Shown here: piece after piece, positions 1-52,030 of the stretch
How positions within the stretch are numbered: the first letter of the stretch is position 1
Layout: every line of letters begins with the position of its first letter
Sequence record: SRR2962707_917
Length of the DNA: 52,030 nucleotides
Strand: one strand, 5' to 3'
Translations under genes and position numbers: made by a program
The notes under the pieces: model-generated
What the model was told of the DNA's origin: nothing
What the model saw: the letters and a program-made list of their open reading frames with translations, nothing else
Databases searched by the model: none

Positions 1-102
1 GCACGGGCCGCACCATTCCGCCCAGAAATCCACGACAACGGGGATATCCGAGTTCTTAACTTCAGCTTCAAACGTAGCATCTGTGACAGCGACAGTAGCC
101 AT
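1..102 (-). CDS. trxA: Thioredoxin, 5' part (runs off the window start; not in the ORF track)
   Basis: Reverse complement of 1-102 translates to [34 protein letters not shown] (WCGPC active site); AGGAGA RBS just upstream; typical position downstream of addA. Confidence 0.95.
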
Positions 103-152
103 TGTAGTTCTCCTAGAGGCAAAGGGCGCAAGCTTGCTTTTGGAAGTGGAAC

Positions 153-3100
153 CTAGGGAGCCGCATGACCAACGTCAAGATATGCCCGACTTAAGGCTGA
201 TGTCACAAGATCGTGTGGTAGCGGCATATAGGTCGCTGTCCGCGTCCATAATATTCCGGTTTCGATACGATAGGACGGATAAATCTGCGCTAACATGGCA
301 GCATAGGCCCCCATTTGACGCAGAATCGCTTCTGGGCATTGCGCGGCAGAAGCAGGCACCGTCCGGTTTGATTTGAAATCGACGACAATTATTTCCTCAT
401 CTTTGAGAATCATCCTGTCGATTATTCCAAGAATCGGACCCAGGTTTTCGAGGTCGGCGGTCAATGGCACCTCTGCCAACGCGTCTCCTGTAAAGAATGG
501 GGTAAGCGTTTTAGTGCGTAAAACGGTTTCTGCTTCTTCACGCAGTGCCGCCATCTGCTCGGGCGTAATATCGGTCTTGCGCAATCGCAGCACAGCTTCT
601 CCGATCCGCTTCCAATCGTCGGGCGGTGTGCCCGCCAGATTTTCTAACAAGGCGTGGATCAAATTTCCTCGCTCCTTGGCGATTTCACTGTCTTCCCCGT
701 CTGGGCCCGGCAACGCCTTTGCGCCGCCCAATTCTGAAGGGCTTCGACCTTCGGGCGCGGGGGGCAAAACCGGCGCGTTTTGGAGTAAACAAGGTTCCAA
801 ACACGGCACATGGGATTCTTCGAACTCCGGCTCAAGCAATTTGAGACTGTCCCACAATCCGTTGTCGAGACGCTTTCCCTCTCCTCCACCAAAGCTACCA
901 AAGTCGAATTGGTGGTCAGCCGCCCTAGACCGGTCTATCCCAAGACGCACACGGTCGTACCAAGACTCGCCTTTGCGCCCAAGATCATCGAGCGACGCCA
1001 CCACCAGCCATTTCTCTGCCCGTGTCATCCCGACATAGAGCAGGCGCAGACTCTCTTCTTTTTCAAGCGCGCTCTTTTCTTCAACGGCTGATTGCTGAAC
1101 AGCGGGGCGCGACTCCTTCGATCCGGTCCAGGCTACAGAACCGTCCAATCCCAAGAGAGAACCACGCAACCTTTCTTGTTGAGCGGTGCAGTCCGGTAAA
1201 ATCACGATGGGCGCTTCCAAGCCTTTTGAGCCATGAACCGTCATAACACGCACCTTGTCTCCGGCGCTTTCCATCTGGCGTTTGATTTCCAAATCGTCGG
1301 TTTCCATCCACTGCAAGAAACCTGTCAGACTTGGAACCGCCGTCTGTTCATAACTGATGGCCTGAGCCAAAAACGCGTTGATGCCATCTTCCGCCTCCTC
1401 ACCCAATCGGCCCAACAATTTCTTTCGCCCGTTGTGACGGATAAGAATACGCTCAATCAGATCATAAGGCCGCAGGAAATCAATGTTGTTCCGTAAATCC
1501 TCGAGCACGGCAAGGATCTCAGGAAACTCTTCTTTGCGGGTACGCAACGCCTCCCACAGGAATGGGCCTGTACGACGATGGGCCAAGTCAAAAAGCTGCT
1601 GTTCAGAAACACCAAACAACGGCGACTTAAGCGCGACGGCCAAGGAATAACTGTCTTCTGGGGTATCAAGGAACGACAACAATGCAGCCATATCCCGCAC
1701 CGCCAATTCCGACATCACGCGCAAACGATCTGCCCCGGCAATCGGAATATCAGCCTGCTTGCATGCGCGAATGATCTCTGTGTAAAGGCGCGAACGTTTA
1801 CGGACCAAGATCAGGAAATCCCCGGCATTCACCGGGCGGGCTTCGTAAGTTCCAGAATGCCCGATCTCGACAGGCAGAGGTGTTTGGCTGTCTATGGAAT
1901 GGCGAATAAAATTTGCGATGCGTTTGGCCAGCAAAACAGTGTGGTGTTGTTCGCTTTTGCGGTCCACCGGCTCCCACCATTCGTCATCTTTTTCGGTCGG
2001 GGCTTTCTCGACCAAAGGCCATAAATCCACCCGGCCCGGCATGTTTTCCTTGAACGCCCGGTGCTTTTCGTCCGCAACGAACCCCGCCTGAACCATGCCG
2101 TCGAATGTATTGTCTACCACCCTTAAGATCGGCTCTGCCGAACGGAACGAATGCTCCAGTGACAGTTTATTCAGCGGTGACCCGGCGGCATGCAAACGCA
2201 CATCGAAATCTGCGGCCATTCTGTCAAATTCTCGCGGGTCTGCGCCCTGAAAAGAATAGATTGATTGCTTCTTGTCGCCGACCACAAAAATCGTACGCAA
2301 AACATCGGACCGCGCACCTTCCCCAGAAGTGAATTCCTGCGCCAAACGCTGGATCACTTGCCATTGCACCGGGCTGGTATCTTGGGCCTCATCCACCAGA
2401 ATGTGGTCAATCCCACCGTCGAGACGATAAAGCACCCATTCAGCCACGGCTTGGTCACTTAGCAATTCATGGGCTTTGTTGATCAAGTCGTCGAAGTCGA
2501 GCCAGCCGCGCCGCTGTTTTGCAAGTTCGTACCGCGTAAGAAACGTTGACGCAAAACTATGAAGCACCCAGTCCCTTTGGACAGCAGAAAGGGCAATCCG
2601 ACGTTCCCGCGCTTGCGCGACACGTTCCATCAGATCATTTAACCGGTCCATGGCTGGGGCCAGCTCTCCGGTCTGGAGCGCTTTTTTGGGAATAGACCCT
2701 ATCTTGGCTGAAAAAGGCTCCTTGGCGGCCGCCCCTGTCAAGAAACTCGTTTCAAAAACCTTCAATGATGACAGGCCCGGCGACGTCACATTCTGCAACT
2801 TTTCAGCCAGTTTGGCATCGTTTCCGCCGCTTTTCAGCAATGCAGGAAACAGCCCGCGCACAAACTCAATTTCCCCATCCGGAAAGACATAGGCCAGTAA
2901 AAGGTCCAAACTGTCGTTCTCAGCCACGCCATAGCGCTTTCGCAAGTCTGCCAAGGACATCGGCACAGCGAACGAACCACGGTTTTGAACGATTTCGGCA
3001 ACAAGGGAGTCCAATGTCTGATCGGTGTCCTGCATGGCCAAATCCGCCACCAAAGTAGCTGTGGGGCCAACCGACATTTCATCCAGAATTTCCTGACGCA

Positions 3101-3563
3101 GCAGCTCAGCAGATCGATCCTCAATCTCTTTGAACTGAGGACTGACATTCGCCTCGAGGGGAAAGCGCCGTAATAGAGACGAACAGAACGAGTGGATCGT
3201 CTGAATTCTTAGCCCGCCCGGCGTTTCAATGGCCCGTGCAAACAGGGTACGTGCGTTGCGTAAATAGGGGCCAGTAATATCAGCCTGCACGCCCAATTCC
3301 ACCAAAGCAGAGCGCAAGTCGGCATCGTTCAGCATGGCCCATTCGCCCAGACGCCGAAACAGCCGGTTTTGCATCTCAGAGGCAGCGGCCTTGGTAAAGG
3401 TCAGACAAAGGATATGTTCCGGCAGCACATCTTCGAGCAACAGACGCGCCACACGGTCGGTCAAAACGCGTGTTTTTCCCGATCCGGCGTTTGCCGACAG
3501 CCAAGTGGAATTCGCCGGAATCGCAGCTTCGACCTGACGCTGTGTTGCCTCGTCCCGGATCAT
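153..3563 (-). CDS. addA: Double-strand break repair helicase/nuclease AddA
   Basis: UvrD-type motifs [48 protein letters not shown]-terminal RecB-like nuclease (GIIDR...VDFKS). Start placed at MIRDEAT, ATGA overlap with the addB stop. Confidence 0.95.
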
Positions 3564-6487
3564 TTCAACACCTCTCGGGTAGCATCTTGGGTGACATCCC
3601 ATTCACCAAAACGGGATAGCTGGTCATAGTCGCCAAAATCCGTGTCTTTGAACATCGATCGCCGCGCAGTGAAACCGGTGTCTTCGGACATATAAGCCTC
3701 AATCAGCGCCTCGAACTGGGCCCAAACCTTGGCGGCAGGCATCTTACCAAGCGGCGCTTGCACCTCTTTCGGAGAGGCGTTCAAACCAATGTAAACGGCC
3801 TGCTCAACATGTTTTGCCCCAATGTTCTGAAAGGCCCCGTTTTCGATCATGGCGGCCTCTAGCAACAACTGTTTATCGTATTCTTCCTGCTGAGCTTCGG
3901 ACGGCGGTGTCCCGGTTTTGTAATCATAGATGAACGCACAGCCCCGCCCATCCAGATCAATCCGATCTGCTTTTCCCGTCAGCGTAAAGCCAAACCGTTC
4001 AATTTTGGCCGTCCCAGTCACTTCGAAGGCAATTGGATGAGCATCAACCCGGCGCATTGCTTCCTGAGCCACAAACCAATCCGACACTCGCCGGATGCGG
4101 GCCTGCCAGACATGACGGAAGCTCGGCCAAGGCACTTCTTCCACCAAAATATCATGGCTGATCTGCTCCAGCCTGTCTCGGCGCAATTGATCCGGATCGG
4201 CCTGCACATCCTTTACAAACTGCTCAAACACAGCATGCAAAACGGTACCACGGATCAAAGCGTCCGGCACCTTTTGCAATGGATCCATGGGCCGAAGCCG
4301 CAGCACATGTTTGGCGTAGATCGCATAGGGATCACGGATCAAGCGTTGAACATCCGTCACAGAAATCTTGCTTGGTCGGCTCACCACTGGGGGACAAGGA
4401 GACGGACGTTCTGCCTTGGGTGTTTCCAATGGGGCTTCAAGCACCCGCGCCATAGCGATCCAATGATCCCCACGCGCCGACATTTGCTTTACCGCTTCTG
4501 GTCCATTTCGCTCTGGTAAACCGCGCATCAAATTCAGCAGCCTGTTGACCCAGCGAGACGGCACCGTTTCTGCATCATCGGACTTTGCGGCGCGGGTCAG
4601 CCAGACCTCTTGCGCCCCAAAGGCCTGTTGAAAATCATGCGCCGCCAATCCGATCCGACGTTCCGGCAACAGCATACCTGCGTCATTGCGCATTTTGCGG
4701 TTGAGCCAAGGATCGGCTGACGGAATTTCAGGCCAACTGCCTTCATTCAATCCTCCCAAGATCAACAGATCAGCCCCCATGACACGCGCTTCGAGGGTTC
4801 CCCAAATCAGGATATGGGGATGTGGTGCATCGCGATCTCGAACCTGCCCTTCGGAAAGAATCGCTCCGAACAGGTCACTGTAATCAACGACCGACATATC
4901 GCCGCCATAGCTTGCCTCACGCTGAAGATCATCCACAACACGGCGTACTTCCCGCCCGGCATTCTGTGCCCAAAGCTCTTTGCTGTTCTCAGAAACTGAC
5001 CCGGCAACAATGTGTTCTGCGCGTTCGATGTGCTGAGCAATCATTGTACCAAGCGGAAGTTCCCCTTTGATGGGCGGAACAACAAAGCTTCGCACCACCC
5101 AATCTGCCCACTTGCCCAGATCCTGCGCTTCCCCCCAGTCCATAATTTGTTCGGCTTGCGGAAAGGGCCACCCCTTACGGCGAATATGCAGTTCAAGGTC
5201 TCGCGTGTGTAACAGATGTTCGTTCCGCCCAGCGCCGGTGTGAGTCAGTGGATGCTTTAACACTGTCAGTAAGGTTTCCGCGGTCAATTCATGGCGCATC
5301 AAATGGGCGACATGGCGCAAGAAACGGCCAGGGGGCGTTAATTGCAGGGGCGTACCGGCGCTATCATCCGGCAAGATATCCCATCGGGCCAAAGCGGATG
5401 TAACCTGTCGGGTCAGCATACGGTCCGGGGTAATCAAAGCAGCAGTCTGGCCTTCTTCGGCGGCCTTTCGCAGCCGCATGGCAATGCACAACGCTTCGTC
5501 CCGTTTGGTTGCCGTCTGTAACAACGTCACGTCCTGCATCGCCGCATCCAAGAGCGGCAATTCCGGCCCCTCCTTAAGCCATTGATGCGTGACGGGGGCC
5601 GGTCGCAAGGCTAGCGACATGACTTTGTTTCGTGCGGCCGACGGAGGTGTAGTATCTACCCAAGGCGCAATATCTCCGGCCTCCAGCGCCAAAGACCGCA
5701 TCAACCTGGAAAACCTGAACTGAGGGTGATCCTCGCCGGTTAGCGCATCGCTCAGCGTATCCCACACGTCCTGCGGAGTATCAAAATCAAAACCCGGGAT
5801 GATCACGGCGCCTTTTGGCAATTGGGCAACGGCCTTCATCAATAAGGCCGTGGTGCCCCGAGACCCCGTTGACCCGGCTAAGATCACAGGGAATTTCGGG
5901 GGAGATGCGTCCCACCCCTCCATCAGGCGTAACATCGCTAAGCGTTGTAGCGCTTCATTATCAGGTGGTTCGTCAAGATTTTCAAAGTAGCGTTGCACAA
6001 TCTTGATAAAGCTTAACGCGCGCTGCCAATGGCCCGATTGGTCCTCTACCGACAGGTTCTCGATCCGCTCTGGTGGAACGCCCTCGCCCTGCATTTCATC
6101 CATCAACGTCGCCAATGAATCCGCCAGGTCGTACAGAGACGACCGGGGCGCCAGAGACGGATCAGCATCCAAAAGTTTGCCGAGCAGCTCGACCAGTTCC
6201 AACCGGCGGCGTAACCCGGAAACCGGCGCGGGAACGTCGAGGAGATCCAAAGGGTCTGCCAATTCGTTCAAAAGGCGAATACGCGGGACAAACCCCGCAG
6301 GGCCCTTGGCAAACATGTCCCTTATCCGACGCTTCATCCTCGCTGTGTTCACGATAAGCAGAACATGTGCCATCTCATGTGGTGGCCGGTCCGCCATACG
6401 GGCACGCAACCCATCAACCAGTGCCGAAGCGAAATCCACGCCCGGTCCAAGACCAAAAACCCTTGGCTGGTCTGAAGGCTCAAACAC
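3560..6487 (-). CDS. addB: Double-strand break repair protein AddB
   Basis: N-terminal PRVFGLGPGVDF, AGSTGSRG, HPQF, WGTLEAR, C-terminal PD-(D/E)xK nuclease (GKADRID...YDYKTG); GTG start (VFEPSDQP) overlaps the upstream gene's stop; adjacent to addA. Confidence 0.93.
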   Translation of the reverse strand: MFEPSDQPRVFGLGPGVDFASALVDGLRARMADRPPHEMAHVLLIVNTARMKRRIRDMFAKGPAGFVPRIRLLNELADPLDLLDVPAPVSGLRRRLELVELLGKLLDADPSLAPRSSLYDLADSLATLMDEMQGEGVPPERIENLSVEDQSGHWQRALSFIKIVQRYFENLDEPPDNEALQRLAMLRLMEGWDASPPKFPVILAGSTGSRGTTALLMKAVAQLPKGAVIIPGFDFDTPQDVWDTLSDALTGEDHPQFRFSRLMRSLALEAGDIAPWVDTTPPSAARNKVMSLALRPAPVTHQWLKEGPELPLLDAAMQDVTLLQTATKRDEALCIAMRLRKAAEEGQTAALITPDRMLTRQVTSALARWDILPDDSAGTPLQLTPPGRFLRHVAHLMRHELTAETLLTVLKHPLTHTGAGRNEHLLHTRDLELHIRRKGWPFPQAEQIMDWGEAQDLGKWADWVVRSFVVPPIKGELPLGTMIAQHIERAEHIVAGSVSENSKELWAQNAGREVRRVVDDLQREASYGGDMSVVDYSDLFGAILSEGQVRDRDAPHPHILIWGTLEARVMGADLLILGGLNEGSWPEIPSADPWLNRKMRNDAGMLLPERRIGLAAHDFQQAFGAQEVWLTRAAKSDDAETVPSRWVNRLLNLMRGLPERNGPEAVKQMSARGDHWIAMARVLEAPLETPKAERPSPCPPVVSRPSKISVTDVQRLIRDPYAIYAKHVLRLRPMDPLQKVPDALIRGTVLHAVFEQFVKDVQADPDQLRRDRLEQISHDILVEEVPWPSFRHVWQARIRRVSDWFVAQEAMRRVDAHPIAFEVTGTAKIERFGFTLTGKADRIDLDGRGCAFIYDYKTGTPPSEAQQEEYDKQLLLEAAMIENGAFQNIGAKHVEQAVYIGLNASPKEVQAPLGKMPAAKVWAQFEALIEAYMSEDTGFTARRSMFKDTDFGDYDQLSRFGEWDVTQDATREVLK

Positions 6488-7163
6488 CTTGTTTCTCCAG
6501 CATTTCTTCTGCGAGTTTGACACCCTTTGGCGTCCCCACATCGCACCAAATCCCATCGTAAGGAACGCCAAACAGGCGTCCGCTTTGCGCCAAGAGATCC
6601 CAAACTTTGTTCAGCGAAAATACTGTGTCTTTAACCCCACTCAGGCTGTCAGTCTTAAGGATTTGAACGCCCGTGTAGGCCACCCCGCGTCCACGCGAAA
6701 TTTGCCCATCCGGTGCAATAAGAAAGTCACCATTGCCGACATGTCCAACGGTTTGCGTCAAAGGGACACAAAGCAACAGCGCATCCATATCCTCGGGGCG
6801 CCAAGCTGCCTTCAACACATCTAACGGATTAGGCCCTTGCCACACCGCATCCGTATTGAGCGTGAAAACCGGATCGCTTTTCAAAATTGGTAGGGCCTGC
6901 CGCAGCCCACCTCCGGTGTCGAGGATGTCCGGAAATTCTGGCGAGACGCGCACCCCATGCTTTTCAGCGTAAGCTGTCATCTTTTCCGCCTGGTAATGCA
7001 CGTTTGCGACACAGCGCAAGGCGCCGTGATCCTGCACGATATCTAAAGCGTGCTGAAACAGGGGTTTACCACCAACCGGAACCAATGGCTTTGGCTGACT
7101 TGTCGTCAAAGCCCCCATTCGAGTTCCAAACCCTGCGGCAAACATCATAATCGCGTTAGGCAT
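6480..7163 (-). CDS. murU: Nucleotidyltransferase, MurNAc-1-P uridylyltransferase (MurU)-like
   Basis: AAGFGTRM...PKPLV NTP-transferase motif, LDTGGG, WCDVGTP; conserved position before addB. Confidence 0.8.
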   Translation of the reverse strand: MPNAIMMFAAGFGTRMGALTTSQPKPLVPVGGKPLFQHALDIVQDHGALRCVANVHYQAEKMTAYAEKHGVRVSPEFPDILDTGGGLRQALPILKSDPVFTLNTDAVWQGPNPLDVLKAAWRPEDMDALLLCVPLTQTVGHVGNGDFLIAPDGQISRGRGVAYTGVQILKTDSLSGVKDTVFSLNKVWDLLAQSGRLFGVPYDGIWCDVGTPKGVKLAEEMLEKQGV

Positions 7164-7208
7164 AGCTGGTCACGTCTTTCACTAATTCAGAGTTTTCTGC
7201 GCAATGCA

Positions 7209-7679
7209 TCACATCAAACAGTCTTGTAAGCGGCGCGCCCAATCGCCCGCTTCCCAAGAGATTTTCAACATCCGGGCGTCGTCTTCGTCCATTGCTTTGA
7301 AATCAAGGTATAGCGCCGTTTTTGGGGCTAAATCTTCCAATCTGTCCGGCCATTCAACAAGGCAAATCGCTGTTTCAAAAGCTTCGGTCAGGCCAAGCTC
7401 TTCTGCCTCGTCCGCGTCGGATAAACGGTATAGGTCAGCGTGCCAAATTTCAGCCAAGGGCGATAGGTACGTTTGCACAAGCGTAAATGTTGGGGACGGA
7501 ACGTCCTCTGGCTCAGGCAGTAAAGAGAGGATCAAACTGCGAGCGAAATGCGTTTTTCCCGCGCCTATGTCACCAGACAGCAAAACAACGTCACCCGGCG
7601 CAAGTACCGCGCCAAGGCGTTTTGCCAACTGTGCTGTTTCATCAGGGCTTTGAAGATCAAGGGTAATCGGAGACTGCAT
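7209..7679 (-). CDS. tsaE: tRNA threonylcarbamoyladenosine biosynthesis ATPase TsaE
   Basis: GDIGAGKT P-loop, SPTFTLVQTY, HADLYRL, LVEWP motifs. Confidence 0.95.
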   Translation of the reverse strand: MQSPITLDLQSPDETAQLAKRLGAVLAPGDVVLLSGDIGAGKTHFARSLILSLLPEPEDVPSPTFTLVQTYLSPLAEIWHADLYRLSDADEAEELGLTEAFETAICLVEWPDRLEDLAPKTALYLDFKAMDEDDARMLKISWEAGDWARRLQDCLM

Positions 7680-7721
7680 GCCTCGGACACTACCTTGTTG
7701 ATACGATCTCGAAAACCAATT

Positions 7722-9260
7722 TCAGTGGGTAATTTCCATCGTTTGCTGACCTTTTTCAGGTGCCTCCAGATGCCAGGGGAGTGCTGGTTCAAATCGAATT
7801 AGGGTACTGCCCCCTTTCAAGGGCGAAACATGGCACCTCATTTCCCCAAAAGACTTGTGGGCCACTTTTGCACACCATTCCGCGCGGTCGCTTTCGGCAA
7901 TTACGAAGTCTCTGATTTCTGCCCAAATCGGGTTGGGCTTACATGAGACTTGCCACATGCGAGAGGCATCAAGGACCGACATGTCATTGAACCCCGAGTT
8001 GGGGTCGCAATCCCACATTTTTTGATAGGATGTGTTGCAAATCGTCAGTAGCCCAACCTGCGAGAATATCGCCACGGCATCGTCCAACGTGTCCAACGCA
8101 GATTGCGATCGGTCCAGTTCCGCTCGAAAGCGTCGTGTCAAAGAAATTTCGGCACTGATATCTTCGATCAAAAAGGCGATGGCTCCATCGGGGTGTGGTC
8201 GACCAGTTACTTTGTAAGTAAGGCCAGACGGTAACGTCCAAGTCTCACAATAACGGTCATCACAAGCCGCCCTAACAAGATCAGCCATTTCGTTGCGCCA
8301 ATGGCCATAGTTTTTCGGCTCTGGCATCATTCGCGCCTCACGTAAGTGATCAAAAAACGCGAACATGTTGGGACGAGCTGACAAAAACTCCGCTGAAAGC
8401 GCTGTCAAATCCACCAAAGCCGGGTTGAACAATGCCAACTGCCTTTTCCGGTCAAATATCGCCAAACCAATCGGCAAATGCGCGAAAGTCTTGGCAAGAG
8501 TCTGAACAAAATTCCGCTGCGCTATTTCGGCATGCACCAAGGCCGCAATGTCATTGGCAAAACACAGCTTGTCAGTTCCAATGGAAATCGCTGTCACTTC
8601 TAACCAAAGGTCTGTGCCATCTTCCAATGTCTTGCTCAAACGCAGAGGATGTTGATCTGATTTATCCACATGTTCCGTACCAGAAAGCGGTGCGTCGGCT
8701 GGTTCATGTCCAACGGTCTTAACCAATTCCCAGTACGCATGGTTGGCCCAGATCACCTGTCCCTCTGTACTGAGCCGCCACACAGGACTCGGGGTCAGAT
8801 CTACCGCGGCACTTAGCATTTCCGCTTTTTCGGCGCTTCTCAGATAATTGTGCCTGTCTGCCAGACTGGGAAAGGCTCCGACCAGTTCCAAACGCATCGT
8901 TTCAACATGAGGGGTGAAGATCAGCTGATCCTTGTCCGCCGGGTCACCCGACGACAAAGCCAAGGCTTCTTTCGGTGGATGATCAGGGAAATCTGTGAAC
9001 CTTTGGTGGAAAACCCGGTGCAAATCAGACCACGCGATCGATTGGTCCAGATCCAATCCCAGAGACTTTGCTGTCTCCTCTGAAATATCCGCGACAAACC
9101 CATTGCGTAGAATAATGGATGAGATCGGTGCCGCAAAGGGCACCGCCCCAAAATTCTGTGGGTTGAGCTGCCTGCGCTGCATAAGAATCGAAAACACAAA
9201 AAAAGACGCCAGGACGCTCCCTAAAACGATTGAACCTGACTGCCAAACGGCAACATCCAT
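7722..9260 (-). CDS. Membrane-anchored multi-PAS protein, DivL-like without a kinase domain
   Basis: N-terminal TM helix, PAS-like repeats (FVQTLAKTFAHLPIGLAIFDRKRQLALFNPAL), no HisKA/HATPase motifs; position next to regB matches the truncated divL of Rhodobacteraceae. Confidence 0.7.
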   Translation of the reverse strand: MDVAVWQSGSIVLGSVLASFFVFSILMQRRQLNPQNFGAVPFAAPISSIILRNGFVADISEETAKSLGLDLDQSIAWSDLHRVFHQRFTDFPDHPPKEALALSSGDPADKDQLIFTPHVETMRLELVGAFPSLADRHNYLRSAEKAEMLSAAVDLTPSPVWRLSTEGQVIWANHAYWELVKTVGHEPADAPLSGTEHVDKSDQHPLRLSKTLEDGTDLWLEVTAISIGTDKLCFANDIAALVHAEIAQRNFVQTLAKTFAHLPIGLAIFDRKRQLALFNPALVDLTALSAEFLSARPNMFAFFDHLREARMMPEPKNYGHWRNEMADLVRAACDDRYCETWTLPSGLTYKVTGRPHPDGAIAFLIEDISAEISLTRRFRAELDRSQSALDTLDDAVAIFSQVGLLTICNTSYQKMWDCDPNSGFNDMSVLDASRMWQVSCKPNPIWAEIRDFVIAESDRAEWCAKVAHKSFGEMRCHVSPLKGGSTLIRFEPALPWHLEAPEKGQQTMEITH

Positions 9261-9307
9261 ACCCTAATGACCCCTTTTCACTAAAGGTGAAGCGTGGATC
9301 GGAAATC

Positions 9308-9323
9308 GTTAATTTCTGGTAAA
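9308..9323 (-). promoter_or_regulatory. Putative CtrA box upstream of the DivL-like gene
   Basis: Minus strand reads TTTA-CCAGAAA-TTAAC, one mismatch to TTAA-N7-TTAAC, about 48 nt upstream of the start. Confidence 0.5.
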
Positions 9324-9336
9324 AATGACAACAAGT

Positions 9337-10725
9337 TCAAGTCTCAATCGGCTGGTTTTCTCCCACCGAGGCGTTGGCCATTTCAGAAACGATCTTTGCT
9401 CTGGGCCAAACAACTTCAACAATCGCGCCGCGGCGTTCAATTTTACTGTTGGGTGCATCAAAGGGATCAGACCCGTTTGCAAAACTTAGCTCAGCCCCAG
9501 AACGTTCCAGCAAAGTCTTGGCTATGAAAAGACCCAGCCCCATGCCTTCGTATTCTGGACGCTCTTTCCGGGATGAGTCCGGCCGACGATTGCGCACAAA
9601 GGGGTCGCCGATACGTCCGATCAGATGCGTCGGATATCCCTTACCATCATCTACGATACGGATCGACACCATGTCATCTGTCCACAAAGCTTCGACCCAA
9701 ACCTTTGAATCGGCGAAATCCACGGCATTCTGAACCAGATTTCTAAGGCCGTGAATGACTTCTGGCCGCCTCAGAATTTGTGGTTGGAGTTTATCATTAT
9801 TCTGAAGAAGGCTTCTCTCGATCAACAGCTCCTTGCCCCGCGCTTCATGTGGTTCGGCCGCCTCGCGGATCACCTCCATCAATGGCGCCTGACGCATATG
9901 CAAATCGTCTTTGCCGGCACGCCCCATGGACCGCATAATATCGCGACAACGATCGGCCTGATCCCGAATAAGCTTGGCATCGTCCTGAAGCTCAGGATTG
10001 TCCTCCAAATCTTCTATCAACTCTGCGCTCGCCAATTTGATGGTCGCCAAAGGTGTTCCAAGTTCATGCGCTGCTGCCGCAATCACGCCCCCGAGGTCGT
10101 TGAGCTTTTGTGCCCGCGCCAGAGCCATTTGCGTGGCCGCCAAGGCGTCTCCCATCGCGTGCATTTCAACAGTCACGCGCCGCGAATATAGGGATATGAA
10201 GATTAACGCGATTGTGATCGCCGTCCATTGCCCAAAGACAAACACATCCGGAATGCGCAGAATGAACCCTTGTTCCGTTCTGAGCGGCAGATGATAAAAA
10301 ACCATCCCCGAGATCAACAAGAAGGCCGTACACCCCAAAAGCACAGTGGATCGCAAGGTCAAAACTGCCGCCGAAACTGTGACAGGGGCTAGTACCAGCA
10401 CCGAGAAAGGGTTGTGCAAGCCACCCGTCAGAAACAAAAGAAAACACAGCTGCATGAGGTCAAACATGACCATCAACAGGTTTTCCGTCTCTGAAAGGCG
10501 CTTATTTTCGGGAAAAATGAAAATCGCGACAAGGTTTCCCACAACCGAAACGCCAACGGCAAGGTAGCAAAGACCAAGCTCTAACTGAAGGCTATACAGC
10601 CGCTGAGCGACGATGATCGCGGTCACTTGGCCGATGATTGCGAGCCATCGTAAAAGGATCATGGTCCGCAATCTGATCCAATTTCCGCGGTTTTGCTCAC
10701 TAAGTAATTCGATACTACTGTCCAA
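9337..10725 (-). CDS. regB: Redox sensor histidine kinase RegB/PrrB/ActS
   Basis: WIRLRTMILLRW N-terminus, quinone-binding GGLHNPF, H-box AAAAHELGTPL, redox Cys in QADRCRDI, NLVQNAVDFA, GMGLGLF. Start uncertain (TTG). Confidence 0.95.
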   Translation of the reverse strand: MDSSIELLSEQNRGNWIRLRTMILLRWLAIIGQVTAIIVAQRLYSLQLELGLCYLAVGVSVVGNLVAIFIFPENKRLSETENLLMVMFDLMQLCFLLFLTGGLHNPFSVLVLAPVTVSAAVLTLRSTVLLGCTAFLLISGMVFYHLPLRTEQGFILRIPDVFVFGQWTAITIALIFISLYSRRVTVEMHAMGDALAATQMALARAQKLNDLGGVIAAAAHELGTPLATIKLASAELIEDLEDNPELQDDAKLIRDQADRCRDIMRSMGRAGKDDLHMRQAPLMEVIREAAEPHEARGKELLIERSLLQNNDKLQPQILRRPEVIHGLRNLVQNAVDFADSKVWVEALWTDDMVSIRIVDDGKGYPTHLIGRIGDPFVRNRRPDSSRKERPEYEGMGLGLFIAKTLLERSGAELSFANGSDPFDAPNSKIERRGAIVEVVWPRAKIVSEMANASVGENQPIET

Positions 10726-10817
10726 TGTCTGCGCCCATTTGTCCCTTGCACCCCATCTGCCAATTGTTAGGTCTGCCGCACCGAGCGATCAATCGGGAAC
10801 TGACTCAGGAGAGTAGA

Positions 10818-11438
10818 ATGATTCGTATTGCCGCTATTTCCGCATCCGTCGCGGTCGCTGCTTTGGTTGGCGGAGTTTGGTATGCAACACTGTCTGACAC
10901 AGCCGTGGATCAATTTGCATCCTGCCGCGCCTCGCAAGTTGCCGGTGGCTCAGATCAGATTGGTGGTCCGTTCACCCTTGTGAATTCTGAGGGCAAAACG
11001 GTCACGGACCAGGACGTCATCACCGAACCCTCGATCCTGTACTTTGGATATACATTCTGCCCGGATGTCTGCCCTTTGGACACGGCCCGAAATGCAGAGG
11101 CTGTCGATATTCTGGCAGAACGGGGACTATCCACGACGCCTGTCTTCATTTCCGTCGACCCAAAGCGTGATACGCCAGAGGCCGTTGGTGACTTTGCCGA
11201 GAACCTGCACGAAAAGATGATCGGACTTACCGGGTCCCCCGACCAGGTCAAAGCGGCCAGCCAAGCCTATCGAACCTATTACAAGGCCCAACCTGCTGAA
11301 GACGACTATTACCTGGTTGATCACTCGACTTTTGCCTATCTCGTTTTGCCAGAGCACGGTTTTGTCGATTTCTTCCGACGTGACGTCACCCCGGAACAGA
11401 TGGCCGACAGGGTTTCCTGCTTCATTGAAAATAGCTGA
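10818..11438 (+). CDS. senC: SCO1/SenC copper chaperone
   Basis: YFGYTFCPDVCP (CxxxC), YLVDHS; ATG at 10818 after AGGAGAG; between regB and regA. Confidence 0.93.
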   Translation: MIRIAAISASVAVAALVGGVWYATLSDTAVDQFASCRASQVAGGSDQIGGPFTLVNSEGKTVTDQDVITEPSILYFGYTFCPDVCPLDTARNAEAVDILAERGLSTTPVFISVDPKRDTPEAVGDFAENLHEKMIGLTGSPDQVKAASQAYRTYYKAQPAEDDYYLVDHSTFAYLVLPEHGFVDFFRRDVTPEQMADRVSCFIENS

Positions 11439-11515
11439 ATGATCTTCATCATTTGACGGTCCGTCACCCTCGGGTTAAGTAAGAATTAGAAATTCTCACG
11501 TTGGGAGGGTGCCGC

Positions 11516-12070
11516 GTGGCCGAAAGAACGATTCAGGATATTGGTGCAGACAAGTCTTTGATGCTTGTTGATGATGACGAGCCGTTTCTGAAACGCCTGG
11601 CCAAAGCCATGGAAAAGCGTGGATTCGAAGTTGAAATGGCCGGGTCCGTCGCTGCTGGTCAGGCCATAGCAACAGCCCGCCCGCCGGCTTACGCGGTTGT
11701 TGATCTGCGGTTAGAGGACGGCAACGGTTTGGATGTCGTTGAAGTTCTTCGCGACAAGCGACCAGATTGCCGTGTGGTTGTTCTGACCGGGTACGGCGCG
11801 ATTGCAACAGCGGTTGCTGCTGTAAAGATTGGCGCGACGGATTACCTTTCTAAACCGGCAGATGCCACAGATATCACCAATGCGTTGCTGGCAAAAGCAG
11901 ATGATCTTCCGCCACCGCCGGAAAATCCGATGAGTGCAGACCGCGTGCGTTGGGAACATATTCAGCGTGTCTATGAGCTTTGCGATCGCAATGTTTCGGA
12001 AACCGCGCGCCGTTTGAATATGCACAGACGGACGTTGCAACGGATTCTCGCCAAGCGTTCACCGCGCTAA
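11516..12070 (+). CDS. regA: Response regulator RegA/PrrA/ActR
   Basis: Receiver domain (LVDDD, VVDLRL), PPPPENPMSADRVRWEHIQRV and HTH NVSETARRLNMHRRTLQRILAKRSPR; GTG start after GGAGGG. Confidence 0.96.
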   Translation: MAERTIQDIGADKSLMLVDDDEPFLKRLAKAMEKRGFEVEMAGSVAAGQAIATARPPAYAVVDLRLEDGNGLDVVEVLRDKRPDCRVVVLTGYGAIATAVAAVKIGATDYLSKPADATDITNALLAKADDLPPPPENPMSADRVRWEHIQRVYELCDRNVSETARRLNMHRRTLQRILAKRSPR

Positions 12071-12093
12071 TCTCGGAAAAGTAGAGAACATGG

Positions 12094-12127
12094 ACGGCTT
12101 CAGCACCTATTGAAGCCGTTTATTTTG
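12094..12127 (+). terminator. Rho-independent terminator after regA, between convergent regA and GNAT genes
   Basis: ACGGCTTCA-gcacctat-TGAAGCCGT 9-bp stem followed by TTATTTT. Confidence 0.7.
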
Positions 12128-12160
12128 CGTATTTTTTAAGAGAAGATGCGTAGGGGTCTT

Positions 12161-12646
12161 TTATAGATCGTACCGTTTGAGCACCTTGTTCACCACGGAA
12201 CCATCCGAAAGGCGAACATTGGTTTTACGACCGTAAGTTTCAAAACCCCGACTTTGATAATAGGTCAGGCCCGATTCGTTGTCTTCGCGAATATTGGCGT
12301 TGATCCAGAGAAAGCCCAGGTCCCTTGCTGCCTGGCTTGTCGCTTCAAACAACGCTTTCCCGACCCCAAGCCCGGTTTGACCCGGCTTCACAAAACTCGC
12401 GATATTACAGGCTTGTGGTGGTAAATCTTTATGTGGCTCGATCCATTGAAAACCGAGAATTTCGCCTTTGTCTGTTTCAGCCACGATCCAGGAACTGGAG
12501 TCTTCAAAACCAGTCATCCAAAGCTGAATGTCATCCCGCGAGACTGGATCTGTGATGGCCGTCGTCCCACCAATAGCGATGATATCATTTAGGATGTCGG
12601 CCATTTGGCGGGCATCAAAGGCGACGGCGGCTCGCGTTTCGATCAC
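12161..12646 (-). CDS. GNAT family N-acetyltransferase
   Basis: Acetyl-CoA motif FVKPGQTGLGVGKALF and NESGLTYYQSRGF. Confidence 0.85.
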   Translation of the reverse strand: MIETRAAVAFDARQMADILNDIIAIGGTTAITDPVSRDDIQLWMTGFEDSSSWIVAETDKGEILGFQWIEPHKDLPPQACNIASFVKPGQTGLGVGKALFEATSQAARDLGFLWINANIREDNESGLTYYQSRGFETYGRKTNVRLSDGSVVNKVLKRYDL

Positions 12647-12714
12647 TGCAGGTCTCCAGCATTCCGGGTTTGAATTTTGAGTATTTAAGGAAAGATGAAA
12701 TCTGATGCTTGGCC

Positions 12715-13308
12715 TTAAAACTGAGCCATCAGGGCGTGGTGCTTTTCTGTGAAATCAGCGCGCACTTGCATGGCTGGGCGCAATAATATCTTGAAATCTT
12801 TCGTTAATTCGACATTGGGCTTGCCGAAGGTCTTATTGGCTTCTGTTTCAGAGAATCCGGCGATTTGCGTCGCTTCCATCCAGGCGCTGATCCTATCGGC
12901 CTTTTTGATCTGACGTTTCACGCTGGCAGGCAGAACCGCCGGCAGACCAAACCGGATGTGAATGGCTGCCGTCAGCCGTTCATCCAACGCAACATATTCA
13001 GGACCCACGGCAGACTTTACCGGTGAAATCATATCGCCGATCACATATTCGGGGGCGTCATGTAAAAGTGCCGCAAGTTGCCATTTGATCGGCGCGGTTG
13101 GCACCATTCGGGTGAAAATCTCTGTCACCAAAATGGAATGTTCCGCAACCGAATAGGCAAAGTCGCCATTCGTCTGACCGTTCCAACGGGCGACAAATGC
13201 CAACCCGTGCGCTATATCCTCGATTTCAATATCTACAGGCGTGGGATCCAGCAGATCAAGTCGGCGACCGGATAACATTCTTTGCCAGGCGCGGGGCGTT
13301 TTGGACAC
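12715..13308 (-). CDS. HD-domain phosphohydrolase (YfbR/5'-deoxynucleotidase-like)
   Basis: RWNGQT, YSVAEHS, LLHDAPEY, KKADR motifs; divergent from ahcY. Confidence 0.85.
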   Translation of the reverse strand: MSKTPRAWQRMLSGRRLDLLDPTPVDIEIEDIAHGLAFVARWNGQTNGDFAYSVAEHSILVTEIFTRMVPTAPIKWQLAALLHDAPEYVIGDMISPVKSAVGPEYVALDERLTAAIHIRFGLPAVLPASVKRQIKKADRISAWMEATQIAGFSETEANKTFGKPNVELTKDFKILLRPAMQVRADFTEKHHALMAQF

Positions 13309-13555
13309 GGTCTTCTCCGGTGTATCTGTCTGGTTGTCCCAATGGATATAGCCCTGCGCCTATGCCACGCCAAGCCACCTAGCGGGCCTTGCGCTGGAAA
13401 ATCCAAATTGTGCGATTTTGGGGGGCGACTTTTTGGCGGATCCTTGCAGCCATGCGTTTTCGACTTAGTTACTCAGATGCCGCAGAGCGATTTATTGCCG
13501 TTCAGGGGCTCCGATGGTAGGAAGCCGTCAAAACTCGTTTGGTTTAGGATAGCAC

Positions 13556-14950
13556 ATGTCGCAAGACTATATCGTCAAGGACATCTCTTTGGCCGCCTTT
13601 GGCCGCAAAGAGCTGGATATTGCAGAAACTGAAATGCCGGGCTTGATGGCCCTGCGTAAAGAATATGGTGACGCGCAGCCGCTGAAAGGCGCGCGGATCG
13701 CCGGGTCGTTGCATATGACCATTCAGACTGCTGTTTTGATCGAAACACTGGTCGCATTGGGCGCCGATGTTCGCTGGGCGTCGTGCAATATTTTCTCGAC
13801 GCAAGACCATGCTGCTGCGGCAATCGCCGCCTCTGGCGTGCCGGTTTTTGCCATCAAGGGCGAAACCTTGCCGGAATACTGGGAATACGCCGACAAGATC
13901 TTTGATTTCTCTGAAGGCGGTTGCAACATGATCCTGGATGACGGTGGCGATGCCACAATGTACATCTTGATCGGCGCTCGCGTAGAAGCCGGCGAAACCG
14001 ACTTGATCGCGGTGCCAACGTCGGAAGAAGAAGAGGCATTGTTTGCCCAGATCCGCACGCGACTGGCCGCAAACCCCGGCTGGTTCACAAAACAGCGTGA
14101 AATGATCCAAGGTGTTTCCGAAGAAACCACGACTGGTGTGCACCGCCTGTATGAGCTGGTGAAACAAGGTCAGTTGCCTTTCCCGGCGATCAACGTCAAC
14201 GACTCTGTGACGAAATCCAAATTCGACAACAAATACGGCTGTAAAGAATCGCTGGTCGACGGCATCCGTCGGGCGACGGATACAATGATGGCCGGCAAAG
14301 TGGCTGTCGTCTGCGGCTATGGCGATGTTGGAAAAGGTAGCGCGGCGAGCCTGAGAGGCGCAGGTGCTCGTGTCAAAGTCACTGAAGTTGATCCGATTTG
14401 CGCGCTTCAGGCCGCGATGGATGGGTTCGAAGTGGTTGTGCTTGAGGATGTGCTCGACAGCGCCGATATTTTTATCACCACAACCGGCAACAAAGATGTC
14501 ATCCGCATCGAACATATGCGCGGCATGAAGGACATGGCGATCGTTGGTAACATTGGTCACTTTGACAATGAAATCCAAGTCGCAAACCTGAAGAACCACA
14601 AATGGACCAACATTAAGGAACAAGTGGACATGATCGAGATGCCGTCCGGCAATCGCTTGATCCTGTTGTCCGAAGGTCGTTTGCTGAACCTTGGCAACGC
14701 CACAGGTCACCCCTCTTTTGTTATGTCTGCCAGTTTTACCAACCAAGTTCTGGCCCAGATTGAGCTTTGGACACGTGGTGACCAATACAACAATGATGTC
14801 TATATCCTGCCAAAGCATCTGGATGAAAAAGTGGCGCGTCTGCACCTTGATCGCATCGGCGTAAAGCTGACGAAACTGGATAGCGAGCAAGCGGCCTATA
14901 TTGGTGTCAGCCCAGAAGGGCCGTTTAAACCAGAGCATTATCGCTACTGA
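13556..14950 (+). CDS. ahcY: S-adenosylhomocysteine hydrolase
   Basis: [52 protein letters not shown]-terminal PFKPEHYRY. Confidence 0.98.
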
Positions 14951-14972
14951 TTGAACACCAGATATCATCGTG

Positions 14973-14999
14973 AAACCCGGGCCCTGTGTCCGGGTTTTT
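14973..14999 (+). terminator. Rho-independent terminator after ahcY
   Basis: AAACCCGG-gccctgtgt-CCGGGTTT hairpin running into a T tract. Confidence 0.75.
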
Positions 15000-15116
15000 C
15001 ATGTTTGGTCGCTCAATTGCGCGAAACAAACCACGTTTTTGTCATCCAAAAGTGGCAATTTTGGTAAATTACGACATCTATAGACTCATGTGTTTTTGCG
15101 ATTGTCGGAGAGATTG

Positions 15117-18089
15117 ATGATACCAACGTGGCGCAGTGCCGTTCTGTTTCTGTTTTTGAGCCTTATTCCAGCGGGACTTCTGGCTCAGCCGAAGGAGAGC
15201 ACGACAACTTTTGTGTTCGGAAATAGCCTGGTAAACCACGTGAGTGATGACCCGCGAACCAACGTGCCTATTTGGCTTGCCGACATTGCGCGTTCGGATG
15301 GTCAAAGCCTGAAACTTGATGGCGAATGGGGCTTTATGCGCGACTTTGCCAACAATCTTCCGGCCACGTCGAACTGGTCCTTTGAGGGGGTTCAAAGCGC
15401 GTGGAACTCAGAGAAGACAGCTTTTGACAGTGCGGGTTTTGACACGATCATCCTGTCTCCGACAAACTTCATCCAATACCAATCTGCGACGCGCCCGTTC
15501 GACGGCGACAATCCGAGCGATGTCTCGCCCTTAAGTGTCACGTCACAGGTCTTTGACTGGACCGATGGTCAAACCGCAGGCATGCGACATTTCATTTACG
15601 AAGGTTGGATGGACATGGGGTCTTTGACATCCCGCTTTCCGCCGCGTTCCCGTGTCATGCGCAAGTACCATTCCATGAATCAGGGGAAGTATCACGACTG
15701 GTATGTTGACTACGTGGAGCTGCTGGCCAAGGAACACCCGACCCTTGATTTGCGCTTAATTCCAGTCGCAAGCACGTTGTCTTACCTGCTGAGAGAGACC
15801 CGGCTTCGTGAAATGTCCACCATCGACCTTTATGTTGACGACGCACCACACGGAACGGCAAGTCTATATTTTCTGGCCGCGCTGATCACCTATTCCGCAC
15901 TTTATGAGACACCGCCTCCGGCCGAAATGGCCCTGCCGAACACGGTTCACCCGTCAATTAGATTGAATTATTCAGAAATCGCGCAGGTTATTTGGGAAAA
16001 AGTTCAACCTTTTACTGAACCTTCGAACAAACAGGCCAGTTCAGCAGCACCTGAGCCGATACCGCAAGCGACTGTCGAGACAGTTGCAGCAACGGTCACA
16101 CCCGTCAAAGTAACCACTTCTTCGGACGCCCTCAAACCCGAGGCGCAGACAAAACTACCAAGTCTGGCAATGGGGCTGAATGGTATTGCAGATTGGTCGA
16201 CCCAACAGCCTTTTGTCGACCTAATGAAATCCGCGCGGGTTTGGATCGGACACACAGAAAGCCAATGGGGGGCGATGCCTGCTGAAGAGCTGGAAGACGG
16301 CGGCCATCTGGACGACAACGGCTGGATTAAGAAAATGCCGCCCGGTATCGACCGGGTCGAGGCCTTTCTCTTGACCGATCAACCAAAGGATTCAGTTTCC
16401 CTCAAGGGTAATTACATCCTGCGCTACGACGGACAGGGTGAAATTAGCGTGATCGGCATGGCGAAAACCCGAGATCAAAAACCCGGGGAAATTCGTTTTG
16501 CCTTCTCGCCCGGCGACGGACAAATCGCCGTTGCGATCAAGAGCACGGATCCAACGAACTACATCCGTAACATTAAGATATTTAAGGAAGATCATTTAGA
16601 TCTTATCGAAGCAGGTGTCCTGTTTAATCCGGCCTGGATCGAAAAAATCCATGACCTTCGCAGCGTGCGATTTATGGACTGGATGTTCACCAATGACTCA
16701 AACGTCGAAAACTGGGAACAACGGGCTCACTCCGGCGATTATACCTATGCACGCCGGGGCGTCCCGCTTGAAGTTATGGTGACGCTAGCCAACGAAATCG
16801 GGGCAGATCCTTGGTTCAACATGCCCCATCAGGCAAATGATGACTATGTCCGCGCATTTGCGTCCGCCGTAAAATCAACCTTGGACCCGCGCTTAAAGGC
16901 CTATGTCGAATACTCGAATGAAGTATGGAACTTCATTTTCCAACAAGCCCATTATGCCCAATCCATGGCCGATGATCTTTGGGGAGAAACCGAAGCCGGC
17001 TGGATGCAATACTACGGGCTACGCGCGGCTCAGGTCATGGATATCTGGACTGACGTCTATGGCGCATCAGCACAGGACCAATTGGTTCGCGTGGTTGGCG
17101 TGCACACCGGATGGCCGGGATTGGAATACAGCATTTTGGCCGGTGAAGACGCGGCTGCTACGTATGGCAAGCCACAAAGAGAGAGCTTTGATGCCTATGC
17201 CGTGACAGGTTATTTTGGCTATGAAATGGGCACCGATGAATATGCTGGTACAATTCGCCGGTTGCTGGATGACATTGACGAAGAATTCGAAGATGAAGGC
17301 CGCAAACAAGGTCTTCGCCGCGTCGCGCTTCGCGAATTTTTGCGCGGTAAAACCTATGAAAAAGCCTATCCCACGCTGCAAAAAGCGCTGCTCGAAGGGT
17401 CATTGCGTGAATTGACAGAAGAATTCTTCCCAGCACACGCGGAATCGGCCAAGCGCGCGGGATTGCGTCTTATTATGTACGAAGGCGGCACTCACGTGGC
17501 GAGTCATGGCGCGTTGTTAAACGATGAGCGGGCCACCAAATTATTCACGGGGTTCAACTATTCGCCAGAAATCGCGGTGATTTATAAGGCTCTGCTGGAC
17601 GGATGGGAAAAAGCTGGCGGCACCCTGTTCAATGCCTTTGTAGATGTCGCAAACCCCACGCAATGGGGCAGTTGGGGCGCATTGCGTCACCTGGATGACT
17701 CAAACCCACGCTGGGATGCGCTGATGGCCCAAAACGCTTCTGGGCATGGCCAATGGGAGCAACGCGATCCTGCTGCCTTCCAAAACGGTGTGTTTGAGAG
17801 GGGCACTGCCGCTGCTGACGAATTAATCGGCTCAAACGAAGAAGACGTTTTAATTGCCGGGGACGGGGACGATACGATTTTCCCAAAAGCCGGGAATGAT
17901 CATATCCATGGCGGACCGGGCATCGACTTGATTGTCTTACCCGGGAATGGAACGGGGTATAGTTTTTCCCAAAACGGCGACATGCTGATTGTGACCGGGC
18001 CTCAAGGCGTCGTGACAATGGCATCTGTTGAGTTGGTGGCCTTCGAAGAGGACCCAGAGACGTTGTTCGATGTCTCTGTAATCCAATAG
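15117..18089 (+). CDS. Secreted multidomain protein: SGNH-like domain, linker, GH clan-A-like barrel and RTX Ca-binding repeats
   Basis: Signal-like MIPTWRSAVLFLFLSLIPAGLLA; FGNSL and DDAPH motifs; A/T/P-rich linker; RFMDW, PWFNMPH, VEYSNEVWN, MYEGG; C-terminal AGDGDDTI/AGNDHIHGGPGIDLI nonapeptide repeats. ATG at 15117 after GGAGAG. Confidence 0.65.
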   Translation: MIPTWRSAVLFLFLSLIPAGLLAQPKESTTTFVFGNSLVNHVSDDPRTNVPIWLADIARSDGQSLKLDGEWGFMRDFANNLPATSNWSFEGVQSAWNSEKTAFDSAGFDTIILSPTNFIQYQSATRPFDGDNPSDVSPLSVTSQVFDWTDGQTAGMRHFIYEGWMDMGSLTSRFPPRSRVMRKYHSMNQGKYHDWYVDYVELLAKEHPTLDLRLIPVASTLSYLLRETRLREMSTIDLYVDDAPHGTASLYFLAALITYSALYETPPPAEMALPNTVHPSIRLNYSEIAQVIWEKVQPFTEPSNKQASSAAPEPIPQATVETVAATVTPVKVTTSSDALKPEAQTKLPSLAMGLNGIADWSTQQPFVDLMKSARVWIGHTESQWGAMPAEELEDGGHLDDNGWIKKMPPGIDRVEAFLLTDQPKDSVSLKGNYILRYDGQGEISVIGMAKTRDQKPGEIRFAFSPGDGQIAVAIKSTDPTNYIRNIKIFKEDHLDLIEAGVLFNPAWIEKIHDLRSVRFMDWMFTNDSNVENWEQRAHSGDYTYARRGVPLEVMVTLANEIGADPWFNMPHQANDDYVRAFASAVKSTLDPRLKAYVEYSNEVWNFIFQQAHYAQSMADDLWGETEAGWMQYYGLRAAQVMDIWTDVYGASAQDQLVRVVGVHTGWPGLEYSILAGEDAAATYGKPQRESFDAYAVTGYFGYEMGTDEYAGTIRRLLDDIDEEFEDEGRKQGLRRVALREFLRGKTYEKAYPTLQKALLEGSLRELTEEFFPAHAESAKRAGLRLIMYEGGTHVASHGALLNDERATKLFTGFNYSPEIAVIYKALLDGWEKAGGTLFNAFVDVANPTQWGSWGALRHLDDSNPRWDALMAQNASGHGQWEQRDPAAFQNGVFERGTAAADELIGSNEEDVLIAGDGDDTIFPKAGNDHIHGGPGIDLIVLPGNGTGYSFSQNGDMLIVTGPQGVVTMASVELVAFEEDPETLFDVSVIQ

Positions 18090-18092
18090 TGC

Positions 18093-19289
18093 TTAACCGT
18101 GGAGCCTTTCGATCTCAGTGATCAACGTCTCTGCGCCCAAGCTTGAGCGATAGTTTTGCTCAACATGTTCGCGGCCGTTCTTGCTCAGTTTCTCTGCAAA
18201 ACCACGATCACCGGCCAGTAAACGAATTGCGTCCGCCAAAGCTTTAGGATCCTTGGGGGCCACTAGCATGCCGTTTTCCCCATCTTCGATCAGTTCCATC
18301 ACGCCGCCGGCCCGCGTGCCAATAACGGGGACACCGCAGGCCATGGCCTCCATATAGGCAACACCAAGAGGTTCGTGCCAACTGGCCAAAACAAAAACAT
18401 GCGCGTTCAGTAATTTTTGCTTTACCGCATCGCCATCAATGGCACCCAGCAGCTTCGCATGATCTTGCAAACGCAGTTTTTTCATATGCGCTTCCAGCTC
18501 ACTACGATAACCAGAGCCACCCGCGTCATCTTCACCTGCGATTTCAAGACGAACATCGACGCCTGCATCGATAAGCTGACGAACAGCCGTTAACAAATCC
18601 TGATGGCCTTTGACGACATTCAACCGGCCACAGCTAAATATACGCATCGGCCGACCGTGTTCCGCAGGAATGTACGGCGTTGTGCGTTTTAACGCGTCGA
18701 CATCAACCCCCATGGGGCGAATTGGTAACCGCTCAGGCAAGCTACCTGCAAGTTCCCGCTCAATCTCAGAGACCAGCTTTTTTGTGATCACAGTCGCAAA
18801 CGCGGCATTTGACCATTTGAAACGCTGGCCGGGGCCATAATCGGAAAGCGGACCATGCAGGGTTACCGAATACGTCGGGCCTCCCAATTTATGCGCCAAG
18901 GCCGCAATCAAGGCAGCGCGCCCACAGGAGTGCACATGCACATGGGTCAGTCCGTCTTTCTTGCACTGCCGCAAGAGCTCCAAAGAGGCCGAAAGCGTGA
19001 TCAAAACGTCTTTTGAAAACCCTTTACCCTCTTGCATCATCCAGCGCAGCAAACCTTTGGGTAGCAATTTGGACATCGCGGAAAGCGCGGAAACCAAATC
19101 AACATTCCCAAGGTAAATTGTCCGCTCCATTGCGGTTTGAGACCAGTCGTGCGAAATTAACCCATCCGGAGGCTTACGTGTAGAAAACAGCTGGACGTGG
19201 TGACCCTTCTCTTCCAGGACCTGCAGCTCACGCCAAAAAAATACGTGGGTTTGCCCTGGAAACTGGGGAACTAAATAGCCAATACGCAA
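18093..19289 (-). CDS. GT4 glycosyltransferase (EpsE/WcaL-like)
   Basis: GT-B motifs GRLNVVKG and EPLGVAYMEAMACG (Ex7E). Confidence 0.9.
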   Translation of the reverse strand: MRIGYLVPQFPGQTHVFFWRELQVLEEKGHHVQLFSTRKPPDGLISHDWSQTAMERTIYLGNVDLVSALSAMSKLLPKGLLRWMMQEGKGFSKDVLITLSASLELLRQCKKDGLTHVHVHSCGRAALIAALAHKLGGPTYSVTLHGPLSDYGPGQRFKWSNAAFATVITKKLVSEIERELAGSLPERLPIRPMGVDVDALKRTTPYIPAEHGRPMRIFSCGRLNVVKGHQDLLTAVRQLIDAGVDVRLEIAGEDDAGGSGYRSELEAHMKKLRLQDHAKLLGAIDGDAVKQKLLNAHVFVLASWHEPLGVAYMEAMACGVPVIGTRAGGVMELIEDGENGMLVAPKDPKALADAIRLLAGDRGFAEKLSKNGREHVEQNYRSSLGAETLITEIERLHG

Positions 19290-19451
19290 GCGCGATTCCT
19301 TAGGAAAATTCTGTTTCTTTATTTTGCAAAAAAATGTTCGCCGGTTGACTTCATTTTTTAGAACTTACCATTCTTTGGCCATAGTTAGCAGCTACTTACC
19401 CTCACTATTGTTGACTGTTTTTTAGGATGTGTGACTGCATTGGTACGCAAT

Positions 19452-20312
19452 ATGTCAAATAGCTCGCCGAATGGCGTTCCACTGGTCAGCGTGATCCTAC
19501 CTGCAAACAATGAGGCCAACCTCATTGGGCCCTGCTTAAAGGCTCTGTTGGCGTCTGACTGGGGATATACGCAACCCTGCGAAGTGATCGTTGTGGCCAA
19601 TGGTTGCACAGACGATACCGCTGAGGTCGCCCGCCAATTCCGAATGGATTTCGCGCAGAAAGGTTGGCGGCTTGGGGTTCTGGATTTGCCCGAAGGCGGT
19701 AAGTTGAAGGCTCTGAATGAGGGTGACTCAACAGCAAATGGTCAAATCCGCGTTTACCTTGATGCCGACGTGATCGTGACGCCCCCGCTTATGTCGCAAA
19801 TCGCCGAAGCGCTAAGCATCGATGCGCCTAGATACGCCAGTGGCCAGGTGAAAATCTCAAAAACAAACAACTGGGCCAGTCGCGCGTATCGACGTATTTA
19901 CCAAAGGGTTCCTTTCATGACCAACGGTGTTCCCGGATGTGGTTTGTTTGCCGTCAACGCAGCAGGACGCGCCCGATGGGGGCTTTTTCCGGATATCATC
20001 TCAGACGATACATTTGTCCGTCTTAGCTTTGCTCCGTCCGAGCGCATTGGTGTTCCAGCAAGTTATGAATGGCCCATTGTTGACGGATGGTCGAATTTGG
20101 TCCGTGTCCGGCGGCGTCAGAACATTGGCGTTGATGAAGTTGGCGAAAAATTCCCGGAATTACTGATGAACGATGACAAAGTACCCTTTGGTCTTCGTAG
20201 TAAGTTAAAACTGGCTCTAACCGACCCAATCGGTTTTGCTGTCTATACAGGCGTCGCACTTTTTGTGCGTTTCACGCGCAACCGCGCAACCGGCTGGAGC
20301 CGTGGCAGATGA
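19452..20312 (+). CDS. GT2 glycosyltransferase
   Basis: VSVILPANNE, NGCTDDT, YLDAD (DxD), ISDD, VRRRQ; stop overlaps the wzx start (ATGA). Start may be GTG at 19431. Confidence 0.88.
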   Translation: MSNSSPNGVPLVSVILPANNEANLIGPCLKALLASDWGYTQPCEVIVVANGCTDDTAEVARQFRMDFAQKGWRLGVLDLPEGGKLKALNEGDSTANGQIRVYLDADVIVTPPLMSQIAEALSIDAPRYASGQVKISKTNNWASRAYRRIYQRVPFMTNGVPGCGLFAVNAAGRARWGLFPDIISDDTFVRLSFAPSERIGVPASYEWPIVDGWSNLVRVRRRQNIGVDEVGEKFPELLMNDDKVPFGLRSKLKLALTDPIGFAVYTGVALFVRFTRNRATGWSRGR

Positions 20313-21673
20313 ACCTAGTAATGCGAAAATTCAGCGGGACGTCTCTTTCCGCGCGCGTCCTACGCAGCTCTTTCTTAACCGTTGGTGGTTTTGGCTTTGG
20401 TCAAGTTCTGCGATTGGCGTCGAACCTCCTGCTAACCCGGCTACTTTTCCCGGAAGCCTTCGGAATGATGGCCTTGGTCATGGTTTTCCTTCAGGGATTG
20501 GCCATGTTTTCGGATGTTGGTGTTACGCCCGCAATTATGCAAAGCAAGCGCGGCGATGAGCCTGATTTCCTGAACACAGCCTGGACAATTCAAGTGATCC
20601 GCGGTTTTGCGTTGTGTTTTACAGCTTGCCTGTTCGCATGGCCAATGGCCACGTTTTATGGCGAGCCGCAGTTGATGTATCTGCTACCGGCAGCCAGTAT
20701 AACGCTGATTATCAACGGCTTTAACCCAACGCGGATGGACAGCGCGAACCGTCATCTAAAGCTGGGTCGCGTCACACTTTTGGAAATGGGCACCCAGTTA
20801 ACTGGCACTGTTACAGCCGTTCTTCTGGCCTGGCTCACCGGCTCTGTCTGGGCACTTGTTATCTCGGGCCTGATTTCTGCAACCGTTCATGTGATCATCA
20901 ATTCCATGTTCCTACCCGGGGAACGGAATCGGTTTTATTGGGACAAAAGCGCCGCGAATGAGCTGATCAACTTTGGTAAATGGATCTTTCTTTCAACGAT
21001 TTGCGGGTTCTTCGTCCTGCAAGGCGACAAAATTCTATTCGGGAAATACCTGCCACTTGACGCTTTTGGGGTCTATAACATCGGCTTCTTCCTCGCCTCG
21101 TTTCCAATGCTGTTAGGTGGCTTGGCGATACGGAAAGTCCTTATCCCGATCTATCGGGAATCTCCCCCCGGGGAATCGATTGAAAACTTTAAGAAGCTCC
21201 GCAAAATGCGCATGCTTGTTACAAGCTTCTTGCTGGTTCTAGTCAGTATTTTTGCTACGGTCGGCGTTTGGTTAGCAGACTTCATGTATGATAGTCGCTA
21301 TGAGATGGCAGGCGCTGTCATCGTCCTGATGGCCTGTATGCAAATCCCCCAAATCATTGTCGTCACCTATGATCAGGCGACCCTCGCAGCCGGGGACTCC
21401 AAGCCCTATTTCGTACTTGCCGCGTCCCGAGCCGTGTTTACGATTTTCTGCCTCCTCGTTGGCCTTGAAATGGGGGGGCTGTTAGGCGGAATTATCGCAC
21501 AAGGTGTCGCGGTTCTTTTGGTCTACCCCGTTGTGGTGTGGCTGGCCCGAAAATCTTCGGCTTGGGATCCCATGCATGATGCCGTCTTTTCGATTGCGGG
21601 GATCCTGATTGCATTTGGTGCGCTGACGCTTAACTGGGATCATGTCTTTGATTTGGCAAACGCCGGCTACTGA
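20309..21673 (+). CDS. wzx: Wzx-type oligosaccharide flippase
   Basis: Multi-TM protein with LTRLLFPEAFG, FSDVG, ELINFGKWIF, GDKILFGKYL...FGVYNIG, typical of the polysaccharide synthesis/export family. Confidence 0.85.
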   Translation: MNLVMRKFSGTSLSARVLRSSFLTVGGFGFGQVLRLASNLLLTRLLFPEAFGMMALVMVFLQGLAMFSDVGVTPAIMQSKRGDEPDFLNTAWTIQVIRGFALCFTACLFAWPMATFYGEPQLMYLLPAASITLIINGFNPTRMDSANRHLKLGRVTLLEMGTQLTGTVTAVLLAWLTGSVWALVISGLISATVHVIINSMFLPGERNRFYWDKSAANELINFGKWIFLSTICGFFVLQGDKILFGKYLPLDAFGVYNIGFFLASFPMLLGGLAIRKVLIPIYRESPPGESIENFKKLRKMRMLVTSFLLVLVSIFATVGVWLADFMYDSRYEMAGAVIVLMACMQIPQIIVVTYDQATLAAGDSKPYFVLAASRAVFTIFCLLVGLEMGGLLGGIIAQGVAVLLVYPVVVWLARKSSAWDPMHDAVFSIAGILIAFGALTLNWDHVFDLANAGY

Positions 21674-21861
21674 AACTGCTGTGAAAGGGCGTTAGAATAA
21701 CTTCTCGCTTTTTCACTCAGACGCTGAAAAAACGGACGAAAAATTGTGGCATTGCAACAAAGCAATACCGATGACCTTCTCCCAAATACTAAAGTGTTGC
21801 CGCAATTTTTCCCCAGTCTTCCTATATATTCATAGTGTAATTTTGTTATGGGGTTCCTTTT

Positions 21862-24800
21862 ATGACGTCCAATACCGAGAATCTGGCAGGCGATGATAAC
21901 GACATCGCCATTGTTGGCATGTCCTCGCATTTGCCTGGGGCAGATAGCATTCAAGCGTATTGGAAAAACCTGCGCGACGGGATTTCTTCGATTCGTAAGC
22001 TCTCAGATGAGGAGCTGATTGCCGCTGGCGAAGATCCCGGTTTGCTGCGTCATAGAAATTACGTCCCCTACGCCGCGACCCTGGACGGGTTCGAGATGTT
22101 TGACGGAGAGTTCTTTGGGTTTTCACCTAAGGAAAGTGCGATCATGGATCCCCAGCACCGTCAATTCCTTGAAACCTCATGGGAAGCGCTGGAAAACGCC
22201 GGACATACACCCGAGAGCTTTAATGGCCAGGTCGGTGTATTTGCGGGCTGCGGCATGGGCAGCTATTTTTACTTCAACATCTGTTCAAATCCGGATCTGG
22301 TTGACAACACAGGCATGTTCCTGTTGCGCCACACCGGCAATGACAAGGATTTCATGACCACCCGTCTGAGCCATGTTCTGGATTTGCACGGCCCGTCGAT
22401 CAACCTGCAAACAGCCTGTTCAACGTCCCTTGTCGCGACTCACTACGCTTGCCAATCCCTGTTGAATGGTGAGTGTGATATGGCGCTGGCCGGAGGGGTG
22501 ACAATCGAACTGCCTCATGCCCGCGGCTATGTGTTTAAAGAGAACGAAATTCTCTCTCCGGACGGCGAATGTCACGCGTTCGATCACCGAGCCGAAGGAA
22601 CCGTTTTTGGGTCCGGCGCCGGGGTCGTTGTCTTGCGTCGTTTAGCGGATGCCATCGCAGATGGCGATCATATTTGGGCGGTTATCAAGGGCACAGCCGT
22701 AAACAACGATGGTGCTGCAAAAGCAGGGTATCTTGCTCCGTCTGTCGATGGACAAGCCGACGCCATTGCAGAAGCGCAATCCGTGGCCAATGTCACGGCG
22801 GATACAATTGATTATGTTGAGTGTCATGGAACGGGAACCTATCTTGGTGACCCCATCGAAGTCGCGGCCCTGACCCAAGCCTTTCAGGAAACAACAGACG
22901 AAACAGGCTATTGCCGGATTGGCTCCGTCAAAACCAATATTGGCCACACCGATACGGCGGCCGGCGTTGCCAGTTTGATCAAAACGTCGCTGGCGTTGCA
23001 TCACAACCAAATGCCCCCGTCTCTCGGCTTCGAGAAACCGAACCCTTCGATTGACTTCGAACACTCCCCCTTTCGCGTCAACGACCGTTTGACAGACTGG
23101 GTCTCTCATAAGGGGCCACGCCGTGCGGGTGTGAATTCGCTTGGTGTCGGTGGCACGAACGCGCACGCCGTTTTGGAAGAAGCCCCCCAGCGGAGCGTTT
23201 CCGAAGAAAGTGACTGGCCCTTCCAAATTCTTACCGTGTCCGGGCGCAACAAGGGCGCATTGGATGGGAATGCCAAGCAACTCGCGGCCCATTTGCGCGC
23301 GCATCCCGAACAATCGTTGGCGGATATTGCTTTCACCCTGAAAGAAGGGCGTCGTGGGTTTGAGAAGCGCCGGGTAATCGTTGCCGAAACGCACGAAGAA
23401 GCCGCGCGTCTTTTAGAAGAAGACACGCCCCGCCGTGTGCACAGCCACACAGCTCTCAGCGCGCCAGACACTGTTTTCATGTTCCCGGGCGGCGGCGCTC
23501 AGTTCGCCGGAATGGCACGTGACTTGTACGAAACAGAACCCACTTTCGCCGAATGGATGGACCAGGGTCTTGAGATACTGGCGAAACTGGATGACCGTGA
23601 CTACCGCTCTGTTTGGTTACCCGAAGAAGGCATGTTGGATCAGGCTGACGAAGCCCTGAAAAAACCGTCGATGCAATTGCCGCTGATCATGATCGTCGAA
23701 TATGCCTTGGCCCAATTGTGGATGAGCTGGGGCGTTACGCCTGCCGCTCTGACCGGTCATTCTATGGGTGAAAACACGGCCGCTTGCGTTGCGGGTGTGA
23801 TGTCCTTCGAAGATTGTATTGGCTTGGTACACCTGCGTGGCAGCCTGTTCGATACCGTTCCTGCCGGTGGTATGTTGTCGGTCAATTTACCTGCAGATGA
23901 TCTGCGTCCCCTACTCAGCGAAGATCTTGATTTGGGCGCCGTTAATGCCCCAGAACTCTCTGTTGTTTCCGGCCCGCAATCCGCTTTGGACGACATGGAG
24001 AAATTGCTGAAGTCAAAAGATGTTGATTGCCAGCGCATCCAAATTGATATCGCGGCGCATTCTCGGATGCTGGACCCCATTCTGGAGCGGTTCCACTCTT
24101 ATCTGCAATCGATCCAGCTCAATCCGCCCCAAATTCCGCTGACGTCCAATCGCACCGGCGAAATGATGACGGACGCGCAAGCAACGGATCCCGATTACTG
24201 GGTCGCCCACCTGCGCGGCACAGTTCATTTTGCCGATGGCATCGCAACCCTTGCCAAGGACAACCGGATTTTCCTCGAAGTTGGACCGGGCAAAGCCTTG
24301 TCTGCCCTGAGTCGTCAGCACAATGATGTGAATGGTCAACAAGTGTTGGGCAGTTTGCGTCACCCCGAGGAACAGATCGAAGACGATAAGTACTTCCTTG
24401 AAACGCTCGGGCGCATCTGGGCGCTGGGAGGGTCGTTTGATTGGAGCCAGATTTGGGGCGACGCCAAACGAAACCGTGTGCCGTTGCCGACCTATGCGTT
24501 CCAGCGGGCCAAGTATTTCATTGAGCCGGGAAAAGTTCAAAACGACCTCGCCCCGCAGTTCCTGATGCGCAACGATGATGTAAGCGAATGGGGTTGGAAA
24601 CCGGTTTGGCGCCCCGGAAGCCCGATCAGTGATGTTGATGTCGTTGATGGGTTGGCCGATGCAGAACCGCAAACATGGCTGATGTTTATGGATGACGCCG
24701 GGATTGCCACCCGTTGTGCAACCAAATTGCGGGCCGCCAATCATCAGGTCATTGAAGTCCGCACAGGCGACACATTTTCTCGTGTTGGCGATACGGCCTA

Positions 24801-27800
24801 TGTCATTGCGCCGGAACGCGGTCGCGAAGGCTATGATTTACTGATCCAAGACATGCTGTCGCGCGGTTTGGTGCCCAATCGATTGGCCCATTTCTGGATG
24901 ATGACGGCAAATGAATCTCACCGCCCTGGGTCCAGCTTTTTCCACAGAATCCAGGAGCAGGGCTTCTATTCGTTGTTGTTCCTGGCGCAAGCCATCGCAG
25001 AAGAAAACCTGCCGCGGCCCCTGCAAATCACGGTTGTCACGAATGGGGCTACCCGCCTGCGTGACGAAGCCTTACCTTATCCAGCCAAATCGACAATCGC
25101 GGGCCCTGCGCGTGTTATCCCACGAGAGCTTCCAGGCGTGACTGTATCCACTTTGGATATTCAACTGCCAACATTGCCAGACGTCCATTTCTGGAAAAAA
25201 GCACAGCAGCGCGAAGCACTTGAAACCGCGCAAGACGCGCTGGCCCTCAGCGTTCTCGAAGACCTCATGGCTGAACCTGCAAACGAAATCGTCGCTCTTC
25301 GTGGCGACCGCCGGTTTACCTGTGCCATGCGCCCAACCGCGCTTAAGGCAGATGACCAAGCTCCAGAAGCGAAAGACGGCACATATCTGATAACCGGTGG
25401 GTTTGGCGGTATCGGCCTGTCATTGGCCAAGGACTTCGCGGCCAAAGGGGCCAACTTGGTCTTGATTGCGCGTCAGGATTTGCCAGACCGCCAAGTCTGG
25501 GATGAGTATCTGACCCGGCATGCACCACAGGACAGCATTTCCCAGCGTATACGCGCCGTTCGCATACTTGAGGAGGCTGGCGCGACTGTCATGGTTGGCG
25601 CAGCCGACGTCTCAAACCATGCGGCCATGAAAACAGTGGTAGACGACGCAACCAAGGCGTTTGGTCCCATCATTGGCGTAATTCACGGGGCTGGTGTTGT
25701 CGATGACGCGCCTTTGCTGACCAAATCTTCCTCCTCTATCGAAGAGGTCTTCACTCCCAAAATTCTGGGCACCGAGGTGCTGGATCAAATCTTCCCGGAT
25801 GGCTCCATCGAATGGATGGTTCTGTTCTCTTCATCTTCGACGGTAACGGCGCCTGCGGGCCAGGTCGACTACGTGGCCGCGAACGAATATCTCAACGCCT
25901 TTGCCCAGTCCCGAAAAGGCGGCAAAACCCGCGTGCTGGCGATCAACTGGGGTATTTGGAACGAAGTCGGCATGGCCGCCGAGGCCGTGGCCCAGCGCAA
26001 TGGGGATCTACCGCCAATGCCGCAAGAGCCTGCCCATGTTCCGATGCTGGAAACAGCAACCTTTGACCACAACGGCAACCGTTTGTTCAAAACCCGCTTT
26101 GACACCAATGATTGGGTAATTGATGAGCACCGCACGGCAAGAGGCGACGCGTTGTTGCCCGGAACCGGATATCTGACGCTCGCCGCCCAAGCCTTGGCGA
26201 GCCAAGGTGAACCCACCGCTTTCGAAATCCGCGACTTGAACATGTTGAGGGCCCTCTCTGTTCCCGATGGACAAGCCCGCGACGTTCAGGTTCGCCTGAC
26301 ACGCAGCGCTGAGGGCTATGGGTTCGACGTTCTTGCCGATTGTATGTTCGATGGCAAACAAGGCCACACGCTCACTGCCCAAGCCGCTTTGGCCCTTGTA
26401 CCCATGGCACAGCCCGAAAAGCTTGATCTTTCCGTAATCCGCGATCGTTGTGGCGCCCCAGAGACGGCACAACGCGATGGAAAACTCTCAACTTCACAGG
26501 AAGTGCATCTGAATTTTGGCCCACGCTGGAAAGTGTTGGACTCGCGCGCCTTAGGTCAAAACGAAGGTATCGCTGACCTTTCCCTGCCCAAAATCGCCGA
26601 AAATGACAAAGACTATTTTCTGCATCCAGCCTTGATGGACATCGCAACCGGCTGGGCCATGGAACTTATTTCCGGGTATCAACCAACCCATTTGTGGGTG
26701 CCTGTGTCCTATGCCCGCGTTCGTGTACACCAACCGGCTCCCTCACAGGCCGTCAGTTGGGTACGCAATGCAGCCGATAATGAGGCGGGGCATCAAACAG
26801 CCAGCTTCAACATTACCATTTGCGCGCCGGACGGCACCGTTTGCGTCGAGATCAGCGGTTTCACAATCCGTCGGATCGAGGATGTTGCCGCCTTGTCGAG
26901 GGCACCTCGTCTCACATTTGCAGAAGTTGAATTTGACCCGCAAACCGAGGGCACAGCACAACCGTTGTCAGCCTCTGAGGAACGCCTGCAACATAACCTG
27001 AGCCAAGGCATTTTGCCGAACGAGGGTGTGCAAGCCTTCCACAGCGCTCTGGCAACGGGCTTGCCGCAAGTTGTCGTCAGCTCGATGGAATTGGACGCGT
27101 TGAAAGCCCAGACTGCGGCGAGTACAGCGGCACAAGGGGACGTTCAGAAGTTCGACCGGCCACAGCTTGATGGCGACTATGCCGCGCCAGAGAATGATAT
27201 CGAACGCACATTGGTCGGCTTTTGGGAAGATTTGCTAGGCGTGCAGAACGTCGGCGTAGAGGACAGTTTCTTTGATCTTGGCGGGCACTCTCTGATCGCT
27301 GTGCGTCTGTTCTCGATGGTTAAGAAAGCGTATCGGATCGAATTCCCAATCTCTGTCTTGTTCGAAGCCCCCACAATCCGAAAATGTGCAGCCTTGATTG
27401 CAGAGCGGACTGGTGGCGCGACCAACACAGAAGGGGAAACCAAACCGGAAGCGCCTAAGCGTCGCTTTAAACATCTTGTGGCCATGCATGACGGTGAAGG
27501 TGGTCCTAAAACACCCTTCTTCCTTGTGGCTGGCATGTTCGGAAACGTTCTGAACTTGCGTCACTTGGCCAACCTTCTCGGATCTGACCGTCCATTTTTC
27601 GGTTTGCAAGCGCGCGGCCTCTATGGGGACGAAGCGCCTCATAATACATTGAACGAAGCGGCCGCCGACTACATTGCGGAAATGAAGCAGGTTCAGGCGC
27701 ATGGGCCTTATCTTGTTGGTGGGTTCTCTGGCGGTGGTATTACAGCCTATGAAATCGCCCGCCAACTCGAAGCCATGGGAGACGAAGTGGCCATCGTGGT

Positions 27801-28335
27801 TCTTTTGGACACACCTTTGCCGGTCCGACGACCATTGGCACGCAAAGACCGGATGATCATCCAGTTGCAAGAACTTCGTAACAAGGGTTTCACCTATCCA
27901 TTTATCTGGGCGAAAAACCGGATTGCCTGGGAAATCGAGAAACGCCGCGAAACGGTAGAGCAAACCGAAGCACCCCATCAGTTCCACAATTCAGAGATCG
28001 AAGCCGCCTTCCTTGAGGCCGTTGGTCACTATGAGGTGAAACCATGGGACGGTCGTCTTGTTCTGTATCGTCCACCTTTGATTGGCAAATGGTCGGTCTC
28101 GAACGGGCGCAAAGTGAACAGCGAACGCGCTTATGTGCTGGATGACAATGATTGGGGTCAATACGTGCCACATGTCGAAGTGCACGAAGTTCCGGGCGAT
28201 CATGACAGCATGGTTCTGGAACCCAACGTGCGTGTGTTGGCGAGCTTGATGAAAGAAGCCATCATTGGCGCTGAGGCGGTCATCGATGGCAAGGGCGAAG
28301 TCGTTTCGTTCCCCGGAAAGCGAGCCGCAGAATGA
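21862..28335 (+). CDS. Type I polyketide synthase KS-AT-KR(DH inserted)-ACP-TE
   Basis: KS QTACSTS/HGTGT/NIGH; AT GHSMG; KR TGGFGGIG and GQVDYVAAN; DH HRTARGDALLP and HPALMD; ACP LGGHSL; TE GFSGG and GDH. Confidence 0.93.
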   Translation: MTSNTENLAGDDNDIAIVGMSSHLPGADSIQAYWKNLRDGISSIRKLSDEELIAAGEDPGLLRHRNYVPYAATLDGFEMFDGEFFGFSPKESAIMDPQHRQFLETSWEALENAGHTPESFNGQVGVFAGCGMGSYFYFNICSNPDLVDNTGMFLLRHTGNDKDFMTTRLSHVLDLHGPSINLQTACSTSLVATHYACQSLLNGECDMALAGGVTIELPHARGYVFKENEILSPDGECHAFDHRAEGTVFGSGAGVVVLRRLADAIADGDHIWAVIKGTAVNNDGAAKAGYLAPSVDGQADAIAEAQSVANVTADTIDYVECHGTGTYLGDPIEVAALTQAFQETTDETGYCRIGSVKTNIGHTDTAAGVASLIKTSLALHHNQMPPSLGFEKPNPSIDFEHSPFRVNDRLTDWVSHKGPRRAGVNSLGVGGTNAHAVLEEAPQRSVSEESDWPFQILTVSGRNKGALDGNAKQLAAHLRAHPEQSLADIAFTLKEGRRGFEKRRVIVAETHEEAARLLEEDTPRRVHSHTALSAPDTVFMFPGGGAQFAGMARDLYETEPTFAEWMDQGLEILAKLDDRDYRSVWLPEEGMLDQADEALKKPSMQLPLIMIVEYALAQLWMSWGVTPAALTGHSMGENTAACVAGVMSFEDCIGLVHLRGSLFDTVPAGGMLSVNLPADDLRPLLSEDLDLGAVNAPELSVVSGPQSALDDMEKLLKSKDVDCQRIQIDIAAHSRMLDPILERFHSYLQSIQLNPPQIPLTSNRTGEMMTDAQATDPDYWVAHLRGTVHFADGIATLAKDNRIFLEVGPGKALSALSRQHNDVNGQQVLGSLRHPEEQIEDDKYFLETLGRIWALGGSFDWSQIWGDAKRNRVPLPTYAFQRAKYFIEPGKVQNDLAPQFLMRNDDVSEWGWKPVWRPGSPISDVDVVDGLADAEPQTWLMFMDDAGIATRCATKLRAANHQVIEVRTGDTFSRVGDTAYVIAPERGREGYDLLIQDMLSRGLVPNRLAHFWMMTANESHRPGSSFFHRIQEQGFYSLLFLAQAIAEENLPRPLQITVVTNGATRLRDEALPYPAKSTIAGPARVIPRELPGVTVSTLDIQLPTLPDVHFWKKAQQREALETAQDALALSVLEDLMAEPANEIVALRGDRRFTCAMRPTALKADDQAPEAKDGTYLITGGFGGIGLSLAKDFAAKGANLVLIARQDLPDRQVWDEYLTRHAPQDSISQRIRAVRILEEAGATVMVGAADVSNHAAMKTVVDDATKAFGPIIGVIHGAGVVDDAPLLTKSSSSIEEVFTPKILGTEVLDQIFPDGSIEWMVLFSSSSTVTAPAGQVDYVAANEYLNAFAQSRKGGKTRVLAINWGIWNEVGMAAEAVAQRNGDLPPMPQEPAHVPMLETATFDHNGNRLFKTRFDTNDWVIDEHRTARGDALLPGTGYLTLAAQALASQGEPTAFEIRDLNMLRALSVPDGQARDVQVRLTRSAEGYGFDVLADCMFDGKQGHTLTAQAALALVPMAQPEKLDLSVIRDRCGAPETAQRDGKLSTSQEVHLNFGPRWKVLDSRALGQNEGIADLSLPKIAENDKDYFLHPALMDIATGWAMELISGYQPTHLWVPVSYARVRVHQPAPSQAVSWVRNAADNEAGHQTASFNITICAPDGTVCVEISGFTIRRIEDVAALSRAPRLTFAEVEFDPQTEGTAQPLSASEERLQHNLSQGILPNEGVQAFHSALATGLPQVVVSSMELDALKAQTAASTAAQGDVQKFDRPQLDGDYAAPENDIERTLVGFWEDLLGVQNVGVEDSFFDLGGHSLIAVRLFSMVKKAYRIEFPISVLFEAPTIRKCAALIAERTGGATNTEGETKPEAPKRRFKHLVAMHDGEGGPKTPFFLVAGMFGNVLNLRHLANLLGSDRPFFGLQARGLYGDEAPHNTLNEAAADYIAEMKQVQAHGPYLVGGFSGGGITAYEIARQLEAMGDEVAIVVLLDTPLPVRRPLARKDRMIIQLQELRNKGFTYPFIWAKNRIAWEIEKRRETVEQTEAPHQFHNSEIEAAFLEAVGHYEVKPWDGRLVLYRPPLIGKWSVSNGRKVNSERAYVLDDNDWGQYVPHVEVHEVPGDHDSMVLEPNVRVLASLMKEAIIGAEAVIDGKGEVVSFPGKRAAE

Positions 28336-29357
28336 CCACGGATCAACCCAGTATTCTGACCATCATCCTGAACTATAAAACGCCAGATATGACGTTAAAG
28401 TCAGCACGGTCGGCCGCTCAGGCGATGCGTGATCTCAATGGGGAAATCACGATAGTAGACAATGACTCTCAGGATGGTTCCTTTGAAGCCATTGAAGCTG
28501 GGTTAGAGGCTCCCGACTGGCCCGAAGGGGTGGCGGTGCGTGTCATTCAGTCGGCCAAAAATGGTGGATTTGGCGCTGGGAACAATGTTGGTATTCGGGC
28601 CGGGTTGTCGGATGGCACAAAACCCGACTTTGTCTACATTCTGAACTCAGATGCCTTTCCGGCACCCGATGCCATTCAGTGTCTGCTGAACTACCTGCAA
28701 GCGCACCCAAAAGTCGGGTTTGCGGGCAGCTATATCCACGGCGAAGACCAACATGATCACATCACCCTGTTCCGCTTTCCCTCTGCCCTGTCAGAGCTTG
28801 AAAGCGCAGCGCGGTTTGGCCCGGTTTCCAGACTGCTGAAAAACCACATTGTTCACCTGCCTGTTCCTGAACAATCTCAGCGGGTCGATTGGCTTGCCGG
28901 GGCCTCTATGATGATGCGCACGTCGGTCCTGGATGAAATTGGGTTATTCGACGAAACCTTCTTTTTGTATTTCGAAGAAACTGACCTAAGCTTGCGCGCC
29001 GCGCGCGCCGGGCACGAAACACATTATGTCCGTGAAAGCCACGTTGAGCATATCGGATCCGTGTCGACCGGTATGAAGAAATGGCAGCGCATTCCAGGCT
29101 ACTGGCTGGAGAGTCGCTGGCACTATTATACAAAAAACCACGGCCGCGCATACGCATGTGCGGTCACACTTGCACATATGACAGGGGGGCTGTTGTGGCG
29201 CATACGCAGAGCCCTTCAGAGCAAACCCCAAGCAGACCCCGATTATTTTCTGTGGGATATGCTGGTGCACGATCTTAAAGCGATGTTCCGGCCTTTACCC
29301 GGAAAACGCGCCGCTGCCGACTGTGTAGCGCTTGAAGTAAAAGCGGAGAAGTATTGA
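28332..29357 (+). CDS. GT2 glycosyltransferase (WbbL/rhamnosyltransferase-like)
   Basis: IILNYKT, VDNDSQD, NGGFGAGNN, LNSD, FDETFFLYFEETD; overlaps both the PKS stop and the NRPS start. Confidence 0.9.
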   Translation: MTTDQPSILTIILNYKTPDMTLKSARSAAQAMRDLNGEITIVDNDSQDGSFEAIEAGLEAPDWPEGVAVRVIQSAKNGGFGAGNNVGIRAGLSDGTKPDFVYILNSDAFPAPDAIQCLLNYLQAHPKVGFAGSYIHGEDQHDHITLFRFPSALSELESAARFGPVSRLLKNHIVHLPVPEQSQRVDWLAGASMMMRTSVLDEIGLFDETFFLYFEETDLSLRAARAGHETHYVRESHVEHIGSVSTGMKKWQRIPGYWLESRWHYYTKNHGRAYACAVTLAHMTGGLLWRIRRALQSKPQADPDYFLWDMLVHDLKAMFRPLPGKRAAADCVALEVKAEKY

Positions 29358-32300
29358 TGGCCTTGTTTTCCTCAGTTGTTATCGGAAATGAATCTCTTTT
29401 GGTTCAATGCAGTGAAAAGCTGCTGGCGCGCGGGCATTCGATTTCTGCGGTCGTCACCCAGAATCCTGACATCCGCAAGTGGGCAGAGACCAAGGGTCTA
29501 CCTGTCATTGAGCAAGACAAAGGCCAAGAAGCCGCATTGTCTGCGTTGACCTTTGATTGGCTGCTCAGCATCGCAAATCTGGCGATCATTCCGCAAAACG
29601 TCCTGAATATGGCCAAGCAAGGCGCCGTGAACTTCCACGACGGTCCATTGCCCAAACACGCAGGTCTGAATGCGCCGGTCTGGGCTTTGCTTGAGGGCGA
29701 GACTGAACATGGCATCACATGGCATCTGATCGAAGGGGGGGTGGACGAAGGAGACATCCTTGCCCAGCGCCTGTTCCCGGTAACCTCAACGGATACAGCC
29801 TTGACGCTGAACACCAAGTGTTACGAAGCCGCGATGGACAGCTTTGGTGATTTGATGGCCCAGCTGGAAACTGGGGCACCGTTGCGCGAGGCACAAGACC
29901 TGACCAAACGCAGCTATCACGCATTGGCCGCACGCCCAACTGCCGGGGGCCTGTTGGACTTTTCGCGCCCCGCAGTCGACTTGGAACGTCTGGTGCGCGC
30001 CTTGGATCATGGCCCTTACTGGAACCCACTTTGCGCGGCAAAGTTCAGCGTCAATGGGGCGCTTTGGTTGGTTGGCCATGCCAAGCTAACAGAAAGCCAC
30101 GCCGCCCCCGGTAGCGTCATCGAAGCAACCGACAAACATCTTACCGTCGCTTGCGGGGAACATGCACTGGTCCTTACAGACATCCGCAGCATTTCCGGTA
30201 CCGATGTTGCCCCATCGGATATTGTCAAATCTGGCGGTGTTTTGACCCTGATGACCGCAGAGGACATCGCTAAGATTGACGACGCCATCGCGAGCACGGC
30301 TGCAGGAACGAATAAGTTCCGTAAGGCCCTCTCAAAGCTTACTCCAGCCGAAATATCTGGGGTGACAAACGCATCCGCGAGTATTGAATCCCGGACACTC
30401 AATTTGGAAGGGTCAGAGACTGTTCTGGCTGAAATCGCTTTGTGGGTGGCGCAAACCGCGCAATCAGATCTTTGCGACATCGCTTATTCCAACGCTGCAG
30501 TTAAACAGCTCTCTGAGACCGGACATGTCGCGCCATGGAGCCCATTTCGGATCAACGCCAAAGGAAGCTTTGATGGCCTTGTCAAAGCGGTCGATCAGGC
30601 AATCGCCTCAGCGCGCAAAATCCCCGGATTTGCAACGGATCTGATTGCACGCGATCCTGCTCTTGAACAGCCAACCCAACCTCATATTGGCCTATCCGAA
30701 GGTGCAGGCCCAATCGCCGGTTGCGTGTTGACTGTCGAACTTGGTGACACCCCTGCGCTGCATTTTGATAGTGGACGGATTTCCGCCGCCCATGCCGAAC
30801 TGTTGGCAGCGCGGCTTGAGCTCTTGGCGAAAACAGACAACAAAACAGTCTCTGTTGTGCCTGAATTGTCCAGCACAGAGCGTGATCTGGTTCTGAACTC
30901 ATGGAACAAGACCGACACCGATTATGACCGCGCGCTTACCATGCACCGCGCCTTTGAAGCGCAGGTTGCCAAAACGCCAAATGCACCAGCTTTGGTGTTT
31001 GAAAACACGACCCTGACCTATGCCGACTTGAACGCACGGGCCAACCGTGTTGCCAATGTCTTGCAACAGATGGGCGTTGTACCGGGCAAAGTCGTGGGCC
31101 TGTGCACCAAACGATCGCTGGACCTTTTGGTCGGCGCATTGGCCATTTTGAAGGCTGGCGGCGCTTATCTTCCTATGGATCCTGCCTACCCCGCCGATCG
31201 TCTGGCGCACTTCATCAAAGACAGCGGTGCGCCCGTCATCATCACGCAATCTGCCCTTGTCCCGACATTACCGCAGCACGACGCGCAGGTGCTTGAAATC
31301 GACACCGACCCGCGCATTGCAGCCGCACCAGAGAGCAACCTCGACGACACAAGCAACCGCGATGACCTCGCTTATTTAATCTACACGTCCGGTTCCACCG
31401 GGCTGCCCAAGGGCGTCATGATTGAACATGGTAATGTCATCAATTTCTACGTTGGTATGGATGACCGGGTGTCCCATGACCCAGCGGGCACATGGCTGGC
31501 TGTTACCAGCCTGAGCTTCGACATTTCGGTCCTCGAACTCTTCTACGCCACAGCACGCGGCTTCAAGGTAGTGATTTCGTCAGACGAAGATCGCACAATG
31601 ATCTCTAAGGGCCCGATGCCCATGTCCGACCGTGGCATGCAATTCTCGCTTTATTACTGGGGCAATGATGACGGCGCAGGCCGTGACAAATATCGCCTGC
31701 TGTTGGAAGGCGCTCAGTTCGCTGACAAGAACGGATTTTGCGCCGTTTGGACTCCTGAACGCCACTTCCACGCGTTTGGCGGCCCTTACCCGAACCCATC
31801 AGTGACAGGCGCCGCAGTTGCTTCGATCACTCGCAATATTGGTGTGCGTGGCGGCAGTGTGGTCGCACCTCTGCACCACCCTGCGCGGATCGCCGAAGAA
31901 TGGGCGGTCATCGACAATCTGACAGACGGCAAAGCCGGAATGGCCATTGCGAGTGGCTGGCAACCGGATGACTTTGTCTTGCGTCCTGAAAACACACCAC
32001 CGGAAAACAAATCCGCCATGATCGAAAGCATCAAAGTGCTTCGTAAGCTCTGGGAAGGAGACGCCGTCCCCTTCCCACGCAAAGATGGCACCATGCATGA
32101 AGTGGTGACGCAACCACGCCCTGTGTCCAAAAAGTTGCCCGTTTGGGTGACAACAGCCGGGAACCCAGAAACCTGGCGCGAAGCCGGTAAACTTGGGTGC
32201 AACGTCCTGACTCACCTGTTGGGCCAGTCGGTTGAAGAAGTTGAAGAAAAGATCAAACTCTATCATGAGGCGTTGCGGCAGGCTGGTCATGATCCAAAGG

Positions 32301-33949
32301 ATTTCACAGTCTCGCTGATGCTACACACCTGTTTGGCAGATACACGAGACAACGCCCGCGAAATTGCCCGTGAACCGATGAAAGACTATCTGCGTTCGGC
32401 GGCTGGATTGATCAAGCAATATGCGTGGGCTTTCCCTGCCTTCAAACGCCCAGAAGGGGTCAAAGACGCTTTCCAGCTGGATTTGGGTAGCTTGGACACA
32501 TCAGAGCTTGAAGAGATTCTCGACTTTGCCTTTGAACGTTACTTCAACGACAGCGGTCTTTTCGGCACGATGGAAGACGCTTTGGCACGCACCGAACAGC
32601 TTAAGCGTATTGGCGTCGATGAAATCGCCTGCCTGATCGATTACGGCATCGCGCCGGATCAGGTTATGGAGGGGCTGAAGCCTTTGGCCCAAGTCGTCAA
32701 ACAAGCCAACATCGCCCCAGAACTCGACGAAGACGATTTCTCAATCGCAGCGCAAATCATTCGGCACGACGTCACTCACCTGCAATGCACGCCGTCTATG
32801 GCGCGGATGATTGCGATGAACGACGAGGCCCGCTTTGCTCTGGGTCGCGTGAAACATTTGATGCTGGGCGGAGAGCCCCTTCCCGGTGCTTTGGTCGAGG
32901 AATTCGCACAAATCACAACCGCCGGGCTTGAGAACATGTACGGACCGACCGAGACGACGATTTGGTCTTCGACCGAGACGGCCAACAAAACCGACTCTGT
33001 GGTAAACATCGGGACACCCATCGCAAATACACAGCTCTATGTTCTGGATGAGACCCAACAGCCTGTGGCCGTGGGTGTTCCAGGCGAGCTTTGGATCGGT
33101 GGCGACGGTGTTACACGAGGATATTGGCAGCGCGAAGAACTTACTGCTGAGCGGTTTGTCCCCAACCCATTCCACAAGGGGCGGATGTATCGCACCGGTG
33201 ACTTGGTCCGCCAGCGCGCGGATGGCCGGATCGATTTTATTGGCCGCGTCGATCATCAGGTGAAAATGCGCGGATACCGGATTGAGCTTGGCGAAATCGA
33301 AGCTGCAATCGAAGCGACGAACGGCATCACCCAAGCCGTTGTCGTTGCCCGTGAAGATACGCCCGGCGACATGCGATTGGTTGGCTATTACACAGCAGAA
33401 AGTCAAATAGACGAAGCCGCCATGAAGGTCGAAATGGCGAAGGGCTTGCCTGATTTCATGGTTCCAACGCGGTTCATGAAGCTAAGCTCCTTCCCGCTGA
33501 CGCCAAACAAAAAGGTCGATCGCAACGCCCTACCCGCGCCGATTGCCAAAGCGCCTGCGCCCAAAAAGGCGATTATTGCCCCGGTTGCAACAGCCAGCGC
33601 CTCTGGCGATTTGCAAACGCAAGTTGCTCAGATTTGGGAATCTGTCCTGGGTGTCCAAGGGATCAACCCAACCGACAACTTCTTTGAGTTAGGTGGTCAT
33701 TCCTTGCTGGCTGTGCAGGCGCATCGCTCTATTCGTGACACGCTGGGTGCGAAAGGTCTGTCGATCACAGATGTCTTCCGCTTCCCAACGCTTGAAGCCT
33801 TGGCAAATCGGGTTTCCGCTTTGGTTGGTGCCGATACTGCACCGTCGGTGCCGGCACAGAAACCAGCAGCACCGCAAAATGAGCGAGCACAATCCAGAAC
33901 GGACGCTATGGCGCGCCGTCGGGAAATGCGCGCACGGCGTCGGGCCTAA
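29357..33949 (+). CDS. NRPS-like loading protein: formyltransferase - C remnant - A domain interrupted by a luciferase-like monooxygenase - PCP
   Basis: Formyltransferase NFHDGPLP...VDEGDI; A3 YTSGSTGLPKG, A4 FDIS, LLM insert (WTPERHFHAFGG, HHPARIAEEW, SGWQPDDF), A5 NMYGPTE, A7 YRTGD, A8 GRVDHQVKMRGYRIELGEIE, A10 PNKKVDR; PCP LGGHSL. TTG at 29354 is an alternative start. Confidence 0.92.
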   Translation: MALFSSVVIGNESLLVQCSEKLLARGHSISAVVTQNPDIRKWAETKGLPVIEQDKGQEAALSALTFDWLLSIANLAIIPQNVLNMAKQGAVNFHDGPLPKHAGLNAPVWALLEGETEHGITWHLIEGGVDEGDILAQRLFPVTSTDTALTLNTKCYEAAMDSFGDLMAQLETGAPLREAQDLTKRSYHALAARPTAGGLLDFSRPAVDLERLVRALDHGPYWNPLCAAKFSVNGALWLVGHAKLTESHAAPGSVIEATDKHLTVACGEHALVLTDIRSISGTDVAPSDIVKSGGVLTLMTAEDIAKIDDAIASTAAGTNKFRKALSKLTPAEISGVTNASASIESRTLNLEGSETVLAEIALWVAQTAQSDLCDIAYSNAAVKQLSETGHVAPWSPFRINAKGSFDGLVKAVDQAIASARKIPGFATDLIARDPALEQPTQPHIGLSEGAGPIAGCVLTVELGDTPALHFDSGRISAAHAELLAARLELLAKTDNKTVSVVPELSSTERDLVLNSWNKTDTDYDRALTMHRAFEAQVAKTPNAPALVFENTTLTYADLNARANRVANVLQQMGVVPGKVVGLCTKRSLDLLVGALAILKAGGAYLPMDPAYPADRLAHFIKDSGAPVIITQSALVPTLPQHDAQVLEIDTDPRIAAAPESNLDDTSNRDDLAYLIYTSGSTGLPKGVMIEHGNVINFYVGMDDRVSHDPAGTWLAVTSLSFDISVLELFYATARGFKVVISSDEDRTMISKGPMPMSDRGMQFSLYYWGNDDGAGRDKYRLLLEGAQFADKNGFCAVWTPERHFHAFGGPYPNPSVTGAAVASITRNIGVRGGSVVAPLHHPARIAEEWAVIDNLTDGKAGMAIASGWQPDDFVLRPENTPPENKSAMIESIKVLRKLWEGDAVPFPRKDGTMHEVVTQPRPVSKKLPVWVTTAGNPETWREAGKLGCNVLTHLLGQSVEEVEEKIKLYHEALRQAGHDPKDFTVSLMLHTCLADTRDNAREIAREPMKDYLRSAAGLIKQYAWAFPAFKRPEGVKDAFQLDLGSLDTSELEEILDFAFERYFNDSGLFGTMEDALARTEQLKRIGVDEIACLIDYGIAPDQVMEGLKPLAQVVKQANIAPELDEDDFSIAAQIIRHDVTHLQCTPSMARMIAMNDEARFALGRVKHLMLGGEPLPGALVEEFAQITTAGLENMYGPTETTIWSSTETANKTDSVVNIGTPIANTQLYVLDETQQPVAVGVPGELWIGGDGVTRGYWQREELTAERFVPNPFHKGRMYRTGDLVRQRADGRIDFIGRVDHQVKMRGYRIELGEIEAAIEATNGITQAVVVAREDTPGDMRLVGYYTAESQIDEAAMKVEMAKGLPDFMVPTRFMKLSSFPLTPNKKVDRNALPAPIAKAPAPKKAIIAPVATASASGDLQTQVAQIWESVLGVQGINPTDNFFELGGHSLLAVQAHRSIRDTLGAKGLSITDVFRFPTLEALANRVSALVGADTAPSVPAQKPAAPQNERAQSRTDAMARRREMRARRRA

Positions 33950-33953
33950 GACT

Positions 33954-34622
33954 ATGTCAGTAAGCGGGCTCAATACATTGCTAGACGATATCCGAGAGGA
34001 ACTTCCTTCTTGGCTGTCAATTGCCGTTTCTGATCCGACCGATCCGGGAAAACACGACCTTTTTCCGACAGAGCAGGCTGCCGTTGCCCGGGCAATCGTA
34101 CGACGGCGGGATGAATTCGCGGCTGGTCGACGGGCGGCGCGTAACGCGCTCACAGCGATGAACAAGCCTGCCGGCGAAATTCCTATGGCCGAGGACAGAT
34201 CTCCGGTTTGGCCTAATGGCGTCACGGGGAGCATAACTCACACGCATTCCGCATGTGTTGCGGTGCTGGCCTCGACCGACAACGTCAAATGTATTGGCGT
34301 AGACCTTGAAGAACACTTGCCGATTGAAAACGAACTCATACCCAGCATTTGCACCGAGAATGAGTTGAATATTCTGAATGACGAGGCGCCGTCGATCGCT
34401 GCGCGCCGGATCTTCTGTGGCAAGGAAGCGGCGTATAAAACCCAGTATCAGATCAGTCATACGTTGATTGGGTTTGAAGCTTTGGAGCTTTGTCGCAAGT
34501 CGTCCTCAAAAATGGTGTTCAAGTTCACCAGGAGTGTCGCCCCGTTTCGGAAAGATGACACAATGACGATTCGACAATGGGCCGATCATGGCGTGATTTT
34601 GTCAGTCGCCTGGATGCACTAG
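33954..34622 (+). CDS. 4'-phosphopantetheinyl transferase (EntD/Sfp-like)
   Basis: RRDEFAAGR, PVWPNGVTGSITH, IGVDLE, FCGKEAAYK; ATG 4 nt after the NRPS stop. Confidence 0.92.
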   Translation: MSVSGLNTLLDDIREELPSWLSIAVSDPTDPGKHDLFPTEQAAVARAIVRRRDEFAAGRRAARNALTAMNKPAGEIPMAEDRSPVWPNGVTGSITHTHSACVAVLASTDNVKCIGVDLEEHLPIENELIPSICTENELNILNDEAPSIAARRIFCGKEAAYKTQYQISHTLIGFEALELCRKSSSKMVFKFTRSVAPFRKDDTMTIRQWADHGVILSVAWMH

Positions 34623-34625
34623 CCA

Positions 34626-34644
34626 CCGTACCGTCGCGGTACGG
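34626..34644 (+). terminator. Hairpin just after the PPTase stop (possible terminator or 3' stabiliser)
   Basis: CCGTACCG-tcg-CGGTACGG perfect 8-bp stem; no T tract. Confidence 0.35.
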
Positions 34645-34892
34645 AACCGAAGGGGCGTAACCGCGCTCAAACGGTAAAATCTGTACATATTTTCGTGAAA
34701 ACCGCCCAATTGCGGCGAAAATATGTTCAGAAACGCGATCTTGGAAATGCACTGTTTCCCGCTGCGCAAGGAATTTTCGTGGCGGAATTTAGGCAATTAA
34801 TATATATTAAGACATGAAAGTGACGTGTCTTTTTGTGATGGATCCGTCCCTTTTGGCACGCAATGGGGGCACACTTTGCGGGAGCAAACTAA

Positions 34893-36209
34893 ATGAACCA
34901 GTTCCAATCGCTTGGCGAGGTTATCTCTGCCTTTAAGCGACGTTTTTTACTAGTCTTAGTCATCATCGCTATTGGTAGCGCCATCTCTGTCTACTTTGCA
35001 TTAAACCAGACTCAACGTTTTGCTGCGACCGCAGTGGTGCAAATTGAAGGCGCAACCGTCTCGAATGCAACGGCGACTCAAAGTCGGTTTGGCAGCGAGG
35101 CGGCGATGCAAATTCGGCTTATAGAACAACGTTTGATGTCGCGCGACAACTTGGCTGCGGTGATTGAGAAATTCAATCTATACTCTGCAAACACGGAACT
35201 AAGCATCAACGAAAAAGTTGTTCTGCTGCGCGAAGAAGTTCGTGTTAGTCCAATTTTGAACCCAGCTCAGGCTTGGCAAGCGAACGCGACGCCATCGGGG
35301 CTCACCATCAATGTTGAAATGGGCGATGCCCAGAGCGCCGCTGATGTCGCCAATGACTTTCTTTACACTGTCATTGATTCCTCCCGCGAACGCGGTGCCG
35401 AGCGTACCGAGAGCACATTGGAATTCTATGCCGCAGAAGAATCTCGAATGAGCGCTGAGATTGAGGAACTGTCGAACCAAATTGCTCAATTCAAGATCGA
35501 GAATGCGGATTACCTTCCTGCCGGACAAACGTCATTGCGGACTCAACTGGGTAACTTGCACAACACAGAGCTGTCCCTTGAGCAGCAAATCGTTTCGCTT
35601 CAAAGCGGTTCCTCTCGTCAACGCCAGGATGTTGTGGATCAACAAGTCAGCCTGCTCGAAGATCAGAAGACATTGATCACATCCCGCATCGCCAATATTG
35701 AAAACGCCTTGCTTGAAGCCCCCGAAGTTGAAAAAGAGTTTGACGCTCTGACACGCGATCTGACGCGGCTTCAGGATCAGTACTCGGTTATCACACGCCG
35801 CAAAGACGACGCTGAACTTGATTTCACGTTAGAGAACAATCAAAAAGCGGGTAAATTTGAAATCCTGGAAACAGCGATTGTACCAGAGCACCCAATTTCC
35901 AGAAGCCCGAAAGTTGTTGCAGCAATGGGCGTTGTCGCGACTATTCTGGTAGCCATTACGGCAGTTTTGGGCCTTGAAATGACCAACCCAGTCATCCGCA
36001 CGGCCGCTCAGTTGGAACGAGCAATGGGCGTGCAGCCCGTCATCTCAATTCCGCATGTTCATACCAAAAAGGACAAGCGTAAAGGCTTGACCAAGCGCTT
36101 GCTTGGACTGGTCGTTCTTTTGACTGGTTTAGGAGTTGCCGCGCGGTATCTTCAAGATTGGATTGGCAATCTGAACATTATGCCAAGAAGACTAAACGAG
36201 CAGCCATAA
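34893..36209 (+). CDS. Polysaccharide co-polymerase (GumC / Wzc periplasmic part, no kinase domain)
   Basis: TM helices near both termini, long coiled-coil periplasmic region, ILETAIVPEHPISRSP proline motif before TM2. Confidence 0.85.
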   Translation: MNQFQSLGEVISAFKRRFLLVLVIIAIGSAISVYFALNQTQRFAATAVVQIEGATVSNATATQSRFGSEAAMQIRLIEQRLMSRDNLAAVIEKFNLYSANTELSINEKVVLLREEVRVSPILNPAQAWQANATPSGLTINVEMGDAQSAADVANDFLYTVIDSSRERGAERTESTLEFYAAEESRMSAEIEELSNQIAQFKIENADYLPAGQTSLRTQLGNLHNTELSLEQQIVSLQSGSSRQRQDVVDQQVSLLEDQKTLITSRIANIENALLEAPEVEKEFDALTRDLTRLQDQYSVITRRKDDAELDFTLENNQKAGKFEILETAIVPEHPISRSPKVVAAMGVVATILVAITAVLGLEMTNPVIRTAAQLERAMGVQPVISIPHVHTKKDKRKGLTKRLLGLVVLLTGLGVAARYLQDWIGNLNIMPRRLNEQP

Positions 36210-36230
36210 AAGGCTGCTCGACTTTTCTTT
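36197..36230. terminator. Probable bidirectional terminator between convergent co-polymerase and BY-kinase genes
   Basis: CGAGCAGCC-ataaaa-GGCTGCTCG perfect 9-bp stem, followed by ACTTTTCTTT; the loop contains the upstream gene's TAA. Confidence 0.7.
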
Positions 36231-37683
36231 AGTAGCTGTAACGTTCAAGCTCAACGCCTTCGGCATTGTTCAGAATACACCCCAACAATGGGGTGTCGGC
36301 GCCTAAGCGCTGTTCCACTTGTTTGATTTCCTTGGGCGTTGTCGTGCCGCCGCCAATAACCAGAAGAACCGCGTCATAAACTGACTTCATAGCGATAACG
36401 TCGTCGTAATAAAGCGCTGGTGGCAAATCGAACAAGACAACATCCGGTTCAAAATCCGCTTCGATTTCCTGCAGAACGCTTTCCGTCATGGAATCTTGAA
36501 GAAGCTCAGAGGCGTAGGATTCAGTCTGATCATTGAAACCAATCGCAAGCTTGCGGCTAACGTGTATCAGGTTGTCGCCTAAACACCGCAGGTGATCCCC
36601 AGGCAGTACCTTTCCGCGAAGCACGTCTCCAATGCTGCCAGGATTTTTCAAACCAAACACCTTGTGCAAACTTGGGTTTCGCAAATCGAAATCAAGCAAC
36701 AACGTTCGAAAATTCTCTTGACGGGAAAGACTTAGCGCGAGGTTAGACGCGGTAAATGTCTTACCACAGTCTTTTGTCGGAGAGGTGATTGCCACGCGTC
36801 TGATTTTTTTGTCTTGGACCGCTTGTAAAAGGCGCGTGCGTAAAACGTCAAATGTCGTGTGAGCCGGATCGGTCCGGGCCGCCGTAACAACGCGTGTACG
36901 CTCAAGGTGAGCTTCTACGATGGGAATATCACGCAAAGAATCCCAATTAGCCTGAACGGAGTTCACGGATCTAGGCTTAACGTGAAGAGGCTTATCTTCG
37001 TCTTCATCGTCCCACTCTTCATCCGCGTCCAATTGAACGCCATCGTCTTGTGGTTCGGTATTCTCTTGTGGATCCGGAACAAAGATAGGCTGTCCCAGTT
37101 GAACAGGCACCTCCGCTTCGACCTTGGCTTCCTCAATTTCAGCCTCTTCCGTTTCTTCAATTGCAAGGGCTTCGAGTTCCAGTGTGCGACGCTCTTCATC
37201 TGCGCGTTTCTTGGCATCCGCGATTTCCTGCAATCGCTGACGCACTTCTTCACGTTTGGCTTCAGCCTCGCGAAGCGACGCTTCTTCAGCAGCAATCTCT
37301 GCATCCATTTCAGCCTGCGCTGCCGCTTTGGCCGCAGCCAGACGAGCTTTCTTTTCAGCAAGGCGTCTGGCTTTTTCGCGCGCCATCATCTGTGCTTTTT
37401 TAGCGGCCCGCGCGGCCTCTCTTTCTGAGATGTTTTTGGCAGTCGGCTTTTCTGTGGGTGTATTCACGGATTCGCCCCCTGAGTCAGCGACAGATTTCTG
37501 CACGCCTGTAGAGCGTGCGGTGACTTTACGGCTGGCATTTATGCCATCTTCCGGGAAGCTGCGCTTAAGACGGGCTTTGGGGGGAATAGGAACATCAACA
37601 CCGGGTTCGATTTCATCCAGCACTTTGCTGCGTGTCACACCCTCTTCGCCCGTACGGCGTTTGAACTTACGACGTTCCATCAT
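36229..37683 (-). CDS. CpsD/CapB-family bacterial tyrosine kinase with a long charged N-terminal extension
   Basis: FDVLRTRL, Walker A TSPTKDCGKT, A' LDFDLRNP, B LFDLPP, LGCILN, C-terminal YSY. Confidence 0.85.
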   Translation of the reverse strand: MMERRKFKRRTGEEGVTRSKVLDEIEPGVDVPIPPKARLKRSFPEDGINASRKVTARSTGVQKSVADSGGESVNTPTEKPTAKNISEREAARAAKKAQMMAREKARRLAEKKARLAAAKAAAQAEMDAEIAAEEASLREAEAKREEVRQRLQEIADAKKRADEERRTLELEALAIEETEEAEIEEAKVEAEVPVQLGQPIFVPDPQENTEPQDDGVQLDADEEWDDEDEDKPLHVKPRSVNSVQANWDSLRDIPIVEAHLERTRVVTAARTDPAHTTFDVLRTRLLQAVQDKKIRRVAITSPTKDCGKTFTASNLALSLSRQENFRTLLLDFDLRNPSLHKVFGLKNPGSIGDVLRGKVLPGDHLRCLGDNLIHVSRKLAIGFNDQTESYASELLQDSMTESVLQEIEADFEPDVVLFDLPPALYYDDVIAMKSVYDAVLLVIGGGTTTPKEIKQVEQRLGADTPLLGCILNNAEGVELERYSY

Positions 37684-37906
37684 ATCTGGTTACCCCTTAC
37701 AGATGCGGCAGAAAATGATCCGACACTGAAAAACGGCGGATTGGTTTTTCTTAGATGGGACATACATTCACCTGCACACACTGTTTGACTCCAAGCGATT
37801 TCGCCCGGCAAAGACTATCAACTACACATCCATACACCCGATCAATCTGTCCAAAGTAAGTCCAGATTGGGGGGATTGTTGACAAATAGGATGTAGTCCA
37901 GCCACC

Positions 37907-40015
37907 TTAAAAACCAAACAGGTTCGCTTTGGTGATCGCTTTTTCAATGAAAACTGCTTTGTCTTCTTCCGGAGTCCAACCCAATTCCTGCTTCGGCTTG
38001 GTGTTTACAAAGGGCGAGAAATGCGCCCGGCTTTTCCAATCTGCCAATGAGGGCTTAGGCACGTCGCGACGACGCAAAGCATGGGTTTTCAGTACTTGTT
38101 TCACCAAATCTACAGCCCAGAACACGTTCAAATTTCCCGAACTGACCCTGATCCGAGCGCCCAGCGCTTCGTTGATCGCATCAAAATAGTCGCGACCGCT
38201 CATCATGGGCTCTCCAACCAGATTGAAAGACTGACCCAGGATCGAGTCATCGTCGATCATTTTGACAAGCCCATCGACGACATCATCGATCAGGACGAAA
38301 GGTAGCGTGTTGCGACCATGTCCCCAGATGCGTACAGCGCCCGCACCATGCCAACGGCCAATGCCCCAATGCTGCAACGGTCCGCCTTCGCCCACCACAA
38401 TACCGGGACGCGCGATAACAAGGGGCAAACCCCGCTCTTTGTGCAGGGCCAACAACTGACGCTCACATTCTGCTTTCGACCGGGCATAGAGATTTCGGTT
38501 TTCGAGATCATCACCAAAACTGGTGTCTTCGTTGATCTGAGACTTTGGATCAGACATATCGTAGCTTGCGATTGTGCCGGTATAGACCAGCCGTTTGACC
38601 CCTGCGGCTTCGACGGCCTCGGCGATCCGAACGGCGACGCCGACGTCATTCTTAAGGGAATCTGCCCATGTCGTATCCATGGATTTCGCGAGGTTAAAGA
38701 CCACCTCGATCCCGTCCATTGCGGCAATCAAAGCCTCTTTGTCGTATAGCGATGCAGCCACTGTTTCCACATTGTCAGGCAGATCAGGGAATGGCCCCGT
38801 TTTACCACGGCTTAGCACACGCACGTCGCGCCCGTCGGCCACCAATCGCCGTGTAAGCGCCCGACCAATAAAGCCGGTTCCCCCGATAACCATCGCAGTT
38901 GGCTTGGGATCTCGGGTTTTCACAGCCGGGGCTGCGGCCTTTAGCATGTCAGCGGGAACCAAAGCCAAAGCTTCGTCTAAGGTCTGCATGACGGTCACAG
39001 CGCTGGCTCCGCTGAACCGAGCATCTGGCGCCCGATTTTCACGAATGGCGTCATAGATGCCGGTGTCCATGCCACGAAAGCTTAGGCCATAAGCGGACTT
39101 GCGGTTCAACGACACAACTTGTGTACCGAGATTGCCAAGCCCTTCGCGCAAGTGCTGCCAGCTCAGGTCAAGCTGACGTCGCAAGGGGTTCACGACAAGG
39201 TCCGACGCGTTTTCACGATCGACAATGAGCGTGTCAGCGGCATAGTCAAAACGAGCACGGCCGGAAGACCCTTTTAGTGTCACGGATCGGTCATCGACGG
39301 TTTCAACCAGCGAAATATTGAAGGTGACATCAACATCACCCGCACGGGCCAAAATGCGCCAGCTTTGGTAACGGGTGTCCGCACCCGGCAGATCAGTCGG
39401 CTTGGCCAGCTCAACTCTTAGAATCTCTGGCTTCCCAAACAAATCTACCGCAAAGCCCATCAAATGCGGCCCAAGTTCCAGCAAGAGGTTCTTTGGCTGA
39501 CGCAGCAGCCACAACCCAAAGGGACCAGAGCGCAGGGGCGCCAACGGGAAACACCAATTGATTTCGGCACTGGAAATGCGGCCAAACTCCCCAGCCTGCA
39601 TTTTTGTTTTCAACCGATCATACGACGGCAGCCCCAAAAAGTTATGACCGGCGTGGAACCGTTTTCCCGCTTTCTGAGCGGCCGCCTCGATCTCGACAGT
39701 TTGTTCAGCGCTTTCGGCGACCGGCTTTTCGACCAATACATGCAACCCGCCTTCAAGACACTGGATCGCTAAGCTGTGGTGAAGGTTGGGCGGAGTCAGA
39801 ATGTGAACCGCATCACAAACATTGGCGTCGATCAGATCTTCAACTGACCCAAAGGCTTGTGCACCGTACCCAAGAGCCAAGCCTTGTGCGGTGGCAAGTG
39901 AGACGTCGCAAACCGCCGTCACCTCAACACCCGGTGTGCCTTTCAGGGCATCTGCATGCCAAGTTGCGATATAACCAGCCCCAATCAGGCCAACGCGAAT
40001 GGTATCAGTCGACAT
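37907..40015 (-). CDS. Fusion of Gfo/Idh/MocA oxidoreductase and NAD-dependent epimerase/dehydratase (extended SDR)
   Basis: N-half GLIGAGYIA, HVLVEKP; C-half IGGTGFIG, YARSK (YxxxK), RPGIVVG. ATG at 40015 after AAGGA. Confidence 0.88.
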   Translation of the reverse strand: MSTDTIRVGLIGAGYIATWHADALKGTPGVEVTAVCDVSLATAQGLALGYGAQAFGSVEDLIDANVCDAVHILTPPNLHHSLAIQCLEGGLHVLVEKPVAESAEQTVEIEAAAQKAGKRFHAGHNFLGLPSYDRLKTKMQAGEFGRISSAEINWCFPLAPLRSGPFGLWLLRQPKNLLLELGPHLMGFAVDLFGKPEILRVELAKPTDLPGADTRYQSWRILARAGDVDVTFNISLVETVDDRSVTLKGSSGRARFDYAADTLIVDRENASDLVVNPLRRQLDLSWQHLREGLGNLGTQVVSLNRKSAYGLSFRGMDTGIYDAIRENRAPDARFSGASAVTVMQTLDEALALVPADMLKAAAPAVKTRDPKPTAMVIGGTGFIGRALTRRLVADGRDVRVLSRGKTGPFPDLPDNVETVAASLYDKEALIAAMDGIEVVFNLAKSMDTTWADSLKNDVGVAVRIAEAVEAAGVKRLVYTGTIASYDMSDPKSQINEDTSFGDDLENRNLYARSKAECERQLLALHKERGLPLVIARPGIVVGEGGPLQHWGIGRWHGAGAVRIWGHGRNTLPFVLIDDVVDGLVKMIDDDSILGQSFNLVGEPMMSGRDYFDAINEALGARIRVSSGNLNVFWAVDLVKQVLKTHALRRRDVPKPSLADWKSRAHFSPFVNTKPKQELGWTPEEDKAVFIEKAITKANLFGF

Positions 40016-40025
40016 GTAAAAATCC

Positions 40026-40997
40026 TTACTTGTATTCAATGATGCGCATCTGCGCGCGCCGGAGACGTCGCCAATGGAAAACGGCGATACCCAGCATGTT
40101 TGGAAATTTGGAAAGCGTCAGAAGAACGGCGTGCCGTCTTGCCTCAGCTGAGGGGAGCTCTTCGCGCTGCAACCCTTGAACGGTGCGCACATATGACATG
40201 ACATACACCGCCAGGACAGCAATCGGGATCACCCAAGAGATGAAAGCGCCAAGCAGAAACACCAAAGGCAAGATCAGCCCGTAAACCAGAACGCGTTTAC
40301 GCTCGCGCACAAAGTAATCGGGATGCAAAAAGCCAACTTGCGCAAATCCATGACCAGAGCGAACGCCACGCTGCCACCATTGGCCAAAGCGTGTCATGTC
40401 CGCGTCATGACGCGTCATTTCATGTGGGATACGCTCGAGCTTCCAACCGGACTTGCGCAAGCGCGTGCAAAACTCGTCATCTTCGGCGGCAATGACAGTC
40501 GGATCAAATCCACTGACCAAAGCGAACGCTTCGGCGCGGACCATCATGTCTCCACCGCAAGCCATGATTTCTCCGGCTGGACGACGCCATTCGAAATCAC
40601 AAAGCTGGTTGTATAGGCTCACATCGCGGTTGATCTCTGAACGCCAGCCGGTCACCACTGCAAGATCGGGATGTGCTTCAAGATGGGTTCGACCTAGGTC
40701 AATCCAACCGTCAACCAAGGCACAGTCACCATCGACAAATTGCACGAACTCTGGTGTCGGACCGCTTAACATCAGCGCATCAAATCCGGCATTTCGGGCG
40801 CGTGCCGCGGTAAATGGCACCGACATATCCAAGTTTACAATTTCTGCACCAACCGCCTCAGCCTCAGCAAGACTGCCATCGGTCGATCCGGAATCCACAT
40901 AAACGATGCGCCGCGCCTGTCCCTGAGCCGCCGCCAAGGCATTGATCAGGCGCTGCCCTTCGTTTCGTCCAATGAGGACCACATCAACAGCTGTCAT
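40026..40997 (-). CDS. GT2 glycosyltransferase
   Basis: VVLIGRNEG, YVDSGSTD, ARARNAG, FVDGD, AEDDE; ATGA overlap with the upstream GT4 stop. Confidence 0.9.
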   Translation of the reverse strand: MTAVDVVLIGRNEGQRLINALAAAQGQARRIVYVDSGSTDGSLAEAEAVGAEIVNLDMSVPFTAARARNAGFDALMLSGPTPEFVQFVDGDCALVDGWIDLGRTHLEAHPDLAVVTGWRSEINRDVSLYNQLCDFEWRRPAGEIMACGGDMMVRAEAFALVSGFDPTVIAAEDDEFCTRLRKSGWKLERIPHEMTRHDADMTRFGQWWQRGVRSGHGFAQVGFLHPDYFVRERKRVLVYGLILPLVFLLGAFISWVIPIAVLAVYVMSYVRTVQGLQREELPSAEARRHAVLLTLSKFPNMLGIAVFHWRRLRRAQMRIIEYK

Positions 40998-42247
40998 GAT
41001 ACGCTCTTTTCTGGACGTTTGGAGGGAGACGGCTTGCCGTCGGCATAAGAGGTGAACAACTCGGACAACCATTTGGCTTCGGAATGAATATTGTAGTCAC
41101 TTGAAACCCTCTCCCGGCCCGCAGCGCCCATGCGTTTTCGCCCCGCAGGATCGGTCAATATCGCCTCTAATGCAGACGAAAGCTGATTGACGTCGCCAGG
41201 GGACACCAAAACTCCGACCTCTCCGTCCGCCACCAGTTCTGGAACGCCTGCAATCTTCGTGGTGATCACCGGAACTTGCGCGGCCATGGCCTCCATCAAC
41301 ACCACCGGGACGCCCTCAGCAAAACTTGGCAAAACAAACACATCCGTGTCCTGTAATGCCTCGGCAACTTCGGTTTGAGACTTGTACCCAACAAACGTAA
41401 CTACGCCGTCCAATCCCATGTCACGCGATTGCCGTTCCAAATCGGCACGTTCCGGGCCATCACCGATCAGGGTCAAGCGCATGTCCGGCAAACGATCCTT
41501 GAGAATTGCCAAAGCGTCCAGCAAGACCGGCACACCTTTGACACCAGCCAATCGACCAACAAACAGCAGATGCTGGGCGTTGTGTTTTGGAGGTGTCGCA
41601 TAGCGATCCGGTTCCACACCGCAATGCACGATGTGAAATCTGTCCCAATGAGCCTGATCTGCAAAGCACATCAATTGCGACCGGCAATAGTCACTGATAC
41701 AGGCAACAAAGGCCGCTTTCGCCGCTTTTTCATCGATCCGCCAATGATGCGGCTCAAAGAAAATATCCGGCCCGTGAATGGTAAAGCTATAGGGAATCCC
41801 GCTAAGCGCATTGACCAGCATTGCAACGGTACAAGATGCCTTTGCGATATGGTTATGAAGATGCTCAACCTCTTCATCGGCCAAATGAGCCGCAAGAACC
41901 CCCGCTTCCAAAAAATAGAACAGCTGAAAAAGCCGGCCGCGAATACCTTTTGGTGCCGTCGACCAAGCCAAACGCAAAGCGGATAGATATCGCTTCGGGG
42001 ACTTCATCCAACGCAAATGCGCTTTCAACAGTGACACCGGGTTCTTGGCGGTTTGAAGAATTTGGAACGTCCGTGCGTGTTCGTCTCGTTGTTCAGGACC
42101 AACAAGGTGCTCCGGCCCGGTGCGACGGATCGAACAGGTCAACACGTCATGCCCCAACGCCCGGAGTTCTGCCACTTCTCGTTGAATGAAGGTGTCAGAC
42201 GCCCGAGGATATTCCCCAGTCAAATAGGCCAGCTTGGGCAGGCTCAT
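40994..42247 (-). CDS. GT4 glycosyltransferase (WcaL/EpsE-like)
   Basis: YPRASDTFIQRE, FTIHG, VGRLAGVKG, EGVPVVLMEAMA. Confidence 0.9.
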   Translation of the reverse strand: MSLPKLAYLTGEYPRASDTFIQREVAELRALGHDVLTCSIRRTGPEHLVGPEQRDEHARTFQILQTAKNPVSLLKAHLRWMKSPKRYLSALRLAWSTAPKGIRGRLFQLFYFLEAGVLAAHLADEEVEHLHNHIAKASCTVAMLVNALSGIPYSFTIHGPDIFFEPHHWRIDEKAAKAAFVACISDYCRSQLMCFADQAHWDRFHIVHCGVEPDRYATPPKHNAQHLLFVGRLAGVKGVPVLLDALAILKDRLPDMRLTLIGDGPERADLERQSRDMGLDGVVTFVGYKSQTEVAEALQDTDVFVLPSFAEGVPVVLMEAMAAQVPVITTKIAGVPELVADGEVGVLVSPGDVNQLSSALEAILTDPAGRKRMGAAGRERVSSDYNIHSEAKWLSELFTSYADGKPSPSKRPEKSVS

Positions 42248-43209
42248 TGGACACCCTCCTTAATCGCGTTTTTAATATTGTCATCAAAGCTGATCGGAAT
42301 TGGGGCGCCTAATGCAGAATGCAGCCCGATGTTGGGCCAAAGCAAGGGCATGACACGAGCGCGGATTATCCGTTCCTGAAGTAAACCCGGCAGCTTATCC
42401 TGAAGAGGAGCAAGGAGCTTGGACAAGATCAGCCAAAACTTCCAAGGTGTTGGAAGCACGATTTTCGGCCATCCAGCAATGGCACGATGCACTTTTAGAA
42501 ACCGCTGACGTGTTGGGCGGTCGTCATCAAGGATATTCACCCCACGTTGCCCCGACGGATCTGTCATGGCCGCGCGAACCAAAGCCCACGCAACAAGATC
42601 GACATGGCACAATGGCAGCTCACCATCGGAATTGATCTGAATGTGCAAAGGACCGGCCCAAGCCCCCATCAACGCGTGCCAAGACCTTCCTGGTCCATAA
42701 ACCGCACCTGGCCGCATCATCCAAAGATCTTCGCGGCGCGCCATACACAAGAGCTCTTGTTGCACCTTTCCGGCTGTATAGGTGTCACGCGCCGATTCTG
42801 CGCTGGCCATCGGACTGGTTTCAATCACTTCCTGACCCGGAGACAATTGATCGGTGTCATAAACAACGATTGAGCTGACAAGAACCAGGCGGGCTTTTGA
42901 ACCTTCCATCGACACCAAAACCGTCTCTGTTCCAGCCAAAGTGTCCCTTTGGACAGCCTGAGCGTCACCACCCAAATGAGCGGCGGCATGAATAACAGCT
43001 CCGCAGGTCGCAATAGCTTTGGCCAAAACCGGCACGGCCTCTGCAAGCGCAAGATCCGCTTTGACCACCGAAATCCCGCTGTCCTTCTGCCAGTCATCTG
43101 GCGTTGCACCTCGGGCGATCGCGACCACCTCGAGCCCGGTTTTGCGCGCCTCAACAACACAGCGTTGCCCGATGAAACCCGTGGCACCAGTGATCAGAAC
43201 ACGTGTCAT
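42244..43209 (-). CDS. NAD-dependent epimerase/dehydratase (extended SDR)
   Basis: ITGATGFIG, VSSIVVY, YTAGK, RPGAVYGPG; ATGA overlaps at both ends. Alternative start at 43218. Confidence 0.87.
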   Translation of the reverse strand: MTRVLITGATGFIGQRCVVEARKTGLEVVAIARGATPDDWQKDSGISVVKADLALAEAVPVLAKAIATCGAVIHAAAHLGGDAQAVQRDTLAGTETVLVSMEGSKARLVLVSSIVVYDTDQLSPGQEVIETSPMASAESARDTYTAGKVQQELLCMARREDLWMMRPGAVYGPGRSWHALMGAWAGPLHIQINSDGELPLCHVDLVAWALVRAAMTDPSGQRGVNILDDDRPTRQRFLKVHRAIAGWPKIVLPTPWKFWLILSKLLAPLQDKLPGLLQERIIRARVMPLLWPNIGLHSALGAPIPISFDDNIKNAIKEGVQ

Positions 43210-44330
43210 TTCGCCCATGTCATTGGCTCCATAGGATCACAGCGAGTGGTCATGGACTGTGCGCCCGAATGCTCTCCCGCGTTTTGAATGGCCAAGGTCA
43301 CTTCGGTCATATGTAACGCGAACTCGTTGGACAAACGACAGGGGCGGTTTTCCTCTAATGCGTCAAACATCTCGGTCGGGCCTAAAAGGAAATTCATTTC
43401 CGCGGCCCCCCAACGTTCCACCTTAGGATGGGTGTCTTTGCCGAGTTTGATCCGTTTCTTAAGCGGGCTTTCCAAAAGGCGACGCCGAATGGACATCCGT
43501 CTTGCATATTTTATCTTGGCCGAGTTGCTCCATGATGCATCACAAGACAAAACACCTTTGTCGCCGATCACGCGGATTTGGTGGTTATGAGGGGCCACTA
43601 TTGAGCATGTCAGCCGTGTCACGGGGCCTTTTTCAAAGAACAACGTCGCAACCGATAAGTCTGGAGCCATCGGCCCATCGCCAACTTTGTTCGGGATCGT
43701 TTCCGCCGAGGCGGCCACGACCGTTCGGACAGAACCGAACCACGCGATCAACCACCCAAGATAATACCCTGCGTGCTCCAAGGTACAGCCAACCTTAAAT
43801 TCATCTAAGTAGGGCCAAGCGACACCTGTTTCCGAAAGCCATTTCTTGTAAGCAGCTTGTGGCACAAAACCGTCATCCAGTTCGGCATAAATGGCTCTTG
43901 GTGTGCCAGCGATATCGTTCCGGATGGCATGTCCGAGCGTTTGCGCAGCTTCGCCCAAAGTCGAGCACGGCGCGGATGACAACATAAGGCCCTTTTCCGC
44001 TGCTAGCTCATATAAATCTTTGGCTTCCTCGACGGTCATCGCCAAGGGCTTTTCGGAATACACATGATGACCTGCATTCAAGCAAGACTGGTTTACGTCA
44101 AAATGTGCGCTTGGATTGGTCAGGTTGAGCACAACGCCACCTGACGGAAAGTCAGCCAGAAGCTCGTTCTGACTAGCGGCGGCGGACACGTTCCAAAATT
44201 CGCAGAACGTCCGAAGCCGTTCAGCATCGATGTCATATATACCATGAACTTGAATATCCGGGAAAGTCTTGAGCGACCTCATATAAAGGTCCGCGACAAA
44301 ACCACATCCGATGATGGCGATCTTCCGCAT
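43206..44330 (-). CDS. Gfo/Idh/MocA family oxidoreductase
   Basis: AIIGCGFVA Rossmann motif, HVYSEKPL. Confidence 0.87.
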   Translation of the reverse strand: MRKIAIIGCGFVADLYMRSLKTFPDIQVHGIYDIDAERLRTFCEFWNVSAAASQNELLADFPSGGVVLNLTNPSAHFDVNQSCLNAGHHVYSEKPLAMTVEEAKDLYELAAEKGLMLSSAPCSTLGEAAQTLGHAIRNDIAGTPRAIYAELDDGFVPQAAYKKWLSETGVAWPYLDEFKVGCTLEHAGYYLGWLIAWFGSVRTVVAASAETIPNKVGDGPMAPDLSVATLFFEKGPVTRLTCSIVAPHNHQIRVIGDKGVLSCDASWSNSAKIKYARRMSIRRRLLESPLKKRIKLGKDTHPKVERWGAAEMNFLLGPTEMFDALEENRPCRLSNEFALHMTEVTLAIQNAGEHSGAQSMTTRCDPMEPMTWAK

Positions 44331-44641
44331 CAAATTGCCCTCGGGCGCATGATTACAGTGTGCCGCCTACGTTCCCGCAGGAAAGCCCTAAAATTGCTTA
44401 TCATTTTGCCTCTACTCGTCAGTCAGATTACCGCCTATTCTTACCCTTTCAACAAACAATCGTGACGACAATTCGGCGAATCTTCGCCATTTGCTGCAAC
44501 AGCGAAGTAATTTTTTCATTTTGTTGTATATTCGTTTGGTTGTGTACATCTGGCCACGACAATTCATGAATGTTGCCGCGATTTCGCCCGACTTATTTAT
44601 TACTTTATTTAAAGAGCAAAACTATGGGGCAAGAGCTTAGC

Positions 44642-45400
44642 ATGAGATTCAATTTCGGAACGACCTTGATCCGGGTGAATGTCCCGACTTGGACGGCGAT
44701 GAGGCAAGATGTGCGTGCGAAACTGCGCGACAAAAAGGGCTTTGCTCTTGCGACGATCAATTTGGATCACCTGGTTAAGCTTCAGGCTTCGCCCAAATTT
44801 CGTGAAGCCTATTCCGCGCAAGATATGATCGTTGCAGATGGCAATCCTATTGTCTGGATGTCGCGACTTGCCCGTCGGCCCGTTGAACTGATCCCCGGTT
44901 CAGAGGCGATTTTACCCTTGGCGCAAATTGCAGCCCAGGAAAATGTCGGAATTGCACTGGTTGGAAGTACCGATGAATCGTTAGCAGCTTCGACCGACTA
45001 TCTGGAACGCGAAGTTCCCGGTTTGAAGGTGGTTTGCAAGATTGCGCCCCCCTTTGGTTTCGATCCTGACGGAGAGACTGCATCAGACATCTTTGACCAG
45101 ATATCTGCCTCTGACGCGGGGCTGTGTTTCATTGCCCTTGGCGCGCCGAAACAAGAGATCTTCGCAGCGGCAGGGCGCAAAAATGCCCCCAATGTTGGAT
45201 TTGTCAGCATTGGCGCCGGATTGGACTTTTTTGCCGGAACACAAAAGCGTGCTCCAACTTGGGTCCGGCGTTTGGCGGTGGAATGGCTTTGGCGGGCTGC
45301 GCTAAATCCGCGTCGGTTGGGCATGCGCTACGTCAAATGCTTGGCGATCTTACCAGGTCAGACGCTGCGCGCGTTCGCACTTCGGTTTTCCCGCATCTAG
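44642..45400 (+). CDS. WecB/TagA/CpsF (GT26) glycosyltransferase
   Basis: TINLDH, VADGNPI, PPFG, ALGAPKQE, GAGLDFFAG...RAPTW...EWLWR...PRRL. Start uncertain. Confidence 0.9.
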   Translation: MRFNFGTTLIRVNVPTWTAMRQDVRAKLRDKKGFALATINLDHLVKLQASPKFREAYSAQDMIVADGNPIVWMSRLARRPVELIPGSEAILPLAQIAAQENVGIALVGSTDESLAASTDYLEREVPGLKVVCKIAPPFGFDPDGETASDIFDQISASDAGLCFIALGAPKQEIFAAAGRKNAPNVGFVSIGAGLDFFAGTQKRAPTWVRRLAVEWLWRAALNPRRLGMRYVKCLAILPGQTLRAFALRFSRI

Positions 45401-45549
45401 TCGCCAACAAGGGCTCATTGAAAAACGCGTTTTTGCCAAACTTACAAATCTTTCTAGGCATGCTAATACACTGAAACAAACAAGCAGTTGGTTTCCATTC
45501 TTTTTTCTGCAAAATCACTCACATACCCCTTTGCCTGAGGAATAGTTTT

Positions 45550-46050
45550 TTGTCCCATGAGAACAAAATCTCTGCTGAAACGCCAGATTGGAGCCGTGAA
45601 GCCATTAGGCGGTTTTGGGATCCCGCCGGCAAGCTACTCCGCTCGATCAGACGGTATCAGGCCTGCCAGAACTCTGGCGGCTTGATTGGCAAAATTGGGT
45701 CGAAATATTGGGCGCTGAACCATTTGTTCTGGTCCACAATTACACAAAGCGAGATCCACTTGAACATGGAGCTTGGTGGCGGGCTCTTGCTGGTGCATCC
45801 GACGGGAATTATCATTCATCCTGACGCCAAAATTGGCCCAAATTGTCTCATTTTTCAGCAAGTGACATTGGCAGGCCCGGTTACCTTGGGCGGGCATGTC
45901 GATATTGGCGCGGGTGCAAAGATTTTGAACGGTGTCACGATTGGCGATCATTCTGAAATCGGTGCCAATGCCGTTGTCACAAAAGATGTCCCAGCCGGCG
46001 TTGTGATGGCCGGTAGTCCCGCCAGACAGATTGGCGTGCGGCCAGACTAA
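45550..46050 (+). CDS. Left-handed beta-helix O-acetyltransferase (CysE/WcaB-like)
   Basis: Hexapeptide repeats HPTGIIIHPDAKIGPNCLI, IGAGAKI, IGANAVVTKDVP...AGSPAR; TTG start after GAGGAA. Confidence 0.85.
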   Translation: MSHENKISAETPDWSREAIRRFWDPAGKLLRSIRRYQACQNSGGLIGKIGSKYWALNHLFWSTITQSEIHLNMELGGGLLLVHPTGIIIHPDAKIGPNCLIFQQVTLAGPVTLGGHVDIGAGAKILNGVTIGDHSEIGANAVVTKDVPAGVVMAGSPARQIGVRPD

Positions 46051-47372
46051 TAGAAGTCCGGTTTCGCTTGGCTTGGATCAAGACACCACCGATAGACATC
46101 GGCCACTTGTTCTGCCTTTTTCCGCCATGTGAAGTGACTTTGCACCCGCTGACGCGCTGCTTTGCTTGTTTCATCCAACACCGTTGGATCAGCGGATAAT
46201 CTTGTCAGCTCTGACTGGAAACCATCAATGATTTCCTGACGCGTCCCGCACGGAACTTTGAAACCTGTTCCCGAAATGACCAGTTCGCCCGGGCCGGCAT
46301 AGTCAACAATCAACGGCGTTACACCCAGCGCCATGGCCTCTAGAACGACACCGCCGCCAAATTCACGGATCGAAGGGAAAGACAGGATATGGCATTTCGC
46401 CATAACATCTTGAACGGTTTCATGTGCCATCCAGCCATGAAAAGTGATCGCTTCAGAGAGCCCCGCGCCTTCTGCCTGTGCTTTTAGCGCGTCCATCATT
46501 GGGCCATCACCGATCAAATCCAATGTCATGCGACCATCTCGCAACAATGGCTCCGCCGCGGCGATCAGCATATCCGCACCCTTGTAGGGCACCAGACGTC
46601 CTACGAAACAAGCCCGCAAAGGTTTTTCGACAGGGGTCGCCACCCTGTTGAAACGCTCCGGATCAATGGCATTCTCCGGCATGTAGATCAGCTTATCCAC
46701 GCAGCTAGCGGGCATTTCGCTGGCCGTGTGCCGCGAACCAACCAAGATTGCGCTCGAATTGCGTATCGTAGAAGCCCGACCCGGCAGTAATTTATAGGCG
46801 GACCGCAAATAGCTGAGCCATTCTTTTTCGCGGCGACGCTCTGCATCAAAAGAAGCTGGCCAAGGGACCCCACCATTCAACGGTCCAAGGACAAAGGGCA
46901 CTCCCGCCCGCGCACATTTTCGAGCCAGACTGCTTGAAATCGTGGGGCTAAGCGGCGTCACACGATGAACGATATCAAAATCGCCTCGCTTGATCGCAGG
47001 GCCGAACTGTTTCCAAACAAGATGCTCAAAATACGGATAGCTTATCGCATTGATCGCCTGCAAAGTTGTCCAGCCTTTGCCCTCACCCATCCGCAGTTTT
47101 TCGGCCAATGCCCACATGGGACGCGCGAAAGTCTCAGAATCGATGGCGGTAAAGTCGACGTTTTCGACCAGACCAGCACGCAAAATCGCGTCACGATTCC
47201 GCGTTTGTGTCACAAGATGAACGTCGGCGACGTCGCGCAACGCATGTGCGAGTGACCAACCAACCAACGGCACGCTAACCCACTCGGGGTTTGCGGCCTC
47301 GGCGATTACAAGAACGCGTGGTTTTCGATTTGGTGAAACGTTTTCTTGAGGTGTCAAAGGATGGACTGCCAC
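46047..47372 (-). CDS. GT4 glycosyltransferase
   Basis: FVGRLVPYKG, PSIREFGGGVVLEAMALG. Confidence 0.9.
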   Translation of the reverse strand: MAVHPLTPQENVSPNRKPRVLVIAEAANPEWVSVPLVGWSLAHALRDVADVHLVTQTRNRDAILRAGLVENVDFTAIDSETFARPMWALAEKLRMGEGKGWTTLQAINAISYPYFEHLVWKQFGPAIKRGDFDIVHRVTPLSPTISSSLARKCARAGVPFVLGPLNGGVPWPASFDAERRREKEWLSYLRSAYKLLPGRASTIRNSSAILVGSRHTASEMPASCVDKLIYMPENAIDPERFNRVATPVEKPLRACFVGRLVPYKGADMLIAAAEPLLRDGRMTLDLIGDGPMMDALKAQAEGAGLSEAITFHGWMAHETVQDVMAKCHILSFPSIREFGGGVVLEAMALGVTPLIVDYAGPGELVISGTGFKVPCGTRQEIIDGFQSELTRLSADPTVLDETSKAARQRVQSHFTWRKKAEQVADVYRWCLDPSQAKPDFY

Positions 47373-48799
47373 TTCGGTTCAACTAAGGGCTCGTGTTCGG
47401 CGACAGATTCGCCCTGAACGGCTTGCCGGGTTTCTTTCTTGAGTCTTGCGGCGCGCAACGCTTCTGCATAGCCCGTCAGGGCACCGGCCATTATCCAGGT
47501 CAAAGGCGTCAGCGTCGCATTTGGAAGCAAATCGGATACGTTGATCGCAAGAAGTAAGGCCATGGGCGCGACTAGAAACGATACATTTTTGGATCTCGCA
47601 CCCGCAGATTCGAACAAGATCAGGAATATTGGTAAGGTCAGCAGTCCGAATTCCGCCAGGAAGCCAACCCAGCCATAGACACCAATCACAATGATCCAAC
47701 GACCATCCGTGATCGTCTGCAAGGCACCGGTAATCGGATCAAGAATGTGGTTACGACCCCAGCTTCCCCATCCGAAAATGGGTTTTTCATAGGCCCGTTC
47801 CAAAAGGATGTTTTCGTTCTGAAAGCGGAATCTAAGGGACGCGGCGCGTTGTTCCTGCACCGCTGCGGCCTGTTCAAGAAACTTCTCTTCCGGGATAAGG
47901 TTGGCCCCCTTAAGAACAGGATAACCAACGGCCAAAACCGCAATCAAGGCCGCCACTTTGATCTGCGTTCGTGGACCCGTAAAGATCACCAGCGGCAGCA
48001 GGATTGCCGCAAAGATCCAGGCCCCCAGGGATTTTGCCAAAAATAAGATGATCAGCAAATAGATCCCTGCAGCAAAGAACTTAGCATTTGGTTTTGCAAG
48101 ATCAGCTTTGCTTGCACGCCAAAGGGAAAAGGCGGCAATCAACGCCATCATACAATAAAATGCGACCCAAATGCCGTGGTACAAAAACACCACCGGACGG
48201 TAGCCGCCAAAGCGGACCGATTGGCCAAAGAAGTGCTGGAAATAGCCGTAAACCCAAAGATTCAACTGCGGCGAAACTCTGATTTCAATGAGCATTAATA
48301 GAGAGTAAACCAGCCCCCCCACCATCAAGGCGCGCATCAATTCCCACTGGGACTCTCTCGTGCGCAAGAATTGACGGGCCAAAAGGAAGGGCAAGATCAT
48401 AAGAAATTGTTGAAGGATCAGCGCAAGCGCATCCTTCAACCCAAGACCGGGCAAGCCGACCTGACCAAAAAACACGGGTGCGCCATTATTCAAAGCCGTC
48501 ATGATGGGCGAAAAAATGTAGACGATTAGCAGCGTTTTTCCGACGATCGAACTGGGCATCCAAGGCTCCACCGCATCGCTTCGGTAGAGCACAATGAAAA
48601 ACGCTGTGAGTGAAGGTATGGTGTGTTTATCAAGCGGAGGAAGAACCGGAAGGTCAAAGGCAGCCGGATACTCCGGTAGAAAAAGATAGGCCACCAATAG
48701 CGTAAGAATGAGCGCACGGTCCGGTTTGTGCCGGCGAAACAAAATCACCGTCACGATGGGCCATATGGCCAAAGCCAAATATGCCAGTGCATTGGGCAT
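47354..48799 (-). CDS. Wzy polymerase / O-antigen-ligase-like membrane protein
   Basis: Many TM helices; GYRPVVF...HG, KSLGA, SLRFRF, KPIFGWGSWG, GVYGWVG resemble Wzy_C/WaaL loop motifs. Confidence 0.7.
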   Translation of the reverse strand: MPNALAYLALAIWPIVTVILFRRHKPDRALILTLLVAYLFLPEYPAAFDLPVLPPLDKHTIPSLTAFFIVLYRSDAVEPWMPSSIVGKTLLIVYIFSPIMTALNNGAPVFFGQVGLPGLGLKDALALILQQFLMILPFLLARQFLRTRESQWELMRALMVGGLVYSLLMLIEIRVSPQLNLWVYGYFQHFFGQSVRFGGYRPVVFLYHGIWVAFYCMMALIAAFSLWRASKADLAKPNAKFFAAGIYLLIILFLAKSLGAWIFAAILLPLVIFTGPRTQIKVAALIAVLAVGYPVLKGANLIPEEKFLEQAAAVQEQRAASLRFRFQNENILLERAYEKPIFGWGSWGRNHILDPITGALQTITDGRWIIVIGVYGWVGFLAEFGLLTLPIFLILFESAGARSKNVSFLVAPMALLLAINVSDLLPNATLTPLTWIMAGALTGYAEALRAARLKKETRQAVQGESVAEHEPLVEPKWQSIL

Positions 48800-49173
48800 A
48801 CGGGTTACAAACACTCCACTCACATTCACCACCCAATCGGGCGTCTTTAATGCTTGTTAAAGATAAAAAAGGGCGAAGTCGTGGAGTCTATGTAACAAAT
48901 CCGCGACCAGGCCACATTTCAGGGGATTTTACTCATCCAAATTTTTGCCTGTGCGGCTTTTCCTATCACTTATCGCACAGGACATCTGAGGTTTTGGCAG
49001 TGCACTCGCGGTCATGACGATCGCCAGCCAGCCCAACCCAAATTCTTAGGGCTCGACGTCATTCTACCCAGTCTTTGGAGGGGAAACATAGGGTTCACGT
49101 CTCTCTTCTTGCCGGAGCGCAAGTTTTCTGCAACATTGATACAGCATTGATACACCTAAAGGCGGCCTCTCTT

Positions 49174-51999
49174 ATGACATTGCATCAACCGGAGCTAGAA
49201 ACGTCGCCGAAAGTGTCCGATGAAATCCGGAAAACCACGTGTTATATGTGTGCCTGTCGATGCGGTATCAACGTCCATATGAAGGACGGAAAAGCGGCCT
49301 ATATTGAAGGCAACCGAGATCACCCGGTCAACAAGGGGGTCCTTTGTGCCAAAGGCAGCGCCGGGATCATGCAACACAACGCGCCTTCTCGGCTGCGTGC
49401 TCCCTTGAAGCGGGTCGGGCCGCGCGGCTCTGGGGAATTCGAAGAAATTACTTGGGACGAAGCCTTAGAGCTGGCGGAATCTTGGCTTGCCCCTATTCGT
49501 CGCGACAACCCTGAAAAACTGGCCTTCTTTACCGGGCGAGATCAGTCCCAGTCCTTCACCAGCTTTTGGGCCCAAAACTTCGGAACGCCGAACTATGCCG
49601 CACATGGCGGTTTTTGCTCAGTGAACATGGCGACGGCTGGTATCTATACGATGGGCGGCGCCTTCTGGGAATTTGGGCAACCTGATTGGGAACGCACCAA
49701 GCTTTTCATGATTTTTGGAGTAGCAGAAGACCACGACAGCAATCCAATCAAAATGGGCCTTGGTCGCTTGAAAGAACGGGGCGCAAAGGTCATCGGCGTG
49801 AACCCAATCCGCTCTGGCTACAATGCCATTGCAGATGAATGGCTCGGGATAACACCGGGAACTGATGGTCTGTTGATTCTGTCTCTGATCTACGAACTGA
49901 TGCGGGCCGGAAGAATCGATCTCGACTACCTTGCACGCTACACAAATGCGCCCGTATTGCTGAATTGTGACCCTAATTCACCCGACTTTGGCCTGTTTTT
50001 ACGCGATGACGACGGCAAGCAACTTGTCATAGACTGCGCCACAGGGAAATTATCACCGTTCGATACACCCGGAGTTCGACCAAAACTAACTGGTTCGCTT
50101 CGCCGCGCTGGTATCACGCATCGAACCGTGATGGATCAGATGGCAACCAAATACCTTGACCCCGCTTACGCGCCAGAGGCCGTGGCGCAACGTTGCGGTA
50201 TTGCCGCAGACAAAATCAAACGGGTCGCCGCAGAAATTGCCCGAGTCGCATTCGACGAGGCCATCGAGATCGATCAGCCCTGGACAGATTTCCGGGGCGA
50301 ACGTCACAGTAAAATGGTGGGTCGCCCGGTCAGTTTCCACGCAATGCGAGGCATCAGCGCCCATTCGAACGGATTTCAGACCTGTCGAGCACTGCATGTT
50401 TTGCAAATCCTTTTGGGCTCGGTCGAAGTGCCCGGTGGTTTTCGTTTCAAACCACCCTATCCAAAACCAGCAACCGCGCATCCCAAACCCCATTGTGGGG
50501 TCACCCCCGGTGCACCGTTGGACGGGCCACATCTCGGGTTTGTACAGGGTCCAGACGATTTGGCGCTAAAACCAGATGGCTCGCCTGCGCGCATCGACAA
50601 AGCGTTCACTTGGGAAAACCCCATGAGCGCACATGGCATGATGCATATGGTGATTTCAAACGCCCATGCCGGTGACCCCTATAAGATAGATACCCTGTTT
50701 CTCTATATGGCGAATATGGCTTGGAACTCGTCGATGAACACGGGCGGTGTGATGAAAATGCTCGCGGACACCGACAATAACGGTGACTACAAAATTCCGC
50801 ATATCATTTATTCCGACGCCTACTCGAGCGAAATGGTCGCCTACGCGGACCTCATACTCCCGGACACCACATACCTGGAACGACATGATTGCATCAGCCT
50901 GTTAGACCGGCCGATCTCCGAAGCAGACGCTGCCGCAGACGCCATTCGTTGGCCAGTCGTGGAACCTGACAGGGATGTACGCGGCTTCCAATCGGTGTTG
51001 TGCGATCTGGGCGCACGGCTCAATCTGCCTGGATTTGTCACCGAAGACGGCACCCAGAAATATGCCGATTACGCCGACTATATCGTAAACCACGAACGCA
51101 AACCCGGCATCGGACCCTTGGCCGGTTGGCGAAAAGACAACGATGCCCTGTCCCATGGCCGTGGCACTCCAAATTCAAGGCAGCTGGACAGCTACATTGA
51201 AAACGGCGGATTTTTTGTGTCGCATATTCCCGAAGAGGCGCAATTCTATAAACCTTGGAACCAAGCGTATCAGGAGTGGGCCGTCAAGCTGGGCCTCTTT
51301 GACAGCCCCCAACCCTATCTGTTTGAGCTCTACGTCGAACCCTTACGCCGTTTCCAACTTGCTGCCGAAGGCCATGGTGATCGCCAGCCCCCAGACCATC
51401 TGCGCGAACAGATCAAGGCAACCCTTGATCCTTTGCCGATTTGGTACCCACCTATGGAAGACGGCCACATCGATCCTGAAGAATTTCCCATTCACGCGCT
51501 GACTCAGCGCCCAATGGCAATGTACCACAGCTGGGGATCGCAAAACGCCTGGCTCCGCCAAGTCCACGGCCACAATCCTCTCTATCTGCCCAGCGCTCTT
51601 TGGGGCAAACATGATTTCCATGACGGTGATTGGGCTCGGGTAACCTCAGCGCATGGCGAAATTACAGTGCCTGTCGCGCACATGGCGGCCTTAAATGAAA
51701 ACACGGTCTGGACATGGAACGCGGTCGGAAAACGCAAAGGCGCTTGGGCTCTTGAAGAAGGCGCACCAGAAAGCACCAAAGGCTTCTTGCTCAACCACTT
51801 GATCCACGAACTCCTGCCCCCGCGCGGCGACGGTTTAAGATGGTCCAATTCTGACCCCGTAACCGGACAGGCCGCTTGGTTTGATCTTCGCGTAAAAATC
51901 GAAAAAACCACCCCTCAGGATCAAAGCCTCCCCCGAATTCCACCTCAGACCTCTCCGGTCAAACAAAGCAAAGCTCATCCGAAACAAAAAACACCATGA
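49174..51999 (+). CDS. soeA: Molybdopterin oxidoreductase catalytic subunit, SoeA-type cytoplasmic sulfite dehydrogenase
   Basis: TTCYMCACRCG...LCAKG [4Fe-4S] motif, AHGGFCSVN, HAMRGISAHSNGF, HSWGSQNAWLRQ, SDPVTGQAAWFD; no Tat signal. Confidence 0.8.
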   Translation: MTLHQPELETSPKVSDEIRKTTCYMCACRCGINVHMKDGKAAYIEGNRDHPVNKGVLCAKGSAGIMQHNAPSRLRAPLKRVGPRGSGEFEEITWDEALELAESWLAPIRRDNPEKLAFFTGRDQSQSFTSFWAQNFGTPNYAAHGGFCSVNMATAGIYTMGGAFWEFGQPDWERTKLFMIFGVAEDHDSNPIKMGLGRLKERGAKVIGVNPIRSGYNAIADEWLGITPGTDGLLILSLIYELMRAGRIDLDYLARYTNAPVLLNCDPNSPDFGLFLRDDDGKQLVIDCATGKLSPFDTPGVRPKLTGSLRRAGITHRTVMDQMATKYLDPAYAPEAVAQRCGIAADKIKRVAAEIARVAFDEAIEIDQPWTDFRGERHSKMVGRPVSFHAMRGISAHSNGFQTCRALHVLQILLGSVEVPGGFRFKPPYPKPATAHPKPHCGVTPGAPLDGPHLGFVQGPDDLALKPDGSPARIDKAFTWENPMSAHGMMHMVISNAHAGDPYKIDTLFLYMANMAWNSSMNTGGVMKMLADTDNNGDYKIPHIIYSDAYSSEMVAYADLILPDTTYLERHDCISLLDRPISEADAAADAIRWPVVEPDRDVRGFQSVLCDLGARLNLPGFVTEDGTQKYADYADYIVNHERKPGIGPLAGWRKDNDALSHGRGTPNSRQLDSYIENGGFFVSHIPEEAQFYKPWNQAYQEWAVKLGLFDSPQPYLFELYVEPLRRFQLAAEGHGDRQPPDHLREQIKATLDPLPIWYPPMEDGHIDPEEFPIHALTQRPMAMYHSWGSQNAWLRQVHGHNPLYLPSALWGKHDFHDGDWARVTSAHGEITVPVAHMAALNENTVWTWNAVGKRKGAWALEEGAPESTKGFLLNHLIHELLPPRGDGLRWSNSDPVTGQAAWFDLRVKIEKTTPQDQSLPRIPPQTSPVKQSKAHPKQKTP

Positions 52000-52030
52000 T
52001 CCCATATCTTTTGGCCCAAAATATCCCGGG

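Follow-up and report, generated by a model that had tools for sequence, protein, structure and literature searches.

The DNA analyzed here (hereafter the window) is a stretch of 52,030 nt from record SRR2962707_917, and positions 15090–48832 of it hold a polysaccharide and PKS/NRPS locus of 20 genes, identified from open reading frames and Pfam and NCBIfam models (Table 1). Seven glycosyltransferases, a Wzx flippase, a Wzy_C-domain protein, a split Wzz/kinase pair, a hexapeptide acyltransferase, three sugar oxidoreductases, a secreted esterase–glycosidase–RTX protein, and a PKS–GT2–NRPS–PPTase cassette were encoded in the locus; the cassette has wzx on one side and the Wzz-like gene on the other. 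Every element named in a first-pass annotation of this DNA was recovered, its position agreeing exactly or to within about 30 bases. From GT2a to the Wzz-like gene, seven genes run in one direction; GT2a overlaps the start of wzx by 4 bases, and there are overlaps of the same length between GT2c and the PKS stop and between GT2c and the NRPS start, so that the packing of this run is operon-like. The run ends at the best terminator-like hairpin of our scan; the total number of terminator-like sites was not above that in shuffles.

Between ahcY and the molybdopterin oxidoreductase gene, the only transporter identified by Pfam and NCBIfam models was wzx, and these models identified neither a regulator nor a resistance-type gene, in agreement with the earlier claim that a dedicated exporter, resistance gene, and regulator are missing. 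Neither an initiating phosphoglycosyltransferase nor an outer-membrane exporter was found by Pfam within the window. In the locus itself, Pfam matches included no aminotransferase that could provide an amino sugar as acceptor, no acyltransferase besides the hexapeptide protein, and no fatty-acyl ligase or lipid-handling gene.

Table 1. Features of the locus and its borders (positions in the window).
Feature	Position	Strand	Remarks
ahcY	13556–14950		Bounds the locus on one side
Secreted 999-aa RTX protein	15090–18089	+	Predicted N-terminal signal-like segment, SGNH-type esterase, GH-A-like TIM-barrel glycosidase, C-terminal RTX beta-roll
GT4 glycosyltransferase (GT4a)	18093–19289	-	Glycos_transf_1 131.8 bits; orthologues of 55–74% identity adjoin the cassette
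GT2 glycosyltransferase (GT2a)	19431–20312	+	Glycos_transf_2 69.4 bits
Wzx-type MOP flippase	20309–21673	+	Polysacc_synt_3 165 bits; NCBIfam MOP flippase models match below cut-offs
Single-module type I PKS	21862–28335	+	KS-AT-(KR structural subdomain)-KR-DH-PCP-like carrier-TE (Pfam)
GT2 glycosyltransferase of the cassette (GT2c)	28332–29357	+	Glyco_tranf_2_3 62.1 bits
Starter NRPS	29354–33949	+	Formyltransferase (F), A domain interrupted by luciferase-like monooxygenase, PCP; no C domain (Pfam)
Sfp/EntD-type phosphopantetheinyl transferase (PPTase)	33954–34622	+	4PPT_N 80.4 bits, ACPS 41 bits; ORF open from 33693
Wzz/GNVR-type polysaccharide co-polymerase	34893–36209	+	Wzz 24.7 bits, GNVR 20.7 bits, both just below cut-off
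Terminator-like hairpin, bidirectional	36197–36220		Between convergent Wzz-like and kinase genes; 9 pairs, 7 G-C
P-loop tyrosine-autokinase-like protein	36229–37683	-	CbiA/ParA; tyrosine autokinase models TIGR03018 and TIGR01007 match below cut-offs
Gfo/Idh/MocA oxidoreductase–NAD-dependent sugar epimerase/dehydratase fusion	37907–40039	-	GFO_IDH_MocA 94.9 bits, Epimerase 117.8 bits; orthologues 59–77% identity
GT2 glycosyltransferase (GT2b)	40026–41072	-	Glycos_transf_2
GT4 glycosyltransferase (GT4b)	40994–42247	-	Glycos_transf_1 148 bits
SDR sugar epimerase/dehydratase	42244–43218	-	Epimerase 72.6 bits
Gfo/Idh/MocA sugar oxidoreductase	43206–44333	-	GFO_IDH_MocA 79.7 bits
WecG/TagA/CpsF-family glycosyltransferase	44570–45400	+	Glyco_tran_WecG 149.2 bits; TIGR00696 113.8 bits (cut-off 69)
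Predicted hexapeptide-repeat acyl(acetyl)transferase, O- or N-acyl	45550–46050	+	Hexapep 46.4 bits
GT4 glycosyltransferase (GT4c)	46047–47372	-	Glycos_transf_1 91.1 bits
Wzy_C-domain membrane protein	47354–48832	-	Wzy_C 25.2 bits, below Pfam cut-off 31.7
Molybdopterin oxidoreductase	49075–51999		Bounds the locus on the other side

The Wzz-like protein also matched the chain-length determinant model TIGR03007 (E 1.7e-29, below cut-off), and 30 of 80 loci have an orthologue of it following the PPTase gene. By their model matches, this protein and the P-loop kinase are the putative membrane and cytoplasmic halves, respectively, of a split Wzc. The Wzy_C protein is likely a polymerase, a ligase role being less likely. 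For the secreted RTX protein, the only Pfam matches were HemolysinCabind and a weak TarS_linker. In an alignment of 14 orthologues, G44, S46, and L47 (motif FGNSL) and D250 to H254 (DDAPH) were invariant, and the motifs NEVWN and YEGGTH were also present. The AlphaFold (AF2) model of the protein (mean pLDDT 78.6) matched GH10, GH51, and GH79 barrels, the acetyl-mannan esterase 6hfz, the DUF4886 protein 4i8i, and the RTX structure 9cse in Foldseek; the protein is thus predicted to combine an SGNH-type esterase, a clan GH-A-like TIM-barrel glycosidase, and an RTX beta-roll.

In the starter NRPS, an FMN luciferase-like monooxygenase is inserted between motifs A4 and A5 of the A domain and scores 470.9 bits against model TIGR04020 (cut-off 244). 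The protein matched LgrA (6mfz, E 2e-230) and the PuwE monooxygenase (6ket, E 1.6e-94). Its motifs were kept in 34–37 of 37 orthologues, subsampled from 73 near-full-length ones. The F domain carries the N-x-H motif (37/37) and the Asp. The A-domain code, read by hand in GrsA numbering, was D-I-L-Q-M-G-M-I-W-K, with its positions in the FDISVLE, HxQCTPS, and NMYGPTETTIWS motifs kept in all 37 orthologues; we take it to specify glycine, by comparison with a reference code for this residue. The N-formyl-glycyl starter proposed in the first-pass annotation is accordingly supported as a prediction by the F-domain residues and the glycine-type code, and the monooxygenase insert fits the suggestion that the unit may be oxidized. 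Parts of PMC4504003 give a precedent for F-A(Gly)-PCP starters, and a portion of PMC10204066 describes A domains for glycine in which a monooxygenase inserted between a4 and a5 hydroxylates the glycyl alpha-carbon. The same portion holds a precedent for fragmentation, in myxothiazol; by analogy, an alpha-hydroxy-N-formylglycyl thioester could break down here to formamide and a glyoxylyl thioester, altering the product.

The PKS contains the motifs TACS, HGTGT, NIGH, GHSMG, IAAHS, YVAAN, HRTARGDALLP, HPALMD, LGGHSL, GFSGG, and GDH, kept in 31–33 of 33 orthologues subsampled from 65 near-full-length ones. The KS Cys/His/His residues were kept in 33/33, and the AT motifs GHSMG and IAAHS in 32/33 each; the latter is unusual yet conserved. 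The KR motif was YVAAN in 31 rows and YLAAN in two, the Tyr itself being present in all 33. The TE Ser motif was kept in 32/33, and the TE His motif was identical in 31/33. The DH His motif contains one extra residue; together with the atypical order of KR before DH, this makes the reductive outcome uncertain. By sequence, the TE is classed as an ordinary type I thioesterase; such domains mostly hydrolyse or cyclise. It also matched the TE of Pks13 (E 2.5e-12), which transfers its product to trehalose. For the PPTase, ATG at 33954 is the probable start, and the median length of its orthologues is 226 aa. The intact, conserved catalytic motifs point to formyl-glycine loading, alpha-hydroxylation, one ketide extension, reduction, dehydration, and TE release as the predicted chemistry, and extension with reduction and dehydration, as proposed earlier, fits one KS-AT-KR-DH module with a TE.

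We analyzed the distribution of the cassette in 301 evenly drawn genomes of the family. The NRPS orthologue was found in 100 and the Wzy orthologue in 107 of them: both in 92, NRPS only in 8, Wzy only in 15, and neither in 186 (Fisher p 5e-51, a value that overstates independence since shared ancestry was not corrected for). Where the two lay on the same contig, 68 of 74 pairs were within 25 kb; three genomes retain both, with the NRPS and Wzy halves 178–420 kb apart. In 20 genomes with long contigs, matches to the polysaccharide panel numbered 90 upstream (19/20 regions) and 106 downstream (15/20 regions) of the cassette, versus a single match (1/20 regions) in 20 control regions 130–150 kb away. 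One polysaccharide gene set is shared by 19 of the 20 around the cassette, and its orthologues occur there in at least three differing gene orders; the RTX protein orthologue was within the locus in 15/20. This gene arrangement is far beyond chance, and the locus (~34 kb) is, judged by orthologue content, conserved across Rhodobacterales. Among orthologous cassettes (NRPS identity at least 53%), those lacking polysaccharide genes, whose frequent occurrence would have spoken against the linkage, were rare (19/20 flanks, 92/100 with Wzy). Since the cassette is almost always kept with one polysaccharide gene set, we consider a sugar polymer at the cell surface the most likely destination of its product, rather than release as an antibiotic.

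An unlikely alternative is that the cassette makes a small molecule that is free to diffuse (such as 4-formamidobut-2-enoate, a furanone/lactone, or a GT2c-made glycoside) and acts as a signal, protectant, or antagonist; the genes would then be co-located only through a shared role in surface colonisation, co-regulation, or co-transfer. Assembly lines that end in a TE are the usual architecture where a product is released, and the genome-mining papers PMC4337385 and PMC10584327 class the cluster, in the parts available, as secondary-metabolite. Genome G296 carries an apparently intact PKS–NRPS among housekeeping genes with no GT2c or Wzy orthologue, and G215 has a PKS–NRPS likewise devoid of both, with a TGA inside the NRPS; the glycan genes are thus not required for the assembly line to be retained. 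Multi-module NRPS/PKS clusters that lack polysaccharide genes (G043, G106, G197) also contain related F-A(MOx)-PCP starters (42–44% identity). However, the locus has no exporter, regulator, or resistance gene, the Wzy orthologue is retained in nearly all NRPS-positive genomes even where the two are far apart, and the polysaccharide orthologues remain by the cassette through the rearrangements. GT2c also argues against a free product: its family occurs in polysaccharide loci that lack the cassette, and in G296 and G215 it was lost along with the polysaccharide genes.

Relatives of GT2c numbered at least 489, among 600 scored candidate stretches of genome contigs, and of the loci centred on GT2c that had 3 kb or more of flank, 70 of 73 contained one or more polysaccharide genes (Pfam). 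Of ten genomes that lack the cassette but have a Wzy homologue, nine held WecG–Wzy–GT2c'–GT2b loci without a PKS or NRPS match, the GT2c' paralogues (30–36% identity) lying beside Wzy. In a quick tree, GT2c and GT2c' cluster apart from GT2a, GT2b, and GT2x (SH-aLRT 88). In four loci (L063, L069, L071, L072), GT2c is co-transcribed with WecG and convergent to NRPS–PKS. GT2c would therefore be a repeat-unit glycosyltransferase of polysaccharide ancestry, possibly handling the sugar that bears, or neighbours, the acyl substituent.

These data weaken the option, left standing by the first-pass annotation, that the polyketide–peptide unit is an aglycone or reducing-end cap, with GT2c glycosylating its hydroxyl (alpha-hydroxyglycine or beta-hydroxy) and the glycan being built on it or ligated by the Wzy_C protein. 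The placement of GT2c between the PKS and NRPS genes would suit such a role, as would the lack of an initiating phosphoglycosyltransferase within the window, the match of the sole Wzy-like protein to the O-antigen-ligase Pfam family, and the hydroxyls that monooxygenase and KR would supply. Nevertheless, we regard it as improbable: 13 of 20 related genomes have an initiating phosphoglycosyltransferase (Bac_transf) within this locus, indicating that undecaprenyl priming is the rule for this locus type; the units handled by Wzx and Wzy are lipid-linked, and membrane anchoring is not possible through a C4 acid; and GT2c' occurs without PKS or NRPS, while in the four loci above GT2c goes with WecG. 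Very improbable is an iterative PKS that would extend the formyl-glycine starter to a longer chain, polyene or lipid, for a glycolipid or lipid anchor, in the manner of the capsule-locus PKS proteins or heterocyst glycolipid synthases. In its favour, KR precedes DH, as in iterative PUFA and enediyne synthases, TIGR02813 (PfaA) matches weakly, well below cut-off, and no ER domain is present, so that iteration would give a polyene. Against it, the carrier domain is single, neither a fatty-acyl ligase nor a lipid-handling gene was found in the locus, and the KS-AT part most resembles modules of the modular NRPS-accepting or cis-AT kind (8xju_A, E 1.5e-225; CurL 4mz0; DEBS).

We thus somewhat favour the reading that the cassette and the heteropolysaccharide pathway of Wzx/Wzy/Wzc type act together as a single functional unit whose acyl product decorates the glycan. 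What we observe of the locus is its genes, the order of their domains, intact motifs, and joint inheritance; the case for coupling cassette and glycan is entirely one of gene neighbourhood and co-occurrence, from which we infer acyl attachment. The precise structure of the acyl unit, its acceptor, and transfer by the TE are proposed as follows. The PPTase would prime both carrier domains; the NRPS would adenylate glycine and load its own PCP, where the F domain would N-formylate it and the monooxygenase hydroxylate its alpha-carbon. The KS would accept this starter and condense it with one malonyl-type extender, and KR and DH would yield a 4-formamido(-4-hydroxy)but-2-enoyl-type thioester on the PCP-like carrier. 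The TE may then pass the short acyl unit to a repeat-unit sugar or nucleotide-sugar precursor and not to water. The decorated unit would be flipped by Wzx and polymerised by the Wzy_C protein, with its length set by the split Wzc, and the secreted SGNH-esterase/glycosidase/RTX protein may trim or remodel the acylated polymer outside the cell.

The earlier interpretation is partly supported: the starter and the chemistry as predictions, and the linkage to polysaccharide genes by co-occurrence, with the aglycone option weakened. Its mention of similar PKS/NRPS cassettes in roseobacter genomes also agrees with parts of PMC4337385 and PMC10584327, where an orphan four-gene cluster of the marine Roseobacter group is described with no characterised product. 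The cassette of the window is this long-known orphan cluster (PMC4337385, in part); what our analysis adds to it is how tightly the cassette is tied to polysaccharide genes.

According to the ORF listing, the locus at 15090-48832 consisted of about 20 genes, bordered by the genes of S-adenosylhomocysteine hydrolase and a molybdopterin oxidoreductase. The gene inventory of the first-pass annotation was borne out by this listing and by Pfam and NCBIfam scans. Its statement that no dedicated exporter or regulator is present was also confirmed: the scans found neither a regulator nor a small-molecule transporter in the locus. The PKS, GT2c (a GT2 glycosyltransferase), NRPS, and PPTase genes form a cassette between wzx and a Wzz-like gene.

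Genes and other features of the window (positions in nucleotides; products in amino acids)
Feature	Position	Strand	Product length
UvrD-helicase + PD-(D/E)XK gene and PD-(D/E)XK gene	153-6571	minus	
Histidine kinase	9337-10725	minus	
SCO1/SenC	10725-11438		
Receiver + Fis-type HTH	11501-12070		
S-adenosylhomocysteine hydrolase (ahcY)	13556-14950		
RTX protein			999 aa
PKS	21862-28335		2157 aa
GT2c	28332-29357		
NRPS	29354-33949		1531 aa
Basic C-terminal tail of NRPS	33880-33949		
PPTase	ATG probably at 33954; ends 34622		
Terminator-like hairpin	36197-36220		
Molybdopterin oxidoreductase	49075-51999		
Other locus genes: GT4a, GT2a, wzx, Wzz/GNVR-like, P-loop kinase-like, Gfo-epimerase fusion, GT2b, GT4b			
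Other locus genes, continued: SDR epimerase (Epi), Gfo oxidoreductase, WecG/TagA-family transferase, hexapeptide transferase (Hexa), GT4c, Wzy_C membrane protein			

The wzx product, a MOP flippase, matched Polysacc_synt_3 with 165 bits (cut-off 23). The Wzy_C protein, a putative polymerase or ligase with conserved orthologues, scored 25.2 bits, under the cut-off of 31.7, and the Wzz, GNVR, and tyrosine-autokinase models all matched the split Wzc-like pair under their curated cut-offs. Because of these scores, the Wzy_C, Wzz, GNVR, and tyrosine-kinase assignments are treated here as family-level resemblances. The P-loop kinase-like gene was convergent to the Wzz/GNVR-like gene. We failed to find an initiating phosphoglycosyltransferase (Bac_transf or Glycos_transf_4 in Pfam) among the window proteins, or a Wza-type outer-membrane exporter (Poly_export) among the scanned ones; the exporter gene could be located elsewhere in the genome. 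Genes of aminotransferases, including those of class I/II (AONS-like), and of ABC transporters were absent from the window according to Pfam. A search of PDB with the Gfo-epimerase fusion returned generic oxidoreductases only.

All genes from GT2a through the Wzz-like gene were co-directional, with 4-base overlaps at GT2a/wzx, PKS/GT2c, and GT2c/NRPS. The end of this block coincided with the strongest terminator-like hairpin of the window scan, in which promoter-like sites were rarer than in shuffled sequences and terminator-like sites did not exceed them. Outside the locus, the genes of a histidine kinase, a SCO1/SenC protein, and a receiver protein with a Fis-type HTH were located just upstream of ahcY; we take this arrangement (9337-12070) to resemble the RegB-SenC-RegA (PrrBCA) redox regulators of Rhodobacter. 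Two large minus-strand genes near the beginning of the window resembled an AddA/AddB-type helicase-nuclease pair.

The adjacent NRPS, PKS, glycosyltransferase, and PPTase genes that define the orphan roseobacter PKS/NRPS cluster were all present in the window, and, judging by these genes, the cassette is to be assigned to that cluster. PMC4337385 reports it from 28 of 57 Roseobacter genomes as conserved across the lineage and, as of 2015, with an uncharacterised product, and credits it to Martens et al.; according to PMC10584327, the product of the hybrid was still unknown in 2023. The contig search returned at least 489 relatives of GT2c among 600 candidate stretches that were scored, the closest of those listed having 70-71% identity; the best 80 came almost entirely from genomes titled as Rhodobacterales genera or as metagenome-assembled genomes. 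Of 301 genomes drawn evenly from the family, 100 encoded a full-length NRPS orthologue (53-68% identity). Neither a product of the cluster nor a tie to polysaccharide synthesis was mentioned in the open-access main texts searched. The capsule genes linked to the gene-transfer agent of Rhodobacter capsulatus were considered as a known counterpart and rejected, as neither "polyketide" nor "non-ribosomal" occurs in PMC10218006.

We analyzed the surroundings of the cassette in two samples. The first comprised the best 80 of at least 489 GT2c loci, taken with at most 10 kb to either side of GT2c, which reaches about 3.5 kb and 5.4 kb beyond the cassette. The PKS, GT2c, and NRPS genes were found together in 76 of these 80 loci; 30 had the gene order of the window, and 22 more contained Wzy or WecG homologues. 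Flank ORFs were clustered after masking of the cassette with tblastn, and clusters without a Pfam match, probably spurious ORFs, were not counted as polysaccharide genes. Bac_transf, rmlABCD, and further glycosyltransferases were annotated among the recurrent flank genes. Within the same best 80, 73 loci had at least 3 kb of flank; three or more polysaccharide genes were present in 57 of them and at least one in 70. Two of the apparent exceptions (L040 and L059) had only the PPTase-side flank, with unrelated genes, and are uninformative, since their contigs end after the PPTase-side boundary. The third (L068) contained a c7unk gene and weak GT4-like and RmlB-like matches.

The second, less biased sample included 20 NRPS-positive genomes with long contigs and NRPS identities of 54-68%. 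A tblastn panel of polysaccharide proteins was applied in each genome to the upstream 20 kb, the downstream 15 kb, and, as a control, a 20-kb region 130-150 kb off. It gave 90 matches upstream (19 of 20 regions), 106 downstream (15 of 20), and a single one in the controls (1 of 20). The same orthologues surrounded the cassette in at least three gene orders: GT4a/b/c, GT2a/b, wzx, Wzz, the kinase, the Gfo-epimerase fusion, Gfo, Epi, WecG, Hexa, and Wzy recurred in the flanks, together with the RTX protein (15/20 loci) and Bac_transf (13/20).

Among the 301 genomes, 107 encoded a Wzy orthologue: 92 had both NRPS and Wzy, 8 NRPS only, 15 Wzy only, and 186 neither (odds ratio 143, a statistic that ignores phylogeny). 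When both genes were on one contig, they were at most 25 kb apart in 68 of 74 pairs. The locus was split in G125, G241, and G100, where 178, 261, and 420 kb, respectively, separated the Wzy part and the cassette on the same contig; both parts were kept. Homologous cassettes frequently lacking polysaccharide genes, the pattern that the first-pass annotation had set against its own proposal, were not found: such genes flanked the cassette in 19 of the 20 sampled genomes, and Wzy was present in 92 of 100 NRPS genomes. Co-inheritance of the cassette and the polysaccharide genes is well above the matched control; what the first-pass annotation observed is genuine and no product of chance.

The eight NRPS-only genomes fell into three groups. 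Three (G030, G139, and G212) were represented by fragmentary contigs. Another three (G043, G106, and G197; L161-L166) contained relatives of the NRPS (42-44% identity) with the same order of formyltransferase, adenylation domain split by a monooxygenase, and carrier, F-A(MOx)-PCP, in multi-module NRPS/PKS clusters without GT2c or polysaccharide genes. These are a different kind of cluster, and they indicate that larger assembly lines employ this starter design too. In the remaining two, the PKS gene was directly beside the NRPS gene, which was interrupted by a TGA in G215 (L100/L120) and apparently intact in G296 (L167/L168), where glutamine synthetase and cobalamin genes were the neighbours. 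Neither a GT2c orthologue anywhere in the genome, nor a Wzy orthologue, nor a polysaccharide flank was found in G215 or G296. The synthetases can therefore, if rarely, persist alone, and this is the main evidence for a cassette that makes a free metabolite. In these two genomes, GT2c shared the fate of the polysaccharide genes, not that of the synthetases. We regard a free metabolite as unlikely. A protein of about 326 residues without a Pfam match (cluster 7; L043:16291-17271) followed the PPTase gene in 15 of the best 80 loci listed and was also encoded in several of the 20 sampled genomes and beside the stand-alone PKS-NRPS of G296. It was absent from the window and perhaps belongs to the cassette as a component so far overlooked.

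Flanks were fetched for 10 of the 15 Wzy-only genomes (L141-L160). Nine contained a sister locus, WecG-Wzy-GT2c'-GT2b, with wzx, GT4b, rml genes, or Bac_transf; GT2c' is a paralogue of GT2c with 30-36% identity. No PKS or NRPS match was found in the nine sister loci. In a quick tree, GT2c and two GT2c' groups clustered together, apart from GT2a, GT2b, and GT2x (SH-aLRT 88); a comparison of GT2c with PDB sequences gave one weak match, uninformative on the acceptor. Most simply, the cassette-less loci, which hold GT2c' in this setting, suggest that a Wzy-dependent locus already had its repeat-unit glycosyltransferase when the PKS and NRPS-PPTase genes came to be inserted on either side of it. 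The assembly line would then be an add-on to a glycan pathway rather than the glycosyltransferase an add-on to a metabolite pathway.

An alignment of 14 orthologues of the RTX protein revealed invariant FGNSL (G44/S46/L47) and DDAPH (D250..H254) motifs, which we take to be SGNH blocks I and V; the middle domain contained NEVWN and YEGGTH motifs. The AlphaFold model (mean pLDDT 78.6) was related by Foldseek to the two-domain acetyl-mannan esterase 6hfz, the DUF4886 protein 4i8i, TIM barrels of GH10, GH51, and GH79, and RTX domains, with TM-scores that were all low, the query being multi-domain. Atlas and sequence-to-PDB searches returned only "calcium-binding protein" and RTX matches, so the esterase-glycosidase assignment comes from the alignment and the model. 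A co-inherited secreted enzyme of this predicted type would fit an O-acylated polymer, whatever its acyl group, that is trimmed outside the cell.

The NRPS consisted of a formyltransferase (N and C parts), an A domain with an inserted luciferase-like FMN monooxygenase, and a PCP; neither a C domain nor a TE was detected by Pfam, which indicates a starter module. The insert (Bac_luciferase, residues 771-1089; TIGR04020, 470.9 bits, cut-off 244) was located between A4 (FDISV, 722) and A5 (NMYGPTE, 1193). Among solved structures, LgrA (PDB 6mfz, E 2e-230) came closest to the NRPS and the PuwE monooxygenase (E 1.6e-94) to its insert. The F-domain motifs VNFHDGPLP and VDEGD with the catalytic Asn, His, and Asp and the carrier motif LGGHSL were present, and the N-x-H of the F domain was kept in 37 of 37 orthologues. 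The A-domain code, read by hand as D-I-L-Q-M-G-M-I-W-K, was glycine-like when its positions were numbered after GrsA and set against the code taken as the reference for glycine. The F, A, PCP order without a preceding C domain is that of an LgrA-type formylating initiation module, and a flavin monooxygenase between A4 and A5 of a glycine-type A domain is the feature of MtaG/MelG; the NRPS did not match their terminal amide-releasing C-A(MOx)-PCP-TE design. The protein ended in a strongly basic, Arg-rich tail overlapping an upstream open stretch of the PPTase frame; the PPTase start is therefore probably the downstream ATG.

The PKS had the domain order KS-AT-KR-DH-carrier-TE, with KR, unusually, preceding DH (residues 1173-1680). 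The Cys/His/His triad of KS was intact, and the Ser/Asp/His set of TE was present. In AT, GHSMG was accompanied by an unusual IAAHS (residues 730-734) where HAFH or YASH is expected; this motif was found in 32 of 33 orthologues and does not allow the extender unit to be predicted. KR contained its Tyr and had VDD at the LDD position, DH contained His (with one extra residue before Gly) and Asp, and the carrier motif, likewise unusual for a PKS, was the NRPS-style LGGHSL (residues 1806-1811). In subsamples of the near-full-length orthologues (33 of 65 PKS and 37 of 73 NRPS sequences), all motifs were kept in 31-33 of 33 and 34-37 of 37 rows, respectively, which argues that every domain is under selection. 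PDB matches of the TE region included the TE of Pks13 (E 2.5e-12), an enzyme that presumably acylates trehalose (mycolate transfer).

From these domains, the thioester product is predicted to be a 4-formamido(-4-hydroxy)but-2-enoyl-type unit, with a glyoxylyl-derived compound, an oxazole, or a lactone as alternatives. A CongE/OzmP-type ATP-dependent cyclodehydratase was absent from the Pfam matches of all scanned window ORFs. By analogy, the alpha-hydroxy carbinolamide of the formyl-glycine unit may be either kept or cleaved.

The proposal of the first-pass annotation that the product is joined to a Wzx/Wzy glycan as a substituent or aglycone is plausible and has gained comparative support, now quantitative, with a chemistry of attachment that is still conjectural. 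We lean somewhat towards a product that ends up covalently bound in the glycan, most likely as a side-chain acyl group delivered by TE. From the observed gene content, domain integrity, and co-inheritance we infer the acyl structure, acceptor, and transfer step as follows. TE would pass the butenoyl-type unit straight onto a lipid-linked or nucleotide-activated sugar, and the dedicated secreted esterase-glycosidase would edit the decoration. We advance only tentatively the full proposal that about one-third of Rhodobacterales place an NRPS-PKS-made, N-formyl-(alpha-hydroxy)glycine-derived butenoyl group on a Wzy-dependent surface polysaccharide in this way. A product serving as an aglycone or reducing-end cap seems improbable to us. 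An iterative route to a lipid or polyene is scarcely to be expected, as the nearest structures to KS-AT were 8xju_A (a "Polyketide synthase" entry, E 1.5e-225) and CurL; this part thus resembles modular enzymes more than iterative ones.

We know of no earlier hybrid NRPS-PKS substituent of a Wzx/Wzy glycan. If the acyl-decoration proposal is correct, this would be the first, as far as our searches reach, and also the product that has long been sought for the orphan cluster of roseobacters. The search for the product would shift from culture extracts to purified polysaccharide, and the failure of genome mining and metabolomics to find it would be explained. Among surface colonisers roseobacters are dominant, and they are also partners of algae. 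Their attachment, recognition by phages and gene-transfer agents, and interaction with hosts could be affected by such a decoration, which would be of a chemical class new to glycans. With the co-occurrence data at hand, tractable strains bearing the locus allow a direct test of the question.

The window thus adds another member to a known orphan cluster family, read here as a case of PKS in a polysaccharide locus. RkpA of Sinorhizobium (rkp-1) and WcbR of Burkholderia are PKSs of capsule loci with a Kps-type ABC-transporter context, an AONS-like partner, and no NRPS, and a lipid is their presumed product. The window resembles these systems in having a type I PKS, presumably for a non-sugar part of the polymer, inside a surface-polysaccharide locus. 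It differs from their descriptions in the Wzx/Wzy context, the F-A(MOx)-PCP NRPS partner, the predicted C4 formamido acid, and the lack of an AONS-like gene. In Vibrio cholerae O1, the tetronate genes rfbK-O provide carrier-protein-dependent acyl substituents of the O-antigen. Together with the TE of Pks13, they are chemical precedents for delivery of a thiotemplate acyl group to a sugar, and not relatives: they show little sequence similarity and involve other enzymes and other acyl groups.

The F-A-PCP initiation with a glycine-type A domain is shared with LgrA of linear gramicidin and with conglobatin-type starters. In PMC4504003, F-A(Gly)-PCP starters of conglobatin (CongA), oxazolomycin, and rhizopodin pass formyl-glycine to a KS, a hand-over also expected here, and need the cyclodehydratase CongE/OzmP. 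Unlike them, the window system has a monooxygenase insert, a single subsequent PKS module, no CongE/OzmP-type gene, and a glycan-gene context. According to PMC10204066, monooxygenases at a4-a5 of the glycine A domains for myxothiazol and melithiazol (MtaG/MelG) introduce a hydroxyl at the glycyl alpha-carbon; the carbinolamide is cleaved there and retained in solanimycin (SolF). The window NRPS shares the glycine-type A domain and the position of the flavin monooxygenase with these modules; they are terminal or internal, contain C domains, and act on N-acylated glycine, whereas here the module is a starter and formyl is the N-acyl group. The closest counterpart is the cluster of PMC4337385, with the same four genes in the same order, 53-74% identity to the Rhodobacterales orthologues, and a similar frequency. 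That paper treats a four-gene secondary-metabolite cluster, whereas here the four genes are inherited together with Wzx/Wzy/Wzc-type polysaccharide genes and a predicted secreted esterase-glycosidase, in one locus of about 20 genes.

Follow-up and report, generated by a model that had tools for sequence, protein, structure and literature searches.

A starter NRPS with a formyltransferase domain and a luciferase-like monooxygenase inserted in its predicted glycine-type adenylation domain, encoded in a conserved Roseobacter-group operon

The hybrid PKS-NRPS gene cluster of the Roseobacter lineage is said to go back to Martens et al. 2007. Composed of PKS, glycosyltransferase (GT), NRPS and phosphopantetheinyl transferase (PPTase) genes in this order (PMC5014874), the cluster is conserved in 28 of 57 Roseobacter genomes (PMC4337385), and its product was still unknown in papers of 2015, 2016 and 2023. 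These papers give neither its domain anatomy nor its product, and literature searches yielded no biochemical data on any family member, no characterised product, and nothing under the names Atu3671 or TIGR04020. The cluster is not mentioned in a paper on PUFA-type hybrid lipids (PMC13291983).

Flavin monooxygenases residing within glycine-specific A domains are described in PMC10204066 for two kinds of modules: (i) MtaG and MelG of the myxothiazol and melithiazol pathways, where the insertion lies between motifs a4 and a5 of a chain-ending module, hydroxylation of the alpha-carbon is followed by cleavage to the freed peptide amide and a glyoxyl thioester, and the following TE clears the latter; and (ii) the elongating module 4 of SolF (solanimycin), which has a complete C domain and bears its insertion between a8 and a9, and the alpha-hydroxyglycine of which survives into the product. 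One survey, covering 2051 A domains (PMC12283262), places every MOX module in a Gly domain, reports the code DILQLGMIWK for all four MOX-bearing Gly domains, and gives Leu or Met at position 299 for Gly-derived codes. Loaders of the F-A(Gly)-PCP type feeding a PKS are already a known kind: OzmO and CongA (oxazolomycin and conglobatin; also rhizopodin) pass formyl-glycine to the PKS and have an A domain without an oxygenase, whereas LgrA (linear gramicidin) has an initiation module whose N-terminal F domain formylates the first amino acid while it is bound to the carrier (PMC4504003). Oxygenases of the TIGR04020 family also operate in PKS lines, either free-standing or within a PKS module and on ketide substrates. 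Assays of MupA demonstrated hydroxylation alpha to the carrier thioester, with only the ACP-bound beta-keto thioester and never the beta-hydroxy form being accepted (PMC10952193), and hydroxylation at this position is a prediction for the Ox domain of PuwE (PMC4219810).

The window analyzed here is the entire 52,030-nt stretch of sequence record SRR2962707_917; its relevant features are collected in Table 1. The PKS, GT2, NRPS and PPTase genes form a translationally coupled operon (21862-34622): the PKS stop and GT2 start overlap as ATGA, the GT2 stop overlaps the probable NRPS start (ATG 29357, in an ORF of 1531 aa at 29354-33949 of the plus strand) as TGATG, and the PPTase ATG lies 4-5 nt downstream of the NRPS stop. 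The PKS opens with an intact KS and closes with a TE, and its motifs are present (KS Cys/His/His, AT GHSMG, KR YxxxN, carrier GGHSL, TE GxSxG); the weak matches of the TE to many TE domains, including that of Pks13 (~49 bits), are not diagnostic. For the GT2, no PDB sequence match was obtained at E 0.001. Neither an initiating sugar-phosphate transferase nor an OzmP/CongE-type cyclodehydratase was seen by Pfam among the 32 long ORFs of the window. The Roseobacter cluster has the same four genes, adjacent and in the same order, and no difference from it was found; the window operon is a member of this conserved, product-uncharacterised cluster.

Table 1. Features of the operon, of the NRPS domains and of the flanking genes (positions in the window).
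Feature	Position	Strand	Basis
Upstream polysaccharide genes: GT4 (-), GT2 (+), Wzx-type flippase (+)	18093..21673	mixed	Pfam
Single-module type I PKS, KS-AT-KR-DH-carrier-TE	21862..28335	+	Pfam domains
GT2 glycosyltransferase, coupled to both neighbours	28332..29357	+	Pfam GT2 families
NRPS loading enzyme: F, C-lobe, A[MOx], PCP	29357..33949	+	Pfam, NCBIfam
Formyltransferase, both subdomains, Fmt/ArnA-like; N93 (29630), H95 (29636), D131 (29744)	29357..30229	+	Pfam, PDB matches
C-terminal lobe of condensation domain (predicted); N-lobe with HHxxxDG absent	30257..30880	+	AF2 model, Foldseek, structural alignment
A domain, N-terminal piece (A1-A4; FDIS at 31517)	30953..31597	+	Pfam AMP-binding; alignment to LgrA A domains
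Inserted FMN-dependent luciferase-like monooxygenase (MOx)	31643..32695	+	TIGR04020, PDB match
A domain, C-terminal piece (A5-A10; NMYGPTE at 32933; K1387)	32711..33514	+	Pfam, motif positions
PCP, GGHS(1450)LL	33620..33814	+	Pfam PP-binding, aa 1423-1487
Sfp-type phosphopantetheinyl transferase	33954..34622	+	Pfam 4PPT_N + ACPS
Wzz/GNVR chain-length-determinant-like gene, directly downstream of PPTase	34893..36209	+	Pfam, weak: below gathering score

Orthologues of the NRPS occur in 80 loci, with 55-74% identity (best segment) over nearly the full length, in hosts including Salipiger, Pelagimonas, Shimia, Roseovarius and other genera. Among the 71 related loci longer than 20 kb, the PKS, GT2 and NRPS are each present in all 71 and the PPTase in 64. 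The upstream GT4, GT2 and Wzx genes are found at >50% coverage in 50, 53 and 52 of the 71, respectively (ordered as here in the inspected loci), and a Wzz-like gene in 52; the Wzx gene is absent, within the available flanks, from 19. In most loci the operon is located inside a Wzx/Wzz polysaccharide locus. The NRPS architecture is retained across Rhodobacterales, Comamonadaceae, Erythrobacter and Sandaracinus, Hydrogenophaga copies among them, and the surroundings of the distant Hydrogenophaga copies likewise include WecG, GT4, GT2 and Bac_transf genes. Of the 401 genomes sampled from the family, 136 have a TIGR04020 match above the cut-off, which puts the operon in about one third of the sampled species.

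The preliminary description had proposed a starter module composed of a formyltransferase and a Gly-type A domain split between A4 and A5 by a luciferase-like monooxygenase (LLM), and this anatomy is borne out by Pfam and NCBIfam profiles, which give the order Fmt-like formyltransferase, A domain split by a TIGR04020 LLM, and PCP; a C-lobe, recognized from a structure model, lies between the first two. FDIS and NMYGPTE were recovered exactly where it had put them (from aa 722, nt 31517, and from aa 1194, nt 32933), and the LLM at nt 31643-32695 agrees with its figure of about 31637-32700. The LLM, Formyl_trans_N and AMP-binding domains co-occur in all 120 NRPS homologues among the matches listed (57-98% identity), the nearest named ones, again among the matches listed, being from Salipiger and Tropicibacter (66-69%); the PCP serine is present in 120 of 121 aligned sequences, the remaining row having a gap there. 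An assembly or fusion artefact was considered as the origin of the LLM insertion and is ruled out, because the same open frame recurs in more than 100 independent genomes. Pfam detected no thioesterase domain in the NRPS protein. The gene encodes an ordinary representative of the starter enzymes found in the four-gene Roseobacter-group cluster.

Both formyltransferase subdomains were detected by Pfam (Formyl_trans_N at aa 54-159, E 1.6e-18; Formyl_trans_C at aa 199-291). The N/H/D catalytic residues, which the formyltransferase had been said to keep, are N93, H95 and D131; aligned with E. coli Met-tRNA formyltransferase, they fall on its N-x-H and D residues, and they show no variation across 121 of 121 orthologues. 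In a set of representatives at 50% identity, which includes uninterrupted F-A-PCP relatives of ~1160-1230 aa, the triad is retained by 44 of 46 LLM-bearing sequences (the query and 45 representatives) and by 17 of 18 uninterrupted ones. Although LgrA is the top overall PDB match of the NRPS protein, the F domain itself is closer to Fmt and ArnA (Met-tRNA formyltransferase 93.3 and 81.4 bits, ArnA ~74) than to that of LgrA, a proven NRPS F domain (36-38 bits). LgrA loads valine and has its F domain joined straight to the A domain, whereas here a further region lies in between. Pfam gave nothing meaningful for this linker (the sole match was HMA at E = 1). With its AF2 model (pLDDT 89.9), every Foldseek match listed was a condensation-family domain, and structural alignment of ~180 residues onto C-domain residues ~175-525 gave VIA Z ~15 and rmsd 3.0-3.4 A. 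As judged from this model, the region is the C-terminal lobe alone of a condensation domain, and a motif search of the translated NRPS found no HHxxxD.

The A domain is recognized by TIGR01733 (434.8 bits vs. a cut-off of 317.4, NCBIfam) and by Pfam AMP-binding, each in two stretches (the first AMP-binding stretch, aa 534-748, covers profile positions 1-243 of 384), and AMP-binding_C follows at aa 1314-1387. Its PDB matches include 1amu, 5u89 and five near-identical LgrA constructs. The pocket positions, in GrsA numbering, were placed by motif anchors. D723, I724 and L727 precede the insert, and Q1144, M1170, G1172, M1195, I1203, W1204 and K1387 follow it; the resulting code, DILQMGMIWK, reproduces the one that had been aligned by eye. 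It is identical in 9 of 10 positions to the DILQLGMIWK code of the survey (PMC12283262). All 121 orthologues have DILQ(M/F/Y/L)GMIWK codes, with M, F, Y and L in 46, 35, 35 and 5 of them, and the full DILQxG(M/L/V)(I/V)WK code is found in 40 of 46 LLM-bearing vs. 6 of 18 uninterrupted relatives (50%-identity representatives). LgrA module 2, presumably a solved domain assigned to glycine, has in common with it the D and I that precede the insert as well as the I at position 330; it was dropped as a support for the glycine call, since all the remaining positions that were read are different. As read from its code, the A domain has a glycine-type pocket.

The inserted LLM matches TIGR04020 (MupA/Atu3671 LLM) at aa 764-1114 over model positions 1-340 of 341 with 470.9 bits (cut-off 244.45), and Pfam Bac_luciferase at aa 771-1089 (E 4.4e-45). 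Its closest solved relative is the PuwE oxygenase domain (6ket, 323.9 bits; the next PDB match has 84.6 bits), and it is the best-conserved region of the NRPS protein (identity to the query averages 0.80). Glycyl-S-PCP does not contain the beta-keto thioester that MupA requires (PMC10952193). In agreement with an earlier remark that no flavin reductase is visible in the locus, Pfam matched no flavin reductase family among the 32 long ORFs (those of at least 150 aa) of the window; in three of three genomes of cluster-bearing relatives, flavin reductases are encoded away from the cluster. A reductase-free cluster is normal for this oxygenase class, as the MupA cluster also has none (PMC10952193).

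The precedent that had been invoked, an a4-a5 insertion within the Gly domains of MtaG and MelG, is documented (PMC10204066), and the present enzyme shares with this pair the insertion site and nearly the same code. Unlike MtaG/MelG, it starts a line: it has an F domain and half a C domain, and hands over to a KS. Neither a functional C domain nor a TE after the PCP, traits of elongation and termination modules, is found in it, and its insertion site and starter position also distinguish it from SolF. It resembles OzmO/CongA as an F-A(Gly)-PCP loader feeding a PKS, and differs from MupA and PuwE Ox, members of the same oxygenase family, in having the LLM inside an A domain. That the NRPS is a starter module, as initially proposed, follows from the lack of a catalytic C lobe (no HHxxxD, C-lobe only), the KS-first/TE-last PKS, the gene overlaps, and the known loaders passing formyl-glycine to a KS (PMC4504003).

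Based on homology and gene context, we propose a route in which this loading enzyme would supply the Roseobacter operon with a formyl-glycine that is hydroxylated, kept, extended once and joined to a sugar, a reading to which we give an even chance of being correct. The carriers would be primed by the PPTase, the A domain would load glycine onto the PCP, and the F domain would N-formylate glycyl-S-PCP using formyl-tetrahydrofolate as a donor, with the leftover C-lobe possibly serving as the scaffold otherwise supplied by a full C domain beside the A domain. The inserted oxygenase, with FMNH2 presumably supplied by a reductase encoded elsewhere, would hydroxylate the glycine alpha-carbon of the N-acylated thioester (cf. 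MtaG/MelG and SolF), and the N-formyl-alpha-hydroxyglycyl unit would be retained and passed to the KS. A single malonate extension followed by reduction, dehydration and TE release would complete the PKS part. The coupled GT2 may then join the product to a sugar, giving a conjugate on, or priming, a Wzx/Wzz-type surface polysaccharide. The sugar link is proposed because of the occurrence of GT2 in 71, Wzx in 52 and Wzz in 52 of the 71 long loci, along with the Hydrogenophaga flanks. The operon may be linked to polysaccharide; the link observed is co-location. Weighing against the route are the Fmt/ArnA-like character of the F domain, the beta-keto group that MupA requires and glycyl-S-PCP lacks, the 19 loci with no Wzx gene in the available flanks, and the failure to see an initiating sugar-phosphate transferase among the 32 long ORFs.

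The preliminary description had inferred from the starter setting a chemistry different from that of MtaG; the sequence is compatible both with such a difference and with an MtaG-like breakdown. The fate of the hydroxylated unit is where the strongest competing scenario departs from this route. As in MtaG, N-formyl-alpha-hydroxyglycyl-S-PCP could collapse to formamide and glyoxylyl-S-PCP, the two-carbon glyoxylyl thioester being the true PKS starter and the formyl group a disposable stand-in for the peptide. The cleavage reported for MtaG/MelG, the shared insertion site and the nearly identical code speak for such a collapse, as does the lack of a TE in the NRPS, owing to which the PCP-bound remainder must pass to the KS. 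On the other hand, the alpha-hydroxyglycine of SolF persists through further elongation (PMC10204066), discarding the formyl group would waste formyl-tetrahydrofolate despite the invariance of the F triad, and a glyoxylyl starter, once processed by KR and DH, would probably yield a highly reactive 4-oxo compound. We regard the collapse as unlikely, albeit a serious contender.

A second scenario, which we consider improbable, concerns the oxygenase substrate: the LLM would act in trans on a PKS-bound beta-keto intermediate, hydroxylating C2 in a MupA-like manner, and glycine would not be its substrate. It would be in keeping with the strict preference of MupA (PMC10952193), with the PKS context of PuwE Ox, and with the PCP-like GGHSL motif of the PKS carrier. 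Yet the oxygenase is fused next to its own PCP, and the insertion is tied to the glycine pocket (the 40 of 46 vs. 6 of 18 sequences given above); this association and the all-Gly placement of MOX modules in the survey (PMC12283262) argue for glycine as the oxygenase substrate. Less probable still is an oxazole route as in oxazolomycin and conglobatin biosynthesis, where F-A(Gly)-PCP loaders feeding a KS do yield oxazoles: formyl-glycine would be extended and cyclodehydrated to a 5-substituted oxazole, with the oxygenase as an accessory. Those clusters have the OzmP/CongE ATP-dependent cyclodehydratase beside the loader (PMC4504003), whereas none was seen among the 32 long ORFs, the core leaves no room for one because its four genes are contiguous, and ring formation requires no oxygenase. 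Finally, that the F domain and/or the LLM are inactive relics of an enzyme merely loading glycine is hardly credible, as nothing direct favors it beyond the distance of the F domain from its proven LgrA counterpart, while the LLM is the best-conserved part of the protein, none of the 121 orthologues departs from the F triad, and the architecture is kept across the four groups of hosts named above.

Returning to the proposed route of a retained and extended N-formyl-alpha-hydroxyglycyl unit, the anatomy predicts that glycine and formyl-tetrahydrofolate are used, that alpha-hydroxylation takes place on the PCP and depends on FMNH2, and that malonate extends the chain once. The junction of the F domain with half a C domain would represent a natural case of a tailoring domain replacing the donor lobe of a condensation domain. 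Tentatively, and with more doubt than confidence, we suggest that the operon could be a dedicated line for a glycan substituent or primer, rather than for an antibiotic or siderophore: a four-carbon N-formylated oxygenated amino-acyl unit, the hydroxyl of which (made by the oxygenase or the KR) would be glycosylated by the GT2, and which would be exported on a Wzx/Wzz polysaccharide. Given the conserved embedding in polysaccharide loci, the product would be expected in surface glycans, not in culture supernatants. Bacteria of the Roseobacter group rank with the most abundant heterotrophs of the sea and, if this suggestion is true, at least one third of the species of this group would carry an NRPS-PKS product as a decoration of the cell surface.

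The NRPS gene comes third in a tightly packed group of four, with an ATGA junction between PKS and GT2, a 4-nt gap between NRPS and PPTase, and TGATG between GT2 and NRPS, where its likely start codon (ATG 29357) overlaps the GT2 stop codon. The preliminary description of an adenylation (A) domain split between the motifs FDIS and NMYGPTE by a luciferase-like monooxygenase (MOx) is confirmed by our analysis, which yielded the same coordinates. The serine of the carrier domain (PCP; GGHS1450LL) is kept in 120 of 121 aligned sequences, the remaining row having a gap at this position. In the PKS, the KR precedes the DH, against the usual DH-KR order, and the carrier domain shows GGHSL, a PCP-like motif, in place of the usual ACP motif.

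Coordinates of the operon genes and of the domains and motifs of the NRPS
Feature	Nucleotides	Residues	Strand	Remarks
PKS	21862-28335			KS-AT-KR-DH-carrier-TE, motifs intact
GT2	28332-29357
NRPS ORF	29354-33949		+	1531 aa
Formyl_trans_N		54-159	+	Pfam
Formyl_trans_C		199-291	+	Pfam
AMP-binding (split in two), first piece		534-748	+	Pfam, profile positions 1-243 of 384
A4 motif FDIS	from 31517	from 722	+
Oxygenase insert	31643-32695		+	between A4 and A5
TIGR04020 (MupA/Atu3671 FMN-dependent luciferase-like monooxygenase)		764-1114	+	NCBIfam, 470.9 bits vs. cut-off 244.45
Bac_luciferase		771-1089	+	Pfam
A5 motif NMYGPTE	from 32933	from 1194	+
AMP-binding_C		1314-1387	+	Pfam
PP-binding (PCP)		1423-1487	+	Pfam
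Sfp-type PPTase	from 33954

Residues 292-533 gave no match in a Pfam search and are the least conserved part of the NRPS (mean identity to the query 0.28-0.41), yet they can be aligned in 63 of 79 loci with a match. An AlphaFold2 model of residues 285-545, obtained with 42 sequences, reached a mean pLDDT of 89.9, and the Foldseek matches listed for it were all condensation-family domains or NRPS modules containing one. According to VIA-align, residues ~18-226 of this predicted model (protein 302-510) superpose on the C-terminal lobe (C-lobe) of condensation domains such as those of SrfA-C (181-440), EntF (175-438) and TomBC (272-525), with Z of 14.2-15.0 and rmsd of 3.0-3.8 Å over 177-197 residues, and no HHxxxD motif was found in the whole NRPS protein. 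The combination of this fold match with the lack of HHxxxD defines the architecture as formyltransferase (F), C-lobe remnant, A[MOx] and PCP, in which the formyltransferase takes the place of the catalytic donor lobe of a condensation domain.

The formyltransferase region (residues 41-292) can be aligned over its full span both to Met-tRNA formyltransferases, at 93.3 and 81.4 bits, and to ArnA, at ~74 bits, and scores only 36-38 bits against the F domain of LgrA. As initially proposed, the catalytic N/H/D residues are retained: N93 and H95 line up with N-x-H of Fmt and D131 with its D residue, and all three are invariant in 121/121 sequences.

Ten specificity positions of the A domain, numbered in what we take to be the GrsA scheme, were located via motif anchors on the 5' (D723, I724, L727) and 3' (Q1144, M1170, G1172, M1195, I1203, W1204, K1387) sides of the insert, and the resulting code, DILQMGMIWK, is identical to the one read earlier. 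The query and its 120 best homologues share four codes and no others: DILQMGMIWK (46), DILQFGMIWK (35), DILQYGMIWK (35) and DILQLGMIWK (5). Position 299 (residue 1170, nt 32861-32863) is the sole variable code position among these 121 orthologues, its occupants (M, F, Y and L) being all bulky. The aligned pocket of the solved LgrA module 2 domain, which is presumably Gly-assigned, differs from that of the NRPS and lends no support to the glycine call. In a survey from 2025 that covered 2051 A domains, DILQLGMIWK is common to four MOX-bearing Gly-activating domains, with Leu or Met at position 299 among Gly-derived codes (PMC12283262).

A query comprising F and the C-lobe produced 1460 matches at E <= 1e-30 among 1.84 billion representatives; in the 48 of those listed that are at least 1400 aa long, the oxygenase lies between the A pieces in 39 and is absent in 9. 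The comparison of codes covered 63 representatives and the query, 64 sequences in all with lengths of 1100-1750 aa, of which 46 have the insert. Since a full DILQxG(M/L/V)(I/V)WK code is present in 40 of these 46 (the others being two truncated DILQ codes, two aligned only to DIL, one unrelated and one unaligned) vs. DILQ-type codes in 6 of the 18 sequences without the insert (other codes in 12), the oxygenase insertion is tied to glycine. It emerged inside a wider family of F/C-lobe/A/PCP loaders.

All 120 homologues listed (57-98% identity) combine the monooxygenase with Formyl_trans_N and AMP-binding, and a relative is encoded on at least 456 genomic stretches. PKS, GT2 and NRPS occur in 71/71 loci longer than 20 kb kept for comparison, and the PPTase in 64/71. 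Of 401 species genomes sampled from the bacterial family, 136 contain TIGR04020 matches above the cut-off, nearly all of them within open frames of ~1480-1900 aa. The only close match of the NRPS is a single 98%-identical protein, the nearest named relatives being from Salipiger (69%), and the lineage of the source organism appears to be poorly sampled. The operon is also found, at 57-59% identity, in Hydrogenophaga (Comamonadaceae); in an unrooted tree of the linker region, the nine sequences from Hydrogenophaga/Betaproteobacteria loci (L037, L049, L050, L052, L054, L060, L062, L067 and L071) group in a single clade (100/100) inside a 98/97 split that includes Roseovarius, Gemmobacter, Seohaeicola and Shimia, which fits a single inter-class transfer in either direction. 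Among named organisms, Erythrobacter and Sandaracinus amylolyticus have more distant members.

The operon is the conserved hybrid cluster of the Roseobacter lineage described in several papers, the original one reportedly being Martens 2007. The cluster, with the order PKS, glycosyltransferase, NRPS, PPTase and a product not characterised, was reported in 28 of 57 genomes (PMC4337385, PMC5014874), its reported carriers including Leisingera and Ruegeria isolates (PMC4337385). In a survey from 2023, 18 of 37 species had the hybrid NRPS-like/T1PKS class, with a very low similarity of the Roseibaca domitiana copy to MIBiG entries (PMC10584327).

In the window, the operon sits within a polysaccharide locus (15-48 kb) with genes for GT4, GT2, a Wzx-type flippase, Wzz/GNVR, a P-loop kinase-like protein, GFO/epimerases, WecG and a hexapeptide transferase. 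Among the 71 loci, Wzx and Wzz are each found in 52, the upstream GT2 and GT4 in 53 and 50, and the downstream GT4 and GT2 in 50 and 44, respectively; the order of neighbours is conserved in most of 18 loci inspected, deviating in Hydrogenophaga and a few Rhodobacterales (e.g., L041, L056). The Hydrogenophaga flanks are different, yet again include glycan genes (WecG, GT4, GT2, Bac_transf). This link is one of co-location, not proof. Two of three Hydrogenophaga loci examined have an extra synthetase of ~2000 aa (FAAL-like AMP-binding, PCP, C, A, PCP, TE) close 3' of the PPTase (L050:18122-24046, L074:16604-22612); in L050, an initiating sugar transferase (Bac_transf) is encoded farther downstream. 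At the edge of the window's polysaccharide locus, 15090-18089 (+) encodes a protein of 999 aa that contains RTX calcium-binding repeats (relative in 8/71 loci), and within the locus a 491-aa ORF without a Pfam match (47354-48832, -; relatives in 8/71 loci) might encode a polymerase or ligase. Of two long ORFs that overlap in opposite orientations, only 13556-14950 (+) is a gene, for an S-adenosylhomocysteine hydrolase (486.7 bits), and 13544-14968 (-), without a match, is probably spurious.

The oxygenase is the best conserved region of the NRPS (mean identity to the query 0.80), and among solved structures the oxygenase domain of PuwE (6ket) is by far its nearest relative, at 323.9 bits vs. 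84.6 bits for the next match. Members of the family (MupA, PuwE Ox and likewise MtaG/MelG and SolF) act alpha to a carrier thioester (PMC10952193, PMC4219810, PMC10204066); PuwE Ox is the predicted maker of the 2-hydroxy group of puwainaphycin (PMC4219810). The lack of a flavin reductase among the 32 long ORFs scanned in our locus is ordinary, as the MupA cluster also has none (PMC10952193); 2-3 Flavin_Reduct proteins are encoded elsewhere in three of three genomes of cluster-carrying relatives.

We propose that the PCP would be loaded with glycine, which would be N-formylated, as in LgrA and the KS-feeding formylglycine loaders OzmO and CongA (PMC4504003), and alpha-hydroxylated on the PCP; the hydroxylated unit would be handed to the KS for a single malonate extension, reduction and dehydration, and after TE release GT2 would join the product to a sugar. 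We consider this whole chain about an even bet. Its main rival, in which the unit would collapse as in MtaG and leave formamide and a glyoxylyl starter, is unlikely, if still a serious contender; MtaG/MelG hydroxylate the glycine alpha-carbon, upon which the carbinolamide cleaves, and SolF retains alpha-hydroxyglycine (PMC10204066). Action of the oxygenase on a PKS-bound beta-keto ketide is improbable; MupA, assayed in vitro in the presence of Fre, FMN and NADH, hydroxylates a beta-keto thioester carried by an ACP (PMC10952193). An oxazole route is very doubtful, as no OzmP/CongE-like gene was seen among the 32 long ORFs scanned, and dead tailoring domains are scarcely credible.

A search of the accessible literature revealed neither this combination in one loading module nor the half condensation domain, an assay or a product. 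Every part of the NRPS has a precedent (MtaG/MelG for a MOx inserted between a4 and a5 of a Gly domain, OzmO/CongA for a formylglycine loader feeding a PKS, MupA/PuwE for the oxygenase family), and the cluster is in print as a conserved orphan. Overall, comparative sequence analysis shows an F/C-lobe/A[MOx]/PCP loader, intact and selected, whose pocket is of the Gly type; its neighbours are a single-module PKS that begins with a KS and ends in a TE, a coupled GT2 and a PPTase.
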